Assembly: GCA_963779615.1 (NCBI GenBank)
Contig: CAVZZA010000001.1
Coordinates: forward strand, 288,001 to 352,000
Length of the DNA stretch: 64,000 nucleotides
From: an uncultured Nitrososphaeraceae archaeon
GTDB lineage: Archaea > Thermoproteota > Nitrososphaeria > Nitrososphaerales > Nitrososphaeraceae
Reading direction: 5' to 3'
Shown: one piece after another, positions 1 to 64,000 of the stretch
Numbering within the stretch: the first letter of the stretch is position 1
Layout of the letters: each line of letters opens with the position of its first letter
Notes under the pieces: generated by a model
Databases searched by the model: none
What the model was told of the DNA's origin: nothing
What the model saw: only the letters and a program-made list of their open reading frames with translations
Position numbers and translations under genes: made by a program

Positions 1-810
1 CCAGCCCTGTTCGTGTGCCGATGAATATGGTTGGGACGCAAGCCTCCATATTCTCAAGGGCAACGCATCAACTGGCGAATTAAAACTGCTAAAGAACAAA
101 CTGGTTCCTAAAATAGTCATGATTAATGGGGCAGTTTCACCAGCAATTCTAGATATTCCTAAAACAATACCAGTAATTATACCACTTTTAGAGCCTTTTA
201 CAACTATATGCCAAACAACCTTCCATTTGGAAATACCAAGGGCATAGGCAGCCTCCCTTAAAGAATTTGGAATTAGCTTCAATGTCTCCTCAGAAACCCT
301 AGCAACTATCGGTATCATTATTATAGATAAAACAAAGGCTCCCGCACTGACTGAAAATGAGCCTAATGTTAAAACTATGGTGATGTACCCAACTATTCCT
401 ATAACAACAGAAGGAATGCCTGTCATTACATCATTGAATAGCCTAAGAAAATATGCAAATCGTTTGCTATGGGAAGAGTATTCTGAGAGATAAATACCTA
501 CAAGAACTCCAATAGGCGCTCCAATTAGTGTGGCAAACCCGACAATCATAAGAGTTCCCTGAATTGCAGGTCCAATTCCTCCGCCAGCTGAACCCATTGC
601 ACCAGGAGGGAGAATCAGAAAATCTAGATTAAATGCACCAATTCCATTTCTAAATACATCTATTAAAATACTAACAAGTGGTATTATTGCAATGACTACA
701 AAAATAAACAATACAGCGGTAATCAAATTATTAATGATTTTTCTCTTTCTTGCATTTTTAACAACATATCCTTGAACTATAGATTTATAATCGATATTTT
801 CTTTATCCAT
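1..810 (-). CDS. pstA: Phosphate ABC transporter permease PstA (3' end runs off the window)
   Basis: Open frame from ATG at 810 (MDKENIDYK...) with GGIGPAIQGT, GIPSVVIG, EAAYALG and RIAGETAPL motifs; lies directly downstream of pstC. Confidence 0.93.
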   Translation of the reverse strand, partial: MDKENIDYKSIVQGYVVKNARKRKIINNLITAVLFIFVVIAIIPLVSILIDVFRNGIGAFNLDFLILPPGAMGSAGGGIGPAIQGTLMIVGFATLIGAPIGVLVGIYLSEYSSHSKRFAYFLRLFNDVMTGIPSVVIGIVGYITIVLTLGSFSVSAGAFVLSIIMIPIVARVSEETLKLIPNSLREAAYALGISKWKVVWHIVVKGSKSGIITGIVLGISRIAGETAPLIMTILGTSLFFSSFNSPVDALPLRIWRLASQPYSSAHEQGW

Positions 811-811
811 G

Positions 812-1808
812 TTATTCCCTCATATTAGAGTTAGACTTTGTTACCTTTGAAACTATATAAATTGCAATTACATTGATTAAAAGAGTCAGTATAAATAATA
901 CTAGTCCAAGGCCTATTAAGGCTGACAGCTGATAATTACCCGAGGCTTCATTGAATTCATTTGCAATAATACTTGACAAGGTTTGACCTGGGGAAAATAA
1001 GGAAGTTGGAATTGCAGATAAACCTACTGCATTACCAATAATCATAGTCACTAGAATTGTTTCGCCAATGGCTCTGCCCAATCCCAAAAATGATGCGCCC
1101 AGTAAACCAGATTTCCCATAAGGAAGAATAGCCGTTTTAACCATCTCCCAGCGAGTTGCGCCAAGCGCATATGCAGCTTCTTTTTGCGAATGAGGGACCG
1201 CTTTGATAACTTCTCGCGAAACAGCAGATATAATGGGAATAATCATTATTGCAAGAACTATGCCTGCAGTGAATACATCAAGTCCGAACGGAGTTCTGGC
1301 GAAAATTGATAAATTATCGCCAAATGTGTTATGGAGAGGCATTTCAATATAGTCTCTCAGATAAAATCGAAATACAAATAATGCCCATAGTCCATATACA
1401 ATACTTGGAACTGCGGCAAGTAATTCAACGACAAAAGATAGAACAGTGACCAATTTTCCTTGTTACCATTTCATTAACAAAAATTGCGATTCCTATACTG
1501 ATTGGAACTGCAATAGCCATCGCAATGACAGAGCTAACCAGTGTTCCCACAATATAAGGCAGTGCACCAAATGATTCTCGACCCTCTACAGCATTCCAAT
1601 CAGTTCCAATAATAAAATTTATGCCTTCTTTAAATAAAATTGGGAGGGAACCTTCAGTTAATGCGTAAAAAACAAGAAAAACCATAAACAAAGCATAAAT
1701 TGAAGCTCCAATTACTAGTGCTTTAAAAAATTTATCTCCAGATTTGGATCCGTTTGATTTTGACCGGATTGTCTGAACAACCTTTACCTTATGATCCTTT
1801 AAACTCAA
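812..1808 (-). CDS. pstC: Phosphate ABC transporter permease PstC, split by a +1 frameshift near 1450
   Basis: ORFs 1425-1808 and 812-1453 join as ...MVTRKIG|TVLSFVVELLAAVPSIVYGLW if one base is removed; EAAYALGATRWE and GRAIGET motifs present. Confidence 0.9.
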
Positions 1809-1831
1809 TGTTAACTTTACATAAATACATA

Positions 1832-1881
1832 TTATTAATATAAATTGCCTATATGATGTATATAGAATAACTGAACTATTT
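1832..1881 (-). promoter_or_regulatory. pstC promoter: TATA-like element plus CTATAT-type units at 1849, 1858, 1876
   Basis: + strand reads ttattaatataaattgcCTATATgatGTATATAGaataactgaaCTATTT, in the pstS-pstC intergenic region. Confidence 0.6.
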
Positions 1882-1890
1882 AGAAAAAAA

Positions 1891-2989
1891 TTATTTGGTG
1901 GAAATTGGATTTCCTTTAAAGGTTAAAGAATTCAATGTTTGGTTATTTAGTTCAACTACAGAACTAGGTAGCGGAACATATCCCAGTGGTGCTGAAAACT
2001 TTTGACCATCGGTTATAGCCCATGATATGAAATCAACAATAGCTGTTGCCTTTTGCTGATTTATAGTCGGATTTGCGCTTAATTCTTTATACAAGATGAG
2101 GTATGTGAGACTTGAGATAGGGTAAGAATCATGGCCTGGCGCGTTTGTGATTGTTACATTAGTCCACGAATCAGAGCCTTTTGGGAAAGTAGTGGCAGTT
2201 GCATCAACTGCAGCTATAGTGGAATTTATAGTCGGTAGAACAAAATTGCCATCTTTATTTTGAATAGTAGCATAGTTCATTTTTGAAGTTAAAGCATATG
2301 CAAGTTCTACATAACCAATAGAAAATTCTGAGCCTTTAATTGAAGCCGATACTCCCTCGTTACCTGGGGCACCTATGCCGTTTGGCCATGGTACTGATTT
2401 TGAAGTTCCCATCTTTTCAGACCATTCGGGGCTTACTTTAGATAGATAATCTGTAAACACAAATGTTGTACCAGAACCGTCAGAGCGATGAACTGTGTTT
2501 ATAGATTGTGAAGGCAAAGTAAGAGTTGGGTTTAACGCTTTAATTTTAGGATCATCCCATTTAGCGATTTTTCCTAAAAATATATCTGCAATTACAGGGC
2601 CTGATAATTTAAGGGAATTATCAGGAACTCCAGGCAAATTATATGATAGCACAACAGATCCAATGGTTTCTGGAATATGGACAGGGTTCACTGCTTTAGC
2701 AAATTCTGATTTGCTCAGAGGAGCATCTGTTGCCCCAAAATCAACAGTTTTTTCTAAAAATTGTTTAATTCCGCCTCCACTGCCAATAGATGCATAATTA
2801 ATATTTACATCAGGATTAACTTTTTTTGTACTCTACTCTCCATGTGTCTATTAAAGGAAATGGAAAAGTAGCTCCTGCACCATTAAGTGTTACTTGTTGT
2901 GCATTGACTGAATTAATCACAAGGGGCATTAACAACGCCGCCGTTAACAATGCCACACCGATCTTTTTAAAATTAGATATATTTGTCAT
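1891..2989 (-). CDS. pstS: Phosphate-binding protein PstS, frameshifted in an A7 run at 2821-2827
   Basis: ATG at 2989 gives a signal peptide and LNGAGATFPFPL. After removing one A the frame continues YASIGSGGG...HRSDGSGTT...GYVE...YPI. Confidence 0.92.
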
Positions 2990-3009
2990 TAAAAGTATTA
3001 TATTATTTA

Positions 3010-3059
3010 CTTATAAATCAATTATCTATATGATTACCATAAACTATATGCATCTAGTT
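3010..3059 (-). promoter_or_regulatory. pstS promoter: TATA box plus CTATAT units at 3026, 3044 (weaker unit at 3054)
   Basis: TTTATAAG on the minus strand ~25 bp upstream of the ATG, with CTATATG repeats further upstream. Confidence 0.6.
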
Positions 3060-3601
3060 AATTAAACACCAACACTTAAAGAATAATAGATTAAATGCAT
3101 ATTGTTTATCTACCTTAAATCTTAATTTTTGTCGATACAAAATTTACGTCTACGGTAGGGCATAATTTGGATAAATAACAAATGACATTAAAATTTAAAT
3201 ACCATTATAAAAAAATCACAAATCAATGTCATAACTATAACGTTATTTTAAAGGCCTATCATATACAAATCATTATCTAATGCACCCATGAATGCCTTGT
3301 CATAACACACTTCAACATTTTCTATTTAAACTGTCTCATTATTATTTGCTATCCTGGTAACACAATTGATCTCTTGTTAATACATAAGATGTATCAATAA
3401 GGGCAAGTTGAATTGGACTGCCTTGGATTTTAAAAAAGCAAATATGGTTATTGAGGTCTTTTTATTTATATACATATATTTATTCCCCTCCTCATTGTTA
3501 TGTTCATGGAAAATCCACCATCTAGCAGTGAATTTAGTAAGGCTCCTGCTAATATAATGAAAAACTGATGAGGGTTAATTGGTTTTATGGTCTATTTCAT
3601 T

Positions 3602-5041
3602 TTATGTGTTTGGTATTTTCATCAATAGTAACTGACCCCCTTCGTTTAAAGTGTGTGCCTGAACATCTAACATCCAGGTCCCTTCACCAAAAAACTCTGA
3701 AGCATCGAAAATACCGCTTGACTCCCATTCACCATGGTCTGCATTTTGATCTTCGTATTGATTAACATAGCCTATAGTTTTAAATTCATTGGTTTTTAAA
3801 TCCAGATTAATTATTTTCGCATTATTTATAACGTTGTAAGGACTTGTGGGTTTGTAACGATTATAATCATTATGATCTTCTTGAATCATTATGCTGTTTA
3901 AACTTGTATCAACATTATCCGGGTTTATCATCATGTCATGGCCAGGGGCTCGGGGGTCATCCCCATCTGCGAAAACTTTAATCGTCGCCTTGGTTGGGTC
4001 AATAGGGTCATTAAATGTAAATTGATATATTCTGCCATTTGTGAAGTTTTGTCCATTGACTGACGAAGGCGAAATTTTTTGATCATCTTCGTCCACATCA
4101 CTACCAGTTTCTACCATGTAAACGATATTGTTAAACCCATTTCGTTTGTCTGTTGCTCCATCTTCAGGTCGAATAAATTGAAATCCACCCTTATCTATTG
4201 CTTCATTATCCAATTCAGTTTCATTTTGAGTCATGTAATTCCATTCAAGAGGAATAAATTTTCCATTGACTGTTCCGTTACCGTAGTACAGGTTATTCCA
4301 TGATGATTGAGTATTGGATGTAGAGTTGTTTTCTATACCAAATACGTATAGGTTTCCTTTACCATTTAATAAATCATTAGGTGAATTTGCCATATACATA
4401 TAAAGTTCAGATTCCGTGGGATCACCATCTTCGAATGCAAGCATTACTGTTTTGTTTGCAGTGGAGAAATATGGGATATGGATAGTGTTTTCATGAGAAA
4501 ACTTTCCTAACCAGGGTAATTCTTTTACGGTGTTGTTTGTTGCATCTATTGATACAACAAGACCATCATTTGTTTCCTCGTTGGTAAAATACATTGGGTG
4601 AATAAAACCATAACCCTTTGCTAAATAACTAGAACAAAGAGCTTCATATCTTTCTGAGCCATTAATAACCAATCCTGCATCAATTATTGACGGGTTAGAT
4701 TGGTTTAGTGTGAGTTTTGAAACCTTTGCAAACCCATCTTGTCCTGTTTCGTTTTCAAGCTCATGATTAACAAATAAATCCATTTTTCCTTTTTCAGTTT
4801 GGAATGCACCTATACCATCTGGATTTTGAGGAAAATTGAACCCAGTAGTGAGATTATCGTTTGTGGTAATTAATGCATTTATTGTACTATTATATGGAAC
4901 ACTTGATGCCAATGTTACATAGTTTTTTTTTGAAGTTTTAAAAGAGTCGCTATATGCATTTTCGTAAGCAAATAAATTGCATGGAATTAACAACAACGAA
5001 ACTGTTGTTACCACCATCATAATACCGTTAATTAGGTTCAT
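3602..5041 (-). CDS. phoX: Secreted PhoX/DUF839-family alkaline phosphatase
   Basis: Signal peptide; NPDG, VNHE, LCS, HEN, RPEDGA, NPDNV, IQED, WESSG and DVQAH motifs typical of PhoX-like beta-propellers; sits upstream of pst. Confidence 0.75.
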   Translation of the reverse strand: MNLINGIMMVVTTVSLLLIPCNLFAYENAYSDSFKTSKKNYVTLASSVPYNSTINALITTNDNLTTGFNFPQNPDGIGAFQTEKGKMDLFVNHELENETGQDGFAKVSKLTLNQSNPSIIDAGLVINGSERYEALCSSYLAKGYGFIHPMYFTNEETNDGLVVSIDATNNTVKELPWLGKFSHENTIHIPYFSTANKTVMLAFEDGDPTESELYMYMANSPNDLLNGKGNLYVFGIENNSTSNTQSSWNNLYYGNGTVNGKFIPLEWNYMTQNETELDNEAIDKGGFQFIRPEDGATDKRNGFNNIVYMVETGSDVDEDDQKISPSSVNGQNFTNGRIYQFTFNDPIDPTKATIKVFADGDDPRAPGHDMMINPDNVDTSLNSIMIQEDHNDYNRYKPTSPYNVINNAKIINLDLKTNEFKTIGYVNQYEDQNADHGEWESSGIFDASEFFGEGTWMLDVQAHTLNEGGQLLLMKIPNT

Positions 5042-5097
5042 CTAATTATAATAAATTTGATCAGATTTTATTCTTTATCATCATATATTTAGTGCAT

Positions 5098-5123
5098 CTA
5101 TAATCTACTATGTTATCTATATG
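5098..5123 (-). promoter_or_regulatory. CTATA-type repeat array upstream of phoX (units at 5098, 5108, 5117)
   Basis: CTATAAtctaCTATGTtatCTATATG. Confidence 0.5.
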
Positions 5124-5309
5124 CACATCTTTTTTATCCATGTGAGCCCGGGTCATAATTCATAACTAATAAAGCTAGCCTAGAGGAGTATCATATTTTG
5201 GTGAAACAAACTACAATACAAAAGAATAGCAACAAATTGTTCATCATCCATTCTAATTGGCATTTTGCATACCATAGGGTTGATTGACTGCCAAGCAGGG
5301 ATAATCAGG

Positions 5310-5720
5310 CTAAAAGTCATTGTCGCCGCCGCCGTCCTGAAACAGCGGAAGCGCCTTTTGCACGGTGAAAAGAAGCCCTTTGGCGTTGATGCCGAATGCC
5401 TTGTCGAAGTGGTCTTCAGAGGTTTCCCCCAGGGGGGTCCAATTCCCCAATGCCGGCGTTGGCGAACAGAATGTCTATGTGGCCCTTCTGTCCCTCCTTC
5501 ACAGTGGCATACAGCATGTCAAGGTCCGCATGGTTTGAGACGTCCCCCTGTACACCGGCGATGCTTTTGCCTATTCGCCTGACTGCCGAATCGAGTTCGC
5601 TTTGGCGGCGACCGGTGATGAACACATATGCGCATCTTCTACAAACCGCTTGGCCGTGGCAAGGCCAATGCCGCTGGTTCCGCCCGTTATGACCTCAACT
5701 TTTCCTTCCGGCCTTTTCAG
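5310..5720 (-). pseudogene. Short-chain dehydrogenase/reductase fragment, frameshifted and GC-rich
   Basis: [17 protein letters not shown] / [10 protein letters not shown]...GDVS...DILFANAG / [22 protein letters not shown] spread across frames; no C-terminus. Confidence 0.8.
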
Positions 5721-5916
5721 GGTATTCTAATCGTAACGGTAGACTTTAAGTTTGCAAAGGCGGAGAAAGAGACGTTTGGTCCCTACGTTTACTAGATTTG
5801 CGGTTATATGAGACGCCGGCTAATTTCCTTTCCAACGGCAATGGCTGATTGGTTTGCTGCATTTGGATAATGGCCAAAACGAGAACCCATATCTGACATA
5901 TGGGGCATATAGTGTC

Positions 5917-6270
5917 ATGTCAAGGACAGATTTCTACCAGAAACTGGATCAGGCAAACGAGATAACACTCAGCGTTAAAGGCAGAAAATCGGGTGGAGAC
6001 ATTCCCAGGCTGGTGTGGTTTGTGCATGAGAGTGACACTCTGTATTTGCTTCCGGTTCAGGGCTCTGACACCAACTGGTACAAGAACATGCTGGCTGACC
6101 CAACGTTGAAGGTTTCCGTGTATGGTGTTGAAATAGCTGCTGAGGGCAAACCAATGACAGGCCGCAATGGTGTTGACGAGGTCGTGAGAAGATTCAGGTC
6201 CAAATACGGCGAAGAAGACGTCAAAAAGTATTATGCTAAACTTGATGTAGCAGTACAGGTTCCGCTATGA
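5917..6270 (+). CDS. Split-barrel protein, deazaflavin(F420)-dependent nitroreductase-like / DUF2255-like
   Basis: LSVKGRKSG...VWFV...TNWYKNMLADP...FRSKYG pattern; likely start is ATG 5917. Confidence 0.65.
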   Translation: MSRTDFYQKLDQANEITLSVKGRKSGGDIPRLVWFVHESDTLYLLPVQGSDTNWYKNMLADPTLKVSVYGVEIAAEGKPMTGRNGVDEVVRRFRSKYGEEDVKKYYAKLDVAVQVPL

Positions 6271-6833
6271 CCGCTACTGCCAAAAAAAGAAGCAGAGGAG
6301 CGTTGACCGGTCTAGTAGTGAGTATGAGTAGAGACACTTGAAGTGGTGCCAAGTAGAAAAGCGGTGAACCCGGTTCTTGGAGTCTGCTGTCAACGGAAAA
6401 CCAGTAACTATAGGGTCTTCTGATAAGCCCGCTCATAGTACCCAAACCCTTTATCATCAAGTATATCGATTGTGGGCTGGCCAGGGGTTTATCCATGGAA
6501 TCGAAATAAGATCGCCCTTCATGTGCTTTCTGTGTGTTACACATGAATTGGGTCTGCTAGAGATTGCAGCAGAGCCTATGACTTAATGGAGGGTGGCAAG
6601 GTATTATTCCAGGTTGTTGACAACAGAGCATAGTTAGGAATAATGCAAAAATATTTTTCGATAGTGACTTGCCATGCAAAAACTGGCAATATTCAATTAC
6701 ATCGACGGCGCCGCGTAAGGCGGCGCCAAGGTCTTTAGCCAGATATAGGCTAGGCACAAGGTCCTCCCAATGCAGAGTATTTATCTTCTACTGTTGAGTA
6801 ATCAGTGCTCCAATACTACCACACACCTTCCTA

Positions 6834-7679
6834 TTAGGTCACCGTTTGCTTTCCTTTGGTTGCATTGAGGATGAAATCGGCAATCTCATTTGGATGAGAT
6901 ACATATGATGAGTGGCTAGCATTGAGCGACAGAGTGGTGGCATTCATTTTTTCTGCGAAGGTGTGCTGGACGTCTGGAGGAATCATTTTATCAGATTCGG
7001 AAATTTGATACCATGTTGGTAATTGTTTCCATGCTGGAGGGCCGGAATTTGCAGCAAAGTTCGATTGATTGAAGGGTTTTTGTACAGTTGCCATAATGTC
7101 AGCCTCAGCAGGATCAACATCTTGGGCAAAATTTTCTCTGAATATTTCAGGGTTTAGGTAAATAAAGCCCCCACTGTCAGGCATGAAGAGTTCTTTCGGG
7201 AAGTTTGCCGGGTTGACGAAGGTAGACAGTGATTGTCCCTCATCTGGGGCAAAAGCAGCAATATAGACAAGCCCCGTAACGTTGGGATTATTGTAGCCAG
7301 CATTCGTGATTACTGCCCCACCATATGAATGACCTACAAGGGTTGCTGGTCCGCCAATGTGTTGAACTGCACGCTTAACTGTTTCAACGTCGTCTGACAA
7401 AGAGTGGAGAGGAAGTTGTACAGCGACTACCTTATGTCCTTCATCCTTTAGCATAGGAATTAGTTTGCTCCATCCAGACCCATCAGCCCACGCTCCATGG
7501 ACGAGAACAATATTTGTCGAGTTTGTTGTCATATTTTGTACTCCTTGGGGTTGCATTAAGGCATTGTTGTCTGTACTTGCGAATCCAGAATTAGTAGAAG
7601 TTGATTCAAAACTTACAAAAAATACTAAAGATATCGATAAAATTAATAATATTTTTATATTATTTATGTAATGTATCAT
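6834..7679 (-). CDS. Secreted alpha/beta hydrolase (Abhydrolase_6)
   Basis: Signal peptide; VLVHGAWADGSGW, GHSYGG nucleophile elbow, SHS catalytic His region. Confidence 0.88.
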   Translation of the reverse strand: MIHYINNIKILLILSISLVFFVSFESTSTNSGFASTDNNALMQPQGVQNMTTNSTNIVLVHGAWADGSGWSKLIPMLKDEGHKVVAVQLPLHSLSDDVETVKRAVQHIGGPATLVGHSYGGAVITNAGYNNPNVTGLVYIAAFAPDEGQSLSTFVNPANFPKELFMPDSGGFIYLNPEIFRENFAQDVDPAEADIMATVQKPFNQSNFAANSGPPAWKQLPTWYQISESDKMIPPDVQHTFAEKMNATTLSLNASHSSYVSHPNEIADFILNATKGKQTVT

Positions 7680-8121
7680 GCAAGTAACGTCAAATTATCC
7701 AGTATATAAGAATGATGAAAAGGATAACACACTAGTAGCGTGTGGTAACATTATGGAGTGAAATAGTGAAAGCATTAGCAGAATTGATTCACAAGACACT
7801 ATGAGACATCAAATAGGACAATACTCAGCAGCCCATCTACAACACACTAAAGTGTCAACATTCTCTTTCTCTTTTCCTCCATCTCTTCTTCAAGTTTTAG
7901 CTTCTGCGAATGCATACACCATATGTGATTATTGTTTAAAGGTCTTATAGTCTCTAATACTAATGTTATAATAAAGTGTAATATGGACAAACCCCGCATT
8001 AGAGCAAACCCGTGCATCAACAAAAATCAGGATGATGTTTTTGTCTCACTGGCAGTCACCTACCACTATCATATACCTTGCGGATAAAAGAGTTATTGAA
8101 GGCACCAAACTAGCACTCCTA

Positions 8122-8174
8122 TTTAGATACCATTCATTTTTGAATCACATCCCACCGGGCCCGCTTCAATAATT
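8122..8174 (+). repeat. Direct repeat copy 1 containing a tRNA-Arg-like 3' end (att-like site)
   Basis: 21-bp perfect core CACATCCCACCGGGCCCGCTT at 8146-8166 is also at 10924-10944; the flanks are similar too. Confidence 0.8.
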
Positions 8175-8476
8175 AACGCTTTTTTCGGCCCAAGTTTAGT
8201 GTATTTATCCTAAATGACAGTAGAGCTAAAAAACCACCGAGAACAAGTTTTCAATGTACCGTATAATCGGTTTTTGTAGGCATTAAAGTACATGAATCCC
8301 AAAGGCAATATCCAAAGCGACTAGAGGTTTTTCTTAACTTTGTAAAGATAGAAGGCTCAACCTTAGAGGAAAAACTCTTAGCCTGTATAATAAATCCAAA
8401 TCAAATACAGAATGGCTGCAGGATTCTTTAACCAACTTTATTGCTTTCAATGTTTTCCAGTTTTTCAACAACGCCT

Positions 8477-10240
8477 TTACCCTGGACTCTTAAATGCAGC
8501 CTTGGGAAAGCCAATCTTTATTGGATGCCTAAAAGATGAGTGAATCATGACCAATTCCCCCCTGTTTAACCTGACGATGTTGTTTTTTGTGCTTTCATCC
8601 AGGTTTGAATATGGCTCTGTGGATAACTCAGATATTCCTAATTTCCCTGTTATGTGTAATCCAGTATTTTCCTGTAACTTGTAGTCGGTAGCGCTTTTGA
8701 ACTGCTGCGCAGAAAACAGAATTGTCCCTCTGGATCTTCCCGCAATTATGGTTCTCATGATCTGATCTGAAACTGCACTTTTTCCAAAAGGGGATTTGGG
8801 TATGTATCTGTTAATCTCGTCAATAAACACAAAAATATATGGAGGCTTTTCTTTGTTTTTGATCCTGTCGCCTGTATCGCCATTTGCGCTGTCATTAGGG
8901 GAATCAAACGGGCTTGAAGAGTACAATTCATCGATGCTTTTCATCACATCCCCGACAACAAACGCTTGTTCCTCCACAGAAGATATTGTCGCCACATCTA
9001 TCACAAAGACCTGGCCTGATTTGATTTTCCTTATTTCCCCGCCAAGGTAAGTGCTTGTCACTTTTTTGTCAATGAACATTGGGGACCTCCTCATTCTTTG
9101 TAGTTGACCTAAAAAGTGCAACAGGGAGGATTTGTGTGAGACTATCGATTCGGGATATCCACTAAATTCATACAAGTCAGTCCATGTTCTTATCTCCTTT
9201 CCAGTGTTTTCCCTTAGTGGCCAGGATTCATAGATGTAATCTATGATTGATGAGAGGTTAAAACGGGTGTCATATGCCTCATAGAATAGCAATTCAAGCC
9301 TATCGTAAACATCCTGCAACTCATAGGAGTATGTTTTGAAATTTTTTGGTATGTGCATAGAATTGGGCCTGCCATCTTTGCCTCTTGGCAAAAAATAAAC
9401 TACATTCTCAAAAGGCTCCAACTCCAAATCAAGGATGTTAAATAAATCTTCTGTTCTCTCCTTGATGTCTGTTGGTTTTTGGTCTATGTGTAGCAGATCC
9501 TGTTCCTTGGTGTTGAAAATGACCAGTGCTATGTTCTCCTTCTTCTTTTCAAAAAGTGTTTGATAAGCCGATTGCAATAGAAACAAAATGTAATTGCTTT
9601 TCCTATTTCCTGAAATCCCTGAAGCATTTACGTGTGCTGTATCGGGACCAGCCAAATAAGTCAATGCTAATGAAATGGGAACCTGCAAGCCATTTGTTGT
9701 TTCTATAACCCCTGCAGGAATCGGGTCTACCATTTCTGGAATTCCTAGAGCGAAAATAATCTCATCTTCTGTGGCAAATCTAACGGGTTTGCCTATGCCT
9801 ACTGGAAAGTTTATAGAAATAGCCTCCTTACGGCCTTCCACTTTTGCCCCAGTGTTTGCCATTATCCCCACTTTTGCCAATACCGACCCTTTTGGGGAAT
9901 CGCTGCATAATATTTGTTCTTGTTTTTCTGGGTCCTTTTGGCAATCCGTAACATAATCAGCATAAACATTTTCTGCAACTGCCTGCAACTCCTTTACAAT
10001 CCCGATTGTTTTGCTGTTGTGCAAATTGTCAACTGTAACAAAATCAAAAGAGTTTACCATTGTGTTGGGCTTAACGGCAAACCAGAAGCCATCCATGTTG
10101 TTGAGGAATCTTTTTGATGCTATGGTTTTTCCAACATCCTCAGGTGAGCTTGAATCCGTCGAAATCTTTTCGTCATTCAGATTTGCTGGTGTTGACCTGA
10201 TTAAATGAGCAACCTCATCTTTCTGGTACTTTAAACTCAT
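8477..10240 (-). CDS. HerA/FtsK-superfamily ATPase with HAS-barrel-like N-terminus
   Basis: HVNASGISGNRKSNY (Walker A region), IFNTK, FIDEINRY (Walker B) and GRSRGTILFSAQQ. Confidence 0.8.
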   Translation of the reverse strand: MSLKYQKDEVAHLIRSTPANLNDEKISTDSSSPEDVGKTIASKRFLNNMDGFWFAVKPNTMVNSFDFVTVDNLHNSKTIGIVKELQAVAENVYADYVTDCQKDPEKQEQILCSDSPKGSVLAKVGIMANTGAKVEGRKEAISINFPVGIGKPVRFATEDEIIFALGIPEMVDPIPAGVIETTNGLQVPISLALTYLAGPDTAHVNASGISGNRKSNYILFLLQSAYQTLFEKKKENIALVIFNTKEQDLLHIDQKPTDIKERTEDLFNILDLELEPFENVVYFLPRGKDGRPNSMHIPKNFKTYSYELQDVYDRLELLFYEAYDTRFNLSSIIDYIYESWPLRENTGKEIRTWTDLYEFSGYPESIVSHKSSLLHFLGQLQRMRRSPMFIDKKVTSTYLGGEIRKIKSGQVFVIDVATISSVEEQAFVVGDVMKSIDELYSSSPFDSPNDSANGDTGDRIKNKEKPPYIFVFIDEINRYIPKSPFGKSAVSDQIMRTIIAGRSRGTILFSAQQFKSATDYKLQENTGLHITGKLGISELSTEPYSNLDESTKNNIVRLNRGELVMIHSSFRHPIKIGFPKAAFKSPG

Positions 10241-10318
10241 TGTTTATACTTAATGAGAGAAATTTATTAATATAGATTACATATAGAAAGAATATAGAAT
10301 AAACATAAAGTAAGTTAA

Positions 10319-10480
10319 CTATATAGGAGAAAAATATTGTGTGGAAACTGGTTTTCCGCTAAGGGCCAGGGAATTCAATGTATGTTTGTCTAGGTCTACC
10401 ACGGAGGAGGGTAATGGAACATATCCCAATGGTTTTGAATACTTTTGTCCATCGGTGATAGCCCAAGTTATAAAATCAAC
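10319..10480 (-). pseudogene. pstS: PstS C-terminal remnant
   Basis: Translates VDFITWAITDGQKYSKPLGYVPLPSSVVDLDKHTLNSLALSGKPVSTQ, versus PstS VDFISWAITDGQKFSAPLGYVPLPSSVVELNNQTLNSLTFKGNPISTK. Confidence 0.9.
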
Positions 10481-10899
10481 ATCATTATCCACCGACATTT
10501 ACACTGCAATAATTATAATGGTGGCGTTAATCAAGATAATAACCTATTTGGCTTCAGAATATGTATCAAAAAGAACCACCTGTAACCAATTAGATGATTA
10601 AATGCCATATTCTTGTCGGCCAAAGTTGTCATGTCCATCATTACGAACTTCTCCTAACTTCTGTTGAAATGGCAATAATTATTCAGTTGGCAGTTAGCTT
10701 GACCGGCAAATGCAAGAAATACCGTAATGTGGATTGCAAACTTCGTGTTAACGTGGATGTTGACTTTGTAAAATATTGCCGGTAAGTGATTTTATGGTAA
10801 TGTAGTTGCGATGAGCTTCAACAATAACCTAGTCAAGTTCTTTTTTAGATGTTAAATAGAAGATGTCTTATAACATTTATTTAAATACAGTAAACCTAG

Positions 10900-10952
10900 T
10901 TTAGGTTTCATTCACTTTTGAGACACATCCCACCGGGCCCGCTTAAATAATG
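10900..10952 (+). repeat. Direct repeat copy 2 containing a tRNA-Arg-like 3' end (att-like site)
   Basis: Core at 10924-10944 is identical to 8146-8166. Confidence 0.8.
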
Positions 10953-10978
10953 AAAAATGATTAGTTAAATACAATTAT

Positions 10979-11683
10979 TTATAGACTATATTTTTTCCTA
11001 AATGTTGAGGCGATGATGGACGTTCCCATAAAGGTGGCGGTCCAATACAGCCATAGGTTTTCCACCATTCCCCCCGACAACAAAGCAGGGGCCAAGGACC
11101 TGGCAGGGTTCATTGATGCTCCGGATATAAATGCCAAAAAGAATATGTCCAAGCCAACGATTCCAGCAATAACAATACCGCCAAAACCTCTCAAGCCCTT
11201 TGTATATACCACCACCAAGATTACAGCCATCAATAAAGCAGAAGCCAATACCTCCACCCCAAATATCAAAGGCAAAGGATACGCATAGTTCGGTGAGTTG
11301 GCCCCCAGAAAAGCCTCATTCCCTATGGCATACTTTACAAACAAGCTTGCCAATAGCGCCCCTATTATCTCTGCAGATATGTAAAGCAGCAACTGCCTTT
11401 TTGTTATGTGCTTTGTAATCAGGAAACCCAAGGTCACGGCAGGGTTAAAATGCGCCATGGAGATTTTGCCAAACAGGTATACGCCTATCGCTACTCCAAC
11501 AAATGGCGCAAATGCAATAAAGGGAATTCCCAATACCCCGTTCATTTTGGCGTCAATAACTACAGAGCCAGTGGCCAATACCACGACAATAAAAGTTCCA
11601 ATTACCTCAGCAATAAACTTCTTTTGGCTTGAGGACAGGTTATCCCTCAATGTTGTGACCAGGCTATTTGTTGCGTTTTTCAC
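10979..11683 (-). CDS. MIP/aquaporin-family channel in an arsenic cluster
   Basis: Two NPA motifs (HFNPAVT, SMNPARSLAPA); six hydrophobic segments. Confidence 0.92.
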   Translation of the reverse strand: MKNATNSLVTTLRDNLSSSQKKFIAEVIGTFIVVVLATGSVVIDAKMNGVLGIPFIAFAPFVGVAIGVYLFGKISMAHFNPAVTLGFLITKHITKRQLLLYISAEIIGALLASLFVKYAIGNEAFLGANSPNYAYPLPLIFGVEVLASALLMAVILVVVYTKGLRGFGGIVIAGIVGLDIFFLAFISGASMNPARSLAPALLSGGMVENLWLYWTATFMGTSIIASTFRKKYSL

Positions 11684-11753
11684 CGTCTTCTCTTCTCTTC
11701 TGTTAGTTTACAACCTGATTTTCCATGACAACATATAAAATATTGTGTAAGCT

Positions 11754-12209
11754 TTAGTTTTCCTTCTCATCTTTGCCAATTTGTTCTACTGCTTCCTTTA
11801 TTCTCCTCTTGATTTCATCCCTTATCTCCCTTACCTTTTCTATGGGCTTGTCCTTAGGGTCCTCAATTCCCCAGTCCACAACTTTAGGGACAAATAAAGT
11901 AGGGCAGAAATCTTTATCCATGCATCCCATGTTGATTATTTTTGTTGCGTTTCTTATCATGTCTTCGGTAAGCTCCTTTGGTTTTTGGCTGCGGATATCT
12001 ATACCAATTTCTTTCATCACGTCTACAGCAACGGGATTGATTTGGGATTTATGGCGTGTCCCGGCGCTTATTGGTTCATAATCGTCGGTACCATACTTTC
12101 TAAAAAAGCCCTCTGCCATTTGGCTGCGCCCTGCATTCTCTACACACACAAAGAGTATCATCTTTTTTGTTTTGTTTTCAGCATATTTACTTTTGAATGA
12201 GAGCTTCAT
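11754..12209 (-). CDS. arsC: Arsenate reductase, LMW-PTP family
   Basis: LFVCVENAGRSQMAEG, SAGT, MGC...CP and WGIEDP motifs. Confidence 0.88.
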   Translation of the reverse strand: MKLSFKSKYAENKTKKMILFVCVENAGRSQMAEGFFRKYGTDDYEPISAGTRHKSQINPVAVDVMKEIGIDIRSQKPKELTEDMIRNATKIINMGCMDKDFCPTLFVPKVVDWGIEDPKDKPIEKVREIRDEIKRRIKEAVEQIGKDEKEN

Positions 12210-12237
12210 TTTTCAATGCCATCTTGTTTTTTTATTG

Positions 12238-13026
12238 TTATTTAATCGCCTTCACAGCAAGGCTGGTAATTTTTCTTCCCCCCCCACCATTCCCTTCCAT
12301 CTCGGTGTATGGTTTTTCATCCAGCGCCTCAACATTGGTAAACCCTGCTTCCCTTATGGCATTGACATAGTTTTCTTTTGTTAATGCGCCATCAATGCAA
12401 CTGCACCAATTATCCGCATTTACAGAGTACTCGTTCATTTCTTTAGATGTGACCAAATCCGATATCACCATTTTTCCAATCCCATTTGGCTCTAGAATCC
12501 TGTGTATCTCGAATGCATCTACCTTATTGGATGCAAGGTGGATAACGCAATTGCTTATGACTACATCTGCACTGTTATCCTCAACAAGTATTCTTTTCTC
12601 AATGTCCCCTTGCCGGAACTCTACGTTTTTGTAATTGTATTTTTTAGCGCTATTTCTTGCTTTTTCTAAAATCTTATCCGTCATGTCTATTCCAACGACC
12701 TTTCCGTTATCCTTGACAATATTGGCAGCCAAGAACACATCAATGCCGGCCCCCGAACCCAAGTCAACTACCGTATCTCCCTCTTTTATATGGGCAAATT
12801 TTGTGGGGTTACTGCATCCTACCCCCAGAATAGCGGGTTGGGGTATGGCCGCCAATTCCTCTGAATCATAACCGATTGCTTTTGAAGAATTAATTTGGGA
12901 ATCGACATTATTTTCAGGACTGCAACATTCTGAAGGCATGCAACAAGAATCTGAATTACCAAATACGGCGATTGTGCCACATCTTTCTTCGATTTTATTC
13001 TTTATGTTTTTGTCACTAGTGGTCAT
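12238..13026 (-). CDS. arsM: Arsenite S-adenosylmethionine methyltransferase
   Basis: N-terminal CC...CC, LGVGCSNP, DLGSGAGID, SNCVI and WCSCIDGA. A few substitutions in conserved positions could indicate early decay. Confidence 0.85.
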   Translation of the reverse strand: MTTSDKNIKNKIEERCGTIAVFGNSDSCCMPSECCSPENNVDSQINSSKAIGYDSEELAAIPQPAILGVGCSNPTKFAHIKEGDTVVDLGSGAGIDVFLAANIVKDNGKVVGIDMTDKILEKARNSAKKYNYKNVEFRQGDIEKRILVEDNSADVVISNCVIHLASNKVDAFEIHRILEPNGIGKMVISDLVTSKEMNEYSVNADNWCSCIDGALTKENYVNAIREAGFTNVEALDEKPYTEMEGNGGGGRKITSLAVKAIK

Positions 13027-13030
13027 ACCT

Positions 13031-13049
13031 TAGTTTACATTAGAAACTA
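13031..13049. promoter_or_regulatory. Palindromic candidate operator TAGTTT-N7-AAACTA between arsM and the HxlR gene
   Basis: Inverted repeat lying between the arsM start and its TATA-like element. Confidence 0.4.
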
Positions 13050-13081
13050 TTTAAGTTGGTAAGAGTAAAATAGTAAAGCAA

Positions 13082-13519
13082 GTGAAATCAGGTAAACAAA
13101 AGGGTTCTAAAGCAGTCAATAGAAATGATTTATCCAAGGATAGCGCATCCAAGTTACCAACTGTTCACAATGATAATAATTCTTGCGATTTCAAAGGATA
13201 CGATGTTGATGTATTGATGAAAGAAACATCATCGCTAAGAAAATTAGTAACAAAGAGAGGAACACTAGAAATTTTGTTACCATTGTGTTGTACTACCGAT
13301 TCTGTAAGATACCTAAAATTCAAAAAAACAATGAAGGGTTTCAGCAGCAAAACCCTTGCAACAAGGTTAAAAGAGCTAGAAAGAAGTGGAATTTTAAACC
13401 GACAAGCATACAACGAAATCCCACCCAGGGTAGAATATCGATTGACAGCAAAGGGACAAGAATTAACAGAATCCATAGTGGGTTTATTGCAATGGATGAT
13501 TAAATGGTCAACAAAATAA
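13082..13519 (+). CDS. HxlR-family winged-helix regulator
   Basis: GFSSKTLATRLKELE...EIPPRVEYRLTAKGQEL motif; divergent from arsM. Confidence 0.9.
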   Translation: MKSGKQKGSKAVNRNDLSKDSASKLPTVHNDNNSCDFKGYDVDVLMKETSSLRKLVTKRGTLEILLPLCCTTDSVRYLKFKKTMKGFSSKTLATRLKELERSGILNRQAYNEIPPRVEYRLTAKGQELTESIVGLLQWMIKWSTK

Positions 13520-14289
13520 CTATTATGTATCCTAGTTTTATTAACTTTTAATATTTGGCAGCACAATATAAAGAGATTCTATACTGTATGATTGTGGCTA
13601 AGAGAAGACTATATTTGGCTATTTAGTGCATTTGATGGCCTTGTGCTCTTTCTATGAAATAATCCCAACATTTCAGAAAGCTCATTTTCATAGGACTTAT
13701 TATTTGGACAGACTTTAAAACCTTGGAACTTAAATATTTTATTTAAGCTTTGATAGATTTACTACTGTTATTATGCTCTTTAGACTAAAATTTATTCAAC
13801 TTTTTTAACATGTTAATTTAATCTAATAAATATACATTTACAATACCTTATGATATTATTTTTGAGTAACATACTAAAGTTTGATTATAGGGTAATGATA
13901 AATCGCAGAATTAACATATCCGTTGGATAAACATAGTTGATATATTGATTTATTTCCGATTTAACAAAATTCAATGTAAACATCCTGTTTCACACAGAGA
14001 CATATGATATACAAAGCCACAGTAATTTTCTTAAAGATAGAGCATCCTTTTGTTTTTGCGTATAGGAATGAGAAAATGATTATAAAAAGGGCTGTTCAAT
14101 ATCCAAGGCAGACAGAATATTTCGGCAGCTATTTTTCAGGCATAAATAGGAACCTGGAACCAAATCATGTGTAGAATTGGTTTAATTCTTTTGTAATACA
14201 CTATAATTTTGAGCAAATTCATTAATTGAAGATTCATCTGTCAGGAAATTCTATTTAAGAGCAAAAAGACCTTCACATCAAATCACACA

Positions 14290-14751
14290 TCAATCATTTT
14301 TGAGATCATTTATTTTGCTAACAGTTTTTTCTATAGACCTTCTTACATCATCCAATAACTCTTCAAGGACTTTTTCATCAAAATCGCCTTTTTTGCGCGA
14401 GTTCAGCTCACTATTGTAATACTTCATCCAAGAATATGTACGTTGGATGCTTTGAAAAAGCTCAAATTGAAGAAGCGATTGTTTTCCTGAAAGTATTACT
14501 GCATCCCACATGTCAGTTAGAAATGGCTTGTAATCTTTGTATTGTAATGATTCATCAATAAAACAAAGTCTATGTTCTAAATCGTCCTTGATAAATCTAA
14601 TTATGTTTTTTATGGTTTTTTTGTCTTCCTTCACTTGAGACCAACGATAGGCCCAGTGTTCTATATATACAGTAAACCAAATTATTCCCGCTAATAGAAC
14701 CATTTCAACAATAAGGTAATCCCAATCAATAGCCATAGTAACATAATACAA
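14290..14751 (-). CDS. Hypothetical protein with N-terminal transmembrane helix
   Basis: 153-aa ORF with a hydrophobic N-terminus. Confidence 0.65.
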   Translation of the reverse strand: MYYVTMAIDWDYLIVEMVLLAGIIWFTVYIEHWAYRWSQVKEDKKTIKNIIRFIKDDLEHRLCFIDESLQYKDYKPFLTDMWDAVILSGKQSLLQFELFQSIQRTYSWMKYYNSELNSRKKGDFDEKVLEELLDDVRRSIEKTVSKINDLKND

Positions 14752-14841
14752 TTACAAATATTTTTCCTTTATCAAAAATAGAAAAAATAATTTAGACTAA
14801 ATATAAATCCCCATAATTAGATGATAATTTTTTAGATTCAT

Positions 14842-15059
14842 CTATATTCGAAAGGTTTTTTCCAGTAATCTAGATTTAGAACGGGTGTTATGAGGTTTTA
14901 TTCTAAGAATATGATCACAGCATGGACACCTCACACCATCCCATTCTAAGAATATATTGCATTCTATACACCTTTTGTAACCCTCAGAATAATATCCCCG
15001 GAATATTCATTTTTATAAGCCTTGTAGGATCCACAAGCATCTTTGCAGAACTTCCTCAA
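14842..15059 (-). CDS. Small Cys-rich zinc-binding protein, frameshifted at G4 run 14996-14999 (not in ORF track)
   Basis: MRKFCKDACGSYKAYKNEYS|GYYSEGYKRCIECNIFLEWDGVRCPCCDHILRIKP...RI*. Confidence 0.65.
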
Positions 15060-15114
15060 CTCTTATTATATTTCCAATATCGTCTGATACACAGCATTTA
15101 AAGGCGATTCATCA

Positions 15115-16017
15115 TTAAACAAGTTTTTTAACCTCTGGAAGATCTCTACACATATTCACAAATTGCTTTTGCTTATTCTCCAAATCTTTGTTCAATTTAT
15201 TGGCAAGTTCTACTATATATTGTTCAGAGCCAGCTTTTTTCAGCAATTTCAAGGCATTGTTAGTATTATTTATATCCTGCAAGACTTGCTGAACTTTTTC
15301 CAAATCCTTTGCAACAGTTATGGCTTTATTACTTTGCTGATTAGGAACTTTGTTATCGCTTTGTTCCTTACTATTTGATAGAATATCTAAAGTAAGCTGT
15401 AATTTTTCCAACATCTTTAGGAATCTGTTAGTTTTTCTGAGGGCATTATTATCCAATGTGTTGTCTGAAACAATTATTCTAATTTTGTTTTCTAATTTTT
15501 TTGTTAAACGATCCAACCTCAGAATGAATTTCTTTGTTCTCTTTTGTATGGAGAAGCTACTGAATTTACTATCAAATGATGTTAATTGAAGAGAATTAAA
15601 ATCGAAAATAATTTTATTTGCTTTTGATAATAAACCTTGTTTTTCAACTTTAAGATAGTTTTCAAAATTTCTTTTATGAGTTTGTTCACTATCTGTAGTT
15701 TTATTCTTCATTATTTCTTTATCGATTATATCAAATGCTTTCAATTTTCGCTCTAGTTTATAGAGAGATATAGATATTTCTTCAATCTCTTTCAAGGTCT
15801 TTTGTTTTCTGATTTTCTTTGGAAAAACTATTTGGTTGGTTCCCAAATCTTTTAGTGTAGAGCTTATATCGGAAAAATCTTTATCGTTATTATTCTTCAA
15901 ATAGTTACTGGCCTTATTCTTTAATTCTATCACATTTTTTTCATAATTGTTTACATACCTTTTAATCACATTTTCTTCCAAGGCAACTATATTGCTGGTC
16001 ATAAATTTCTCTAACAA
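15115..16017 (-). CDS. Degenerate CHAD-domain protein (start may be ATG 16002)
   Basis: Aligns by eye with the CHAD protein at 26777-27688 (PKKIRKQK...LYKL...AFDII; LEKVQQVLQDIN) but lacks the His/Arg motifs. Confidence 0.65.
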   Translation of the reverse strand: MLEKFMTSNIVALEENVIKRYVNNYEKNVIELKNKASNYLKNNNDKDFSDISSTLKDLGTNQIVFPKKIRKQKTLKEIEEISISLYKLERKLKAFDIIDKEIMKNKTTDSEQTHKRNFENYLKVEKQGLLSKANKIIFDFNSLQLTSFDSKFSSFSIQKRTKKFILRLDRLTKKLENKIRIIVSDNTLDNNALRKTNRFLKMLEKLQLTLDILSNSKEQSDNKVPNQQSNKAITVAKDLEKVQQVLQDINNTNNALKLLKKAGSEQYIVELANKLNKDLENKQKQFVNMCRDLPEVKKLV

Positions 16018-16030
16018 CGGTTATATTTAG

Positions 16031-16066
16031 GTATATAGTCTATATTCATCTATATAGTCTATATCG
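16031..16066. promoter_or_regulatory. Four-unit CTATATAG-like array (16031, 16040, 16050, 16059) in the divergent CHAD / kinase intergenic region
   Basis: Contains a perfect 14-bp direct repeat TATATAGTCTATAT at 16032 and 16051. Confidence 0.7.
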
Positions 16067-16180
16067 TCACACATTATATATGATGATATTAAATCAGTCT
16101 TAAGTGGAGTAGACATAATTACGACAAATATGTTACATTTTGTGTTTGTCAATTTAAAAATAGATCAATGAGGGAACATA

Positions 16181-16939
16181 ATGCAAAATAATAAAACAAA
16201 ATCTAGTAAAGACATTGGAACTCTCATAGTGGTTGAGGGGATAGATGGGTCTGGAAAGTCAACTCAAATACACCTGCTGGATAAGTGGTTGAGATCAAAA
16301 GGGTATAACGTTTTTTTTACCGAGTGGAACTCTTCCGCATCTGTTAAGGAAATTACCTCCAAGGGCAAGAAAAAGGCCATGTTGACCCCAACAACTTTTT
16401 CTCTCCTTCATGCAACGGATTTTGCTGACAGGTATGAAAGGAATATTTATCCGCTGTTGAGGGCGGGGTACATCGTGCTTGCGGACAGGTACGTCTATAC
16501 CGCGTTGGCAAGGGACATTGTTAGGGGATGCGACAAGGGATGGGTGGAAAACATCTACAAGTACGCAATTAAACCGGACATAATTTTTTATTTTCAGGTG
16601 CCTGTAGAAACTGCAGTCAACAGAATCATAACAAGCAGGCCAAAACTAAAATATTATGAGGCTGGAATGGACTTAAAGTTAAGCAAGGATGAACATGAAA
16701 GCTACAGGATATTCCAAGGGAGAATCGTTGATGAATATGAATCAATGGTAAACCCGGAGGGGTTCACAGTAATTGACGGCACCATGGACATTGAAAAACA
16801 ACAAAACTTGGTAAGAAAACGCGTATTAAAGTCCCTAGGCAACAAAAAAACACTCCTGGGTGACACACTTCAAGAAGGCAACGATATAAAAGTGGTGACA
16901 AGAAACGAAACCAAAAAAGCCAATCAGCAAAAACAATAA
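16181..16939 (+). CDS. Thymidylate-kinase-like protein, probable PPK3 catalytic-type subunit
   Basis: VEGIDGSGKST, TEWNSS, LLHATDFADR, LADRY, YYEAGMD and FQGRI motifs; tandem with a second Tmk-like gene. Confidence 0.8.
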   Translation: MQNNKTKSSKDIGTLIVVEGIDGSGKSTQIHLLDKWLRSKGYNVFFTEWNSSASVKEITSKGKKKAMLTPTTFSLLHATDFADRYERNIYPLLRAGYIVLADRYVYTALARDIVRGCDKGWVENIYKYAIKPDIIFYFQVPVETAVNRIITSRPKLKYYEAGMDLKLSKDEHESYRIFQGRIVDEYESMVNPEGFTVIDGTMDIEKQQNLVRKRVLKSLGNKKTLLGDTLQEGNDIKVVTRNETKKANQQKQ

Positions 16940-16940
16940 A

Positions 16941-17645
16941 ATAAAGTTCATAGATACAGGAATAAAGTATCTTCAGGACATAGAGATAAAGGGGTCTTTT
17001 GTAGTGATAGAGGGTCCCGATGCATCAGGAAGAAGCACACAGATTGAAAAAATAACAACAAAACTTGAGGCTGACGGGCATGCTGTTGTAAATGCAGGGT
17101 TGCGGAGATCGGATCTTGTTTCCAAAGGGATTATGGAGGCAAAAAGAAATTATTTGATAGGGAATAGGACAATGACCCTTTATTACGCGGCAGATTTTGC
17201 AGACCAGCTGGAAAAAAAAATCATTCCGGCGCTAAAGGCAGGTTTCATTGTGATTTCTGACAGATACATATACACACTGATAGCGAGAAGCTCTGTCAGG
17301 GGAATAGACAAAAACTGGCTGCACAGCTTATTTAGTTTTGCCATCAAACCGGATTTGGTTTTCCATTTGGATGTAGATCCGCATAACTTGATACACAGGG
17401 TGTTTCAGAAAAACTACTCCCTGGACTATTATGAGTCGGGGGTTGATCTTGGGATTTCCAGCGACATTTTTGACTCATTCATAAAATACCAGTATGCACT
17501 GAAAAGGGAGTTTGAAAGGATGAGGGCAAGGTATAACCTGATTAACATAGACGGCAATGAAAGCATTGAGAAGGTGTACCAGCAAATCCAATCACAGATA
17601 GACGACTTTTTAATATCGGAAAACAAGGAAACGGTAATAAGGTGA
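16941..17645 (+). CDS. Second thymidylate-kinase-like protein, probable PPK3 regulatory-type subunit (start uncertain)
   Basis: Variant P-loop EGPDASGRST, YAADFADQLE, SDRY and DYYESGVD. The frame is open from 16899 with no ATG/GTG/TTG before 17004. Confidence 0.78.
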   Translation: MKFIDTGIKYLQDIEIKGSFVVIEGPDASGRSTQIEKITTKLEADGHAVVNAGLRRSDLVSKGIMEAKRNYLIGNRTMTLYYAADFADQLEKKIIPALKAGFIVISDRYIYTLIARSSVRGIDKNWLHSLFSFAIKPDLVFHLDVDPHNLIHRVFQKNYSLDYYESGVDLGISSDIFDSFIKYQYALKREFERMRARYNLINIDGNESIEKVYQQIQSQIDDFLISENKETVIR

Positions 17646-17735
17646 AATTATAACATTCTATTTGCATTCCAAAGATCATATAATGATACAGATATTAAGG
17701 CAATTATTGAAATATCATGATAGCATTGACAATTA

Positions 17736-17894
17736 TTACTTTTGATTTCTTAGTTCCACCAAGATTTCATCGATAATTGATTTAATCTCGTTTTCATCAC
17801 CTAGTAAGCCTTTACTTTCAAAATCATTAATATTGGCATGTTTCTCAACAACCTTCAGAAACATCTTTTCAACATCATTATTCTTATGATCCAT
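17736..17894 (-). CDS. Small hypothetical protein (52 aa)
   Basis: MDHKNNDVEKMFLKVVEKH...IIDEILVELRNQK*. Confidence 0.4.
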   Translation of the reverse strand: MDHKNNDVEKMFLKVVEKHANINDFESKGLLGDENEIKSIIDEILVELRNQK

Positions 17895-18402
17895 TTGATA
17901 TTATTTAGTGGTGGGGGCGTACCTATAGTTGATCTAAGTGAAGTATGTAAATGCACATAGAAGAGGTGCATCTATAATGAATCACTTGAATTATACTTGT
18001 ATATCTTGTAATAAACTATTGTTGCTTAAATATAGTAACTACAATATTAAATAACCACGTCAATTATCTCATCTTTTACTAAATCGCCAAATATCGACAT
18101 ATACAAATACCCATCACGAAATATCTCCTTTCTAAAGATAGTAAAAATAGCAATTTATTTTTAAAATTAGTTAAGTAGGCTAAAGTAAATACTGTTTCCC
18201 GATGGAAGCTTTAGTATTTGCTACAGTTTTTTCAATATTTTTATAGCTATTTCCCACTTCAATACTTTTTTCTATTATTTACTTTATTTTTTAAATAAAT
18301 ACCTAATCTTCGAAAAGATTTCCAATCTTTTATTTTTATTTTTATCTAATACTCTTTTATCTTTGCATGACAATTTTGTTCATCCAAATTATGGAAAATT
18401 AA

Positions 18403-18435
18403 TTACAGGTTAAGATGGCTGTTCTTAACCTGTAA
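18403..18435. repeat. Perfect 13-bp inverted repeat with 7-nt spacer
   Basis: TTACAGGTTAAGA-tggctgt-TCTTAACCTGTAA. Confidence 0.85.
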
Positions 18436-18555
18436 AGTAGAAAGTATTTTTGGTTGCGTGTTTTACGGGTGTTCCCCATCTAATGATATTAAAATTAAAC
18501 ATTTATCCTTATCATAAATGAAATATATGAAAAATATTCATCATATAGACAACAT

Positions 18556-19590
18556 TAGATCTCGCATAATTAGCATAAACAGATTTATGACCATCAGATC
18601 ATTAATTCATGTCCTTTCCTTGCTCTCATATGACAGGTTGTCCAAAAACCCATTGCTTTTCAAGTCATCCACCGGCTGACGGTAAAGGAGTTTGATGACA
18701 TTATGATATGAAGATGTTAAAAAGACAAGGCAAGCATGAGATCAGGCGATTATCCAAAAGAAATGATAGTAGAAAACGATCCATGGGTGCTGGGCGACAT
18801 TTCAAGATGGATGTTAAAAACAGGCTCCTGGTGCTTTTGGGCTACTATTGCCGCCTTTACACAACCTACCCGTTGGCCGGCTTTTTGTTTGACTTGGACC
18901 AGAGTAACGTCTGCAGGGATATTCAAAAGATTGAGTCGCGGGTAAGAAAATGCCTGCCAATTCCGCAAAAGACGCACAGATTGTCAAAAAGGATGCTCAC
19001 ACCAGAAGGGGTTGAAAAAATGTTTCCAGGCTTTCTGTCCTTCATAGACCGCACAGAACAGCAGATACCAATGCCTCACAAAAAAAGAAGAAAGGCGTAT
19101 TATTCAGGCAAGAAGAAAAGGCATACCGTAAATACACAGCTCATGGTTAACAATCAGGGTATCATCATTCACAAAACAGGCCACAAGAAAGGAAAAAGGT
19201 ATGACTACAACATATATAAAAATAATCACCCTGTGATTCTAATGCAAGTTGTCAGCGTGTTTGACCGTGGTTATCGAGGTTGAGAGAGACTTTCCTGACC
19301 AAAAGTCATCCTTGCCAAACAGAAAGATGAGAAACCAAGAGTTGACTCAAGAGGAAAATAAGTACAACCAGAACCACTCTAAAAAAAAGATGGTGATAAA
19401 GTATACCATTTGCAAGATGAAAAAGGACAGGATAATGGGCTACATCTTTAGAAACAGTCTCAAAAAGTATGACAAGATATCAGACATAGTTTCAGGACTG
19501 GTAAACTACAGAGCATTGTCATCTTTTTAGATAGGCATCAGTCTTGCCGTACTGATGGGACATACTGTTTCTGATTATGCAAAAGATCTA
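18556..19590 (+). mobile_element. Degraded IS5-family (ISL2-like, HTH + DDE_Tnp_4) element
   Basis: Frameshifted transposase (GAGRHFK, FLFDLDQSNVCRDI, YYSGKKKRHT, D.GY.G); imperfect IRs TAGATCT.GCATAAT at 18556 and ATTATGCAAAAGATCTA ending at 19590. Confidence 0.85.
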
Positions 19591-19785
19591 TGGAATCACG
19601 GGACGGCCTATCGTGTTGCTTGGTTTTTCGTCGGGCAATATGGCGATTATCCTGTCCCATAACTTGTCTCGAATTTTGGCGATGGCATGTTTATCTTTAA
19701 TCTTGTGGCAATTGCAGCAGCAAGGCGCACTTTTATCAAGGTTAACAACAAGACTATATGTCTACCTATTTTTGGGACAGTCTCT
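19591..19785 (-). mobile_element. Truncated IS5 (IS427-like) left end
   Basis: IR AGAGACTGTCCCAAAA resembles the IR at 24281; encodes KLWDRIIAILPDEKPSNTIGRPVIP and is cut off by the neighbouring IS. Confidence 0.75.
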
Positions 19786-20054
19786 CAGTAGAGTAGATTA
19801 AGTAAACACATTACACACTTTATTTACGATAGAAAAAGATATCGAGTTGTTGAACGTATATTTACCATTTAGAGACATGTAGTCTATATAGATAACACTT
19901 TTTATTTGATATTTACTCTTACTATGTATGTATTGTAAAATATATGATAAAAATCAAGAATTGACTTATAATCAACATAACAATCATCGTATTAAACACA
20001 AGGCAGTAAAAAGAGAAATTAACCAAAAAAAAGTGGAGGCGCTATAATACAGTA

Positions 20055-20306
20055 ATGAATATTGTTAAAACAGAAATATCATACATACTGGAGGCAAGGA
20101 TAAGCGGATTCAATGAGAAAAAAAATATCTCATATCACTTTATCGAATCTGCACACAGTCTACGTGTAGATAAAATACAAATAACATCAGAGCAAATACA
20201 TGCGTGTGAAAGACTATTAAAGCATACAAAAGATCAGACTGATCAGGCAATTATTAAAAAGGAGATATCAGAATTAAAATTTGCCCTAGATCTATTTCAG
20301 GTTTAA
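20055..20306 (+). CDS. Hypothetical protein
   Basis: 83-aa ATG ORF with helical composition. Confidence 0.55.
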   Translation: MNIVKTEISYILEARISGFNEKKNISYHFIESAHSLRVDKIQITSEQIHACERLLKHTKDQTDQAIIKKEISELKFALDLFQV

Positions 20307-20654
20307 CATAGGCATTTTAATATGGAGGCAGGAGTTTTGAAGATCGTATGAATATTTTGTCAGATTTTTGGAATTGTTGGATTGTTACTAAAAAAAAATT
20401 AACGTCGGTAAAAGGATGTAATAACTCACATTAGTAAAAAAAATATAATTCATTAAAAATCTGCAAAACAATACAAGTGATAGGATTTTCACAATAATGA
20501 ATACCGGCTAAATTTTTATGCACCATAAAATCATTTTCTAGAATATGGATCACACTCCCTATAAAATTAAAAAATTATTGGTTTATTCCAAAATACAGTG
20601 ATTTCTATTCTTATCAAAAAATATTAACAAAATAAAATTCCTTGTATTATAAAT

Positions 20655-21314
20655 GGCTCTTCGTTTAAGCATCTGCAACTCTGCTACAAATATCTATGAA
20701 AAGATTTAACCAATTAATCACGTGCTTTGGTTTGCATTTCTTCTTTTTACATGGAAAGTCACCAAAGCATTCAGTTCTGTTTCTGACGAACTGCATAGTT
20801 TTTCCAATGAAACTTCTTTCATATAAAGAATGGATATGATATTCTATTTTTGGAAACTTACAGGCTTGAGGATACCATGTCCACCATCTGTTGTTGAGAG
20901 TGGATGTTTGTCATATATTTTGAATAAACTTGGGATAAGTTTTGATGTAACAAACGTGTTTCTCTCCTTTGATAATTTAAATCCTAGAATTCTTTAATTC
21001 AATGGCTCGGTAATAACCCAAAGCTAAATTAATTTAGAACCAACTTTAATAACAGTTTCATCTATTACAATTCCGAAATTAACTTTCTGTATGATGAAAT
21101 TTTCTTTGAATTGTATATTTGAATCTAATTCCATATTGAAACATGATAACATTTAATAAAATGAGATAACCTTCGGATGTTTTTTCAACGCTAATCCAGA
21201 AAAATACAAATCCAAACCACAACTGACATACTCTAAAGGCACTCTATTTTTCTTACGACTCACAAACGAGACGGAACATCTTCAGATATAGCATCTTATT
21301 AAATGACCAGAGCC
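20655..21314 (-). mobile_element. Heavily degraded IS6-family element
   Basis: Ends GGCTCT... and ...AGAGCC; fragments VIDETVIKVGS, HPLSTTDGGHG and DFPCKK on the minus strand. Confidence 0.7.
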
Positions 21315-21400
21315 TCATATTTTTATTAAATGTATATGAACTATATAAAAACAATGGACTTTCCTTATAAGAATGATATCCTGTAAAAAAGTAGGGGATT

Positions 21401-21787
21401 ATGATCCATAATAACAGTATAAAAGTTATTATTATTGAAGATGAACCAGACCTTTTGATTCTTTATAGAGAGTTTTTACTAATGAAAGGATATTTTATAA
21501 TTTTTACTGATATCAAAGCTACAAATATTTTAAATGAATATAAAAAACATAAACCAGATATCATCATTCTTGACCATAATTTACATGGAGAAAGGAATGG
21601 TATTGAGGCATCTAAAGATGTTTTAAAAAAGTTCCCCGATGCATCAATATTGATGATTAGTGCATCGAGTTCTATCACACAAACTTTTCATAGTGAAGAG
21701 GTATTCAAAGATAAAAGAATAAAGCTATTGATTAAGCCAATAAAACTACAGATAATAGAAAATTATATAAAACTACTTTTAAAATGA
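21401..21787 (+). CDS. Single-domain response regulator (CheY-like receiver)
   Basis: IIEDEPD, PDIIILD (phospho-acceptor Asp), NGIE, ISA and IKP motifs. Confidence 0.9.
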   Translation: MIHNNSIKVIIIEDEPDLLILYREFLLMKGYFIIFTDIKATNILNEYKKHKPDIIILDHNLHGERNGIEASKDVLKKFPDASILMISASSSITQTFHSEEVFKDKRIKLLIKPIKLQIIENYIKLLLK

Positions 21788-21899
21788 TTATTAGCAAATT
21801 AAGTATTTAAAATACTATCCTTGTTATAAATAGATACAGCAAAAATAGCTGTTTCAAGAGGTCTCTTTTAGGTATATGTTTGTTTTCAAAAAATTAATT

Positions 21900-22142
21900 T
21901 TATATTCTCATTTTTTTTAATGTTTTCAAAATATTCTTAGATATTTTTCTTATACTTTTTAATTCTTCCAATACTTCATTTTCATAACTAGAAGGTTCAG
22001 GATATTCGCTAACTTTGTTGGATGGTATGACTTCACAATCATCAGAATCCAATTTGGAATTATTATTTCCTTTTTTAGAATTGTTTTTGTTCTCAATGGG
22101 ATTTTTTTTATTATTAGTTTTATTAGTAGACGTACTTAACAT
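21900..22142 (-). CDS. Hypothetical low-complexity protein
   Basis: 80-aa ATG ORF, N/K-rich, with a C-terminal helix. Confidence 0.45.
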   Translation of the reverse strand: MLSTSTNKTNNKKNPIENKNNSKKGNNNSKLDSDDCEVIPSNKVSEYPEPSSYENEVLEELKSIRKISKNILKTLKKMRI

Positions 22143-22212
22143 ATTAGCAATCTTTTTTAAAAATGTTTTATTATATATTAAAAATTAACCATTTTACTAT
22201 ATTACGAATATT

Positions 22213-22754
22213 ACTTTGTTGCATAACTCAAACTATTTACTGGGAATAGAATTATCCCTTATTTGCCACTGACCGGTTTTCTTATAATCGGTCCTCGGTA
22301 ATAAGGTGAGAGATTCTCTGCTTATGATCTTCTGGATTTATGACAGGATATCAAGATTGAAGATATAAAAAGAAGGAAGGCAGAAAGTTCAGGTATCCTG
22401 ATTCCTTTATTCATGCTATTGGTTACATCATAGTTTATTTTCATTTACCATACATATAAACAGAGGGAGCCATAAAAGCAACAACTGCAAAGAACCCGTC
22501 AAGCCATACTCTAGTTATTCACAGATTAATAGAAGGACAAACAAACTCGACATTGATGGTAGTAGGGGCAGCAATGAATTAGATGATGATGATGATCTCG
22601 TCATGGCAGTTAACAGTACCGATACCATGGTAACTAATATGGGTTAGTGGATGTTTAGCGGATGTCTGAAAAATGAGGTACACAAAACAACAAAAAGAGA
22701 AATTCAAAATGTTTTACTGTTTATTAGTAAACTATCAGTACTTATGCAAAACTT
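22213..22754 (+). mobile_element. Degraded IS5-family (IS903-like) transposase remnant
   Basis: Fragments RKFRYPDSFIHAIGYI.VYFHLPY..TEG, SYSQINRRTNKLDI and DDDLVMAVNST; ends TTTGTTGCATAA / TTATGCAAAACT. Confidence 0.7.
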
Positions 22755-23186
22755 TAATAAATTTAGTGAACATAACCTATTTTCCAATTTATAAAAAAAT
22801 GAACAATATAAAATAGAAAATCTAATTCGGATATCGGTAATGACAATACCCAATCCTTCTCAGGATTTTCTTTTGTTTACAGACAATCTTTTTTCCAAAC
22901 ATAATAAAAATAAAACACATCAAGCAATCAAATAATAATCACTATTATTCAGTTAAATTCATATGGGTATTTTGGGTGCAACACTGCAGTTTTCATGCTA
23001 TAACTTTAATTCTCAAAATCAACAAATCATGAAACAGTGTTCTAAATTACAATAACTTTATTTATTTTACATAATCAATTTTATTAATTTTAATAATTAC
23101 TATTTCTACAAGTTGGTTTATCATATAGAATGAATTGCGGACAATTTCAATAGTGGATCAAATTAAAAAAATCTTTTATATCAAAT

Positions 23187-23378
23187 TTACCAATAAATAC
23201 CTTTTTCTGAATCTGTTAGTTCTGAGCCACATTTAAAACATTTAAGATGGCAAACAGTATATTCCCCCATAATAAAACCACATTTAATACATTCAATTTT
23301 TTGTTTTGAATTACCTTCTTTGGACTCATCCAACTTAATATAATGAATCAATAAATTGGGCACAATCACTATTTTCAT
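23187..23378 (-). CDS. Small zinc-ribbon protein
   Basis: CIKCG...CHLKCFKCG; TATA at 23402-23409 and CTATAT units upstream. Confidence 0.6.
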   Translation of the reverse strand: MKIVIVPNLLIHYIKLDESKEGNSKQKIECIKCGFIMGEYTVCHLKCFKCGSELTDSEKGIYW

Positions 23379-23816
23379 TACCTTATAAACAGCAAAGTAA
23401 ACTTTAAACGTTATCTATATACAATACTAATTCTATATAGATAACTATGGCAACACTTAAAACAGATAATTCACATTATTCATTCCTAAATCAAGAACTT
23501 TATACAGTAGTCACAGTTGTAAATATGGCAAATGATTGTAATAATATCGAATTGATAAAATCAACAAATTTATAAATATTTACTATTAAGGATAACATTT
23601 ATAAATCGATGTATAAATTAGTAAACAACTAAATAAAATTGTCAAGTAAATTGTTAGATAACAAAAAACAGAACATTGTTAAAATTTTGAAGATATATTT
23701 AACTGTATAACAATACAACAATCTTTTTAATTTTATTTATAGTATATTATACTATATAAACATAATAGTCATATTTTGTATAGACTATATGGATAATTTT
23801 TATATTTTAATATAGT

Positions 23817-24306
23817 ATGATTTATAATAGAGTGCGTGCCATAAGTATCGCAATCGATGTAGATGGTTCTCCATCAGGTTACATTTCTTGGCATAATCAT
23901 TTTTTTAATAAAAGTAAAATTAGAGTATTAAAACCATCAAAAAAAAATGAAAAGTTTGGGGTTCAGAGAATGGAAATGCTTGCAGTTTATTTTGCTATTT
24001 TAGACAATTTGAAAGGATTTAGAAAAATTAAAAGAACAAAAAAAAAGAATCATTATTGTTAGAAGTGACTCAAAGTCTACAATAGAACAATTAAATAAAA
24101 AAATAGGGATAAAAGACAGCATCATGAGGAGGATTTATAATTCCATAATACGGGTATTAGAAAAAGTTTCCTGCAATCTTATTTTTAATTATTTAAATAG
24201 AACAAAAAATTCGGCAGGAAAGTTATTAGAGCATCTTCGAAGGGAAAGTATATACATTCAAAAGAAAGGTCAACAGACTAAGAGCCTATCCCAAAAACCG
24301 ATATAA
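23817..24306 (+). CDS. RNase H type I-like protein, frameshifted in an A9 run (24038-24046), C-terminus interrupted by IS5
   Basis: IDVDGS...RMEMLAVYFAI...|IIIVRSDSKSTIEQLN...NSAGKLL, i.e. a D/E/D RNase H-fold pattern. Confidence 0.7.
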
Positions 24307-25215
24307 TTATGCTTGTTATCGTTTTCATTTACGAGTGGCATCGGTCTATCATAAGAACAAGAATAAACAGACATTAACAAATATTCCAGATGAACATGGG
24401 ATGAAATTGTTTCAGTTTTACCAAGGAAAAACCCGATAATGCGATTGGTCGTCCAATTGTTCCCTACAGAAAAGTAGTGGACGGTATTCTATACATCCTA
24501 AGAACAGGGTGCCAGTGGAAGATGCTGCCTGCAGAGTATGGTTCAGGTTCAACATGTCATCGACGATTTCAGGGGTGGGCGGGGTTAGACATTTTCAAAA
24601 AGGCATGGATCAGGTTGTTGCAATCATATGATAACAAACAAGGTATCAAGTGGACATGGCAATCGCTTGACAGCATATCCATAAAGTCTCCTTTAGGTGG
24701 GCAATGACCGAAGGAAGCAATCCCACTGACAGAGGCAAACTGGGCACAAAAAGGCATGTTTTAACGGATACAAAAGGAATCCCACTCTCAGTTGTCATAT
24801 CATCCGCAAGCACTCATGATACAAAACTAGTAACAGATGTAATGGATAATACAATTATCAAACGATCATCATCATCAAAGAAACGTAAATTATCCAGAAA
24901 AAGAAAACTGCAACACCTGTGTCTTGATAAGGCGTACAGTTCCAAGACAGTAAAACAGGAAATCATCAACCGAGGATATGTGCCGCATTTACCGTACAAG
25001 AGAAAAAGAGGAGAGGGCAAGACAGAAACACAAAAGATGTCAAATCGAAAAAAACATCCTGCCAGAAGATGGGTTGTGGAAAGAACCAACTCATGGCACA
25101 ACCGATTTAGAAAACTGCACACAAGATATGAGAGGAAAGCAGAGAACTATCTTGGGTTGGTACAGTTCTCATGTTGCATCATCATCTACAGAAAGATAGT
25201 TTTGGGATAGGCTCT
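24281..25215 (+). mobile_element. IS5-family (IS427-like) element with two overlapping transposase ORFs
   Basis: Perfect 16-bp IRs AGAGCCTATCCCAAAA (24281-24296 / 25200-25215); TA target duplication; [20 protein letters not shown] and RWVVERT motifs. Confidence 0.93.
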
Positions 25216-25319
25216 TAATAATAAACTTCAATAAATAATTTACTTATTATTTCCTAATGGAATCAAATAATATATTATTAATTAGATTTCCATCGGTATA
25301 AATGGAAATTTATTCTATT

Positions 25320-25748
25320 TCATTCAACTTGCTCAAATATAGTATTTAGTTTTACTATTGTATTACTTACAGACATATTTACTTCAAAATATATACATAA
25401 ATATTTATCGTGTATCTCAGTCAGCGATGCGAAGGCTATATACTTGTTCTTAGTAACATTAATTAATTGAAAATCAGATCTATTTCCCATATTAAAATGA
25501 ACAACGATGTTTTTCATATTCTTAATAGAATATAAGCCATCGTCATCATTAGAGAAAATATAGTATAATGAATTCTGAGATGATTTAAAGAAACTATCAC
25601 CCATAATTTCATTCTTTTGAATACCAAATAGTCTGGGTAGGCCTACAATCAATTTTCCATAATCATTTACTACTCCTGCAAATAATATAGAATTATCCAC
25701 GCCTAATGCCTTAGAACATAATCTATAGAGAAATTTTCTTTCTTCCAC
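25320..25748 (-). CDS. Hypothetical protein, roadblock/profilin-like thaumarchaeal family
   Basis: LCSKALGVDNSILFAGVVNDYGKLIVG N-terminal pattern. Confidence 0.55.
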   Translation of the reverse strand: MEERKFLYRLCSKALGVDNSILFAGVVNDYGKLIVGLPRLFGIQKNEIMGDSFFKSSQNSLYYIFSNDDDGLYSIKNMKNIVVHFNMGNRSDFQLINVTKNKYIAFASLTEIHDKYLCIYFEVNMSVSNTIVKLNTIFEQVE

Positions 25749-26051
25749 GAGATAATTAAAGAATAAAATTATTAATTCTTTTACTAAATATTTACATTAG
25801 TTGTATATATATGACAATAGATCTATAATAATTCATAGAAAAACTAGATCACCTTAACTCAATTATAGTTAAAAAGTACAAAATAAACCTAAACAGTATC
25901 TGCAAATACAACTTTCCTTCACCGGAATCTGCCCCAACAGCAAGATTTGACATATTGAGTAAAAGATTTCTTTACATTTGGTTTATGACAGCGATAAAAA
26001 GGTATTGTACATTAAACATTGCAAAAGATATAACAAGATAAGGTTTTCCGA

Positions 26052-26669
26052 GGCTCTGCTCACTTAATGATATCTAATTCCCTGTTATGAAAATATGCAA
26101 AAAGTTGTAGCCAATTATGAACATGTTTCAATTTACAACTCTTTCCTTGGCATGGAAAGTAATCATCGAACCTTCGGTTCTGTCCTTGATGCACTGCATT
26201 GTTCTCTGAGAATTTTTTTACGAGGCGAATGGATGTGATGCTGTAGTTTCAGGAATTTGCAAGCCTGCCGGTACCATATGTACCCCCATTTGTTGAAACA
26301 GGATGTTTTCCATAATTAGGGACCAGGTTTGAAATATGTCGTTCTGCTACAAACATGTTTCGCTCTTTGATATGCTTATTGCAAGAATTTTTTTGTTATT
26401 AGGCTCGATAGTAACCCATAACCATATGTACTTCGAACCAACCTTAATCAATGTCTCGTCTATAATAAATTCCAAAACTTTCTTTTTATTAGACGATATT
26501 CTTTGAGGACTATATTTTTGAATCCAGTTCCAAATAGAAACGTGAATCCTTTTAACCAAACTGGAAAGTCTTTCTGATGTCCTTCTTAGAGAGAGACCTA
26601 AAAAATACAAATACAAACCATGACATATGTACCTCTGAAGATGTAGGTTTATCGTAGGTGAACAGAGCC
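26052..26669 (-). mobile_element. Degraded IS6-family element
   Basis: IRs GGCTCTGCTCACTTA / TAGGTGAACAGAGCC; YLYFLGLSLRRTSE...IHVSIWNWIQK...IIDETLIKVGS; frameshifted 3' half. Confidence 0.85.
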
Positions 26670-26776
26670 TTTTCCGAATAGAGAAAAAATAAAGATCACT
26701 AACTTATTATCATTTGTATACAATCAGCTTTTACTAGCCTCACAACAATAGACCATATTAAATAATCCTCATATCC

Positions 26777-27688
26777 TTATAAAAAATTGTTGTCGGCATC
26801 TAAAAGATCAGATTTACAATATTGGACGAACTCGTCATATTTGTTTTTTCTTATCATGGCAATATTATTTTCAGCGATAACGCTGTTATGTGTATTATGT
26901 CGTTTTAAACAGGCAGTTGTTATATCATAATCATGAACGTTTCCAAGCATATCCTGAATTTTTTCTAATTTATCTATCAGGCTAGAAACATTATGATTAT
27001 CTTCATGATCGTTCTTATCAACTACCTCATTTTCGTCAATACTTTCTTTATTCTTATCCTTATTGCTTAAAACAAGCTCCAGTAAATAACGCAATTTCTT
27101 GGCATCCTTTCTTATCTCATGTAACTCCTCAATTTTTTCGCTATTGTTGATTACAATGGGAAAGTTTTTCTCCATTCTGCAGACAAATTTACCAACAATT
27201 TTATTATATCTTTTAATTAATTTCTTTTGCACCGTACCACGTTCATATAGCTTATTATCGTTATTTATATGGGTAACATTTAACTTTCTTAGGCCAATGG
27301 CAACGGATAACGCCTTATCAAGTTTCCTATTTTTTTGTCTTTTAATTGATTTACTTAGTATTTCAAGCTGTTGTTCATCCATCTGCCCTTCCTTGTTTAA
27401 CTTTTCTAGAACAATATCAAAATCCCTGATTTCACTATTTAGTTTAAAAAGGCGTTTGCTATTAAATACATATTTTTTTATTCTTTTTTTCCGGATTTGC
27501 TTTGGGCTGGCGCTATACGATGCTTCTAGCCTTCTAAATGCTGTTCGTATATCGTGAATGTTTTCTTCATTAGGATCTTTAATGTACTCATTCAATCTCT
27601 TGCCTACCTTTTGGATATTATGGACATAGTTATCAAAAAAAGTATCTAAATTAATAGAATGCGGTATATCAAAAATTAACCTTGACAC
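26777..27688 (-). CDS. CHAD-domain (polyphosphate-binding) protein
   Basis: IHDIRTAFRRL, IRDFDI, LHEIRKDAKKLRYLLE and IQDMLGNVHDYD motifs. Confidence 0.92.
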   Translation of the reverse strand: MSRLIFDIPHSINLDTFFDNYVHNIQKVGKRLNEYIKDPNEENIHDIRTAFRRLEASYSASPKQIRKKRIKKYVFNSKRLFKLNSEIRDFDIVLEKLNKEGQMDEQQLEILSKSIKRQKNRKLDKALSVAIGLRKLNVTHINNDNKLYERGTVQKKLIKRYNKIVGKFVCRMEKNFPIVINNSEKIEELHEIRKDAKKLRYLLELVLSNKDKNKESIDENEVVDKNDHEDNHNVSSLIDKLEKIQDMLGNVHDYDITTACLKRHNTHNSVIAENNIAMIRKNKYDEFVQYCKSDLLDADNNFL

Positions 27689-27862
27689 AGATAAAACAAT
27701 ACACTTGAAATTATTTTAATATTTTACTACAAATAAAATAAAAAAACTCCCGGCATGTATTCAGTAGTACATATAAAAACATCGATTTGACACCAATTAG
27801 TTTGAATGGCATTATAATCCTATCAAAATATGACATTATTCAACATATACGACTATATTCTA

Positions 27863-28459
27863 TTACCCCTCCTTTGTCTTTATTTTCCTTAAAATGGAGT
27901 TTCTTACAAAGTCACTTGTCACAGATTTTGGTATGTTACAATATGATGAAATACATTCTGTTATTTTATTTGAGCATGTTATATTTTTACACAAAGATAG
28001 ATTTTCTTTAAAGGATTTGACTGGATCTTGGGATGAAAAAGCCCATGTCAGCATCATTCCTAGAACTTTTTCTTTTACATGTGGAGGCTTTTCTGATAGC
28101 AAAGCATTTAATTCATCCATTGAAGGAGCCAATTCTCCAATACCGTCATAATAAATGTCGTCATCACTTTTAGAATCAATGTCAGTGTTTTTCCTACATT
28201 TGGACTGAGAATTAAACATACCATTGTTGTTTAATTCCTTATCCCCGCTCTGAAGATCATTACTACCCTCTGTTTTCAGGTCACTGGAAGACGGCACAAG
28301 AGGTCCATGGGAATATACCAAATTGTTTGACTTATTGTATATCTCTCCTTGGTTATCATGTACATCTTTATTGTGGCGAAAAGCATTCCATTTCCTATCG
28401 AAAGTATTTCCACAACCAGAACAATAATATGGCGAGTTTTTCAAATATACCCTTTTCAC
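27863..28459 (-). CDS. C2H2 zinc-finger protein
   Basis: YYCSGCGNTFDRKWNAFRHNKDVH followed by a helical C-terminal domain. Confidence 0.75.
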   Translation of the reverse strand: MKRVYLKNSPYYCSGCGNTFDRKWNAFRHNKDVHDNQGEIYNKSNNLVYSHGPLVPSSSDLKTEGSNDLQSGDKELNNNGMFNSQSKCRKNTDIDSKSDDDIYYDGIGELAPSMDELNALLSEKPPHVKEKVLGMMLTWAFSSQDPVKSFKENLSLCKNITCSNKITECISSYCNIPKSVTSDFVRNSILRKIKTKEG

Positions 28460-28472
28460 ATATTTATGTAAT

Positions 28473-28523
28473 CTTTAAATAGTCTCACTATATAATCTAT
28501 ATAATTGCATATAAACTATATAG
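28473..28523 (-). promoter_or_regulatory. TATA box plus four-unit CTATATA-like array (28488, 28497, 28507, 28516)
   Basis: ctttaaat...CTATATAAtCTATATAAttGCATATAAaCTATATAG; same 9-10-9 spacing as the 16031 array. Confidence 0.7.
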
Positions 28524-29016
28524 ATTGGACCTTAAGCATACATATATTGAGGTGTGTGAAGGCGTCTGGTCACAACTCGGGCCGTTGAATTATTGATTGA
28601 TGAGTGACTCGGAGTGACTCAACAGGGCAGTGAATTAATCATGGTTAACCATTCAACCATATAAACCGTATTAAAGGAGTGTGAAGGAGAAAAGCGGAAA
28701 AACAGCATGAGGCGTTTCAGCATAGCTATTCCTACCGTTTTATCCACAGTATCCGGCGTATGCAATAAAAACATGACAATAGGTAAATAGTATTACCAAC
28801 CTTTTGACGAACTGCCCAAACAAGAAGCGACGGCAAGAAAAATCGCTCTAATGGCTACCGATCATACAACCACCAGACAGTAGATAAATGAAGATTATCT
28901 ACATTATAATTTAAAATGTCAAGTATAGTTCACTTGAATAGGTGATGCTCTTACAATAGGAAGTTGAGGATACTTTCAACTTAGGTTATGTACAATTAAT
29001 CCAAGTTTCCACAACG

Positions 29017-30510
29017 TCACGCAATCTTTTTGCCAGGGTTCAAGAGGAATTTGGGATCGAATAACTTTTTTACCTGTAGAAAAATAGAAAATACCTCGTC
29101 ACCATACACAGATGGAATGTATTTTACTCTAGCCAACCCATCTCCATGCTCTCCTGTTATTGTTCCGCCATTTCTTATTACCCTGTCGAAAACTTGCGAA
29201 GCGATGCGTTCTATTAATTCCACTTCAGATTTTGAATCCATATCGATTAAAGGCCTTGTATGCAAATTCCCATCTCCCACATGACCATAAACAACGTAGT
29301 CGAGCTTACTATCCAAATACGTTTGCAGAAGGTATTGCGTGTGAGCATGTAATAGAGTTGGTTTAACCACTGTGTCTTCTATCAAGCCGATCGGTTTTCT
29401 TGTCCCATACGTCAATTTCATAATACGATTTAACGCGCCTTTACGCGCTTCCCATATACGGGTCGCACTATTTTCATCACTTGCACTTTCTATGATAGTA
29501 CACTTTCCAGACAATTTTTCTTTACATTGACCAAGTTTTCTCTCGACATCTCCAATCCTGTCTCCTGCAAATTCTACAAATAATAGACAACCAGGATTAG
29601 TGGCTACTTGCTGCTGCTGAAGGGTATTCTTCTCCCCATGGGAGACAACTGTGTGATCAAGCATTTCAAGGGCAACAGGATAAAATTGTAAAATAAGTGG
29701 AACTTCAGACACAGCGGACAGCAAATCCTCAAAACCTAACACTAGCAAATGACGATAAAGCGGAATATCCAGGATTTTTAGCCTTGCGGAAGTTAGTATT
29801 CCTAATGTGCCTTCAGAAGCAGCAAATATTTTTTGAGGTGAAAATCCTTGTTCGTTTATTACTGCATCAAGCCTGTAACCACATGAATTTTTGTTCACTT
29901 TTGGATATCGGCTTTGGATGATATTTATGTAGGGCGACAGCAGTCTTAACAAATTTGTGATCATGCAATCTTCAGATTTATTATTACCATTAACATAACC
30001 AGCAGATCCATCGGAATAAATAATATGGATTTCTTGAAGAAAGTCTATTGTACTGCCGTAACCCAGACAATGAACACCACTTGAATTATTTGCAATCATC
30101 CCCCCAATTGTGCAGTAATTGCTACTTGCAGGATCGACAGGAAGGAACTTTCCTCTCTTTTTCAGTTCCCTATCCAAAATACCTTTAACTACACCTGGCT
30201 GGACCTCAACATAATCAGTTCCGATTTCCACAACCTTGTTCATGTATTTTGCAAAATCAATAACGATGCTATTTGAAAGAGACTGCCCAAGAAGGCCAGT
30301 TCCTGCTCCCCTTGCGGTTATAGGAACATTCTTAGAAAAACAGTATTTACAAATTTTCTCTATATCATATCTGTCTACTGGGCGTACCACCACTGAGGGC
30401 TTTATAGCATAATGACTTGCATCAACAGAGTATATTTCTTTACTCCAGTCATCAGAAAGAATTTCACCCTTCGCGATACACCTTAACTCATCGGCAATTG
30501 GCATCACCAT
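29017..30510 (-). CDS. FAD-linked oxidoreductase (GlcD/D-lactate dehydrogenase family)
   Basis: YSVDASHY, ARGAGTGLLGQ, CTIGGMIANN, ASEGTLG, GHVGDGNLH, GEHGDG and LNPGK motifs. Confidence 0.92.
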   Translation of the reverse strand: MVMPIADELRCIAKGEILSDDWSKEIYSVDASHYAIKPSVVVRPVDRYDIEKICKYCFSKNVPITARGAGTGLLGQSLSNSIVIDFAKYMNKVVEIGTDYVEVQPGVVKGILDRELKKRGKFLPVDPASSNYCTIGGMIANNSSGVHCLGYGSTIDFLQEIHIIYSDGSAGYVNGNNKSEDCMITNLLRLLSPYINIIQSRYPKVNKNSCGYRLDAVINEQGFSPQKIFAASEGTLGILTSARLKILDIPLYRHLLVLGFEDLLSAVSEVPLILQFYPVALEMLDHTVVSHGEKNTLQQQQVATNPGCLLFVEFAGDRIGDVERKLGQCKEKLSGKCTIIESASDENSATRIWEARKGALNRIMKLTYGTRKPIGLIEDTVVKPTLLHAHTQYLLQTYLDSKLDYVVYGHVGDGNLHTRPLIDMDSKSEVELIERIASQVFDRVIRNGGTITGEHGDGLARVKYIPSVYGDEVFSIFLQVKKLFDPKFLLNPGKKIA

Positions 30511-30856
30511 TGTTTTACAGAGATCATATTAACCTTCAATCGAGTATAAAGGCTCTGCTGACAAAAATCTTATAGTATCTTTTGGTATTGTATGGTGGCG
30601 CGGTTCAGTGTACATGTTCATTATAAGCGAGGCGCTATATCGCATAATAAAACTACCGATAAAAGTTTACAAATTATTATAAAAATTTTGTAAAGTTAGG
30701 TTCGTTTCATTCCGTCGGTGTTATTTTTGGGTGTTCGAAAATGGGTGGTAAATGGATATTTAATTAGAGAATAGTTACATTATGCATTATTGTAATAGAA
30801 ATAGATTCTTGTTGTAGTAATTCTTCTAATTGTGTTTTAAATTGTGTGAAAAAATC

Positions 30857-31280
30857 AATGTGACCGGCCTCGTTTACATTGCTGCAATCATTCCAAACGA
30901 TGGTCAACTCACCTCGATCTTATTTGACATAAAAGTTGCCAAAAGACTTTTTGGTTTTATATAAATGAGGATATGATTACGTAAATCCAGCAATCTTCCA
31001 GGCCTCCTTTGCTCAAGGTGTTAATACTCAGAAGATAAAATCATGGCCGTAACACAAAAGCCACCTAATCAGGCAATTCTCGCTGAAAAATCAGATCCTC
31101 CAGCTTGGCAACAATTACATTCATGGTATCAGATTTCTGAGTGACCATAGATTCCACCTGCTGCGCACACCAATTCGCAAAACAAATTAATGCTACCACC
31201 GTGTTAATTCCAGTCATGCTGCTCCTGTATCACATCAAGATCAGACTACCCGAATCAATACTACAAGCAGCGGCAAAAGG
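30857..31280 (+). pseudogene. Decayed paralog of the alpha/beta hydrolase at 6834-7679
   Basis: NVTGLVYIAA, IMAVTQKP and PPAWQQLHSWYQISE fragments with stops and frameshifts. Confidence 0.75.
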
Positions 31281-31526
31281 AAATACTCGACAGCACAACA
31301 GGATTAGTAAAAATAAGGCGTAATAGATACATTAGAGCACCCTTTTTGTAAATCCATACATGCATAGCAGGAAAATTTCACAGATTGGAGCATTCTAATA
31401 TTCTAAATTGTTATGCTACAAACAAAGCTTAATGATGTTAATATCTATATTGCTGCAGATCCCCTCTAGCAATAATTATAAGATGACATACATCATTAAA
31501 TACAGGATTTCTACAATCATTTTTCA

Positions 31527-32597
31527 ATGAGTAATAAAACATACTCAATCCATTCATTACGCTTTACAGGAATCATCGTCGTTTTCATGATTATTGCAAC
31601 TAGCATTTCCGTATTTGAACTTGGTTCAAATCATCCTAAGGTTGCAGTGGCTCAGCAGCTGCAACAATCACAAGTCAACCAAACATCTTCTGTTCTGAAA
31701 GGCCAATCTGATTTGCAAGGCAATTCCTTTGATATCGACAACATTACTTTTTTCCATCACATGGCTTCTGTTAACGGTATTCAATTGCACTACGTGATAG
31801 GAGGCAAAGGAGATCCCGTAGTGTTATTGCATGGATTTCCACAGTCTTGGTATGAATGGAGGCACATTATGCCAGCATTGGCTAAGAATTACACCGTGAT
31901 TGCACCTGATCTTCGAGGATTTGGCGATTCTTCAAAACCTAGTACAGGTTACGACGGCAAAACTACTGCAGAGGATATATATCAATTGACATTACAACTA
32001 GGTCTTAATAAAATTTTGTTGGTGGCACATGACGTTGGCTCACAAACAGCTTATTCATATGCAGCAGACTATCCAAGTAATGTAAGTAAATTAGTGATCA
32101 TGGACTTTCCCTTCCCAGGATTCTTACCTTCATCGTTTGGTCAGAATGGACCTTGGTGGTTTGCTTTCCAGCAAGTGCCTAACTTGCCAGAATCCCTAGT
32201 GCAAGGTAAGGAGCGAGAATACATATCATGGTTCTTCCAAGGATTGGCTTATAACCCATCTGCAGTTACGGATAAAGATATAGATATATACGCAAGTCAT
32301 ATTTCAGGACCTGGTGGAGTAAAGGGAGCATTTGAACATTTTAGATCTTTCCCGATGGATGCAGAGCAAAATAAAGAATCAGCTATGCACAAGATAACAA
32401 TGCCTGTATTGGTATTAGGCGGCGATGTTTACCCTGCTCTAGGCGGTGATCTTCCTGGCAACTTTGCGTTAAACTCGACACAGGCACTAGCTACAAATGT
32501 AAAAGGCGTCACAGTTCCACTTTCAGGACATTGGATTCCAGAAGAGCAGCCGGATTTTGTCATAAAGCAGCTTACAGCATTCTTTAAAGAAGGATAG
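31527..32597 (+). CDS. Secreted alpha/beta hydrolase, epoxide hydrolase/dehalogenase-like
   Basis: Signal peptide; LLHGFPQSWYEW, APDLRGFGDS, AHDVG (Asp nucleophile) and GHWIPEEQP motifs. Confidence 0.9.
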   Translation: MSNKTYSIHSLRFTGIIVVFMIIATSISVFELGSNHPKVAVAQQLQQSQVNQTSSVLKGQSDLQGNSFDIDNITFFHHMASVNGIQLHYVIGGKGDPVVLLHGFPQSWYEWRHIMPALAKNYTVIAPDLRGFGDSSKPSTGYDGKTTAEDIYQLTLQLGLNKILLVAHDVGSQTAYSYAADYPSNVSKLVIMDFPFPGFLPSSFGQNGPWWFAFQQVPNLPESLVQGKEREYISWFFQGLAYNPSAVTDKDIDIYASHISGPGGVKGAFEHFRSFPMDAEQNKESAMHKITMPVLVLGGDVYPALGGDLPGNFALNSTQALATNVKGVTVPLSGHWIPEEQPDFVIKQLTAFFKEG

Positions 32598-32947
32598 AGA
32601 AGTAGTTTCAAGAAAACACTATTTTTTTAATTATCCCCAAATGACTTTTTGACTAGATCTGGATACAGTTTCAGCTATCTAGATCTTTCAATATCTTACA
32701 TATCCTGGCTTATGATAGGTTTAATACCCATTGTCTTCAAATGAGCATTCCATTTTCACGCAAAAGGGCTTTCAGAATTGGAACTATTTAGCTTTATCGT
32801 TTACGTTGCCAAAATCCAAATCGAATAACTTTGCGTAGTTTTTGTTAGTATAAAAGGAATTATAAAAAACTAGATTGTGTTTAATTTTTACGATTATCAT
32901 ATTCAAGTTCACATGTATCATCGATTACCCTGATATGATTCTGGTGT

Positions 32948-33140
32948 TTAGATTGCAAAAGGCGAACCCCCTCGCTCCAGCGCTGCCAGACGCCCCTTCC
33001 AATCTCCTTTACGATGCGCAACCGACACTTCATATACACCACGGCGCACAGCCAAGATGGGATCATCGGATGCTTCAATGCCGTCTGTGAGGCGCGTAGG
33101 ATCGTGCAGCATCACGGGATCGCCGATCTCTTCTACCGTA
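32948..33140 (-). pseudogene. C-terminal fragment of a catalase-related peroxidase (SrpA-like), GC-rich
   Basis: TVEEIGDPVMLHDPTRLTDGIEASDDPILAVRRGVYEVSVAHR...*. Confidence 0.65.
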
Positions 33141-33767
33141 TCTGTTCGGATAAATTACAAAAAAATTGCAGGGAATTAAAATACTATGTCTTTATCTCCT
33201 TTCACGTTTGTAAAGTTTCATAATCTAGAGCATTGGTATCCTCTTTCTTTAACTTGCCATATAGATTGTATTGATACTCAAATCCTCTGAATTCTCTCTA
33301 GAACTTCCTCCTATCTCTTCCAACTATAACAGATGCTGTAGTGTTTAATGAAAATCAAAGATATCATAATCTACTATTTTATAACAGCATAGTGGATACC
33401 TATCTCTATTGGTGTGAAATTTACTCCATCAATGGGATCAAATTGAAAGATAAAATGGCCATTATGGGTATTTATTAATGAAATATGTTATAAGTATTCT
33501 TCCCTAGACGGTATGCAAAAAAGATGATTCTTTGGGTGCATTCTCGGGCGTAAACCCAGATGAGCACAAACACAATACATAACCAATACATGATGATGAA
33601 GGTGTCCTTTTCTGGTATTAGCAAAGAAGATGGGGCATCCCCAAGCAAAAGGCTTCCTTAAAACCACACAGCCGTTGGAATAACTTGTTTATGGTTGTGT
33701 TATGACCTTTATTGGAGATGGTTTGTTGAACTCTGGTTTTGTGCGCTTGGTGTGAACGAAAGGAAAT

Positions 33768-33846
33768 TTGACCATTTTATTGACCAGTTTGACCATTAAG
33801 TTGACCGTATTGACTAAATATTTGACCGCCTTCATAAATGTGACCG
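33768..33846. repeat. Array of seven TTGACC-like hexamers
   Basis: Units at 33768, 33780, 33789, 33801, 33810, 33822 and 33840 (spacing 12,9,12,9,12,18). Confidence 0.8.
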
Positions 33847-34082
33847 CCATGCACATATGCCAATATGAACCATGCCAAAAAACCTTCCTTATAATCGCGT
33901 GATACAGGATTAATTGTGGTGTATTGGCCATTCCTTTTTGATTTTTGGAAAGTAGATATCTGTAGAGCAGGGGGAACTGCAGGAGTAGAGACATCCCCAT
34001 CCCCTTATACCATCCACACAAAAAACCCATTTGGCTCCAGGAGTTCGTTGGGGAATCATGGGGCCCAATCTCCAATTTCATC

Positions 34083-34358
34083 TTGCTGGTGGTGCAGGCG
34101 GGCCTCAAAAACGCTTATGAAAGCATCAAGGCTTTCTCTGAAACCGATTTTAACGAGGATCTCAAGAAAATCGATGTCCCAACTCTAGTCATGCATGGCG
34201 AGGATGATCAGATCGTCCCTATCGAGGACTCGGCGGTCAAGTCCGCAAAGATCATCAAGGGTGCAAGAAAAATCTTTTATCCTGGCGCCCCTCACGGCCT
34301 CACGGCCACACATCAGGATCAGATAAATGCCGACCTGCTTTCATTACTGAGATCCTGA
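34083..34358 (+). pseudogene. C-terminal fragment of a non-heme chloroperoxidase-like alpha/beta hydrolase
   Basis: [31 protein letters not shown]...YPGAPHGL...INADLL; N-terminal part absent. Confidence 0.8.
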
Positions 34359-34579
34359 GGCTTGAAACGAGACCAACATCATGTATGACAGAAGACAGTC
34401 ACCTGAGGGTGCGCTCACAGGCATCCAGGTTACCGTGGAATGCATGCCCAAGGTTGTTATTAGGCAGCCACATTCAGAGCCGCGCAGTACATCTGCAAGG
34501 TTAGTCTGGACCAGTCATCTAAAGCCAATTCTGCAAATGCAAGTGAATCCACACAATATAGATTAGCTCAACTCAACAC

Positions 34580-34845
34580 GGTAGCATGACGAAACATCTT
34601 GGGCAGAATTGAGGAGCTTCCTGGACATGCAGTTTCCTGCATGCAAGGCATACACCCGTTCATTCCCATTACTAAGGAAGTTGGAAGACCGTTATTGAAA
34701 GGACAGTGCTGTACATAGGGACAGGAACAAAAGACTTTGGAGATTGTTTTCCATTCAAGTTTAAGGATTGTAATCCACTGCACGCAAGGAATTGGATGAG
34801 CATGTTTGCAGGCCTCATGACAGCGATTTGAAAAACGTTTAAGAG
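34580..34845 (+). mobile_element. Possible IS6 transposase C-terminal remnant
   Basis: FPFKFKDCNPLHARNWMSMFAGL resembles archaeal IS6 transposase C-termini. Confidence 0.4.
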
Positions 34846-34904
34846 AACAGGCATACAGAAGACTATTTCATTAATATGAACAACAGGCCCCATGCCTGAT
34901 CGCT

Positions 34905-35927
34905 CTAGTTACCTGTTGTAAGTACACATCTAAACCTTGGTTTACCGCTCATCATTAAATCATAGGCTTCTGCCGCACGCTCTAGTGGAAAGACTTCGTT
35001 CATAGACCTTACACCAGAGAGAACACTAAATGATAAGGTATCTTGTGAATCAATTGAAGTACCAGACGGCCAGCCTATCAATGATCGGCGCCCCTGGATA
35101 AATAGAGATGTAGGCACTTCAACTGGCTCATCAGATGCTCCAATTATTACAATCTTTCCATTGACTGCGAGGCCCCCGAGGATTTGACTCATGGCTTTTC
35201 CACTTGGCACTGTTGCAAGTATGACTTTGGCTCCTCCCAGTTTGTTAAGCTCTTCGACAGCATTCTGCGAACGGTTATCAATGTATTGTCTTGCGCCAAG
35301 CTTCTTCACCAGTTCCTCTTCGTCCTTTCCCCTTGCAATAGCGATGGTTTTAAAACCCATTTTGGAAGCAAATTGAACACCCAGATGCCCAAGTCCTCCT
35401 ATTCCAAGAATGGCAACCACATCACCTGGACGTGCTCCGCTATTTCTTAGAGAATGGTAAGTTGTAATGCCAGCACACATAAGAGGTGCAGCTTCTGTTG
35501 CTGACAACTCATCAGGGATAATTGCAAGTGCCTCAGTTGGAACTATAACATAATCAGAATAGCCACCATCATATGAAATACCAGGCACTTGTGCATACAG
35601 GCAAGTAACAAAATCGCCTCGTCGACACGATTCACAATGGCCACAATGACCTCCATGCCAGCCAACAGCTACTCTCTGCCCGGCTTTCCATTTAGTGTTA
35701 TCAACGTCTTTACCCACTGCATCAATAACCCCTGCAATCTCATGACCTGGAACCCGGGGATATTGGATGCCCGGGAATAGTCCCTCCTTAGTAAAGGAAT
35801 CGCTATGACATACACCACAGGCTTGTACCTTGATACGTACTTGCACAGGACCAGGTTCTGGAATGTCTCGTTCTACCATTTCAAAAGGCCCTCCAGGCCT
35901 GGATACCTGTACTGAGCGCATATGCAT
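34905..35927 (-). CDS. Zn-dependent alcohol dehydrogenase
   Basis: ACGVCHSD, GHEIAG, CGHCESCRRG...C, PLMCAG and GIGGLG motifs. Confidence 0.95.
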   Translation of the reverse strand: MHMRSVQVSRPGGPFEMVERDIPEPGPVQVRIKVQACGVCHSDSFTKEGLFPGIQYPRVPGHEIAGVIDAVGKDVDNTKWKAGQRVAVGWHGGHCGHCESCRRGDFVTCLYAQVPGISYDGGYSDYVIVPTEALAIIPDELSATEAAPLMCAGITTYHSLRNSGARPGDVVAILGIGGLGHLGVQFASKMGFKTIAIARGKDEEELVKKLGARQYIDNRSQNAVEELNKLGGAKVILATVPSGKAMSQILGGLAVNGKIVIIGASDEPVEVPTSLFIQGRRSLIGWPSGTSIDSQDTLSFSVLSGVRSMNEVFPLERAAEAYDLMMSGKPRFRCVLTTGN

Positions 35928-36535
35928 TATTATGATCTTCGCTCTATTTATGGTTGTGGTACTTGTGAATCATCGCTTTAGCCTTTACCAAAAGTCCTAA
36001 ATTCAAGCGTGTAAAAGGGGATTTGGCATGTTTAATATTTTTTACCCCAAGTAAAAGAGGGGCAAAATTATGACAACAGGGCCTTCATAATTCCCTCTAC
36101 TTCAATACCAATAAATTAATTTTACAATAGCGCACGCAAAGACAAAGGATTTGACATATGCTATTATCTACAAATCATTTTAATATTGGGGTCCATGAAT
36201 TCATTGTTTGAAATCGAGGGAGGTGCTGAAGTGGGACGAATCCATACTGTATACTCGCGTATTCGCCAATTATATTTTTTATTTACATAATAGATCTGAT
36301 GCGTAATTATACATGTATCAAAATTTTACAGATTCGTAAGTATATATTGAAATATTGTATTTTAATTAATGAATTGTAATTAAGACGCGTCAACTTTTTA
36401 GAAATTTTTCTAATGATATTAAATACGCAAGAGATCTAATGTAGAGGAGGATTAATGGAATTTGAATCTGCAACCTGCATCCATGGATTTGTGATATAAA
36501 CTATTTGATGATCCAAATCAGTTAATTTATTCATG

Positions 36536-36550
36536 ATTATGGTTCATAAT
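36536..36550. promoter_or_regulatory. Palindrome ATTATG-GTT-CATAAT upstream of the W/Mo transporter
   Basis: Perfect 6-bp IR with flanking TCATG/CATGA, ~50 bp upstream of the binding-protein gene. Confidence 0.45.
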
Positions 36551-36597
36551 ATTGCATGACAATTTATTTTTATAATGTTGTCTATACCGAATAACAT

Positions 36598-37611
36598 GTG
36601 GTTACCAATATATCAACCATCATGAACAAGAAAGGTCTATTCGTAATTCCATTTGTTATCATTGGTATATTTTCTATACACACAGTAGGTGAATTTTCCA
36701 TTGCAAACGGCACAAATGATGATCCAGGCAAAGTCTTTGTAATGTATGCAGGGTCTCTTGTAAAAACATTTGAGGATGTGATAGGGCCTGCATTTCAAAA
36801 CGAAACTGGCTATGCATATGTAGGTGAAGGTAAAGGATCAGTCCAAGTTGCAAATTTGATCAAAGATGGATTTAGGACTCCAGATGTATTTGTGAGTGCT
36901 GGAACAATTCCAATCACGAGGTTGATGAACAATACTCCTCCTCTTGCAGAGTGGCTTTTAGAGTTTGGTTCTGCCGAAATGGTAATAGCTTACTCGACAA
37001 ATAGTCCATACTATAACGATTTAGAAAAGGCAAGAAAAGGCGAAATACCATGGTATGATGTTATTTCTAAAGAAGGATTCAAATTTGGTAGGACGGATCC
37101 CGAATTAGATCCAAAAGGATACTATACCATCATCACTGCCAAACTGGCCAATATCTATTACAATGATTCATCCATCAAAGAAAGAATTTTGGGCGGGGAT
37201 AGAAATCCTAAACAGATTTTTCCTGAAGAGATACTAAAAACAATACTGGAATCAGGGCAACTTGATGCAGTAGTTGCCTACAAACATGAAGCAGTTTCCA
37301 GGGGACTTCCATATATCACACTACCTACAGAGATTAATCTTAGCGACCCTGCATTTTCTGATTTCTATAAAAAGGCTACTTATACATTAGAATCCGACCA
37401 GAAAATAATTTATGGCGAACCGATTTACTTCTCAATTACAATACCGCAATCCGTAAAAAATGCAAATGGCGCAATCTCGTTTGTAAACTTTTTAATTTCA
37501 AAAAACGGCTCACAAATATTGGAAAATCAAGGGCTTAACCCTGTAGGCATATCCACTAAAGGAGACACAGGCAAAATACCTATATCTATAAAAGATATGA
37601 CTTCACAGTAA
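36598..37611 (+). CDS. wtpA: Tungstate/molybdate ABC binding protein (WtpA-like)
   Basis: YAGSL, GSV, GRTDPELDPKGY and LPTEINLSDP motifs. Confidence 0.85.
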   Translation: MVTNISTIMNKKGLFVIPFVIIGIFSIHTVGEFSIANGTNDDPGKVFVMYAGSLVKTFEDVIGPAFQNETGYAYVGEGKGSVQVANLIKDGFRTPDVFVSAGTIPITRLMNNTPPLAEWLLEFGSAEMVIAYSTNSPYYNDLEKARKGEIPWYDVISKEGFKFGRTDPELDPKGYYTIITAKLANIYYNDSSIKERILGGDRNPKQIFPEEILKTILESGQLDAVVAYKHEAVSRGLPYITLPTEINLSDPAFSDFYKKATYTLESDQKIIYGEPIYFSITIPQSVKNANGAISFVNFLISKNGSQILENQGLNPVGISTKGDTGKIPISIKDMTSQ

Positions 37612-37657
37612 CAAGAACAAAATCTAATGATGACATACAAGAATATGCGGTAAGACG

Positions 37658-38479
37658 ATGTATATGAGTAACAAGAGCAAGATAGTCAATTTCAACCTCA
37701 TAATGTGCGTTTTAGCTGGCATAGCCGTAATTTATATTATTTATCCTCTTGCCAGTATCTTTGTTTTTTCAGAGCCTGAAAATCTTTTAGATTCATTTAC
37801 ACGGCCCAAGGTTATTGATGCTTTAGTTCTTAGCATTATCTCTGCATCAATTTCAACTATGTTAATATCCATCTTTGGAATACCCCTTGCGTTCTGCTTG
37901 GCCAGGTATAGGTTTCCAGGCAGTTTTCTAGTAAGGGTTGTTGTCATCATTCCATTAGTTCTACCGCCATTAGCAAGCGGTGCACTCCTTTTAGGAGTAT
38001 TTAGTCCGCAAACATCACCTTTAGATAGGGTTTTTCCCGGAATAGAGTTTACGCAATCTTTAGTTGGGGTCATTATTGCACAAACTTATGTTGCCGCTCC
38101 ATTTATGATTCTCGCCAGTCAAGCTGCGTTTGAATCAGTTGATGAGTCATTTGAAAAAATTGCCCGAGTTTTAGGTAAGAAGAAGATAGAGGTCTTTGTA
38201 AGGATTTCACTTCCATTGGCTAAAAAGGGGATTATCATAGGTTTCATAATGACCTGGATAAGGGCAGTAGGGGAACTTGGAGCAACTATAATGATGGCGT
38301 ACAATCCACACACCATCTCCATTCAAATATTTGAAGATAATGCAATTGGTGGGTTACGACAGGCTATTCCAAGTATTGTAATGGTCATCTTGCTCTCAGT
38401 TGTCATGATATTTTTATATTCCATTATAATTAAAAGACTAGACGATAAAGCAACAAAAGATGTTTTAAACTTAAGGTGA
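37658..38479 (+). CDS. wtpB: Tungstate/molybdate ABC permease
   Basis: PLVLPPLASG, AQTYVAAPF and RAVGELGAT motifs. Confidence 0.85.
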   Translation: MYMSNKSKIVNFNLIMCVLAGIAVIYIIYPLASIFVFSEPENLLDSFTRPKVIDALVLSIISASISTMLISIFGIPLAFCLARYRFPGSFLVRVVVIIPLVLPPLASGALLLGVFSPQTSPLDRVFPGIEFTQSLVGVIIAQTYVAAPFMILASQAAFESVDESFEKIARVLGKKKIEVFVRISLPLAKKGIIIGFIMTWIRAVGELGATIMMAYNPHTISIQIFEDNAIGGLRQAIPSIVMVILLSVVMIFLYSIIIKRLDDKATKDVLNLR

Positions 38480-38504
38480 GCAGAAATCACGAAGAAGGAG
38501 GAGA

Positions 38505-39590
38505 ATTAATACGGTACTAGAACTTGTTAATGTCACCAAAGACTTTCCTGGATTCCGGCTAGGGCCTTTGAATTTGAAAGTGGATGACGATCAGATCTTA
38601 GTAATGATTGGACCTACTGGAAGTGGCAAAACTACAATCCTTAACCTGATTGTCGGGTTAATTAAACCAGATAGCGGCTCGATTATCATCGATAAAGTAG
38701 ATATAACAAACTTACCAGTTGAATCAAGGAACATAGGATATTCTTTTCAAAATCCTTGCCTATTTCCTCACATGAGTGTATATGATAATATTACTTTTGG
38801 TCTTAAAAAAGAGGACAGTAAGAAAAAAGACGACCAGATTAAAAACCTTTTTGAAAACCTTGGAATATTACGCCTTTTGAATCGTCATATACATGGACTT
38901 AGTGGGGGTGAGATGCAAAAAATATCATTGGCAAGAATGCTGATAACTGAACCGAAAATAATGCTTATGGATGAGCCTCTCGCTCATCTTGATGATCTAA
39001 CCAAAAGAAACATTAGAGTAGATCTTAGAAAAATACTTAAAAAACAAAGAGTGTCTGGCATATATGTAACTCATTTTGCAGATGACGTTTATGCACTTGC
39101 TGATTCAGTATCGGTATTAAGAAAAGGCTGTATTGAGAGAACAGACACTTTAAGAACAATATTATCATATTCTAATCATTCGTCGTCACCTTTTTTATAT
39201 GAAATTTTTAATGGAGGCTACAATTACATAGATGGCAAGGTAACATCATCAATAAATGGCGTTACTGTTTTCATGAGTGGATCTCATAAAATTGAAACAA
39301 TTGGAGATTATCCAATGGATTCTATGATTGGAGTGTTGATTAGGCCTGAAGACATCATTCTTTCATTGGAACCGATAAAAACAAGTGCACGTAATATAAT
39401 AAAGACAAAAGTAGCCTACATTGTTAATTCACGATTAAAAAAAGGAGTTATGGACATACACCTTGTGATAGACAACATTCATTTGATATCCAGAATCACA
39501 AATGAATCCCGAATTTATCTTGGAGTTAAGGAGGGTGACTATATTTATGCAATGTTCAAAGCTACATCCCCTCAAATAATACGTGAGTGA
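38505..39590 (+). CDS. wtpC: Tungstate/molybdate ABC ATPase with TOBE domain (true start upstream of 38568, uncertain)
   Basis: In-frame VLELVNVTKDF upstream of the called start; GPTGSGKTT, LSGGE, MDEP and TSARN motifs. Confidence 0.85.
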   Translation: MNTVLELVNVTKDFPGFRLGPLNLKVDDDQILVMIGPTGSGKTTILNLIVGLIKPDSGSIIIDKVDITNLPVESRNIGYSFQNPCLFPHMSVYDNITFGLKKEDSKKKDDQIKNLFENLGILRLLNRHIHGLSGGEMQKISLARMLITEPKIMLMDEPLAHLDDLTKRNIRVDLRKILKKQRVSGIYVTHFADDVYALADSVSVLRKGCIERTDTLRTILSYSNHSSSPFLYEIFNGGYNYIDGKVTSSINGVTVFMSGSHKIETIGDYPMDSMIGVLIRPEDIILSLEPIKTSARNIIKTKVAYIVNSRLKKGVMDIHLVIDNIHLISRITNESRIYLGVKEGDYIYAMFKATSPQIIRE

Positions 39591-40264
39591 AACCTTGGTT
39601 TTGTACTATCGAACGTCATAGATTTATTTATCAAACTAATAGAAACCTGAACTTCGTTATGAATTATTATAATAATTCCTTTTCTCCATGTTGTTTTTTT
39701 TTGACGGTTGTTTTTAAACTGTTAAGGTATTGTCAAACACTATTACTATATTTTATCGAACGCTTTATGCTATAAAGCGTTACTTAATCAAGATAAAAAC
39801 TAGTATCCTGCTATTTGAATTTTCAATTTATCCATTACACTGACTATAACTTGGATTTTATCAATCTTTAATAATAGTAGTAAAATCCCTTTATGCATAT
39901 TCTCATGAAAAGAAGGGTTAGTTTAACTACCACCACCAACGCTAATTGTGCATAGCAAGCAGAGAATTGGATGAGTAAATGTGGTGAAAAACAATAAAGG
40001 CCATAGTTGAAGATGCAATAGCCAGGCTTTAACATCACCCTCATTGACGATAATCAAACCCATTCTGTTCAATATCCAGATTCAGGTATACTTTGGGTGT
40101 TTCAGTCTGTTTTTTTAACTCCACACCATATTTAGATGCCAGGCTAGCAATCTTTCGCTTTTGTTCGTTATCAATGGCAAAGGCTGCATGGTGGTGTCTG
40201 AAATTTCCACACCGGTTTCCACAAAATACAAAATTAATAATTTAATTAATTAAATGTGTAAAAC

Positions 40265-40930
40265 CTACATTTTAAATCCCCTACTCAGCATTATCAATTC
40301 TGGGCCAGTCGTTAAACTACCAACAACTAGGGCTTTTGAATTACAAAGTATTCCTGAAGAAAGATATGGGATGCCTCCATTGATTGTTAAAGCTTCTACA
40401 TCCACTTTTAAAATGGATGCAACAGATTCGATTTCTTTTTCTGAAGCATTTGGATGAATTGCTGCACCATTGTTATTGCACACTATCATAGACCCTGTTT
40501 GATTAAATCCTGCGACAGACGTTGTAAGTACATTGATTCCAAGAACATCCTCTATTTGTTTGTCAAATTCGCCTTTAAAGAGCGGCGAGACTATGGCACC
40601 ATTATCATTTGCAGAAATTAGGTTTCCAACTGCGGTATGTTTTGATTCCAAACGTGCAATATTAAGCCCAGTTACTTGTTTAAGGTATGTTATTTCTTCA
40701 TCTGATGCTAACGAGGGCAATAACATACCGTTATTGTTTAAAACCACCATAGGTCCAATAATTCTATGTCCACCTATTGAAACAAAAACTGGATCGACTT
40801 CTAGATAGTCAATTAATCTTTTACTTTTGGTTTCAGCATATCCGTATGGAAGCAATACGATACTGTCGTTAGATTTGGCGAATATGCCAACATTAGGACT
40901 CTTGTATAAATCATATCTAAAAATACCCAA
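40265..40930 (-). CDS. eif6: Translation initiation factor 6 (aIF6)
   Basis: SPNVGIF, AVGNLISANDNGAIVSP and LTTGPEL; likely start TTG 40930. Confidence 0.93.
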   Translation of the reverse strand: MGIFRYDLYKSPNVGIFAKSNDSIVLLPYGYAETKSKRLIDYLEVDPVFVSIGGHRIIGPMVVLNNNGMLLPSLASDEEITYLKQVTGLNIARLESKHTAVGNLISANDNGAIVSPLFKGEFDKQIEDVLGINVLTTSVAGFNQTGSMIVCNNNGAAIHPNASEKEIESVASILKVDVEALTINGGIPYLSSGILCNSKALVVGSLTTGPELIMLSRGFKM

Positions 40931-41065
40931 ATAATGTGTTAAATATATATAATTTATCATATGAACTTATTGGTTAAAAATTTAATATTGTAAAATTATT
41001 AAAAATATAAAATAATACCAATGATTAATCATTAATAGAATCAACAGCGATGTTAAAAAAAAAAT

Positions 41066-41722
41066 ATGTACACTACTTTTTTTTTATTGGCATATATACT
41101 GATATTTTATAATTTGTTCCTAATACAATATTTTAATGCGGTCACATATTCACAAAATTCATACTCAAATACAAAAATAAAACAAGATATAACCAGCAGC
41201 AGCAGCAGCAGCAGCACAAATAATGCCAAGTGGCTCTATTATACGGATAAAAAAGAGAACTTTACTATAATATATCCAAATGAATGGGAAATCGTTAAAA
41301 GTAAAAATAATGACAACAATCAAACTGGCCACATTACAATATTTAGATCGCCTAAAGAAAATCTGAATGATACTTTTCAGGATAATATTGTCATAAGCAT
41401 AATAAAACCAAATAGGGACATATCAAACAATAACAATGATTTTGAAATACAAACAATAGTTAAAAAACTAGCAATAAATAACAATGATTTTAAACTGGAA
41501 AATATTTCAACCATAGATATAAACGGTCATCACTCAGGAAAGGGGATAAAGTATAGTTTTAAAAAATCGGGAATAGACTTTACAACTGAACAAATATTTT
41601 CAACCATAAACAACAAGATTTACATATTTTCATTATTGACTGAACAGGATTCATTTGAAAACTATCATCCGATATTAGACTTTATGTTAAAAAATTTAAC
41701 GTTGAAAAATGATACAGCATGA
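41066..41722 (+). CDS. Secreted PsbP-like hypothetical protein
   Basis: Signal/TM, poly-Ser, WLYYTD..NFTIIYPNEW...NNKIYIFS pattern. Confidence 0.6.
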   Translation: MYTTFFLLAYILIFYNLFLIQYFNAVTYSQNSYSNTKIKQDITSSSSSSSTNNAKWLYYTDKKENFTIIYPNEWEIVKSKNNDNNQTGHITIFRSPKENLNDTFQDNIVISIIKPNRDISNNNNDFEIQTIVKKLAINNNDFKLENISTIDINGHHSGKGIKYSFKKSGIDFTTEQIFSTINNKIYIFSLLTEQDSFENYHPILDFMLKNLTLKNDTA

Positions 41723-41731
41723 TATTTTTTC

Positions 41732-42019
41732 CTATTTATCCAACCCAGTATATATTTGGGTATCAATAATATAGGAAAAACTAGAAGTTAAGTCAGTAGT
41801 GGTTATTTTAGATGACAGGGGCAATAAAATAGAAGGATCCGAATACTGCTCAGAACTACCTAAGCCATTGTAACTGGACAATGAAGACTGATTTAAAATG
41901 TTGGATTTTGTAACCTTATCTTTGGCTAAAGCAATTTGAGAGGAAACAGAACTATCTACAGATACAACAACTATCAAAGAAATGATAAACACAGATATAA
42001 AGAATCTTAGTTTTTCCAT
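41732..42019 (-). CDS. Hypothetical secreted protein
   Basis: 95-aa ORF with a signal-like N-terminus. Confidence 0.45.
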   Translation of the reverse strand: MEKLRFFISVFIISLIVVVSVDSSVSSQIALAKDKVTKSNILNQSSLSSYNGLGSSEQYSDPSILLPLSSKITTTDLTSSFSYIIDTQIYTGLDK

Positions 42020-42207
42020 ATATTTAATTCAGGGGATTATATCATTTATAAGAAAACCTTCAATTATCACAATAATAAACATAATCATATATCAGCACAG
42101 TTATTTCTACTCAAGAATTAACATAACACTTTTTAGTTATTTTTTGATTATAAGATTTGCATTAATTTAATTTCATTGCCACAGCTTTATCAAACATAAA
42201 TAAAAAA

Positions 42208-42801
42208 TTAATAAAAAATTAACGGGTCATTTTTTGATTCATATTTTTTAATGGAGTTTTCGAATTTTAATGTTGTAGAGATTTCATCAATACCTTCTAA
42301 CAAAAAACGCTTTAAGGTTGAGTCAATATCAAATTTGTGAATATCTGAATTTACTTTTACAGTCTGGTTTAGTAAATCAATTTCTACATCTTGATTTATT
42401 GTTGATGAAAACATATGATCAATTTTATCTTTATCTAATTTAATAATCAAAACACCGTTTTTAAAGCAATTGTTATAAAAAATATCGGCAAAAGAAATTC
42501 CCAGGATTACTTTAAATCCAAAATCTTTGAGTGCCCATACGGCATGTTCTCTTGAGCTGCCTATACCAAAATTCTCCCTTGTTAAAAGAATTTGCCTTCC
42601 CTTAAATTCAGGAAAATTTAAAACAAAGTTGGATTTGTCATTGCCATTCTTATCATAACGCCAGTCGTAAAACAAGTATTTTCCATATCCAGCCTTTCCC
42701 AAAAGTTTCAGGAATTGTTTGGGAATGATTTGATCGGTATCAACGTTAACTATATCAAGTGGAACTGCTTTGCTTTTTAGGTATTTAAACGACTCCATCA
42801 A
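42208..42801 (-). CDS. leuD: 3-isopropylmalate dehydratase small subunit
   Basis: NVDTDQIIPKQFL, NFGIGSSREHAVWAL and SFADIFYNN motifs. Confidence 0.96.
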   Translation of the reverse strand: MMESFKYLKSKAVPLDIVNVDTDQIIPKQFLKLLGKAGYGKYLFYDWRYDKNGNDKSNFVLNFPEFKGRQILLTRENFGIGSSREHAVWALKDFGFKVILGISFADIFYNNCFKNGVLIIKLDKDKIDHMFSSTINQDVEIDLLNQTVKVNSDIHKFDIDSTLKRFLLEGIDEISTTLKFENSIKKYESKNDPLIFY

Positions 42802-42829
42802 GTCAGTTAATGTCTTTTACCATATTAAT

Positions 42830-44251
42830 TTAGATCCATTCTCTGACATCAACGAACTTGCCTGCAACAGCAGCTGCAGCAGCCATAACTGGGCTGACTA
42901 AATGAGTCCTTCCGCCTGTACCCTGTCTCCCTTCAAAATTTCTATTAGAGGTACTAGCGCATCTTTCACCGGGTAAAAGTATATCGGGATTCATTCCCAG
43001 ACACATGCTACAACCAGACTCACGCCACTCAAACCCGGCATCCACAAATATTTTGTCAAGTCCTAGTTTTTCAGCAGACATCTTTACTTGTTGAGAACCT
43101 GGGACAACCATGGCTTTGACATGTGAAGAAATTTTTTTGTCTTTTAATACTATGGATGCTTCTATTAGATCTTCCAATCTTGCATTTGTGCACGAGCCTA
43201 TAAAAACCCTATCTACGGATAGATCGGTTATTGGCAAACCAGGAGTCAGGTCCATATACTTTAATGCTCGAATTGCAGATTTTTTCTCCTCTTCGTTTCC
43301 CTTAGCATATTCATCAGGATTTGGAATCGTAGAAGTTACATCAATAGTCATGGCAGGGTTGGTTCCCCAAGTAACCTGAGGGACAATGTCATCAACGTTT
43401 AGCATGAATGATTTATCATATTTTGCATCATTATCAGATCCAAGGTCCCTCCAAGTATTTAGCAATCTTTCAAAGGATTCATTTTTTGGAGAGTATTTTT
43501 TTTCTCGCAGGTAATCAAAGGTTATATCATCAGGGGATACAAGTCCAGCCCGAGCACCAGCCTCAATTGACATATTGCATATTGTCATTCTTTTTTCCAT
43601 TGAAAGTTTTGAAATAAAACTTCCTTGGTATTCAATTACAGAGCCTGAACCTCCAGACGTACCTATTTTCTTAATAATTGACAATATAACATCTTTTGCA
43701 GAAATAGCAAGATCATTTTTTAGACTGCTATTCAAAATAATTTCAAAGTTTTTGGCCTTTTTCATCCACAAACATTGAGTGGCCAATACATGCTCTACAT
43801 CACTAGTGCCTATTCCAAAGGCCAATGCGCCGAATGCACCATGGGTAGAGGTATGACTATCTCCACAAACAATTGTTGTTCCAGGAAGCGTCAAACCCAA
43901 TTCCGGACCAATCACATGAACAATGCCTTGATATTGATCATTTATGTCAAAAAGGGTTATTCCAAAATCCTCGCAATTTTTTTGCAAAGACTTTATTTGT
44001 AGTGAAGAAATCTCGTCGACTAATGGTAACGATCTATCTGTAGTGGGAACATTATGATCAACAGTGGCAAAAGTAAGATTAGGTTTTCGCACTTTTCGAC
44101 CATTCATCCTAAGACCATCAAATGCCTGTGGAGAAGTAACTTCATGGATAAAATGCCTATCAACATAAATTAATGAAGGACTATCATCGTCAACATCATC
44201 AGAATATACTAAATGATTTTTCCAGATTTTATCATAAGCCGTTTTTGCCAA
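42830..44251 (-). CDS. leuC: 3-isopropylmalate dehydratase large subunit
   Basis: [29 protein letters not shown] and [12 protein letters not shown] motifs. Confidence 0.97.
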
Positions 44252-44343
44252 ATACTAATTATTAGTAGAAGAAGTATAATAATTATCTTATAATTTGTGC
44301 CAATCAATAATGCTTAAATGTAGTCAAATATTAGTTGATATAA

Positions 44344-45018
44344 ATGCACATTAATGAGCAGATTAATGATAATCGTTATCCTCAGTATATCTTAGATCAA
44401 ATTAAAAAAGGAACGACCACATGTGCAATTACATGCACCGATGGAGTGGTTTTAGCTGCCGACACTAGAGCAAGTGCAGGTTTTTTCATAGCAGATAGAC
44501 ATGTAATGAAAATACAAAAGGTAGATGAACATTTAGGCATGACAATTGCAGGAGGAGTTGCAGATGCTCAAAATCTTGTAGACACAATGAGATATAATTC
44601 AAACATTTACAGATTATCCAAAAAAGAATTAATTCCGGTTAGCTCTGCTGCAAGGCTTTGTTCTAATATATTATTTAATCAAAGATATTTCCCGTACTAT
44701 GTTCAAATTATTATGGCGGGGTTTGATCATCGAGAAAAAGAGGGAAAAATATACAACATTGACTTGTTCGGGTCAATGACCACAGAAAAATTCATTTCCA
44801 CCGGAAGCGGTTCACCAGTAGCATACGGATATTTAGAGTCAGAATTTAAAGATGGAATTAGTGTAAACGAAGCTTATAAAATAGCTATTCAATCTATAGC
44901 TGCAGCGATTAGAAGAAATGCAGGGACTGGAGATAGCATAAATGCTGTAATAATAGACAAAAATGGATACAGAGAATTGACCAAAGAAGAAAAAGACAGC
45001 GTAGGCGCTAAATTTTAG
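44344..45018 (+). CDS. psmB: Proteasome beta subunit
   Basis: Propeptide then G|TTT, ADTRAS, AGGVADAQ and TGSGS motifs. Confidence 0.95.
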   Translation: MHINEQINDNRYPQYILDQIKKGTTTCAITCTDGVVLAADTRASAGFFIADRHVMKIQKVDEHLGMTIAGGVADAQNLVDTMRYNSNIYRLSKKELIPVSSAARLCSNILFNQRYFPYYVQIIMAGFDHREKEGKIYNIDLFGSMTTEKFISTGSGSPVAYGYLESEFKDGISVNEAYKIAIQSIAAAIRRNAGTGDSINAVIIDKNGYRELTKEEKDSVGAKF

Positions 45019-45048
45019 GTTGTTTAGAAATAAATAGAATCATAAAAA

Positions 45049-46638
45049 TCAATTGATCTTATTTGTATCAATAAAATCTTCAATTTTTATTTCTGTTTCA
45101 CCAGCAAAGTCTAGATATGGTAAAATTTTTTTCATAAAAGAGTCAGCAATTATATGAACAGTTTTAAAATGGTTAGTCTTTAAAAAAGAGTTAAACAGTT
45201 TTATAAACTCATCAAAGTCTTGAGATTCAAAATCACTAGCATGCGTAGAAAAAACATTGTGAGAAGCAGGATATATATCAGAGATCTCAACAGGAATTAA
45301 TCCAAAAAATGGGTTATAAAGGCAAAAAATAGAGGAGGAGGAATGTTTATCAATCAAGTTTTTAAATACATTAGATAAATAAAACGGTCTTGTGCCCTGG
45401 TCAGGATAAAGCAACAGAACATCATTAAAAAACGGTTTATAGTTGTTTATCAGCATGTTTCGAAAATTTTTGAGTTCAGGTCTATATTGATTTATTGGTT
45501 CAAACAAATAGATTGCTTTTTGTTTAAACAAAGGAGTGTGATTTTTCAAATATTCAAAGTTTTTAACGACATGTATTGCATCCATTAATTTTGGATGAGA
45601 CCTGGCTTTTTGCAAAATGTACTCCCAAAGCCTTCCATCTAATATGGACTGCTTTACAAAGGAAATTTCTTGTTTAAGAACAAACAAATTATGTTTTGCT
45701 AGATTAGTGACCCTGGTTTCCTCGTCTTCATTTAATAATTCTTTAACGGTATAGTAAGAACAAACAGGACAGCAACAAGGAAAATAGGACAAAGCATCTA
45801 GCCTCAGGGTTCCATGAGAATACATATAACGATTATCCTTTGCATATAAGATGTATGATGCTGAATCAAAGGTATCACATCCTAAAGCTACAGCAAGAGG
45901 AATGGTCAATGGATGGCCAGCACCAAATAAGTGAATAGGTTTATCAGGTACTGCCAATTTTGTTGTTTTGATAAGTTGTGCCAATATAGAAAAGTTATAG
46001 GACTCCATTAGTTCAACTGGGCTTCCTATGGCAAGAAATTGGAATCCCATTTTATCCAGAGCAGATGCAGAATATTTGACTAGATCAAAGTGCTCTGCAC
46101 CTTGAATTGTTCCAGCCCATATCTCACCTTTGGATGAAAGGAAATCAGAGTCGATACTGAAATTATTTTTTACTTTATTTTCTTTTATTATTTCAACTGT
46201 TTCTTTTATATTAGAAATAGTTTCGTCTACGTAGGATTTTGCGAGAGGATATGATAATCCATATCCTGTGGGTTTATCCAATGGAACTGGAATATCACTA
46301 CCGATATCAAGTTCAAATTGAGCCATGGTTGAAGGAGATACGCCAACTGATCCATATTCAAGAACTTGATAGCCTCCGGAATCAGTCATTATAGGTCCAT
46401 CAAAATTTACAATATTATGTATTCCATATTTTCTGGCTTTATCTCCATGTTTTCTAAATGCAATATATGCATTTGTTATTATGCAATCAAATCCAAGGCT
46501 TTTTAAAAAAGAGGGACTGATTTGTTGTTTGATGGGGTGAATTACAGGTATAAACGACGGCGTTTCAAAAGAACCATGCAGAGTGGTAAATTTTCCGATT
46601 CGGGCAGCCAGATCTGTATCTTTCACCTCAAAAAACAA
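45049..46638 (-). CDS. tgtA: Archaeosine tRNA-guanine transglycosylase
   Basis: MTDSGGYQ, HLFGAGHP, GCDTFDSASY and CCCPVC motifs. Confidence 0.95.
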   Translation of the reverse strand: MFFEVKDTDLAARIGKFTTLHGSFETPSFIPVIHPIKQQISPSFLKSLGFDCIITNAYIAFRKHGDKARKYGIHNIVNFDGPIMTDSGGYQVLEYGSVGVSPSTMAQFELDIGSDIPVPLDKPTGYGLSYPLAKSYVDETISNIKETVEIIKENKVKNNFSIDSDFLSSKGEIWAGTIQGAEHFDLVKYSASALDKMGFQFLAIGSPVELMESYNFSILAQLIKTTKLAVPDKPIHLFGAGHPLTIPLAVALGCDTFDSASYILYAKDNRYMYSHGTLRLDALSYFPCCCPVCSYYTVKELLNEDEETRVTNLAKHNLFVLKQEISFVKQSILDGRLWEYILQKARSHPKLMDAIHVVKNFEYLKNHTPLFKQKAIYLFEPINQYRPELKNFRNMLINNYKPFFNDVLLLYPDQGTRPFYLSNVFKNLIDKHSSSSIFCLYNPFFGLIPVEISDIYPASHNVFSTHASDFESQDFDEFIKLFNSFLKTNHFKTVHIIADSFMKKILPYLDFAGETEIKIEDFIDTNKIN

Positions 46639-46640
46639 AA

Positions 46641-47054
46641 CTAATTCTTTGGCTCCTTAATGAATTCATCATAAATAGCTTTAACTCTAGAAGCCGCTAA
46701 TCCAGAACCCTCCTCTATACCCGACTCTGTAACCTTAATTTTGTCCATTACAATTATAGCACCTATATCTTCTCGAATTTTAACTAAACCCGGAAATATA
46801 CGAGACAGTCTATCAGAAAGGGCCTTAAGGTCAAATGGCCTTTCTAATAATTTAATTTCTTTTACAAACGATCCATTTACCATCAATTTCTGAATTTGTT
46901 GGGATTCAACGTTATCCAATATCAAATCAAATTTTTCACTAAGTCCAACCAAAACACCAGAATAATTTTTATTATCTGAAGTTTCAATGGAGACTTTTTT
47001 TCCTAGAAATTGTATACTTTCTTCAGCAAACTTTCTTGAAATTAAAGCAGCCAT
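46641..47054 (-). CDS. Sm-like (Lsm/SmAP3-type) RNA-binding protein
   Basis: Sm fold N-terminus plus C-terminal extension IIVMDKIKVTESGIEEGSG. Confidence 0.85.
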   Translation of the reverse strand: MAALISRKFAEESIQFLGKKVSIETSDNKNYSGVLVGLSEKFDLILDNVESQQIQKLMVNGSFVKEIKLLERPFDLKALSDRLSRIFPGLVKIREDIGAIIVMDKIKVTESGIEEGSGLAASRVKAIYDEFIKEPKN

Positions 47055-47111
47055 GATTCAAATGGATCATATCGCAGGGCATATATATATGGAATCAGTT
47101 TTATTTTGGGT

Positions 47112-47744
47112 TCACATTAAGAATTTAACCATCTGAGGATCATCCTGGATAAGAGGCAACCAATCTATTATTCCAAATTCTCTCAAATTTTTGTTGGTGT
47201 ACATATCTATAATTTTTTGTGCGGACATATAGGGCAAAACATTTTCACTTATTTCTATCTCACTGATATCTTTTTTATTGAATTTCTTTAAAAAATCATA
47301 AGATATAATTCCCAAAATTTCAGATACTACATTATCATAAATTTTTTTTTTTGAATATGATCGTATTTCATATATTTTTTTAAGTTCATATGGGCTCCTT
47401 CTCAAAACTATTATAAAATCTACCAAAACCGGATCTACAACATATGGAGCAAGATGACCGACTATAATTGCATCATCATATTCTTTTGTGGTAAGTATTA
47501 ATTTTAATGAATTAAATGTTTTTTCAATATTTACTTCATTTCCATACGAAGAAGATGAAGAGGGAATTAAAAGATTTTCAGATAATATAACCTTGTTTAT
47601 ATCCAAAATAGGAATTCCATTCAACATTCTGGAGAGTTCAATAGAAATAGTATGTTTTCCAACGCCGGGTGTCCCAGAAACTATAACTTTCAGAAGTACA
47701 ACGCCTATTTTATTTATTTTTATAAATGTTTTTAATTTTTTCAA
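47112..47744 (-). CDS. Adenylate kinase / Fap7 (AK6)-like NMP kinase
   Basis: SGTPGVGKHT, IVGH, VLRRSP and NVVSEILG motifs. Confidence 0.85.
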   Translation of the reverse strand: MKKLKTFIKINKIGVVLLKVIVSGTPGVGKHTISIELSRMLNGIPILDINKVILSENLLIPSSSSSYGNEVNIEKTFNSLKLILTTKEYDDAIIVGHLAPYVVDPVLVDFIIVLRRSPYELKKIYEIRSYSKKKIYDNVVSEILGIISYDFLKKFNKKDISEIEISENVLPYMSAQKIIDMYTNKNLREFGIIDWLPLIQDDPQMVKFLM

Positions 47745-47762
47745 ACACAGTAAAAGAATAAC

Positions 47763-47948
47763 CTAAGAATAATCATTAAAAACATTGTTTACATAATCTG
47801 TCAGTTCGTCTCGTAATTTAATTACATTAGACCTTTTATCACCATCCAAATTAGTGTGAAGTAATGCATCTAATCCCTCAACCAAGTATTTTATATTTGA
47901 AAACGTTAGCAAAGTTTTATGATCAAGATTATCGAGATTATCTTCCAT
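47763..47948 (-). CDS. Small hypothetical protein
   Basis: 61-aa ATG ORF co-oriented with its neighbours. Confidence 0.5.
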   Translation of the reverse strand: MEDNLDNLDHKTLLTFSNIKYLVEGLDALLHTNLDGDKRSNVIKLRDELTDYVNNVFNDYS

Positions 47949-47972
47949 CTCGATAATGTAGTTTGCAGATTG

Positions 47973-48140
47973 TTAAAGTTTATGGTGGAAGAGTAATGAT
48001 GGGTAAATTTTAATTGTTGAAAGGATAGGCACAAACCATTCATCCACATGTTTTCTAAAAGATAGAATTACGAATAAGCGGAATACAGCTACCGCAGCCC
48101 ATATTCCCCACAGTATTAAAATTGGCTCAAACCAACACAA
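47973..48140 (-). CDS. Possible small membrane protein (55 aa)
   Basis: TTG after GGAGGT; MCWFEPILILWGIWAAVAVFRLFVILSFRK... Confidence 0.35.
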   Translation of the reverse strand: MCWFEPILILWGIWAAVAVFRLFVILSFRKHVDEWFVPILSTIKIYPSLLFHHKL

Positions 48141-48406
48141 TTACCTCCAAAACTACAGCAAGGACTATCATTCATTCATTTATTGCGATTCATGCGTTAA
48201 ACTAGATTGTTAACATAATAAGAGAAAAGATAATTTAAAAAGTTCAGAACGCATTAACAATTATTGTCATTTACCATAATAGAAATAAACAATCCGCGTC
48301 AATCCGAAAAGTTTTACATTTTTAAAGGATTAGTTAATGAAGTTATATAACAAATCAACCATGTTCTACTATTTGATTCAAAAAAATGATTTGAAATGAC
48401 ATGCTT

Positions 48407-49534
48407 TCATTTACCCCTTTTTGAGCTTGTTTCTTCATCCAAATCATCGGCTCCTTTCTCTGTTACAGTGAATTTTGTATCAGAATAAGGATGATAAGGA
48501 GAATCTATCATTTTTGCAGATCTGTTTTCGCCAGACTTTCGAAGATAAATTCGATAAGTAGAAGCATGACCTAAAATGTTTCCACCAGCAGCTTTTGTAG
48601 GATCTCCAAAAAAAGTATCAGGAGACGATTGAACCTGATTGGTTATTACAACTGATATGTTATAAATTTCAGCTAGTCTGATTATCTTATGTAACATGGT
48701 ATTAAGTCGTTGTTGTCTGTCGGACAATGTACCTCTTCCGGCAAATTCGGCCCTATGAAGAGAAATTATACTGTCGATTATAACCAAACGGGATTTAAAA
48801 TCAGTGATATATTTTCCTAAATCCTTTATGATTAGTTCCAAGTGAGAGCTATTGTACACTTTACAAACTGCAATACTTTTTAAAACATCTGTTGGATCAA
48901 GCCCGCGTGAAGCGGCTATTTGCTCAACGCGTTCAGGTCTAAATGTACCCTCCGTGTCAATATATATAGTGCCACTTCCGAATCCACCCATTTCGACTGG
49001 TTGATGAGCCGTAACACAAAGAGTATGGCAAATTTGAGATTTTCCAGAGCCAAACTCACCATAAAATTCTGTAATGGCCTGAGTTTCAATTCCGCCCAAA
49101 AGAAGTTTATCCAAAGCCTTTGAACCTGTAGTACAACGTAAGAGTGATTTTCTTTTTTCTAGTGCTACATCAGCAGTAACAAATTCTTTATCCAAAACAT
49201 TGGAATCTCGCAGCAATTGTTGTGCAGCGATAATGAATGCGGCTGCGCTTTCTTTAGAAGAGTTGATTTCCACGGATAACTCTTCTGAACTAGCAACCGC
49301 AAGATCCATAACAGTAAGTATTCCTCCATCACGAAGTTTTTTTGCAGTGGTTGGTCCTATGCCCGGAACATCCTGAATATCTAAATCATCAATAATAGTG
49401 GAAATAGATTTAGAATCGACAGTAGTTGTGGTTGTGGTGGTGGTGTTTGAAACATCCATACCGTCATTTGACACAGAAGAATCATTATTGACATCTTCAT
49501 CTTTGAATCGATCAGAGTTTTTTTTTTCTGCCAT
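48407..49534 (-). CDS. radA: DNA repair and recombination protein RadA
   Basis: HhH VPGIGP, GEFGSGKSQ, IDTEGTFRPER and GGNILGHAST motifs. Confidence 0.97.
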   Translation of the reverse strand: MAEKKNSDRFKDEDVNNDSSVSNDGMDVSNTTTTTTTTVDSKSISTIIDDLDIQDVPGIGPTTAKKLRDGGILTVMDLAVASSEELSVEINSSKESAAAFIIAAQQLLRDSNVLDKEFVTADVALEKRKSLLRCTTGSKALDKLLLGGIETQAITEFYGEFGSGKSQICHTLCVTAHQPVEMGGFGSGTIYIDTEGTFRPERVEQIAASRGLDPTDVLKSIAVCKVYNSSHLELIIKDLGKYITDFKSRLVIIDSIISLHRAEFAGRGTLSDRQQRLNTMLHKIIRLAEIYNISVVITNQVQSSPDTFFGDPTKAAGGNILGHASTYRIYLRKSGENRSAKMIDSPYHPYSDTKFTVTEKGADDLDEETSSKRGK

Positions 49535-49603
49535 ATCTACTATAATAAATTTCAGATATATTAAATAATTGAATGCCCAATAGTTTGAGTTTTGTTATGA
49601 ATG

Positions 49604-50359
49604 CTACTTGACATCCAAAATCAAAAGCTCATCATTCTTAAAGTTTTTAAACGAATCAACTATCCCATGGATGGGGTTATTAAGGAAAAGATCGCTAACA
49701 CTTTGTTTATCCAAAGATATCTCAATGGTATTGATTTTAGTTAGTTTTATTTTCACAGGTAAACCAGATTCGAATAGTTGACCATCTATAATAATGTCAA
49801 CATATCCATTTATTGTAGTATTGGTATATGGATTTAAAATAACCGACATATTTTTATTTTGAAAGTCAATTAGTTCTACGTAATGTTTTTCAAGTCCATC
49901 AGTGCTTAAAAGTTTAAAGGCGCTATGGAAATTTGTCACGGTACCTTTTGAAACGTTTAATATCCAATTTCCGGAAATCAATTTTGGAAATTCATATAAC
50001 GATGTATTCGCGTTTTTTTCATTTTTGGGGTTATCAAAATTAAACGGATTTGAAGGCTTGCTTATATCATGTTCCGAAATATTATAATATGGAAATAAAA
50101 CTGAAGATAATAATCCTTTTGCAAAAAAGGTATTTGAGCTATTAATTTCCAGAAGGCCACTATCACCAACTTCTGGTTTTGTGTCAAAAGGCGATGCAAA
50201 ATCATTTGATACCAGGTCATAAGTCATAACGTAATTTTTTGAATCAAATAAATTTGTTCCAAGACTGATTTTTGGATAGCCAATGCTAAAAAAGGGACAC
50301 ACAAAAAGAAAAGAACTAGAAAAAAGTAAAAAGAACAAGGTTAATGAATATTCAATCAA
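49604..50359 (-). CDS. Hypothetical secreted protein
   Basis: Signal-like N-terminus; ISGNWILNVSKG...PIHGIV thaumarchaeal-type pattern. Confidence 0.6.
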   Translation of the reverse strand: MIEYSLTLFFLLFSSSFLFVCPFFSIGYPKISLGTNLFDSKNYVMTYDLVSNDFASPFDTKPEVGDSGLLEINSSNTFFAKGLLSSVLFPYYNISEHDISKPSNPFNFDNPKNEKNANTSLYEFPKLISGNWILNVSKGTVTNFHSAFKLLSTDGLEKHYVELIDFQNKNMSVILNPYTNTTINGYVDIIIDGQLFESGLPVKIKLTKINTIEISLDKQSVSDLFLNNPIHGIVDSFKNFKNDELLILDVK

Positions 50360-50535
50360 TTTTATTTAAATTATTTAATTATGGGTACCTATAAAAAAGG
50401 TTTTATTGATAAGATATCGATAAGGGATTTATCTTTTGGCAGTTGGTTAAGAGATGGCACGACGTGAAATTTATTTACCCAGAGCGTAATTAACTTTAAG
50501 AATTTATGTTTAATTTGTTTCATATACAATAAAAA

Positions 50536-51588
50536 TTATTGAGTGGGTGGCATCAACATATTTGACATGTTCATCGGGGTTCCCATAGACATGGATCCAT
50601 TTTTGGATGGCATGAGAGTAAAGTCCATGGTTGAGGAAGAAGGGTTATTTGATGAAGTCTGATTATGCTTGCTCGCTATTTGCAAAACTACTGGTTTGGT
50701 GAGCATGAAATGCGCTACATCCTGTGTTTTATTGGATCCATCCACCACCAGGTTGTTAGTTACATCCACCCCATTAACAAGTCCGGTATAACTACCGGTA
50801 GCAGACAAAACGCTTGGTTTTGGCACATAAATTTCCTGATGAATATACACATTGTTATCTTTAGCGTTCAATCTATTCATGTCATAAATAAACGGCATAT
50901 CAAACGAAATTGCATTTGATTCGGGTACATAGGTGATATTGCCTATTTTATCGTAATAACCAAGTATCTTGATAGGAACAGGTTTACCGTCTATGTTAAA
51001 ATCTTTTTCTTTGAAGGCACCAACACTAAGCCAGCCATTAAATTCAGGTTGCTTATCATCAGGCAAAATCGTTCTGGAAAAATCGACAGTAACAATTCTC
51101 ACAATAAAATGGTATAACCCGCCTTCAGCAAATATCGGACCGGAAGCTACTACATAGCCCGATCCCTGGCTGGTATAAGCATTCAGAATAGGGTCAAGAT
51201 CTCCGGATACAGTAATCTTACTTGTATTTCTTGGCTGCATTTGGAGCAAAAGGTCCCCCTTTGGATTGTAAAACCAATCGGCTAACAATTGTTTCCCATT
51301 TTTCTCAATTGTGATAAAGTAGGTAACTTCTTTGAATGTCTGGTTAGTTTTTGCATCATATAGCTTAAACTCTATCACTGGCTTTTGAGACTCTTTTTGA
51401 ATCAATTCTGTAGTTACTACTGGTGGAGACATCTTTATCAATAGGTTTGCCTGGCGGTCTCCAAGAGACCCGGACAATTCTTCCATAAACAACCCATCTC
51501 CAAAAACGTTGCTAAATGTAAATGTATAGCTTGCAAATGATGTGATTAAAAGCATAAAAAAAAGACAAAAAGAAAAAACATTACTCAT
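50536..51588 (-). CDS. Secreted/surface thaumarchaeal protein
   Basis: Signal peptide, GDGL, GPIFAEGGLYH and a Met-rich C-tail. Confidence 0.65.
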   Translation of the reverse strand: MSNVFSFCLFFMLLITSFASYTFTFSNVFGDGLFMEELSGSLGDRQANLLIKMSPPVVTTELIQKESQKPVIEFKLYDAKTNQTFKEVTYFITIEKNGKQLLADWFYNPKGDLLLQMQPRNTSKITVSGDLDPILNAYTSQGSGYVVASGPIFAEGGLYHFIVRIVTVDFSRTILPDDKQPEFNGWLSVGAFKEKDFNIDGKPVPIKILGYYDKIGNITYVPESNAISFDMPFIYDMNRLNAKDNNVYIHQEIYVPKPSVLSATGSYTGLVNGVDVTNNLVVDGSNKTQDVAHFMLTKPVVLQIASKHNQTSSNNPSSSTMDFTLMPSKNGSMSMGTPMNMSNMLMPPTQ

Positions 51589-51677
51589 AATTAATGTTAT
51601 TCAGACATTTTCACATATTTATTACTATTGTCAATAAAACATAACAATCATATCATTGAAAAAATGATTACACAGGT

Positions 51678-52550
51678 ATGAAATTTTATTATGTTTTTAT
51701 TTTCTTGATAATCATATTTGCTTTTCAAACATTATTGTCAAATACAAGCTTTATTTTATTCAAATATCAAGAAACATTATCTTCCGCACTAGCTCAACTG
51801 GATTCCAACAAATCAAGTTCTCAAACAGTAGAATATTATGCCCGGTTTAATTGCGGTACAATTGACGACGATAACGGGCCGTTAAGACCTGGAAAATATG
51901 ATTCAGATATAACCATATTTAACAAGAAAAACTTTCCGTTAACAGTCATTTGGAAGGCAATAGAGGTCAACCAAGAATATAAAAACAACTTTAAAACATT
52001 AAACATACAGCCAGAAAGCATTGTAAACATTAATTGTGCAAAAATATTTCCTTCTCCGGCAATGGGAGTTTCCGATTTAGAAAGTAGATTTACTGAAGGA
52101 ATAGTGTTGATTAGAATAAGTGTAAACAATGGTCAACTGCTAAACAATTTTTTTAATAATCAAGATCCTTCATCATCCATAATTATCAATAAAGACGAAG
52201 TGGGAGATTTGGTCAATGTGGATGTATTGCACACGGTAAATACACTAAGTGATTTAAAGAAAGAGGCGTTTTATTTCAAAGTAGATTTTTCAGCAGAGCA
52301 ATCAAATGAAAAATTCAAAGACGGATATAAAAACAATTTTACAGCTATTTTTAAAGTTGAGCCAAATAGCATAATAGATCCCATTAAGCTGATAAAACAG
52401 AACCTAAACAAGGATTCCACAATTAGTCAACATCCATCTAACGATACAAAAGTAAAAATAACAAAGTCTGAAACGATTTCAAACAGCTATACAGATAACC
52501 ATGCATTAGCTTTTCAAAAAGTCATTCCCACAATTACGAATGAAAAATAA
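51678..52550 (+). CDS. Hypothetical secreted protein
   Basis: N-terminal TM; YYARFNCG...PLRPGKYDSDITIFN. Confidence 0.6.
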   Translation: MKFYYVFIFLIIIFAFQTLLSNTSFILFKYQETLSSALAQLDSNKSSSQTVEYYARFNCGTIDDDNGPLRPGKYDSDITIFNKKNFPLTVIWKAIEVNQEYKNNFKTLNIQPESIVNINCAKIFPSPAMGVSDLESRFTEGIVLIRISVNNGQLLNNFFNNQDPSSSIIINKDEVGDLVNVDVLHTVNTLSDLKKEAFYFKVDFSAEQSNEKFKDGYKNNFTAIFKVEPNSIIDPIKLIKQNLNKDSTISQHPSNDTKVKITKSETISNSYTDNHALAFQKVIPTITNEK

Positions 52551-52639
52551 ACCACAGGTTTTTTGTATTCTAATTTTTTTTGATCTAGCCTTGTTATTAA
52601 TAAATACCTTAATAAAAAATATTTTTTGTACACTCCACA

Positions 52640-53116
52640 TTAAGGAGGTTTATCTTTTTTGTCTTGATCCAAATCAAAATCTCGAGATTGTTTTAGTTTT
52701 TCAGAAAAGCTAATTGTTTTGCCATGATCGGAGATAGAAATATTGGTATTTATTCGAATGTTCAACCCTAATGATCTAAAAACACTAAGTAGGTCACCAC
52801 CTGATATTTTTGAAATTTCCCCATAACGTATCAATTCGTTTAATCTTTTGACAATGGTTTTAGTTTGGAAAGGAAATTGTTGCTCTGCAATATCTAATAC
52901 TTCAGTGCCACGGTCATACAAATAACTTGTCAGAAAATCTCGCTCAGATACACCATCTGCCGTTGTGGATTTTTTTTGATTTAATTCATTTTGCTCAGAA
53001 ATTTTTTTTTCTTTCTCCTTAGACGCAAATTGCTCTTTGAGAGCTTTCATTTTTCTAGCATTAATTAATTCAAGATCTGGATCAGGAGTATTTGGGTTTT
53101 CGTTATTGTCAGTCAT
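52640..53116 (-). CDS. PDCD5/TFAR19-like DNA-binding protein
   Basis: DPDLELINARKMKAL...RGTEVL...ISGGDLLSVFRSLG. Confidence 0.6.
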   Translation of the reverse strand: MTDNNENPNTPDPDLELINARKMKALKEQFASKEKEKKISEQNELNQKKSTTADGVSERDFLTSYLYDRGTEVLDIAEQQFPFQTKTIVKRLNELIRYGEISKISGGDLLSVFRSLGLNIRINTNISISDHGKTISFSEKLKQSRDFDLDQDKKDKPP

Positions 53117-53117
53117 T

Positions 53118-54597
53118 TTAACCCTTAATCACCCCTAAAGGTACCAGCCGTACTGCTTTGGTAGCAATACCCACATTATGTGACACATCTGCAACCATAT
53201 CTACATCTTTGTATGCATCGGGTGCTTCTTCAACCAAACCATTCTTGGTCAAAGATTTTACGTAAACACCCCTAGACTCCAATTTTTTCTTTATTTCATC
53301 TATTGTATGAATCCTTTTTGCGTGAGATCTTGACATGGTCCTTCCAGCACCATGAGCAGTTGATCCAAAGCTTAAATCCATAGACTTTTGATTTCCTAAC
53401 AATATCCAGCTTGCAGTGCCCATAGATCCAGGAATAATCACAGGTTGACCTATAGATCGGTATTTTTGTGGTATTTGTTCCATACCTGCGGGAAAAGCGC
53501 GAGTTGCGCCTTTCCTGTGCACAACTAAGTCTCTTAATCCCTCACCATCAACTTTATGGCGTTCCACTTTTGCAATATTATGGGAAACATCATATACCAA
53601 GTTCATATCTAAATCTTGCTCACTCATCTTAAGAACACGCTGAAAAGTCATCCTTGTCCAATGAGTGATCATTTGCCTATTTGCCCAGGCAAAATTCAAG
53701 GCTGAAAACATTGACTTTCTATAACTTTCACCCTCAGGTGAAATATTAGGAACGCAAGCTAATTCCCTATCCACAACATTTAGATTATATTTTTTTGCAG
53801 CTTGTTCGGATAGGCGCAAGTAGTCGCTACAAACCTGGTGGCCGAATCCTCTTGAACCACAATGAATTAAAATCTGAATTTGGCCTTCCTTTGTTATTCC
53901 CATGGTTTTTGAAGACTCATCATCATATATCTTATCCACCTTTTGAATTTCTAGGAAATGGTTCCCCGAACCTAAACTACCTAATTGAAGAGATCCTCTT
54001 TTTCGCGCATTGGTTGAAATGTTAACAGGGTCTGCACCATCCATTTTGCCAGATTCCTCACAAGACTCAAGATCGCTATTTATACCATAACCATTATCTA
54101 TAGACCATTTTGCACCCTCTACAAGCAATTCATCCAATTCAGAAGAAGTAAGCTTAATTGAGCCCTCACTCCCTACACCTGTTGGAATAGAGGAAAAAAG
54201 TTGATCTACAAGTTCCTTAAGTTTTGGACGTATATCAGCTTCAACTAGATTTGTTCTGATCAATCTGACCCCACAATTAATATCATAACCAACGCCACCT
54301 GGGCTAATAATTCCCTCTTCAAGATCGGATGCAGCCACACCCCCTACAGGAAAACCATAACCTTCATGTCCATCGGGTAAGACAACCATATGTTTTTTAA
54401 CTCCGGGAAGAGTAGTTACATTTACAGCTTGATCTAAGAGTACGGTCTTCAATCATCTTTGAAATTAATAAATCATTTGCAAATATCGTAACTGGAATAT
54501 TCATTCCTTTGGATGTGTCTTTTGGTATTTGAAATTGAAAATCCGAAACTTTACTAACCCTGTGCTTTCCATTTTTTGTTACTAATGAACTAGACAT
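53118..54597 (-). CDS. rtcB: tRNA-splicing ligase RtcB, +1 frameshift near 54437
   Basis: PDGHEGYGFPVG, GYDINCG, GSGNHF, HCGSRG, HNIA, HRKGATRA and HGAGR; N-terminus (GMNIPV...EDRTL) is in an adjacent frame. Confidence 0.95.
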
Positions 54598-54684
54598 TAT
54601 TCCCTATATGTTAAATATTTTAAGATCGCTAAATATTAATCATCCTAAATAATAAATTAGATAACCAATACTTTAGAATAATCA

Positions 54685-56043
54685 ATGCCTATTTTACCAA
54701 TTGATAATGGAAGATATGGAAGTAAAGAAATGAAGACAATTTTTGAGGAATGTAAAAAATTAAATTATGAATTAAGGTTTGAGGCAGCAGTTGCAGAAGC
54801 ACAAGCAAAGATTTCTATAATACCCCAAGATGCTGCAACAGAGATAACAGGGATAATAACATCAGATAAGATAAGCCTGAACAGAGTTAAGGATTTAGAA
54901 AAGGTAAGCGATCATGATACTGCCGCAATAGTAGAAGCAATAAGCGAACTATGTTCAAACAATACAAAACCTTGGATTCATTATGGGTTAACCAGTAATG
55001 ATGTAGTTGATACTAGCACATCAATGCAGATGAGGGATGCATTTGCGATCATTGAATCGAAAATAAGGGAACTCTTAAGGGAACTGCTAAAGAAGGCTAA
55101 AGAAAATGAAAATTTACCAGCAGCAGGTAGAACCCATGGTCAACATGCAAGCATTATTTCATTTGGTTTAAAATTTGCAATTTGGTCAAATGAGATGCTA
55201 GATCATTTAACAAGGATTGAACAAGGTAAAAAAAGGTTCTTGTTGTGCAAAACTATGGGGGTCGTTGGAACGGGTTCATTTATGAGAGATAAAGCACTAG
55301 AAGTTCAAGAAATGGTATCAGAAAAACTAGATCTTTTTCCTGCAGAAGCGGCAACGCAGGTAATTCCAAGGGAAAGATATGCAGAAATGGTTTTCATTAT
55401 CGCATTAATCGGCTCTACTCTAGATAAAATAGCTATTGAAATAAGGAATTTACAAAGAACCGAAATTGGGGAAGTTCAAGAATCATTTAAGAAGGGTCAA
55501 ATGGGAAGCAGTGCCGTACCAGTAAAAAAAAACCCAATTAAGAGCGAAAGAATCTCATCATTTGCCAAAATTCTAAAATCCAATTTATATGCATCTTTAG
55601 AAAACATATCTTTATGGCATGAAAGGGATTTATCCAATTCTGCTAACGAACGTTTCATAATTCCAATAACAGTCATTTTGATAGATGACATGATTACCAC
55701 AATGATAAAAATAATTGCAGGGTTATTCATAAACAAAGAGCGGATTTTGAAAAATATAGAAATAACTAATGGTCAAATATTTGCAGAATTCGTCCTTCAA
55801 TTATTAATTTCTAAAGGTATTTCGAGGTTTGAAGCATACAGGAATATACAAAGAATAGCATTTAAATCGGTTGAATCAGGGGAACATTTTTTAAAGTCAT
55901 TATCAATCGATGACGATATTATGAAAAACATTACCATAGAAGAATTGTCATCCATATTTAATCCACAAAATCAATTGTGTGCATCAAATCAAATTATTAA
56001 TAACATCATAAAAAAGGCTGAAGGAATGAAAATATTTCACTAA
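54685..56043 (+). CDS. purB: Adenylosuccinate lyase
   Basis: HYGLTSND, GRTHGQHA, GSSAVPVKKNP and LWHERDLSNS motifs. Confidence 0.95.
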   Translation: MPILPIDNGRYGSKEMKTIFEECKKLNYELRFEAAVAEAQAKISIIPQDAATEITGIITSDKISLNRVKDLEKVSDHDTAAIVEAISELCSNNTKPWIHYGLTSNDVVDTSTSMQMRDAFAIIESKIRELLRELLKKAKENENLPAAGRTHGQHASIISFGLKFAIWSNEMLDHLTRIEQGKKRFLLCKTMGVVGTGSFMRDKALEVQEMVSEKLDLFPAEAATQVIPRERYAEMVFIIALIGSTLDKIAIEIRNLQRTEIGEVQESFKKGQMGSSAVPVKKNPIKSERISSFAKILKSNLYASLENISLWHERDLSNSANERFIIPITVILIDDMITTMIKIIAGLFINKERILKNIEITNGQIFAEFVLQLLISKGISRFEAYRNIQRIAFKSVESGEHFLKSLSIDDDIMKNITIEELSSIFNPQNQLCASNQIINNIIKKAEGMKIFH

Positions 56044-56092
56044 TAAACATATATGATAGGACAAACATATTATATAAATTTACGATTGTCAG

Positions 56093-58486
56093 TTGAAAAG
56101 CTACATAAAGTCCATTTTAGATAGGGATAAAAAAACACCCGTCAAGAAGGATCCCCAGTGGGCTTTTAGTTTACTGCATTACGAATATGCAAAAGGTTTT
56201 TTCATCACATTATCATTTATTTCCATGATATCCGTCGGTTTTTTTGGAATTCCTTTAATCTCTAATTTTTTTTTAGACAAGGATAGCCATTCAATAGAAA
56301 TGGTATTTGCGGTATTTAGTCTATTAGGGTGTATTTGGGGATTCATGGCATATAACCAATTTGATAAATTCACTAAATTGATTAAATACACATTTTCATT
56401 ATCCCGGAAAATAGACCCAATGATAGGAGAGTATGATTACAAAACGTTTAACCCTGAAACTAAACAATGGGAAGAGGGATACACACATTATGGGATTGTA
56501 GATTTCTGGGATAGCGAAAACGAGGTTCCGCAATGGATGGATAAAGGAAAATATTGGAAAATACTTATCGAAGTTCAGAAAATAAATAGGAATACAACGC
56601 TGAAAGTGACCAAGGATTTTAATCTTCCTTTTAATCGCGGGAAAAATAATTTGGTTGTATTATTAAAAGAGAACAAACCCTCCTCCAGTCTATTGAAAGA
56701 AAATACAAAGTCTGATCACAGAAAATACACAAAATTTAGAGTACTCATACCGCAATGGCTAGTATTGAATACTGAATATTCAAAGTATAACTCAAATCCT
56801 CAATTAGAAATAAGTACACTTACAAGCGCAATTACAGAGGTTAATAAAAACATTTCAAAGATAATTGATGAGATAGTATGCAGAGTTAAAGTAATAATGC
56901 TGCAGCCATGGAATATGTTATTATCATTGATAACATATTTAAATAAAAGCCTTCCCATAAGGATAATCTACACCGAAATAAAAGACATGATGCCAGGAGC
57001 AAAGGATCGCCAGATTCAATATACAAATGACAATCTTTCAAGAATATCAACAAACGCCTTGATCGGCTCTTTAATAATTAAAGCCAATATGGTGGGAGTC
57101 GATAACAAATCTTTGAACAAGATAGCATCATTGATTAAATTCCTAAAAAACGAGTACGAAAAATTAGGTTTAGGAGAAGGTTCTAGCGAATACCACAACC
57201 TCCACCATTCACTGGAAGTTGCATATATGAGTTTACACATGCTACCTAAGGAAATTCACGGATATGATTTCAATAACAAAGATTATGAAATAATGCTTGT
57301 TGCGGCATTATTACATGACTATGATCCCATGCAGGATTTAAAATTTCGTAACTCAAAATATACAAGAAGGCCTACTGTAAATAACACAGTAGAGGAATTA
57401 AGGAAAAAGAGAATTCATGACGCTTATTTTGTTTTTAACGATGAAGAGTTGGTAAAATTCTTTAGAAAATATCAATCTTCCCTATTACCTACAAAAGAGT
57501 TTGCAACAATACATCCAGAATATTTGAAAGATAAAGAGACACCAATAGAGAGCAAAATAGTGGAGGCTCTGATTTGGAGGACTGATTATCCGTATGATGA
57601 AAAATCCCAAAAAAACTTTAATCAATTATTGCTAGAAATCAATAATGCTGGCTATTCTTGTGAAAAAATTAATTTAATAGCTGAGGTTTTATCATTGTCC
57701 GATCTCTCTGTAACATATTTAAGTTCAGATCCGCTTTTAGCATGGAATAGAGTAGTAAAACTGTATCAAGAATTAAACCTTCCCGTATCAGAAGCGGTTT
57801 CAAGGACAGATAGATTTCTTTCCTTTTTTTCAGAAGAATCGTTATTTAAAGAAATAATATCTAAAAAAAATTTTCCGGAAGTATTCAGACAAAAATGGGA
57901 TAATGTTTACAGATTCTTTCACGAGGGGAATCCTTCAAATAGGGTCAATAAGATAATACTTGATGCAAAAACAAAATATCAAAAGATAAACATGGAAATC
58001 GATATGAATGGTTGCGATTTTTTAATAAGTAGTGCCCTCACAAACAGAAATGAGTTTTTTATAGGAATTGGAAAAAATAAAGAAGATTTGATGATGGCAC
58101 AGTCAAAATTGAAAGCAGTTGGAATAGAAAATTTAGAAGTTTTTCCAGGAAATACTGACAGACTACTACCTTTTATAAAGGACAAATCAATTGATAACTT
58201 TATAATATCGTTAATTAACGACAGAAAAACAGAGGCCCATAAGACCATGTTATTAAGGGATTTATTTTATTCGTATAACTCTAAATTAACTTTAAATGGA
58301 ACAACTCAAATAATAATTGAGAGAGACCAAAATCATGAAAAAATAATATCGTTAATACCTGACCAGGAATTTAAATTGTTAAACATATCTGACTGTACCG
58401 TATCGAAAGATATTTTGAAAGATGTATTTATAGATTTTGAAAAATTAGGTAATATTAAAATTATAGAAATATTAAAAACAAAATAA
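56093..58486 (+). CDS. Membrane-anchored HD-domain protein with degenerate methyltransferase-like C-terminus
   Basis: Two TM helices; YHNLHH...ALLHDYD...TD...LSD HD motifs; C-terminus resembles a TrmB fold. Confidence 0.7.
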   Translation: MKSYIKSILDRDKKTPVKKDPQWAFSLLHYEYAKGFFITLSFISMISVGFFGIPLISNFFLDKDSHSIEMVFAVFSLLGCIWGFMAYNQFDKFTKLIKYTFSLSRKIDPMIGEYDYKTFNPETKQWEEGYTHYGIVDFWDSENEVPQWMDKGKYWKILIEVQKINRNTTLKVTKDFNLPFNRGKNNLVVLLKENKPSSSLLKENTKSDHRKYTKFRVLIPQWLVLNTEYSKYNSNPQLEISTLTSAITEVNKNISKIIDEIVCRVKVIMLQPWNMLLSLITYLNKSLPIRIIYTEIKDMMPGAKDRQIQYTNDNLSRISTNALIGSLIIKANMVGVDNKSLNKIASLIKFLKNEYEKLGLGEGSSEYHNLHHSLEVAYMSLHMLPKEIHGYDFNNKDYEIMLVAALLHDYDPMQDLKFRNSKYTRRPTVNNTVEELRKKRIHDAYFVFNDEELVKFFRKYQSSLLPTKEFATIHPEYLKDKETPIESKIVEALIWRTDYPYDEKSQKNFNQLLLEINNAGYSCEKINLIAEVLSLSDLSVTYLSSDPLLAWNRVVKLYQELNLPVSEAVSRTDRFLSFFSEESLFKEIISKKNFPEVFRQKWDNVYRFFHEGNPSNRVNKIILDAKTKYQKINMEIDMNGCDFLISSALTNRNEFFIGIGKNKEDLMMAQSKLKAVGIENLEVFPGNTDRLLPFIKDKSIDNFIISLINDRKTEAHKTMLLRDLFYSYNSKLTLNGTTQIIIERDQNHEKIISLIPDQEFKLLNISDCTVSKDILKDVFIDFEKLGNIKIIEILKTK

Positions 58487-58541
58487 ACAATAGAAATAAA
58501 AAAATAATAGACAACCATATTGATTGTATAATAACGCAATA

Positions 58542-61500
58542 TTGGTCTATATTAAAAAATTAGAAATTTTTGGATTTAAATCATTTGGATCAAAAAATAT
58601 AACATTAAACCTCCAAAGAGGATTAATTGTAGTTACAGGTCCTAACGGTTCAGGCAAAAGTAATATCCTAGATGCCATTTTATTTGCATTAGGAGAAAAC
58701 AGTCCAAAAGCTCTTAGGGTAGACAGGTTTCAATCTTTATTCCATGATACTTCCACAAACAACAATACAAATAAAACGGTAAAAGTAAGCCTAACTTTTG
58801 ACAATATAGACAGAGGAATACCAGTAGATAACGATAATGTTACTATTACTAGGGAAATGTCTGGAATAAATAGTGGAGAAAGTCAATACACCATCAACGG
58901 GAAAAAAGTTTCAAGAAATAACATAATGGAGCTATTGGAAATAGTGGTTGCATCACCTAACAAACTGAACATAGTGCAACAAGGCATGATAACAAGAATA
59001 TCTGAATTGAATTCAGAAGAAAGAAGGAAAATAATAGAAGACATCATTGGGTTGTCTTATTTTGATGAGAAAAAAAATCAAGCTATGAAACAATTAGAAG
59101 AATCAGATAGAAGATTGGAAATAGCTTTAACTAAAATGGATGATGTAAGAAGTAGAATAGATGAACTAGAATCAGAAAGAAATGATCAGCACAGATTTAT
59201 ACAACTAGAACTCGAAATCAAGAGGTTAAAAGCTATCAAAATCTCTGAAAAATTAAAGAGAATAATTAACGGCCTCACAAATTTTAATGCTGAAATCAAA
59301 AACAAAGAGAACAATATTAAACTAACATCAAATGAAGTAAATAACCTCAATAATCAAATTGAAAAGTTGAATAAAGAGAAAGAGCAGTTTCTAATTTTGT
59401 CAAACAATTCAAATAAAGAGAAAAAGGAATTGGAGACAAGACTATCCTCAGTAATTTATCAATATGAGCGAACTAATGCAATAATAAAAGAATCTCAATA
59501 TTATTTCAATCAAATAACCCAAAAGGAAAAAAATAATTTACTAGAGCAACAAATACAATATAAAAAATTAAAAGACTATGAAGAAAAGTCAACCACAATA
59601 GGGAACAAAATTGAAGTGGAAAATAATAATAATAAAGAGGTCAAAAAAAGATTAGAAGAAATAGTTGAAGAAATAGAAGGAAAAAACAGGTTAAACTTGA
59701 ACGAAGTAAATAGAAGGAATTTCCTTGAATCAAGGTTAAAAAAATTAATACGACTGCAAGGCGAATTTGAGGTAAATATTGCTAGGAATGAAGAGAAGAT
59801 TAAAAACACATCAGACAAAATAAGAAGCAACGACAATCTAATACAAGAGTTACTCACTGAAAAGAAAGAAAACGAGAAAAAGATATCAGATTTAAATAAT
59901 GAAATTAAAGAAGTTTATACAAATACTTCAAAGCTATGGAACAATAGTAATAGAATTGGCTCAGAGTCCATAGAATTAAGTGAAGAACTAGAGATGTCTA
60001 AAAAAATAACAGATAATGCAGAAAAAGCAATTCTAAAGTATGACGAAAAAATGAAGTTAGCAAAAAACATTTTGACAGAGGATCATGCAATTGCAACCTT
60101 ATCGAAAGATTTTAAAAATTTAGGTATCACAGGATATGTATTTAGTTTATTAAAATGGGATGAAAAGTTCCAAAAAGCTATTATTGCTTCTGGAAATGAA
60201 TGGATGAAATCCATAGTCGTAAAAGATATCAAAAGTATGGTCATTCTAGCGGAATTTTCTAAAAATAACGGGATACCGTTTCTAAAAATAATTCCTACCG
60301 AATTACTTGACGGGGGAAAGATTAAAAAAATCCCCGATGACCCGTCAATATTAGGATTATTATCTGAATTTGTGTATTGCGAAATAAAAAATTTACCCGA
60401 GTTTTTATTTGGCAACATAATACTTACAAAAAACCCAGTAACGGCGTATCTGTTATCTAAAAATGGATATAAAGCAGTATCGATTACCGGAGAAATTTTT
60501 TTTCCGAATTTATCTTTAATGCAGTTTGATTACGGTTCGAAAATATCCGATCTTACCAAAGATATTTTGTCATCCCACTCGATTGAAAGTCTAAAAATCG
60601 CTATGGAAAAACTGAAAACCTTAACAAAGAGAAAAACTACTGATCTGAACTACCTTAATGAAGAGAATTCAAAAGTTAAAAAAGTAATAAACTCAAACGA
60701 ATTGAGAATTTCCGACCTAAATAAACAAATTATAGAAATAAAAAAATTGATAAACAAACAGCAACATGATTGTGAAAAATTAATTGGTAGTAACATAGAT
60801 AATAGTTCAGCAATTGATAAAATAGCAAATATCTTCTACAGATACAAATCCAGGTTTATTATTGTTGAAAGAGCTGTAAATAAAATAAAAGAGGGCATAG
60901 AACAAATAGAAAAGGAAAATGACATGGAACAAATAGAAAATTTGAATAAAGAACAAAAAAAGATTAGTAACGAGATTGAAGCAAAAAATAACCAACTAAG
61001 GGAACTGACATTAACTCAATCTCTTTTAAAGAATAATTTAGATAATACCAGTGTACAATACCAAAATACAATCAAGGAAAAGGAAAACATAGAAAAGGAA
61101 AAGGAAAACAAAAAAACGAATTTAGAAAAGGCAAGAATTGAACTAAAGGAGATTGAAGCAGAGCTTGAAACTTTGAGAGAAAAAGAAAACAAAATAATAC
61201 AATCAACGAGTTCCACATATGCAAAATTACAAGAATATGAACACACATATAGAAAATTAACCGAGAATGAAAAGAAAACCACCAAGGAATTGAATTTGTT
61301 AGAAAGAGAAACAGCTATAATCAATAAAGACATTTTAGATTTAGAAAACAAAAAAACGAATTTAATTAACGAACTACATGAATTGGGATATAAAGAAACT
61401 TTAGAGAGCTATGAGGTAGAAACTATATATCAAGAGTTAAAAACAGAATATGAAAGTATCAAAGAAAGAATAAACCTAAGAGCAGACGAAACTTATTTAG

Positions 61501-62075
61501 AAATAATAGACGGGTACCGCGGAATGTCAAATAAAAAAAATCAATTAGAAGAGGAGAGAAATTCTATCGTAAGGTTTATCGCCGAAACGGGAAAAGAAAA
61601 GGAAATTGTTTTTACCAATGCTTTTAAAAAGGTAGATGAAGACATTAGAAAAACATTTTCAGAGATTACAGGCGGCAGTGCTTTCCTAGAATTGGAAGAC
61701 CCTGAGAATATTTTCTCTGGTGGAATTTTATTAATGGTACAATTTCCAAATAAACATGCTAGAGAATCTACAGGTTTATCCGGAGGGGAAAAAACAATGG
61801 CAGCGATAGTTTTTCTATTAGCACTACAATCACTAAAACCCTCGCCTTTCTATTTAATGGATGAGGTAGATGCCCATTTAGACGCACAAAATACTGAAAG
61901 ATTATCGAAGATACTATTACTTAGGTCCAGTAACAATCAAATTATAATGGTAACACTGAAGGATTCTACAGTAGCCAAATCTGATATAATATTTGGGGTA
62001 TATCCAAAAAATGGAATATCTCAAGTGGTAAAGTACAATCATCCCAGCAAACTCAAGGTCATTAAGCAGAATTAA
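58542..62075 (+). CDS. smc: Chromosome segregation protein SMC
   Basis: GFKSF, GPNGSGKSN, coiled coils, hinge, LSGGEK and DEVDAHLD; likely start TTG 58542. Confidence 0.96.
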   Translation: MVYIKKLEIFGFKSFGSKNITLNLQRGLIVVTGPNGSGKSNILDAILFALGENSPKALRVDRFQSLFHDTSTNNNTNKTVKVSLTFDNIDRGIPVDNDNVTITREMSGINSGESQYTINGKKVSRNNIMELLEIVVASPNKLNIVQQGMITRISELNSEERRKIIEDIIGLSYFDEKKNQAMKQLEESDRRLEIALTKMDDVRSRIDELESERNDQHRFIQLELEIKRLKAIKISEKLKRIINGLTNFNAEIKNKENNIKLTSNEVNNLNNQIEKLNKEKEQFLILSNNSNKEKKELETRLSSVIYQYERTNAIIKESQYYFNQITQKEKNNLLEQQIQYKKLKDYEEKSTTIGNKIEVENNNNKEVKKRLEEIVEEIEGKNRLNLNEVNRRNFLESRLKKLIRLQGEFEVNIARNEEKIKNTSDKIRSNDNLIQELLTEKKENEKKISDLNNEIKEVYTNTSKLWNNSNRIGSESIELSEELEMSKKITDNAEKAILKYDEKMKLAKNILTEDHAIATLSKDFKNLGITGYVFSLLKWDEKFQKAIIASGNEWMKSIVVKDIKSMVILAEFSKNNGIPFLKIIPTELLDGGKIKKIPDDPSILGLLSEFVYCEIKNLPEFLFGNIILTKNPVTAYLLSKNGYKAVSITGEIFFPNLSLMQFDYGSKISDLTKDILSSHSIESLKIAMEKLKTLTKRKTTDLNYLNEENSKVKKVINSNELRISDLNKQIIEIKKLINKQQHDCEKLIGSNIDNSSAIDKIANIFYRYKSRFIIVERAVNKIKEGIEQIEKENDMEQIENLNKEQKKISNEIEAKNNQLRELTLTQSLLKNNLDNTSVQYQNTIKEKENIEKEKENKKTNLEKARIELKEIEAELETLREKENKIIQSTSSTYAKLQEYEHTYRKLTENEKKTTKELNLLERETAIINKDILDLENKKTNLINELHELGYKETLESYEVETIYQELKTEYESIKERINLRADETYLEIIDGYRGMSNKKNQLEEERNSIVRFIAETGKEKEIVFTNAFKKVDEDIRKTFSEITGGSAFLELEDPENIFSGGILLMVQFPNKHARESTGLSGGEKTMAAIVFLLALQSLKPSPFYLMDEVDAHLDAQNTERLSKILLLRSSNNQIIMVTLKDSTVAKSDIIFGVYPKNGISQVVKYNHPSKLKVIKQN

Positions 62076-62097
62076 ACTTGGCCCTCATTCCCGCAAG

Positions 62098-63069
62098 CTA
62101 ATTTTTATAATGAAAACAAGAGACATAATGCTTTTTAGAAATCTCGTACTCTTTTGGGTCATTAGCGCAGTCTTTAAAAGATAATTTACACCGGTTAGAA
62201 AATTTACATCCAATAGAAGAGACATCCAACAAGTTTGTTTTATCATAACTTTTATAGTATTTATCAGAACCTGATGAAGAGAAATTAACAGCATCCAATA
62301 ACATCCAAGTATACGGATGAAGTGGATTCAAAAGTACTTCATCAATGTCGCCAAATTCAACCAAGTTTCCTGCAAACATAATACCAATTTTATCCCCGAT
62401 AAATCTTGAAGTTGCCAAATCGTGTGTAATATAAATAATAGAAACATTCAAACTATTTCTCAAATCATTTAACAAGGACAAAATTTCTGCTCGTATAGAA
62501 ACATCCAACATTGATACGGGCTCATCAGCTATTATCAATCGGGGGGTGTTAACAATAGCTCTGGCAATTGAAACACGTTGTCTTTGGCCACCAGAAAGCA
62601 TACCGGGATATTTTTCTAAAAAATCCTCAACAGGTTCTAATTTTGTTCTGCTCAGAGCTATTTGAACCTTCTTTTCTTTTTCGGCATAATTTAAATTACC
62701 CTCATGAATTTTTAATGGCTCCATAACAATATCCTTGATTTTAAGGTAGGGGTTAATGGAACTGTATGGGTCCTGATGAATCATTTGTATTAACGAATAA
62801 AAAGTTTTGTTCTTTTTGAGAATATTAATATTTTGTCCTAAAAAATAAATATCCCCACCATCGGGAGGGATAGATCCCATGATGAGTCTAGCCAATGTAG
62901 TTTTTCCCGAGCCGGATTCTCCTGCCAGTACCAAAACTTTACCTTGATCGAGTTCAAAAGAGACACCATCTATTACCTTTTTGGTGTTTATAGAAGGTGA
63001 AAGAAATTTTAAAGAAATTTGCCTCACAGTGTAATATTTTTTAATATTTTTTAGCTGAAGTAATGACAT
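62098..63069 (-). CDS. Oligopeptide/dipeptide ABC transporter ATPase
   Basis: GESGSGKTT, HQDPYSS, LSGGQRQR, ADEPVSMLD and PLHPYT motifs; C-terminal Cys cluster. Confidence 0.92.
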   Translation of the reverse strand: MSLLQLKNIKKYYTVRQISLKFLSPSINTKKVIDGVSFELDQGKVLVLAGESGSGKTTLARLIMGSIPPDGGDIYFLGQNINILKKNKTFYSLIQMIHQDPYSSINPYLKIKDIVMEPLKIHEGNLNYAEKEKKVQIALSRTKLEPVEDFLEKYPGMLSGGQRQRVSIARAIVNTPRLIIADEPVSMLDVSIRAEILSLLNDLRNSLNVSIIYITHDLATSRFIGDKIGIMFAGNLVEFGDIDEVLLNPLHPYTWMLLDAVNFSSSGSDKYYKSYDKTNLLDVSSIGCKFSNRCKLSFKDCANDPKEYEISKKHYVSCFHYKN

Positions 63070-63168
63070 TAAACAAAATAAGAGTTATTGGTATAAAATA
63101 CGATCGATATAATTAACGTCTTATGGACATGATGAACCACAGACATTAATAATAATAATAATATTACA

Positions 63169-63714
63169 TCATTTTTGTTTTTTTAATATTTTGTCAAGTA
63201 CTTTAGAAATAACTACGCTAAATATCAAAAATAATAAAAATTCCATATAATGGTTGGTCTTGCAAATTTTGCATATAGTCTTTGATTTAGATAAATTTGA
63301 AAGTAAATTTTGCTCTTCAACAAATAATTCGTTAATAATTTTGTAAAATTTAGGGTACAAGGAATTAATGATACTTATATTTTCTAGAACAACCGAATCA
63401 AAAGACAGGATATCAAAAAACAGTGATTTAATCGTAGATTTATAATATTTTACCAGAGTCCCTTTTACTTCTTTGGTTTTAGATATTTTGATTAAGCCAT
63501 TTTTTTTTAAAATATTCAAATGATGTCTTAACGTAGTCGCTGCTATTTTGCAATTAGATTTTTTTAAATGAATCATTAATTCGCTTACAGAAAGCTCTCG
63601 ATGGTAAAGCAGATCCAGGATTTTGACCCTATGAGGATCGCTTAATCCTTTTGTAATTGTCAAGCTTAAAGGGATTGTAACTAATAGTTTCTCATTAATT
63701 GAGATATTTTTCAT
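63169..63714 (-). CDS. ArsR-like winged-helix regulator
   Basis: LSDPHRVKILDLL...TTLRHHLNILKKNGLI; CxxC near the C-terminus. Confidence 0.8.
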   Translation of the reverse strand: MKNISINEKLLVTIPLSLTITKGLSDPHRVKILDLLYHRELSVSELMIHLKKSNCKIAATTLRHHLNILKKNGLIKISKTKEVKGTLVKYYKSTIKSLFFDILSFDSVVLENISIINSLYPKFYKIINELFVEEQNLLSNLSKSKTICKICKTNHYMEFLLFLIFSVVISKVLDKILKKQK

Positions 63715-64000
63715 GTGTTTATTTTTTATTTGAATCCCATTTTATTAAGATATAATAAAAATGCAATTTATCTATTCTTCAATGCATGCATTGTACAGTT
63801 TAGAGAAAATTTGAGTGCACTATTTAACTATTTAACTATTTAACTATCCATCCCTAAAACAAATTTTATTTAACATCAAATTGATATACACAAAATTATC
63901 AAAAACCCAATAACATTCGATTTACTCGTCCACCAAAACCAAACCTATATTGCCTTTTTCCATTGAAAGAGATGTTGCTCTTTTACAATTACCAATTTGG

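Follow-up and report, generated by a model that had tools for sequence, protein, structure and literature searches.

The question raised by this locus is whether the short CTATATAG-type boxes recurring in its intergenic DNA are the operator of a phosphate regulon. The window, a 64,000-nucleotide stretch from an uncultured Nitrososphaeraceae archaeon, had been given a sequence-only reading, which proposed that arrays of such units mark a dispersed phosphate regulon and serve an activator. Based on comparisons with related genomes, we propose that the boxes are likely to be the operator of a Pho-type regulon, kept throughout the ammonia-oxidising archaea of this order. Because they precede phosphate-uptake genes both here and in distant relatives, they very probably represent the missing DNA switch of an archaeal phosphate response. 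The genes whose core promoters they adjoin are pstS, pstC and pstB, together with a CHAD-like gene related to polyphosphate, an RNase H-like gene and one branch of the C2H2 genes, and no account of a CTATATAG-type motif was found in the literature searched.

The boxes are real and non-random. All units listed by the sequence-only reading are present where it places them, six of them (3054, 5098, 5108, 19865, 19875 and 28507) with at least two mismatches, and the 9-10-9 spacing is correct for both arrays, 16031/16040/16050/16059 and 28488/28497/28507/28516. At the core is the half-site TATATAGA, which reads TCTATATA on the opposite strand; what is conserved is the flanking C and G/GA, and the box occurs singly, as an inverted pair or as an array with units 9-11 or 18-19 bp apart. 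With at most one mismatch, the window contains 44 matches to CTATATAG, whereas 100 shuffles give 31.4 ± 5.1 and none of them reaches 44. Genome-wide, exact same-strand CTATAT pairs peak at spacings of 9, 10 and 11 (6, 5 and 3 pairs) and again at 17, 18 and 19 (3, 4 and 6) over a background of 0-2, and 12 of 30 such pairs lie inside the window, which makes up 2% of the genome. Additionally, three-unit chains of at least 22 bits number 11 in the real genome and 0, 0 and 0 in three order-3 Markov genomes, and clusters of at least 26 bits under a matrix trained on relatives only number 11 against 0, 0 and 1 in the controls, with 4 of the 11 inside window 1-30 kb. Strong intergenic sites (at least 11 bits) between window positions -200 and 30000 amount to 11, where 1.68 are expected (Poisson p=1.6e-6), while window 30-64 kb holds none of the genome's best 40-50 clusters, in agreement with the by-eye absence of arrays near the housekeeping genes at 40-64 kb.

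Under a loose definition (at least three units, at most one mismatch each) CTATAT is not separable from permutations of its letters, giving 43 chains against 161 for the top permutation. The best clusters outside the window adjoin a GNAT acetyltransferase, a DNA glycosylase beside an SAH hydrolase, and a TFB paralogue, where a phosphate link is not evident. Across the genomes of relatives, the simple exact two-unit pattern shows no enrichment over the reversed-pattern control (for example 15 vs 24 in G010 and 0 vs 10 in G021; the counts are 14 vs 6 in G000), and therefore the regulon outside pst would be small or lineage-specific.

The pst locus contains these genes and boxes:
-127..-106, unstranded: two-unit box in the pstA-pstB spacer (12.4 and 7.9 bits)
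1..810, minus strand: pstA, crossing the window's left edge (ORF translation)
812..1808, minus strand: pstC, in two frames with a shift near 1448
1847..1885, unstranded: box array in the pstS-pstC spacer (6.7, 13.6 and 8.5 bits)
1891..2989, minus strand: pstS, in two frames with a shift near 2821
3024..3053, unstranded: pstS promoter boxes (11.2 and 8.1 bits, 18 bp apart)

Genes pstB and phoU come after pstA, beyond the window edge. A relative's PstC as tblastn query returned two pieces, 1808-1449 and 1456-815, and a base is missing at 1448 in one soil metatranscriptome contig, whose depth of 2.89 is weak; pstS of relatives is a single open frame of about 370 aa, and a base is missing at 2821 in contigs of two soil RNA runs, each from a different study. 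At pstS, a TATA-like TTTATAAG occupies 3011-3018 ahead of the ATG at 2989, and the promoter footprint ATATAG-12 nt-ATATAG-AATTGATTAATAA is kept in Ca. Nitrosocosmicus.

The comparison with relatives is decisive. In a non-circular test, with a matrix built from the window alone, each of the 15 usable Ca. Nitrosocosmicus pstS upstreams has a site scoring 11 bits or more, and 13 have at least two sites; among gene upstreams of the source genome, scored with the relatives-trained matrix, 27 of 1990 have two or more. The six extended Ca. Nitrosocosmicus loci all have arrays upstream of pstS and in both the pstS-pstC and pstA-pstB spacers. An exact CTATATAATACTATAT or a close variant recurs in the pstA-pstB spacer of those relatives' loci that were read; in further genomes it lies roughly 2 kb from pstS. 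Across Nitrososphaeraceae at large, sites reaching 11 bits occur in 35 of 69 upstreams and in 1 of 69 coding controls. In family f13, another of the order, an exact CTATATAG is present in 24 of 27 pstS loci; 24 of 25 upstream boxes sit 59-92 bp from pstS and one at 243 bp, and the density is 25 sites in 9.5 kb upstream, where the remaining 97 kb of these loci have 12, with 0 and 2, respectively, for the reversed-pattern control. On our count, ten f13 loci also have an exact CTATATAG directly downstream of pstS, which accounts for ten of those 12 other sites. Boxes accompany pstS in four of five loci from other families of the order; in the GC-rich G033 no box was found upstream of pstS, though an AbrB-PhoU gene adjoins pstS there. 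The boxes persist at their places despite diverged surrounding DNA, and the proposal that they mark phosphate genes is thereby upheld.

The same layout extends to a gene connected with polyphosphate:
15115..16002, minus strand: CHAD-like protein (ORF extends to TTG 16017; probable start ATG 16002)
16029..16068, unstranded: four-unit array spaced 9-10-9 (8.4, 11.1, 11.8 and 6.1 bits; cluster 31.2 bits)
16181..17645, plus strand: PPK3-type polyphosphate kinase pair, tandem dTMP-kinase-like genes 16181-16939 and 17004-17645
26777..27688, minus strand: CHAD-domain protein, downstream of the C2H2 gene (Pfam CHAD 1.2e-16)

The CHAD-like protein, whose start was taken from aligned upstream regions, has no Pfam CHAD match; it shares 23% identity over 282 residues with the window's CHAD protein (BLASTP, E=5e-8), and CHAD accounts for 28 of its 30 nearest atlas clusters. 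Its array abuts a TATA-like CTAAATATAA (16021-16030), and 2-3 units stand at the matching place in eight of nine relatives' entries with a readable 5′ end (7 genomes; two entries overlap in G023). The kinase pair matches Pfam Thymidylate_kin (7e-23 and 8e-23), its PPK3 identity following PMC12995831. Among 21 PPK3 orthologue upstreams, the window-trained matrix finds a site of at least 11 bits in one and at least two sites in two, and the second PPK3 copy of the source genome has no box upstream. The array, assigned earlier to both divergent genes, thus serves the CHAD-like gene, with which it is conserved, and the PPK3 pair is not a conserved box target. The spacer upstream of the CHAD-domain protein has no array, only one ATATAG hexamer about 170 bp upstream. 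Since the boxes recur at both the pst and CHAD-like promoters of relatives, they would represent a phosphate-linked operator conserved across the order.

Other arrays in the window have a different origin or are weaker:
8477..10240, minus strand: HerA-like ATPase (PDB 7f6d_B HerA, E=1.2e-17)
10266..10328, unstranded: four-unit array before HerA (10.6, 9.5, 13.3 and 12.1 bits)
10337..10480, minus strand: second pstS remnant, C-terminal 48 residues
23187..23378, minus strand: Zn-ribbon ORF, 63 aa with two CxxC pairs (translation)
23413..23442, unstranded: two strong boxes near the Zn-ribbon ORF (12.4 and 14.2 bits, 18 bp apart)
23733..23794, unstranded: boxes upstream of the RNase H-like gene (6.5-9.0 bits)
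23817-24062: RNase H-like gene, shortened in the source genome

The HerA-like ATPase, which has no Pfam match, had been counted as a regulon member, which is not supported: window 10264-10481 aligns with 1832-2038 at 73% identity over 218 bp (E=5e-36), and tblastn with a relative's PstS identifies residues 317-364 in the remnant (54% identity, E=2.5e-15). The HerA array is a relic of a duplicated pstS 3′ end with the pstS-pstC spacer. It is absent from the 21 relatives' HerA rows read (one row was mis-extracted and does not show the upstream region), was not seen at the source genome's second HerA copy, and by score with the window-trained matrix has a site in none of five scorable orthologues. 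Similarly, the Zn-ribbon ORF, with weak Pfam zinc-ribbon matches (E about 0.007-0.009), drops out as a target, for its boxes have the pstS-promoter architecture and align (E between 8e-7 and 5e-3) with an array that in relatives belongs to the pstS promoter and lies beside the RNase H-like gene, to which pstS is divergent there; they are the leftover of a pst promoter piece. The RNase H-like gene itself stands as a target, with two-unit arrays at the matching place in all three loci with an orthologue (G015, G020 and G024; that of G015 matches RVT_3, E=1.3e-4). Within the window, then, the regulon seems to have grown and to be partly scrambled: the arrays at HerA and at the Zn-ribbon ORF are what is left of duplicated or relocated pst promoter pieces.

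Three further sites are not arrays above chance when taken alone with an independent matrix:
3602..5041, minus strand: PhoX-like protein, 479 aa
5096..5126, unstranded: weak boxes upstream of the PhoX-like gene (8.1 and 6.9 bits)
19882..19893, unstranded: single strong palindromic 'orphan' box (13.5 bits; two adjacent 'units' below 5 bits)
21339..21350, unstranded: single box upstream of the receiver-only protein (10.4 bits)
21401-21787: receiver-only protein (Pfam Response_reg 4e-13, without output domain)

The PhoX-like protein has neither a Pfam nor a PDB match, and the atlas, as a lead only, places all 30 nearest clusters in one PhoX-type set (score 0.96). Orthologues were found in 3 of 40 relatives, two of which have boxes upstream (14.2 and 11.4 bits in G020; 11.4, 10.5 and 9.1 bits in G022), and none was seen in G013, where the upstream edge is uncertain; in the source genome the claimed PhoX site is weak. 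The receiver and orphan sites, described earlier as arrays, contain one scoring site each, and no duplication partner of the orphan box was found within the window.

As to what reads the boxes, two kinds of gene outside the window come into consideration:
contig 1, 474742-475824: AbrB-PhoU fusion gene (AbrB PF04014 3e-10; PhoU PF01895 9e-21)
contig 1, 284111-284734 and 284738-285289: small winged-helix proteins, beside phoU in Ca. Nitrosocosmicus

The AbrB-PhoU fusion, confirmed by both domain matches, is the best candidate, as had been suggested, and we give it about an even chance of being the binder. All 17 genera and 40 of the 41 genomes have it, with 2-5 paralogues per genome; its presence alone says little, because it also occurs in genomes where pstS was not found. 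It adjoins pstS in four of the seven genomes outside Ca. Nitrosocosmicus that have pstS, and in G035 and G036 a box separates the pair; in f13, 5 of 28 loci have it no further than 1.5 kb from pstS. Upstream of its own gene, CTATATAT sits at -32..-25 from the start in all 21 Ca. Nitrosocosmicus orthologues, and an exact CTATATAG at the same position in G027, G032 and G038, although this box could simply be the gene's TATA box. In the proposed mechanism, a sequence-specific regulator would bind the boxes on one helix face and couple transcription to phosphate status; the AbrB-type domain of the fusion would contact box DNA, and its PhoU domains may sense phosphate or the Pst transporter. A phosphate operator read by another binder, namely one of the two winged-helix proteins or an unrecognised factor, is the strongest alternative and is rather unlikely. 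The two proteins have weak winged-helix matches (HTH_34 7e-4, RTP 2e-3) and are syntenic with phoU in all six extended Ca. Nitrosocosmicus loci, where AbrB-PhoU lacks linkage to pst, lying about 186 kb away; however, they have no match in the pst loci of G035, G036 and G037, which do have boxes, and on our reading of the sequences their neighbours are NurA/HerA-like genes, to whose module they may belong instead.

The activator role originally assigned to the site fares less well, since the last unit abuts or overlaps BRE/TATA at several promoters and repression fits at least as well. Because of this overlap and the TATA position of the box at the AbrB-PhoU gene, we lean slightly towards repression at plentiful phosphate, released on starvation, with activation a somewhat less probable possibility. 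The units might otherwise be a special TATA-type element, read by TBP or a TBP/TFB paralogue and stacked at strongly regulated promoters, which the TATATA core, the exact TATA placement at the AbrB-PhoU promoter and the cluster upstream of a TFB paralogue would suit. We regard this as very improbable, as positions -38..-20 across 1112 genes are enriched in the hexamers TAAATA, TTAAAT, TTTATA and TTTAAA, with no positional peak for CTATAT, a separate conserved TATA follows the pstS, CHAD-like and C2H2 arrays, and the letters that are conserved in the box are those flanking the core.

Still less probable is that the window's C2H2 protein binds the boxes and autoregulates:
27863..28459, minus strand: single C2H2 zinc-finger protein (C-X2-C-X12-H-X4-H, from sequence)
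28486..28525, unstranded: four-unit array spaced 9-10-9 (cluster 35.8 bits, the genome's best)
28602..28620, unstranded: GAGTNACTC-N-GAGTNACT dyad (exact match vs 0.02 expected)

The protein matches Pfam zf-C2H2 below cut-off (E=0.0074) and has about 9 paralogues in the source genome, with close homologues in 5 genomes only. The array does sit directly upstream of the gene's TATA, its array-GTGAG-TATA layout is repeated at its two nearest paralogues, on contig 2 (23425) and contig 3 (984706), and orthologues in G005, G016 and G023 have 2-4 units upstream. But the family is present in 20 of 24 Ca. Nitrosocosmicus genomes and 0 of 16 genomes of other families, against order-wide boxes at pstS, and since it was found only in Ca. 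Nitrosocosmicus, the gene is a conserved box target rather than the binder. The dyad is a more natural autoregulatory site: with at most one mismatch, eight of its nine genome matches lie upstream of C2H2 paralogues, it recurs in most family members of Ca. Nitrosocosmicus, and it is a separate, C2H2-family-specific element. Finally, that the arrays are functionless chance products of AT-rich, repeat-ridden DNA is scarcely credible, for despite the transposase fragments, pseudogene pieces and internal duplications of this rearranged region, the indistinct loose definitions and the three weak sites, chance cannot yield position-specific conservation across genera and families in otherwise diverged DNA, and it could survive for single sites only, such as 19882 and 21339.

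The proposed operator resembles the bacterial Pho box (PhoB/PhoR or PhoP/PhoR) in that a short box recurs about once per helical turn beside the core promoter, and in its targets, a dispersed phosphate regulon of pst, phosphatase and polyphosphate-related genes. However, the box sequence appears to differ from the bacterial consensus, the promoters here are of the archaeal TBP/TFB type, the sole nearby response-regulator gene has a receiver but no DNA-binding domain, and the candidate binder, the AbrB-PhoU fusion, is a one-component protein. This fusion shares its DNA-binding domain (PF04014) with AbrB/SpoVT-type regulators and antitoxins such as Bacillus AbrB and MazE, whose dimers or tetramers bind AT-rich sites about one helical turn apart and which are mostly repressors, often of their own genes; here, in contrast, two PhoU domains are attached to it, and the putative site, an 8-bp palindrome or half-site, is well defined. 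No described DNA site for the fusion class was found in the searchable literature. With bacterial PhoU it has in common the PhoU domains (PF01895) and the link to pst, whereas bacterial PhoU has no DNA-binding domain and acts via PhoR and PstB; the source genome has a classical phoU after pstB, and the fusion scores 65.7 bits against the PhoU equivalog, whose curated cut-off is 130. In archaea, where regulation of polyphosphate and phosphate homeostasis is called poorly understood in PMC12995831, the Sulfolobus acidocaldarius PPK3 locus described there likewise has two tandem dTMP-kinase-like genes with CHAD, SixA, PstS and PstC as neighbours, and Nitrososphaeraceae are named among the PPK3 carriers; compared with that locus, the boxes reported here mark the CHAD-like neighbour and not the kinase genes.

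All units that the sequence-only reading had listed, short CTATAT/ATATAG-type repeats (boxes) at ten places, are present in the sequence; seven of these places are solid, whereas the three at the PhoX gene, the receiver gene and an orphan site are weak and constitute no arrays on their own. Genome-wide (3.17 Mb, 36% G+C), the spacing of same-strand exact CTATAT pairs peaks at 9-11 and 17-19 bp, so that the boxes repeat directly about once per helical turn, and inverted arrangements occur as well, as in the relative G036. Inside the window (contig 1, 288001-352000), which is 2% of the genome, lie 12 of the 30 such spaced pairs, and one more is found 124 bp to its left. Chains of three units scoring at least 22 bits occur at 11 places in the genome and in none of three order-3 Markov genomes, a score that used a matrix from the listed window units and is circular for the window; therefore, a second matrix was built from relatives only. 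Its core is TATATAGA with a weakly conserved C in front, which indicates that the unit is a directional half-site, and with it the genome yields 11 clusters scoring at least 26 bits, four of them in window 1-30 kb, versus 0, 0 and 1 in simulations. In the intergenic DNA of window -200..30000, 11 sites reach 11 bits, where the genome's other intergenic DNA would predict 1.68 (p=1.6e-6). A loose array definition (at least three units, at most one mismatch, spacing 9-11) is uninformative, since it returns 43 chains for CTATAT and 161 for the commonest permutation of the same letters. Outside the window, strong clusters are found upstream of a TFB paralogue (contig 5 at 170746), beside a 97-aa C2H2 protein (contig 3 at 1103069) and upstream of a 414-aa protein without a Pfam match (contig 4 at 48387), and the genes neighbouring the best outside clusters show no evident phosphate link.

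Features of the window and dyad sites elsewhere in the genome
Left 30 kb, minus strand: pstA, pstC and pstS; pstB and phoU lie just outside the window
Left 30 kb: PhoX-like protein, from an atlas lead
Left 30 kb: HerA-like ATPase (PDB 7f6d_B, 1.2e-17)
10979-13519: arsenic-type cluster of MIP channel, low-molecular-weight phosphatase (ArsC-like), SAM methyltransferase and HxlR-type regulator
15115-16017: CHAD-like protein, 300 aa (BLASTP to the window's CHAD protein, E=5e-8, and an atlas lead)
Left 30 kb: tandem dTMP-kinase-like genes, PPK3 type (Pfam; available text of PMC12995831)
18708-19530 and 24704-25210: DDE transposase fragments
21401-21787: receiver-only protein without an output domain
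Left 30 kb: Zn-ribbon small ORF; RNase H-like gene; CHAD protein; single-finger C2H2 protein
28602-28620: dyad GAGTNACTC-N-GAGTNACT, upstream of the C2H2 gene
Contig 2 23292; contig 3 551439, 984852; contig 5 491647, 749734, 749883, 840176: the dyad upstream of other C2H2-family genes

Because the Pfam CHAD profile (PF05235) does not detect the 300-aa protein even with the E limit relaxed to 5, and its kinship derives from BLASTP and the atlas lead, it is labelled CHAD-like. Pfam likewise gave no match for the 479-aa, 587-aa, 300-aa and 142-aa proteins, NCBIfam none for the C2H2, CHAD-like, PhoX-like and CHAD proteins, and the PDB sequence search none for the PhoX-like protein. The tandem pair combines adjacent dTMP-kinase-like genes with a polyphosphate/pst neighbourhood, as a putative PPK3 should; it is kept in 21/24 genus genomes (Ca. 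Nitrosocosmicus), roughly 2-20 kb from pstS on shared contigs. The arsenic-type cluster sits among the phosphate genes, and an ArsC-like gene is also found after pstS in one relative (G037) and before the gene for an AbrB-PhoU fusion protein in another (G035).

The decisive part of the case for the boxes is the comparative evidence. Sixteen genus relatives with a fully readable region share one layout upstream of pstS in otherwise diverged DNA, namely an ATATAG-type unit (often a full palindrome), 12 nt, a second unit, a conserved AATTGATTAATAA, about 25 nt and the ATG. The window-trained matrix finds a site of at least 11 bits in 15/15 usable genus pstS upstreams, and two or more sites in 13/15, while the controls gave 1/21 (at least 11 bits) and 2/21 (two or more sites) for PPK3 upstreams and 0/5 for HerA. 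Arrays occur at three pst promoters (pstS upstream, pstS-pstC spacer and pstA-pstB spacer) in all six relatives for which 15-20 kb of locus each was compared. Two to three units abut the TATA of the CHAD-like gene in 8/9 entries with a readable 5′ end, which represent seven genomes, two entries overlapping in one of them (G023); the RNase H-like gene has a two-unit array in 3/3 loci with an orthologue; and PhoX-like orthologues, present in 3/40 relatives, have strong boxes in two of the three. The boxes therefore recur at promoters of phosphate-uptake and -scavenging genes (pstS, pstC, pstB, CHAD-like and PhoX-like orthologues). In a scan of 41 genomes, the relatives' genome-wide counts of the exact two-unit pattern equal those of the reversed-pattern control, and the pattern is informative solely for a recurring match in the pstA-pstB spacer; this lack of genome-wide enrichment counts against a large regulon.

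Beyond the genus, the boxes were sought in the Nitrososphaeraceae at large, where 35/69 usable pstS upstreams hold a site of at least 11 bits versus 1/69 coding controls. The other genera vary the theme, with two ATATAG units at a distance of 10 or 19 bp, with CTATAT-5-CTATAG-4-CTATAG, or with CTATAGATCTAT. Boxes are also present in 4/5 pstS loci of other families of the order. In one such family (f13), the search spanned 27 genera with 41 genomes, 28 of which have a pstS match, and the count covers 27 loci, one per genome except G036, with two second tandem copies dropped. The exact CTATATAG occurs in 24/27 of these loci, and 24 of 25 boxes lie 59-92 bp upstream of the pstS start, the remaining one at 243 bp. 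There are 25 exact sites in 9.5 kb of pstS upstreams, whereas the other 97 kb of these loci hold 12, and the reversed 8-mer gives 0 and 2 in the same two compartments; 10 of the boxes elsewhere, counted by eye, lie directly downstream of pstS, before pstC or a second pstS. Between the CTATATAG box and the pstS ATG, these loci (L226-L252) have a second conserved stretch, TAATCTATG, followed 8-10 nt later by TGTAAATAA, which are probably a degenerate second unit and a TATA box.

Not every array in the window marks a target of its own. The HerA array lies within a 218-bp copy (73% identity; 10264-10481) of the pstS 3′ end and the pstS-pstC spacer; this copy, next to a pstS remnant of 48 residues, is directly upstream of the HerA-like gene, and the array was seen in none of 21 relatives' HerA rows (one of them mis-extracted, its upstream not displayed). 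An 86-aa ORF (10341-10601, plus strand) overlaps this copy and is probably spurious. The Zn-ribbon array has the two-box architecture of a pstS promoter and aligns with the relatives' pstS-promoter array, which in them is divergent to the RNase H-like gene, that gene and the 142-aa gene adjoining pstS. Together, the HerA copy and the Zn-ribbon array indicate that the pst neighbourhood was duplicated and broken up, so that promoter pieces now stand before unrelated genes; since the HerA array is such a relic, HerA is doubtful as a true regulon member. The DDE transposase fragments flank the part whose gene order differs from that of relatives. PPK3 was also rejected as a box target, on the low orthologue counts and a second copy without a box. 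Contig 3 carries this second PPK3 pair (916620-918033, 94% identity) and a second HerA-like gene (151959-153665, 90%), with no boxes upstream of either. Overall, what the sequence-only reading observed is confirmed in part, and its interpretation is supported in part.

Within the window, pstS and pstC each change reading frame once (at 2821 and 1448, respectively). Soil metatranscriptome contigs 95-99% alike lack one base exactly at 2821 (two runs from two studies), and one low-depth contig lacks one base at 1448; the frameshifts may therefore be assembly errors or strain-specific breaks. These RNA contigs, small shares of soil metatranscriptomes, cover 1-3000 in pieces and none of 3001-4400, and cannot reveal transcript starts, strand or induction. 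A G+C-rich stretch at 5180-5730 has broken frames resembling a short-chain dehydrogenase, with a glycine-rich NAD-binding motif visible in translation, and has the appearance of a gene fragment, either foreign or decayed; several of the metatranscriptome contigs pass into unlike sequence at its edges (5270-5633).

The archaeal TATA box is expected at about -26 from the transcript start, and the boxes keep close to such elements. The proximal unit ends about 8 nt ahead of the TATA-like element at pstS, 2 nt ahead at the CHAD-like gene and about 5 nt ahead at the C2H2 gene, while in the pstS-pstC spacer one unit is fused into the TATA-like stretch, and at the AbrB-PhoU gene's own promoter the box takes the TATA position itself. 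That the box is simply the general archaeal TATA element was rejected, as the genome's general consensus is TTTAAATA/TTTATATA, TAAATA, TTAAAT and TTTATA are the hexamers enriched at -38..-20 across 1112 genes, with no positional peak for CTATAT, and a separate TATA lies downstream of the arrays at the pstS, CHAD-like and C2H2 genes, the AbrB-PhoU promoter being the exception. Overall, the boxes are very probably a phosphate-linked operator.

As for the protein that reads them, the AbrB-PhoU fusion named as a candidate at the outset fits better than the C2H2 protein, the evidence being gene context. The genome encodes two such fusions, on contig 1 (474742-475824, with PF04014 at 3.2e-10 and PF01895 at 9.1e-21 in one protein) and on contig 5 (776018-777106), and the family occurs in 40/41 genomes and 17/17 genera, with 81-91% identity within the genus; the sole genome without a match (G008) is 85% complete. 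A copy adjoins pstS in 4/7 non-genus genomes having pstS, with a box between the two genes in G035 and G036, and lies at most 1.5 kb from pstS in 5/28 f13 loci; in Nitrosocosmicus the gene is unlinked to pst. Its own upstream carries CTATATAT at -32..-25 from the start in 21/21 genus orthologues, and the exact CTATATAG at the same position in three other genomes (G027, G032 and G038). From this context, AbrB-PhoU is the putative binder of the boxes with about even confidence.

It is possible instead that winged-helix neighbours of phoU bind the boxes. Left of the window and downstream of phoU, contig 1 281631-286072 holds a genus-wide syntenic set: an HD-domain protein, two small proteins whose C-termini resemble winged helices, and two genes that were read from their sequences as NurA-like and as a second HerA-like ATPase. 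The C2H2 protein as binder was rejected: the two best arrays outside the window do front its two closest paralogues, in the same array-GTGAG-TATA layout, but the family is found in 20/24 genus genomes and 0/16 elsewhere, and has a conserved upstream dyad of its own, GAGTNACTC-N-GAGTNACTC. Eight of the nine genome matches to this dyad (at most one mismatch) lie upstream of C2H2-family genes, and in relatives it mostly stands directly before the TATA of family members, with two adjacent half-sites in about 18/28 upstream rows (by eye; two rows overlap one place). The dyad is thus probably the C2H2 family's own operator, and the C2H2 gene, genus-restricted and so equipped, is a target of the boxes, perhaps a second-tier regulator.

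We therefore consider how AbrB-PhoU might act through the boxes. The positions of the boxes relative to the TATA-like elements are observed, and all occupancy we infer. AbrB-type proteins form a dimer of dimers, which suits units one helical turn apart, and AbrB-PhoU could bind the arrays in this manner. Upon binding, the overlap of boxes with BRE/TATA suggests that TFB and TBP would be occluded, which would cause repression under plentiful phosphate as well as autorepression of the regulator gene. Archaeal activators, too, classically bind immediately before BRE, so that either direction of control would be compatible with the placement. Tentatively, ammonia-oxidising archaea (AOA) of the whole order could possess a phosphate regulon independent of PhoB/PhoR, run by AbrB-PhoU as a single ancient one-component sensor-regulator that reads CTATATAG both in the pst promoters and in the TATA box of its own gene. 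Nitrosocosmicus might have added CHAD proteins associated with polyphosphate to this circuit, together with a C2H2 branch that is specific to the genus and has its own GAGTNACTC operator, as a two-tier cascade.

AOA, which often face scarce phosphate, are drivers of soil and ocean nitrification; to our knowledge, no phosphate regulator or operator has been described for them, and very few for any archaeon, although pst promoters of haloarchaea have reportedly been studied earlier. A literature search, with most subscription papers outside its reach, found neither the box motif nor any binding site of an archaeal AbrB-PhoU described. In its available text, PMC12995831 states that archaeal polyphosphate/phosphate regulation is poorly understood, and the available portions of two transcription factor census papers treat the PhoU family merely as putative phosphate-uptake regulators and name the AbrB-PhoU fusion class in neither. 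This work contributes an 8-bp box of defined sequence, a few conserved promoters as its targets and a named candidate protein, and thereby makes the question of phosphate regulation directly testable; the box could be used to predict phosphate-responsive genes in metagenomes, and the archaeal AbrB-PhoU 'phosphate uptake regulators', which are widespread, would acquire a function if the binder assignment is true. We rate the boxes as a phosphate-regulon operator with a different, one-component class of candidate regulator in archaea: the logic is the same as that of the bacterial Pho box, to which an OmpR-family response regulator partnered with a PhoR kinase binds, whereas the two differ in the sequence of the box, in the type of promoter and in the candidate regulator.

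Follow-up and report, generated by a model that had tools for sequence, protein, structure and literature searches.

The ATPase gene at 8477..10240 of the window, i.e., the whole 64,000-nt stretch of DNA analyzed here, from a soil ammonia-oxidising archaeon, is, as read from its sequence, a chimera in which a pstS 3′ end, a pstS–pstC intergenic block and 16 pstC codons are placed ahead of a HerA-family ATPase. The parts of the chimera, and the two sequences of the same genome to which they correspond, are as follows.

8477..10240, minus strand: chimeric ATPase gene, an ORF of 587 aa with an ATG start
10193..10240, minus strand: first 16 codons, derived from pstC (MSLKYQKDEVAHLIRS)
10181..10197, minus strand: fusion junction, GGTCAACACCAGCAAAT, from the three-way comparison of pst, C3 and chimera
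10241..10333, minus strand: captured pstS–pstC intergenic block, homologous to the pst loci of the genus
10334..10481, minus strand: pstS remnant, the last 48 codons, in frame
1760..2038, minus strand: resident counterpart of the pst piece, i.e., pstS 3′ end, 82-nt intergenic block (1809–1890) and pstC 5′ end, with a TTG start at 1808
8446..10194, minus strand: stretch homologous to the C3 ATPase (G000:C3:151957-153704), 90.7% over 1753 nt

The homology of 10192–10480 to 1760–2037 put forward in the original prediction is borne out. In a 3.4 × 3.6 kb comparison, blastn aligns 10192–10481 with the resident segment 1760–2038 at 71.7% identity over 293 columns (E 1.0e-40); against the whole 3.17 Mb genome, E is 2.4e-37, and these two places are the only ones that match the pst-junction sequence. 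The resident flanking ORFs have Pfam PBP_like_2 and BPD_transp_1 matches. The in-frame PstS C-terminal remnant that had been described is identical to resident PstS at 35 of 48 residues (tblastx E 5e-24), and the PstC-like N-terminus, MSLKYQKDEVAHLIRS versus MSLKDHKVKVVQTIRS, is identical at 9 of 16. A recount of the promoter-block match, 10264–10302 versus 1832–1870, gave the same 32 of 39 ungapped positions. The remnant lacks its stop codon, and its stop-to-stop frame, the first codon of which is ATG, extends over 10319–10498.

The claim that the ATPase sits in the place of pstC in a pst operon did not survive. The pst sequence totals 290 nt, and no pst similarity or remnant is found outside 10192–10481 on either flank. 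The chimera has no membrane segment, no pstA or pstB, and no Pfam BPD_transp_1 match, and its product is not a PstC. The 5′ module of the chimera has its homologue in the pstS/pstC junction of the genus, whose conserved boxes it retains, but, unlike pstSCAB operons, the chimera lacks a transporter function and carries 16 PstC residues only. The pst piece is 72–77% identical to all of the pst loci of 20 genus genomes. It is no recent copy of the resident operon. In a tree, the chimeric pst fragments group near G003/G018, away from the resident operon, and the two fragments, those of the window and of contig L047, are sisters with 97% bootstrap. Monophyly of the chimeric fragments with the resident pst is not rejected by the AU test (p 0.123), so that a foreign origin and an old origin within the lineage both stand.

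At the junction, pst homology stops at 10192 and homology to the C3 ATPase starts at 10194. Since the two homologies abut, the junction is a true one. It lies in a 10-nt in-phase microhomology, yCA-AAA-yCA-A, shared by pstC codons 16–18 and ATPase codons 4–6. The three sequences read TCA-AAA-TCA-A in pst, CCA-AAA-CCA-A in C3, and TCA-ACA-CCA-G in the chimera. The fusion is in frame, the pst piece joining the ATPase at codon 4. Codons 1–16 of the chimera correspond to the cytoplasmic tail of PstC, ahead of the first hydrophobic PstC stretch, and the EVAHLIRS of the chimera is, by our reading of the DNA alignment, identical to the pstC start of relatives G005 and G016.

The C3 copy on the same genome is the ancestral-type ATPase. 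There a hemerythrin-like gene runs 22 nt into the start of the ATPase gene, and this gene pair has no pst insert. The PstC-like N-terminus is missing from the C3 copy and from five close orthologues; these share an N-terminus of the form ...EP(K/I)..N(F/Y)N.. and their alignment to the window protein starts no earlier than residue 18. In metagenome proteins P0001–P0004 (from JGI and ENA) and on contig L047, the PstC-like N-terminus recurs with the same junction, RSK joined to PKN. The four proteins are 585–590 aa long and start (M/L)SLNDH(K/R)DE..RSK(P/T)K; among the 120 matches listed, only these cover 100% of residues 1–140. They are known as proteins only, L047 being the one chimera seen as DNA with its context. 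Over residues 1–140, the 5′ third of the window gene is stop-free and 74–81% identical in amino acids to P0001–P0004 and L047. By these matches the fusion is common to at least five other lineages and is an old event, as had been proposed.

The original prediction had named orthologous ATPases with this N-terminus outside any pst context as evidence against it. Such orthologues were found, but the one seen as DNA, L047, carries the same pst fragment along with the N-terminus, so that the capture stands. In L047, the pst piece is a 0.5-kb insert exactly at the boundary between the hemerythrin-like gene and the ATPase gene. The hemerythrin-like gene, at 243–878, is 82% identical in DNA to the gene upstream of the C3 ATPase, and the counterpart of the C3 stretch CAAAACCAATAAATTT flanks the insert on both sides. 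The L047 chimera is thus at the ancestral locus and may be the sole copy there. Its pstS remnant has indels, and, judging the frame by eye, a deletion of 2 nt brings it to a stop.

In the window copy, tracts that have undergone conversion lie beside others that have not, which makes the gene a mosaic; the principal breakpoint falls near 9842. Identity to C3 runs from 75% to 99% per 40-codon window. The 5′ part has 37 sites in common with L047 and 20 with C3; the corresponding figures for the 3′ part are 3 and 33. The max-chi2 value, 28.8, was reached in 0 of 1000 permutations, and partition trees lend support alongside it. These patterns indicate that the 5′ third resembles the other chimeras and that the 3′ two thirds has been overwritten through gene conversion from the C3 copy. 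The dN/dS between the window copy and C3 is 0.157, with a dS of 0.32, which we count as a sign of selection.

The product of the chimera is, by sequence search and modeled fold, a HerA-family ATPase closest to Deinococcus HerA and a candidate hexameric DNA translocase; the label ‘HerA-like’ given earlier was correct. A PDB sequence search returned only D. radiodurans HerA (7f6d/7wrw; E 1.2e-17, profile E 3.3e-18). The AF2 model, built from 72 sequences, has a pLDDT of 85.1 and a pTM of 0.84; it replaced a first model from 28 close homologues, which was discarded (pLDDT 34.3). The best Foldseek match is 7wrw_A (E 9.9e-35, TM 0.73, 625 alignment columns, near full length), followed by archaeal and defence HerAs. 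The model predicts the three-domain fold, i.e., an N-terminal HAS barrel, a RecA-like core and an inserted helix-bundle domain. Residues 1–30 are of low confidence (pLDDT about 40), and the 16 PstC-derived residues are within this tail. The Walker A lysine K214 and the Walker B residues D474/E475 are at least 90% conserved in 72 relatives.

The chimera resembles D. radiodurans HerA (7WRW, 7WRX, 7F6D) in its unusual P-loop, SGISG..K(S/T), which reads GISGNRKS in the chimera, and in the alignment of K214 to K175 and of D474/E475 to D487/E488. According to the Deinococcus study, K175 and D487/E488 are required for the ATPase activity of drHerA (BMC Biol 2023, PMC9960219). In contrast, the chimera is about 20% identical to drHerA, has a foreign N-terminal tail and 5′ region, and lacks an adjacent nurA. 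The single NurA of the genome (PF09376), at C3:1008529-1009179, is far from both ATPase copies and has no large ATPase beside it. The archaeal HerA of the herA-mre11-rad50-nurA type (S. solfataricus 4D2I, T. kodakarensis 9X1M) has the same fold (Foldseek E 1e-22 to 1e-24). A canonical DUF87-type HerA, adjoining an SMC_N (Rad50-like) gene, is separately present at C3:1066273-1070274, so that the ATPase studied here belongs to a different paralogue family. No Pfam family, DUF87 (PF01935) included, matches it at E up to 10, and no NCBIfam at E up to 1; two other genes of the genome match DUF87. Its only match in PHROGs is a marginal FtsK-like one (E 0.063). Fold matches to the HerA partners of defence systems (Sir2-HerA/Nezha, DUF4297-HerA) are found at E about 1e-19 to 1e-20, and PADLOC gave a weak match to mad8 (1.2e-7). 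ORF lists and neighbour scans disclosed no Sir2, DUF4297 or other effector beside any copy; the neighbours are hemerythrin-like, HSP20-like and phosphoesterase genes, and at 10 of 13 distant loci of the genus the gene after the ATPase encodes a calcineurin-like phosphoesterase. A phosphoesterase gene is placed at C3:699452. What is added is an ATPase family without a curated model, a Deinococcus-type HerA in archaea with no NurA neighbour.

The elements of the captured intergenic block are as follows.

10319–10327, minus strand: box CCTATATAG
10291–10299, minus strand: box TTCTATATT
10280–10287, minus strand: box TCTATATG
10264–10274, minus strand: TATA-like element TATATTAATAA, 24–34 nt ahead of the ATG

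An 11-nt insert at 10306–10316, missing from all 20 pst loci compared, stretches the spacing of the first and second boxes from 18 to 29 nt, a change that could have altered regulation. L047 has a stretch of about this length at the same place. In the pstS–pstC block of the genus, 44 columns reach at least 90% conservation across 20 genomes; the chimera retains 38 of these columns and L047 39. For the conserved columns of the pstS remnant, retention is 74/83 in the window copy and 56/83 in L047. Because the remnant in the window copy is retained about as well as the block, retention of the block there is by itself no proof of selection; the contrast between remnant and block (56/83 versus 39/44) is visible in L047 only. 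A position weight matrix (PWM) for the region upstream of pstC in the genus scores the chimera at 40.0 bits, the best site of the genome; the resident site scores 33.8 and the next 19.8, on a genome background with a mean of −49 and an sd of 12.

The block has no conserved RNA structure (alifold −0.85 kcal, z-scores +1.3 to −1.9). A scan for sigma-70 promoters and terminators, models that do not apply to archaea, stayed at background level, and a literature search found nothing relevant on Nitrososphaera pst promoters. Boxes of the CTATATAG type are conserved upstream of pstS as well, in all 17 that could be read of the 18 upstream regions aligned. CTATAT boxes are placed at 10280–10327 and 3026–3050 of the window. 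In the genome, the palindrome CTATATAG is not enriched, with 43 copies versus 28–205 for palindromes of similar composition. Its clusters at 16050, 23433 and 28516 of the window adjoin thymidylate-kinase-like, small unknown and CHAD-associated genes; apart from the one near a CHAD-domain gene, no cluster was linked to phosphate genes. To summarize, the genus-wide conservation, the spacing of the TATA-like element and the lack of RNA structure indicate that the captured block is likely a promoter.

This is an old chimera, kept in several lineages, and we consider it probable that the pst piece, joined at the microhomology, gave the ATPase its own promoter and start. The pst insert would have uncoupled the ATPase from the upstream hemerythrin-like gene. 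It would have supplied an archaeal promoter, consisting of the TATA-like TATATTAATAA and the CTATAT-type boxes that precede it, boxes that are conserved in the genus and found upstream of pstS too, and it would also have brought the start codon. The 16 PstC residues are proposed to be a disordered tail of which no role of its own is expected. The product would then be an ordinary HerA-type hexameric NTPase whose expression follows that of pstC. To our knowledge, archaea offer few clear natural examples of a gene capturing a promoter and a start codon, and archaeal promoter evolution is poorly documented. In this case one can see, side by side, the type of donor, the locus that received the piece, the microhomology at the junction, a sister allele without the insert and the gene conversion that came later.

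It may be, and we put this forward only tentatively, that the captured block responds to phosphate starvation and that low phosphate induces the ATPase, which might serve, for instance, in the turnover or scavenging of DNA or in repair under stress; a part in defence, also raised in the original prediction, is likewise only a suggestion. The block derives from the only type of pst operon in the genus and is conserved in 20 of the 20 pst loci compared; CTATATAG-type boxes at 18-nt spacing are common to it and the region upstream of pstS, the expected site of phosphate control; and the chimera retains the block better than does the resident operon (40.0 versus 33.8 bits). However, in bacterial pst operons it is normally the promoter ahead of pstS that responds to phosphate, and an internal pstC promoter could be constitutive. 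The box spacing in the chimera is also shifted by 11 nt, and the motif defined no phosphate-linked regulon. Were the block to respond to phosphate, a DNA translocase would be tied to phosphorus starvation in soil ammonia oxidisers. The genus-wide block between pstS and pstC and the related one upstream of pstS are candidates for Nitrososphaera-type phosphate regulation, for which the chimera offers a second, independent readout gene.

More speculative, and in our estimate unlikely, is an extended scenario in which a portable pstS–pstC module, inserted by microhomology at an operon boundary, took a HerA-family motor out of its co-expression with a hemerythrin-like sensor gene and placed it under the phosphate-uptake programme. 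This rewired allele would later have reached a second locus, in another lineage, and been kept beside the ancestral allele, the two exchanging sequence by gene conversion.

It is improbable that the block acts instead in RNA or termination, as an oligo-T terminator, a processing site or a translation-initiation region, with the chimera transcribed from further upstream and keeping only the start codon and 5′ UTR from the block. A T-run follows the pstS stop in 20 of 20 pst loci (it is weakened after the remnant), and the pstC start codon and first codons were captured along with the block. Nevertheless, the block lacks a conserved or unusually stable RNA structure, and its best-conserved positions are the AT-rich boxes and the TATA-like element, at promoter distance. 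Moreover, no gene ends beside the block: the next gene upstream of the remnant is MIP, at 10979–11683, and about 500 nt of repeat-derived DNA lies between.

The setting of the window copy bears on a further alternative. This second ATPase copy, at a locus other than C3, lies between two direct repeats.

8118..8176, plus strand: tRNA-3′-end-like repeat (...GAATCACATCCCACCGGGCCCGCT), direct copy 1, 85% identical to copy 2
10895..10954, plus strand: tRNA-3′-end-like repeat, direct copy 2, on the other side of the chimera

The repeat was aligned at 22 places of the genome, most of which have the core, and two look like full tRNA genes; the window contains no tRNA gene, and no integrase is found between the two repeats. 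The region is accessory, with many repeats, transposase fragments and duplicated ars genes. Such surroundings would suit a redundant duplicate, kept C3-like by gene conversion, in which the pst piece is a decaying scar, and gene conversion can imitate purifying selection in converted tracts. Close relatives lack a syntenic counterpart of the flanking abhydrolase, and no empty site was therefore found. Yet we regard a neutral relic as quite improbable: the ORF is intact, and its unconverted 5′ third is stop-free at the 74–81% identity to other chimeras given above. In addition, five other lineages retain full-length or open chimeric genes, and in L047 the chimera occupies the ancestral locus, possibly as the only copy.

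That the gene is a false join of pst-like and ATPase contig ends is scarcely credible, for although no DNA contig from runs X1, X2 and X3 bridges 10192–10194, L047 and four independent metagenome proteins have the same junction. Identity is about 72% between the pst piece and the resident operon and 90.7% between the ATPase and C3; thus, neither is a collapsed repeat. A contig from the X12 RNA library covers 10073–10222 with zero differences. It extends about 28–30 letters past the junction, below the 31-letter threshold, and was counted neither as bridging nor as proof of transcription.

Separately, a 487-nt X1 contig matches the pstS remnant at 10330–10481 at 90%, with 15 differences in 152. 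On one side it has an ordinary pstS and, on the other, 41 letters of intergenic sequence without the 11-nt insert. By its sequence, this contig is a lead, and only a lead, to a closer donor-type pst operon.

The pst operon of the window, the only one in its genome, and the HerA-family ATPase gene are arranged as follows.

10240-8477, minus strand: chimeric ATPase ORF, 587 codons, eight kilobases from the pst operon
about 3010-1891, minus strand: pstS ORF of the single pst operon
82 nt, minus strand: spacer between pstS and pstC
1808-812, minus strand: pstC ORF
from 810, minus strand: pstA ORF

No second pstS is present in the genome. Relative to the intact genes of relatives, the operon shows two +1 frameshifts, one in pstS at about 2824 (an A7 run versus A6 in relatives) and one in pstC at about 1447 (GGTCAC versus GGCAC or GGTAC). 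These are either assembly errors or marks of an operon in decay.

Homology to the pstS/pstC junction covers the first 48 nt of the ATPase ORF and 240 nt upstream. The segment 10192-10481, here called the pst piece, aligns significantly with 1760-2038 (71.7% identity in 293 alignment columns; E 1e-40 for the local comparison, 2.4e-37 when searched against the full genome), and no third copy of the junction sequence is found in the genome. The components named in the original prediction are all present: the AT-rich block matches at 32 of 39 positions, the PstC-like N-terminus is identical at 9 of 16 residues, and the in-frame PstS remnant matches at 35 of 48. The further claim, that the ATPase occupies a position within a pst operon, fails. 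No pst similarity flanks 10192-10481 on either side, and in L047, a JGI metagenome contig carrying the same chimera, the gene's context is a hemerythrin-like gene.

A second ATPase gene, encoding 574 aa, lies on contig C3 of the same genome. Its DNA homology with the window ATPase runs from 8446 to 10194 at 90.7%. That is, C3 homology ends (10194) where pst homology begins (10192), and by these alignments the window gene holds a true junction. An in-phase microhomology is common to the three sequences at this point:

pstC: CGG-TCA-AAA-TCA-AAC
C3: GAG-CCA-AAA-CCA-ATA
chimera: AGG-TCA-ACA-CCA-GCA

The C3 protein begins MDEPKPINFNAEK. In the five closest orthologues, from other genomes, the N-terminus is of the C3 type, and alignment with the window protein begins only at residue 18. 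Thus, the 16-residue PstC-like start is derived.

The junction is absent from the 33 other species-representative genomes of the genus (26/34 match the query, none past query position 309) and from 237 such genomes of the family (28/238 match, each on one side only). Four metagenome proteins from JGI and ENA (P0001-P0004; 585-590 aa) start (M/L)SLNDH(K/R)DE..RSK(P/T)K..; they align over the whole of residues 1-140 at 74-81% identity. The PstC-like start is found in these proteins and L047, and not in C3 or the five closest orthologues. The L047 DNA has the same junction and the same intergenic boxes as the window chimera, and a stretch where the window has an 11-nt insert, an insert that none of the 20 compared pst loci has. 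The pstS remnant of L047 is shorter than the window's, with indels, including a 2-nt deletion that, read by eye, shifts the frame to a stop. In a tree, the chimeric pst fragments of the window and L047 are sisters (97%). The chimera is neither unique nor an artefact. It is real, old and maintained; an old event was one of the two possibilities in the original prediction.

The ancestral arrangement is visible in C3, where the end of a hemerythrin-like gene (Pfam Hemerythrin) overlaps the ATPase start by 22 nt. In L047, a hemerythrin-like gene with 82% DNA identity to that of C3 is followed by a 528-nt insert, of which the pst piece is the last 250 nt, and then by the chimeric ATPase. The C3 stretch CAAAACCAATAAATTT has a counterpart on both flanks of the insert. 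On the simplest reading, the pst piece would have inserted at the hemerythrin/ATPase boundary. The window's genome has both alleles, the one without the insert on C3 and the chimeric one in the window.

The window ATPase is a mosaic. Identity to C3 in 40-codon windows varies from 75% to 99%. When L047 stands for the chimeras, the window gene shares 37 sites with L047 and 20 with C3 in its 5′ part, which reaches to about 9842, and 3 and 33, respectively, in its 3′ part (max-chi2 28.8, reached by 0 of 1000 permutations). Partition trees agree: over residues 20-133 the window protein groups, weakly supported at 65-71%, with the chimeras, and over residues 134-400 with C3 and P0005 (99%). Owing to this structure, the overall dS of 0.32 between window and C3 (dN/dS 0.157) gives the age of the most recent conversion rather than that of the fusion; in converted tracts, conversion makes the gene look more constrained than it is.

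The pstS-pstC spacer is highly conserved across 20 genus genomes, in the order TTTCTATATAG, 10 nt, CTATAT, TATATG and a TATA-like ATATTA. Of the 44 columns in the spacer with conservation of 90% or more, 38 are retained in the window chimera and 39 in L047. Scored with a PWM built on the 35-nt core, the chimera site ranks first genome-wide at 40.0 bits, ahead of the resident site (33.8) and the one that comes next (19.8). No conserved RNA structure is found in the block. By alignment reading, the start codon is TTG in L047 and in all 20 pstC genes, and ATG in the window. The TATA-like TATATTAATAA lies 24-34 nt upstream of this ATG, a position that in archaeal promoters would imply a very short leader. 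The region upstream of pstS (window 3011-3050 and the homologous places in L025-L043) is also strongly conserved genus-wide; there, a pair of palindromic CTATATAG-type boxes, related to the spacer boxes and about 18 nt apart, is followed by TTGATTAATAA / AATTGATTAATAA, a candidate combination of regulator site and TATA box. The mechanism that we consider most likely, and probably correct, is capture of a promoter and start codon, which would make the chimera a clean example of regulatory rewiring. Against it, the window's pstS remnant is retained about as well as the spacer (74/83 columns), the box spacing of the chimera is longer by 11 nt, and the box motif shows neither enrichment in the genome nor a detected tie to phosphate genes. 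Phosphate control of the chimera, also proposed originally, is doubtful.

Compared with each pst locus of the genus, the pst piece shows 72-77% identity, and its descent from the resident lineage is not rejected by the AU test (p 0.123). A closer donor type may exist, since a 487-nt contig of metagenome run X1 (record 5), aligning on window 10330-10481, carries the 3′ end of a pstS that matches the remnant at 90% identity. None of the 20 compared pst loci of the genus is as close, and the contig runs on as ordinary pstS and spacer.

The present locus is an accessory, repeat-rich region, and direct copies (85% identical) of a tRNA-3′-like repeat bracket the chimera at 8118-8176 and 10895-10954. 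According to PMC6563490, tRNA 3′ ends are the usual target of integrated elements in thaumarchaea. Movement of the chimera by such an element is put forward as a hypothesis, as no integrase lies at the locus between the repeats. The repeat (...TTGAATCACATCCCACCGGGCCCGC) was collected and aligned from 22 places, two of which resemble full tRNA genes. Besides the two copies in the window, it occurs at C5:515-521 kb, C1:627-630 kb and C1:646-648 kb of this genome, some copies being in arrays, 1-3 kb apart. The repeats could be remnants of the attachment sites of integrated elements, now decayed, or else a mobile repeat derived from a tRNA.

As for the protein, it has no family match in Pfam or NCBIfam, and D. 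radiodurans HerA is its sole PDB sequence match. A structure model from 72 diverse relatives (pLDDT 85.1; about 40 for residues 1-30) retrieves with Foldseek the same HerA first (E 9.9e-35, TM 0.73), followed by HerAs of archaea and of defence systems. In the sequence alignment, K214 and D474/E475 match drHerA K175 and D487/E488, described as catalytic in PMC9960219. The genome also has a separate DUF87-type HerA adjoining a Rad50-like gene, and a lone NurA. At 10 of 13 ATPase loci in distant genus members (L010-L016, L019-L021), a gene for a calcineurin-like phosphoesterase of 270-290 aa comes after the ATPase on the same strand, the other three being too short past the ATPase match to tell; in the window's genome this gene (C3:699452-700267) is unlinked from both ATPase copies. 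By homology, the best guess for the cellular role of the family is a DNA-end or nucleic-acid-processing motor.

Adjoining the chimera, at 10979-13519, is an arsenic-type cluster (MIP channel, ArsC-like low-molecular-weight phosphatase, SAM methyltransferase and HxlR regulator), many partial paralogues of which, 71-87% identical in DNA, are found in other parts of the genome. Each of the five contigs has copies, 78-89% identical, of two adjoining repeat segments at 5140-5760 (5143-5334 and 5324-5759), whose ORFs seem to be open by chance in DNA richer in G+C. Segments 16181-17645, 18708-19283, 24704-25210 and 26777-28459 hold a thymidylate-kinase-like tandem pair, transposase fragments (DDE_Tnp_4 and DDE_Tnp_1) and a CHAD-domain gene; CTATATA-type boxes cluster ahead of the CHAD-domain gene, at about 28516.
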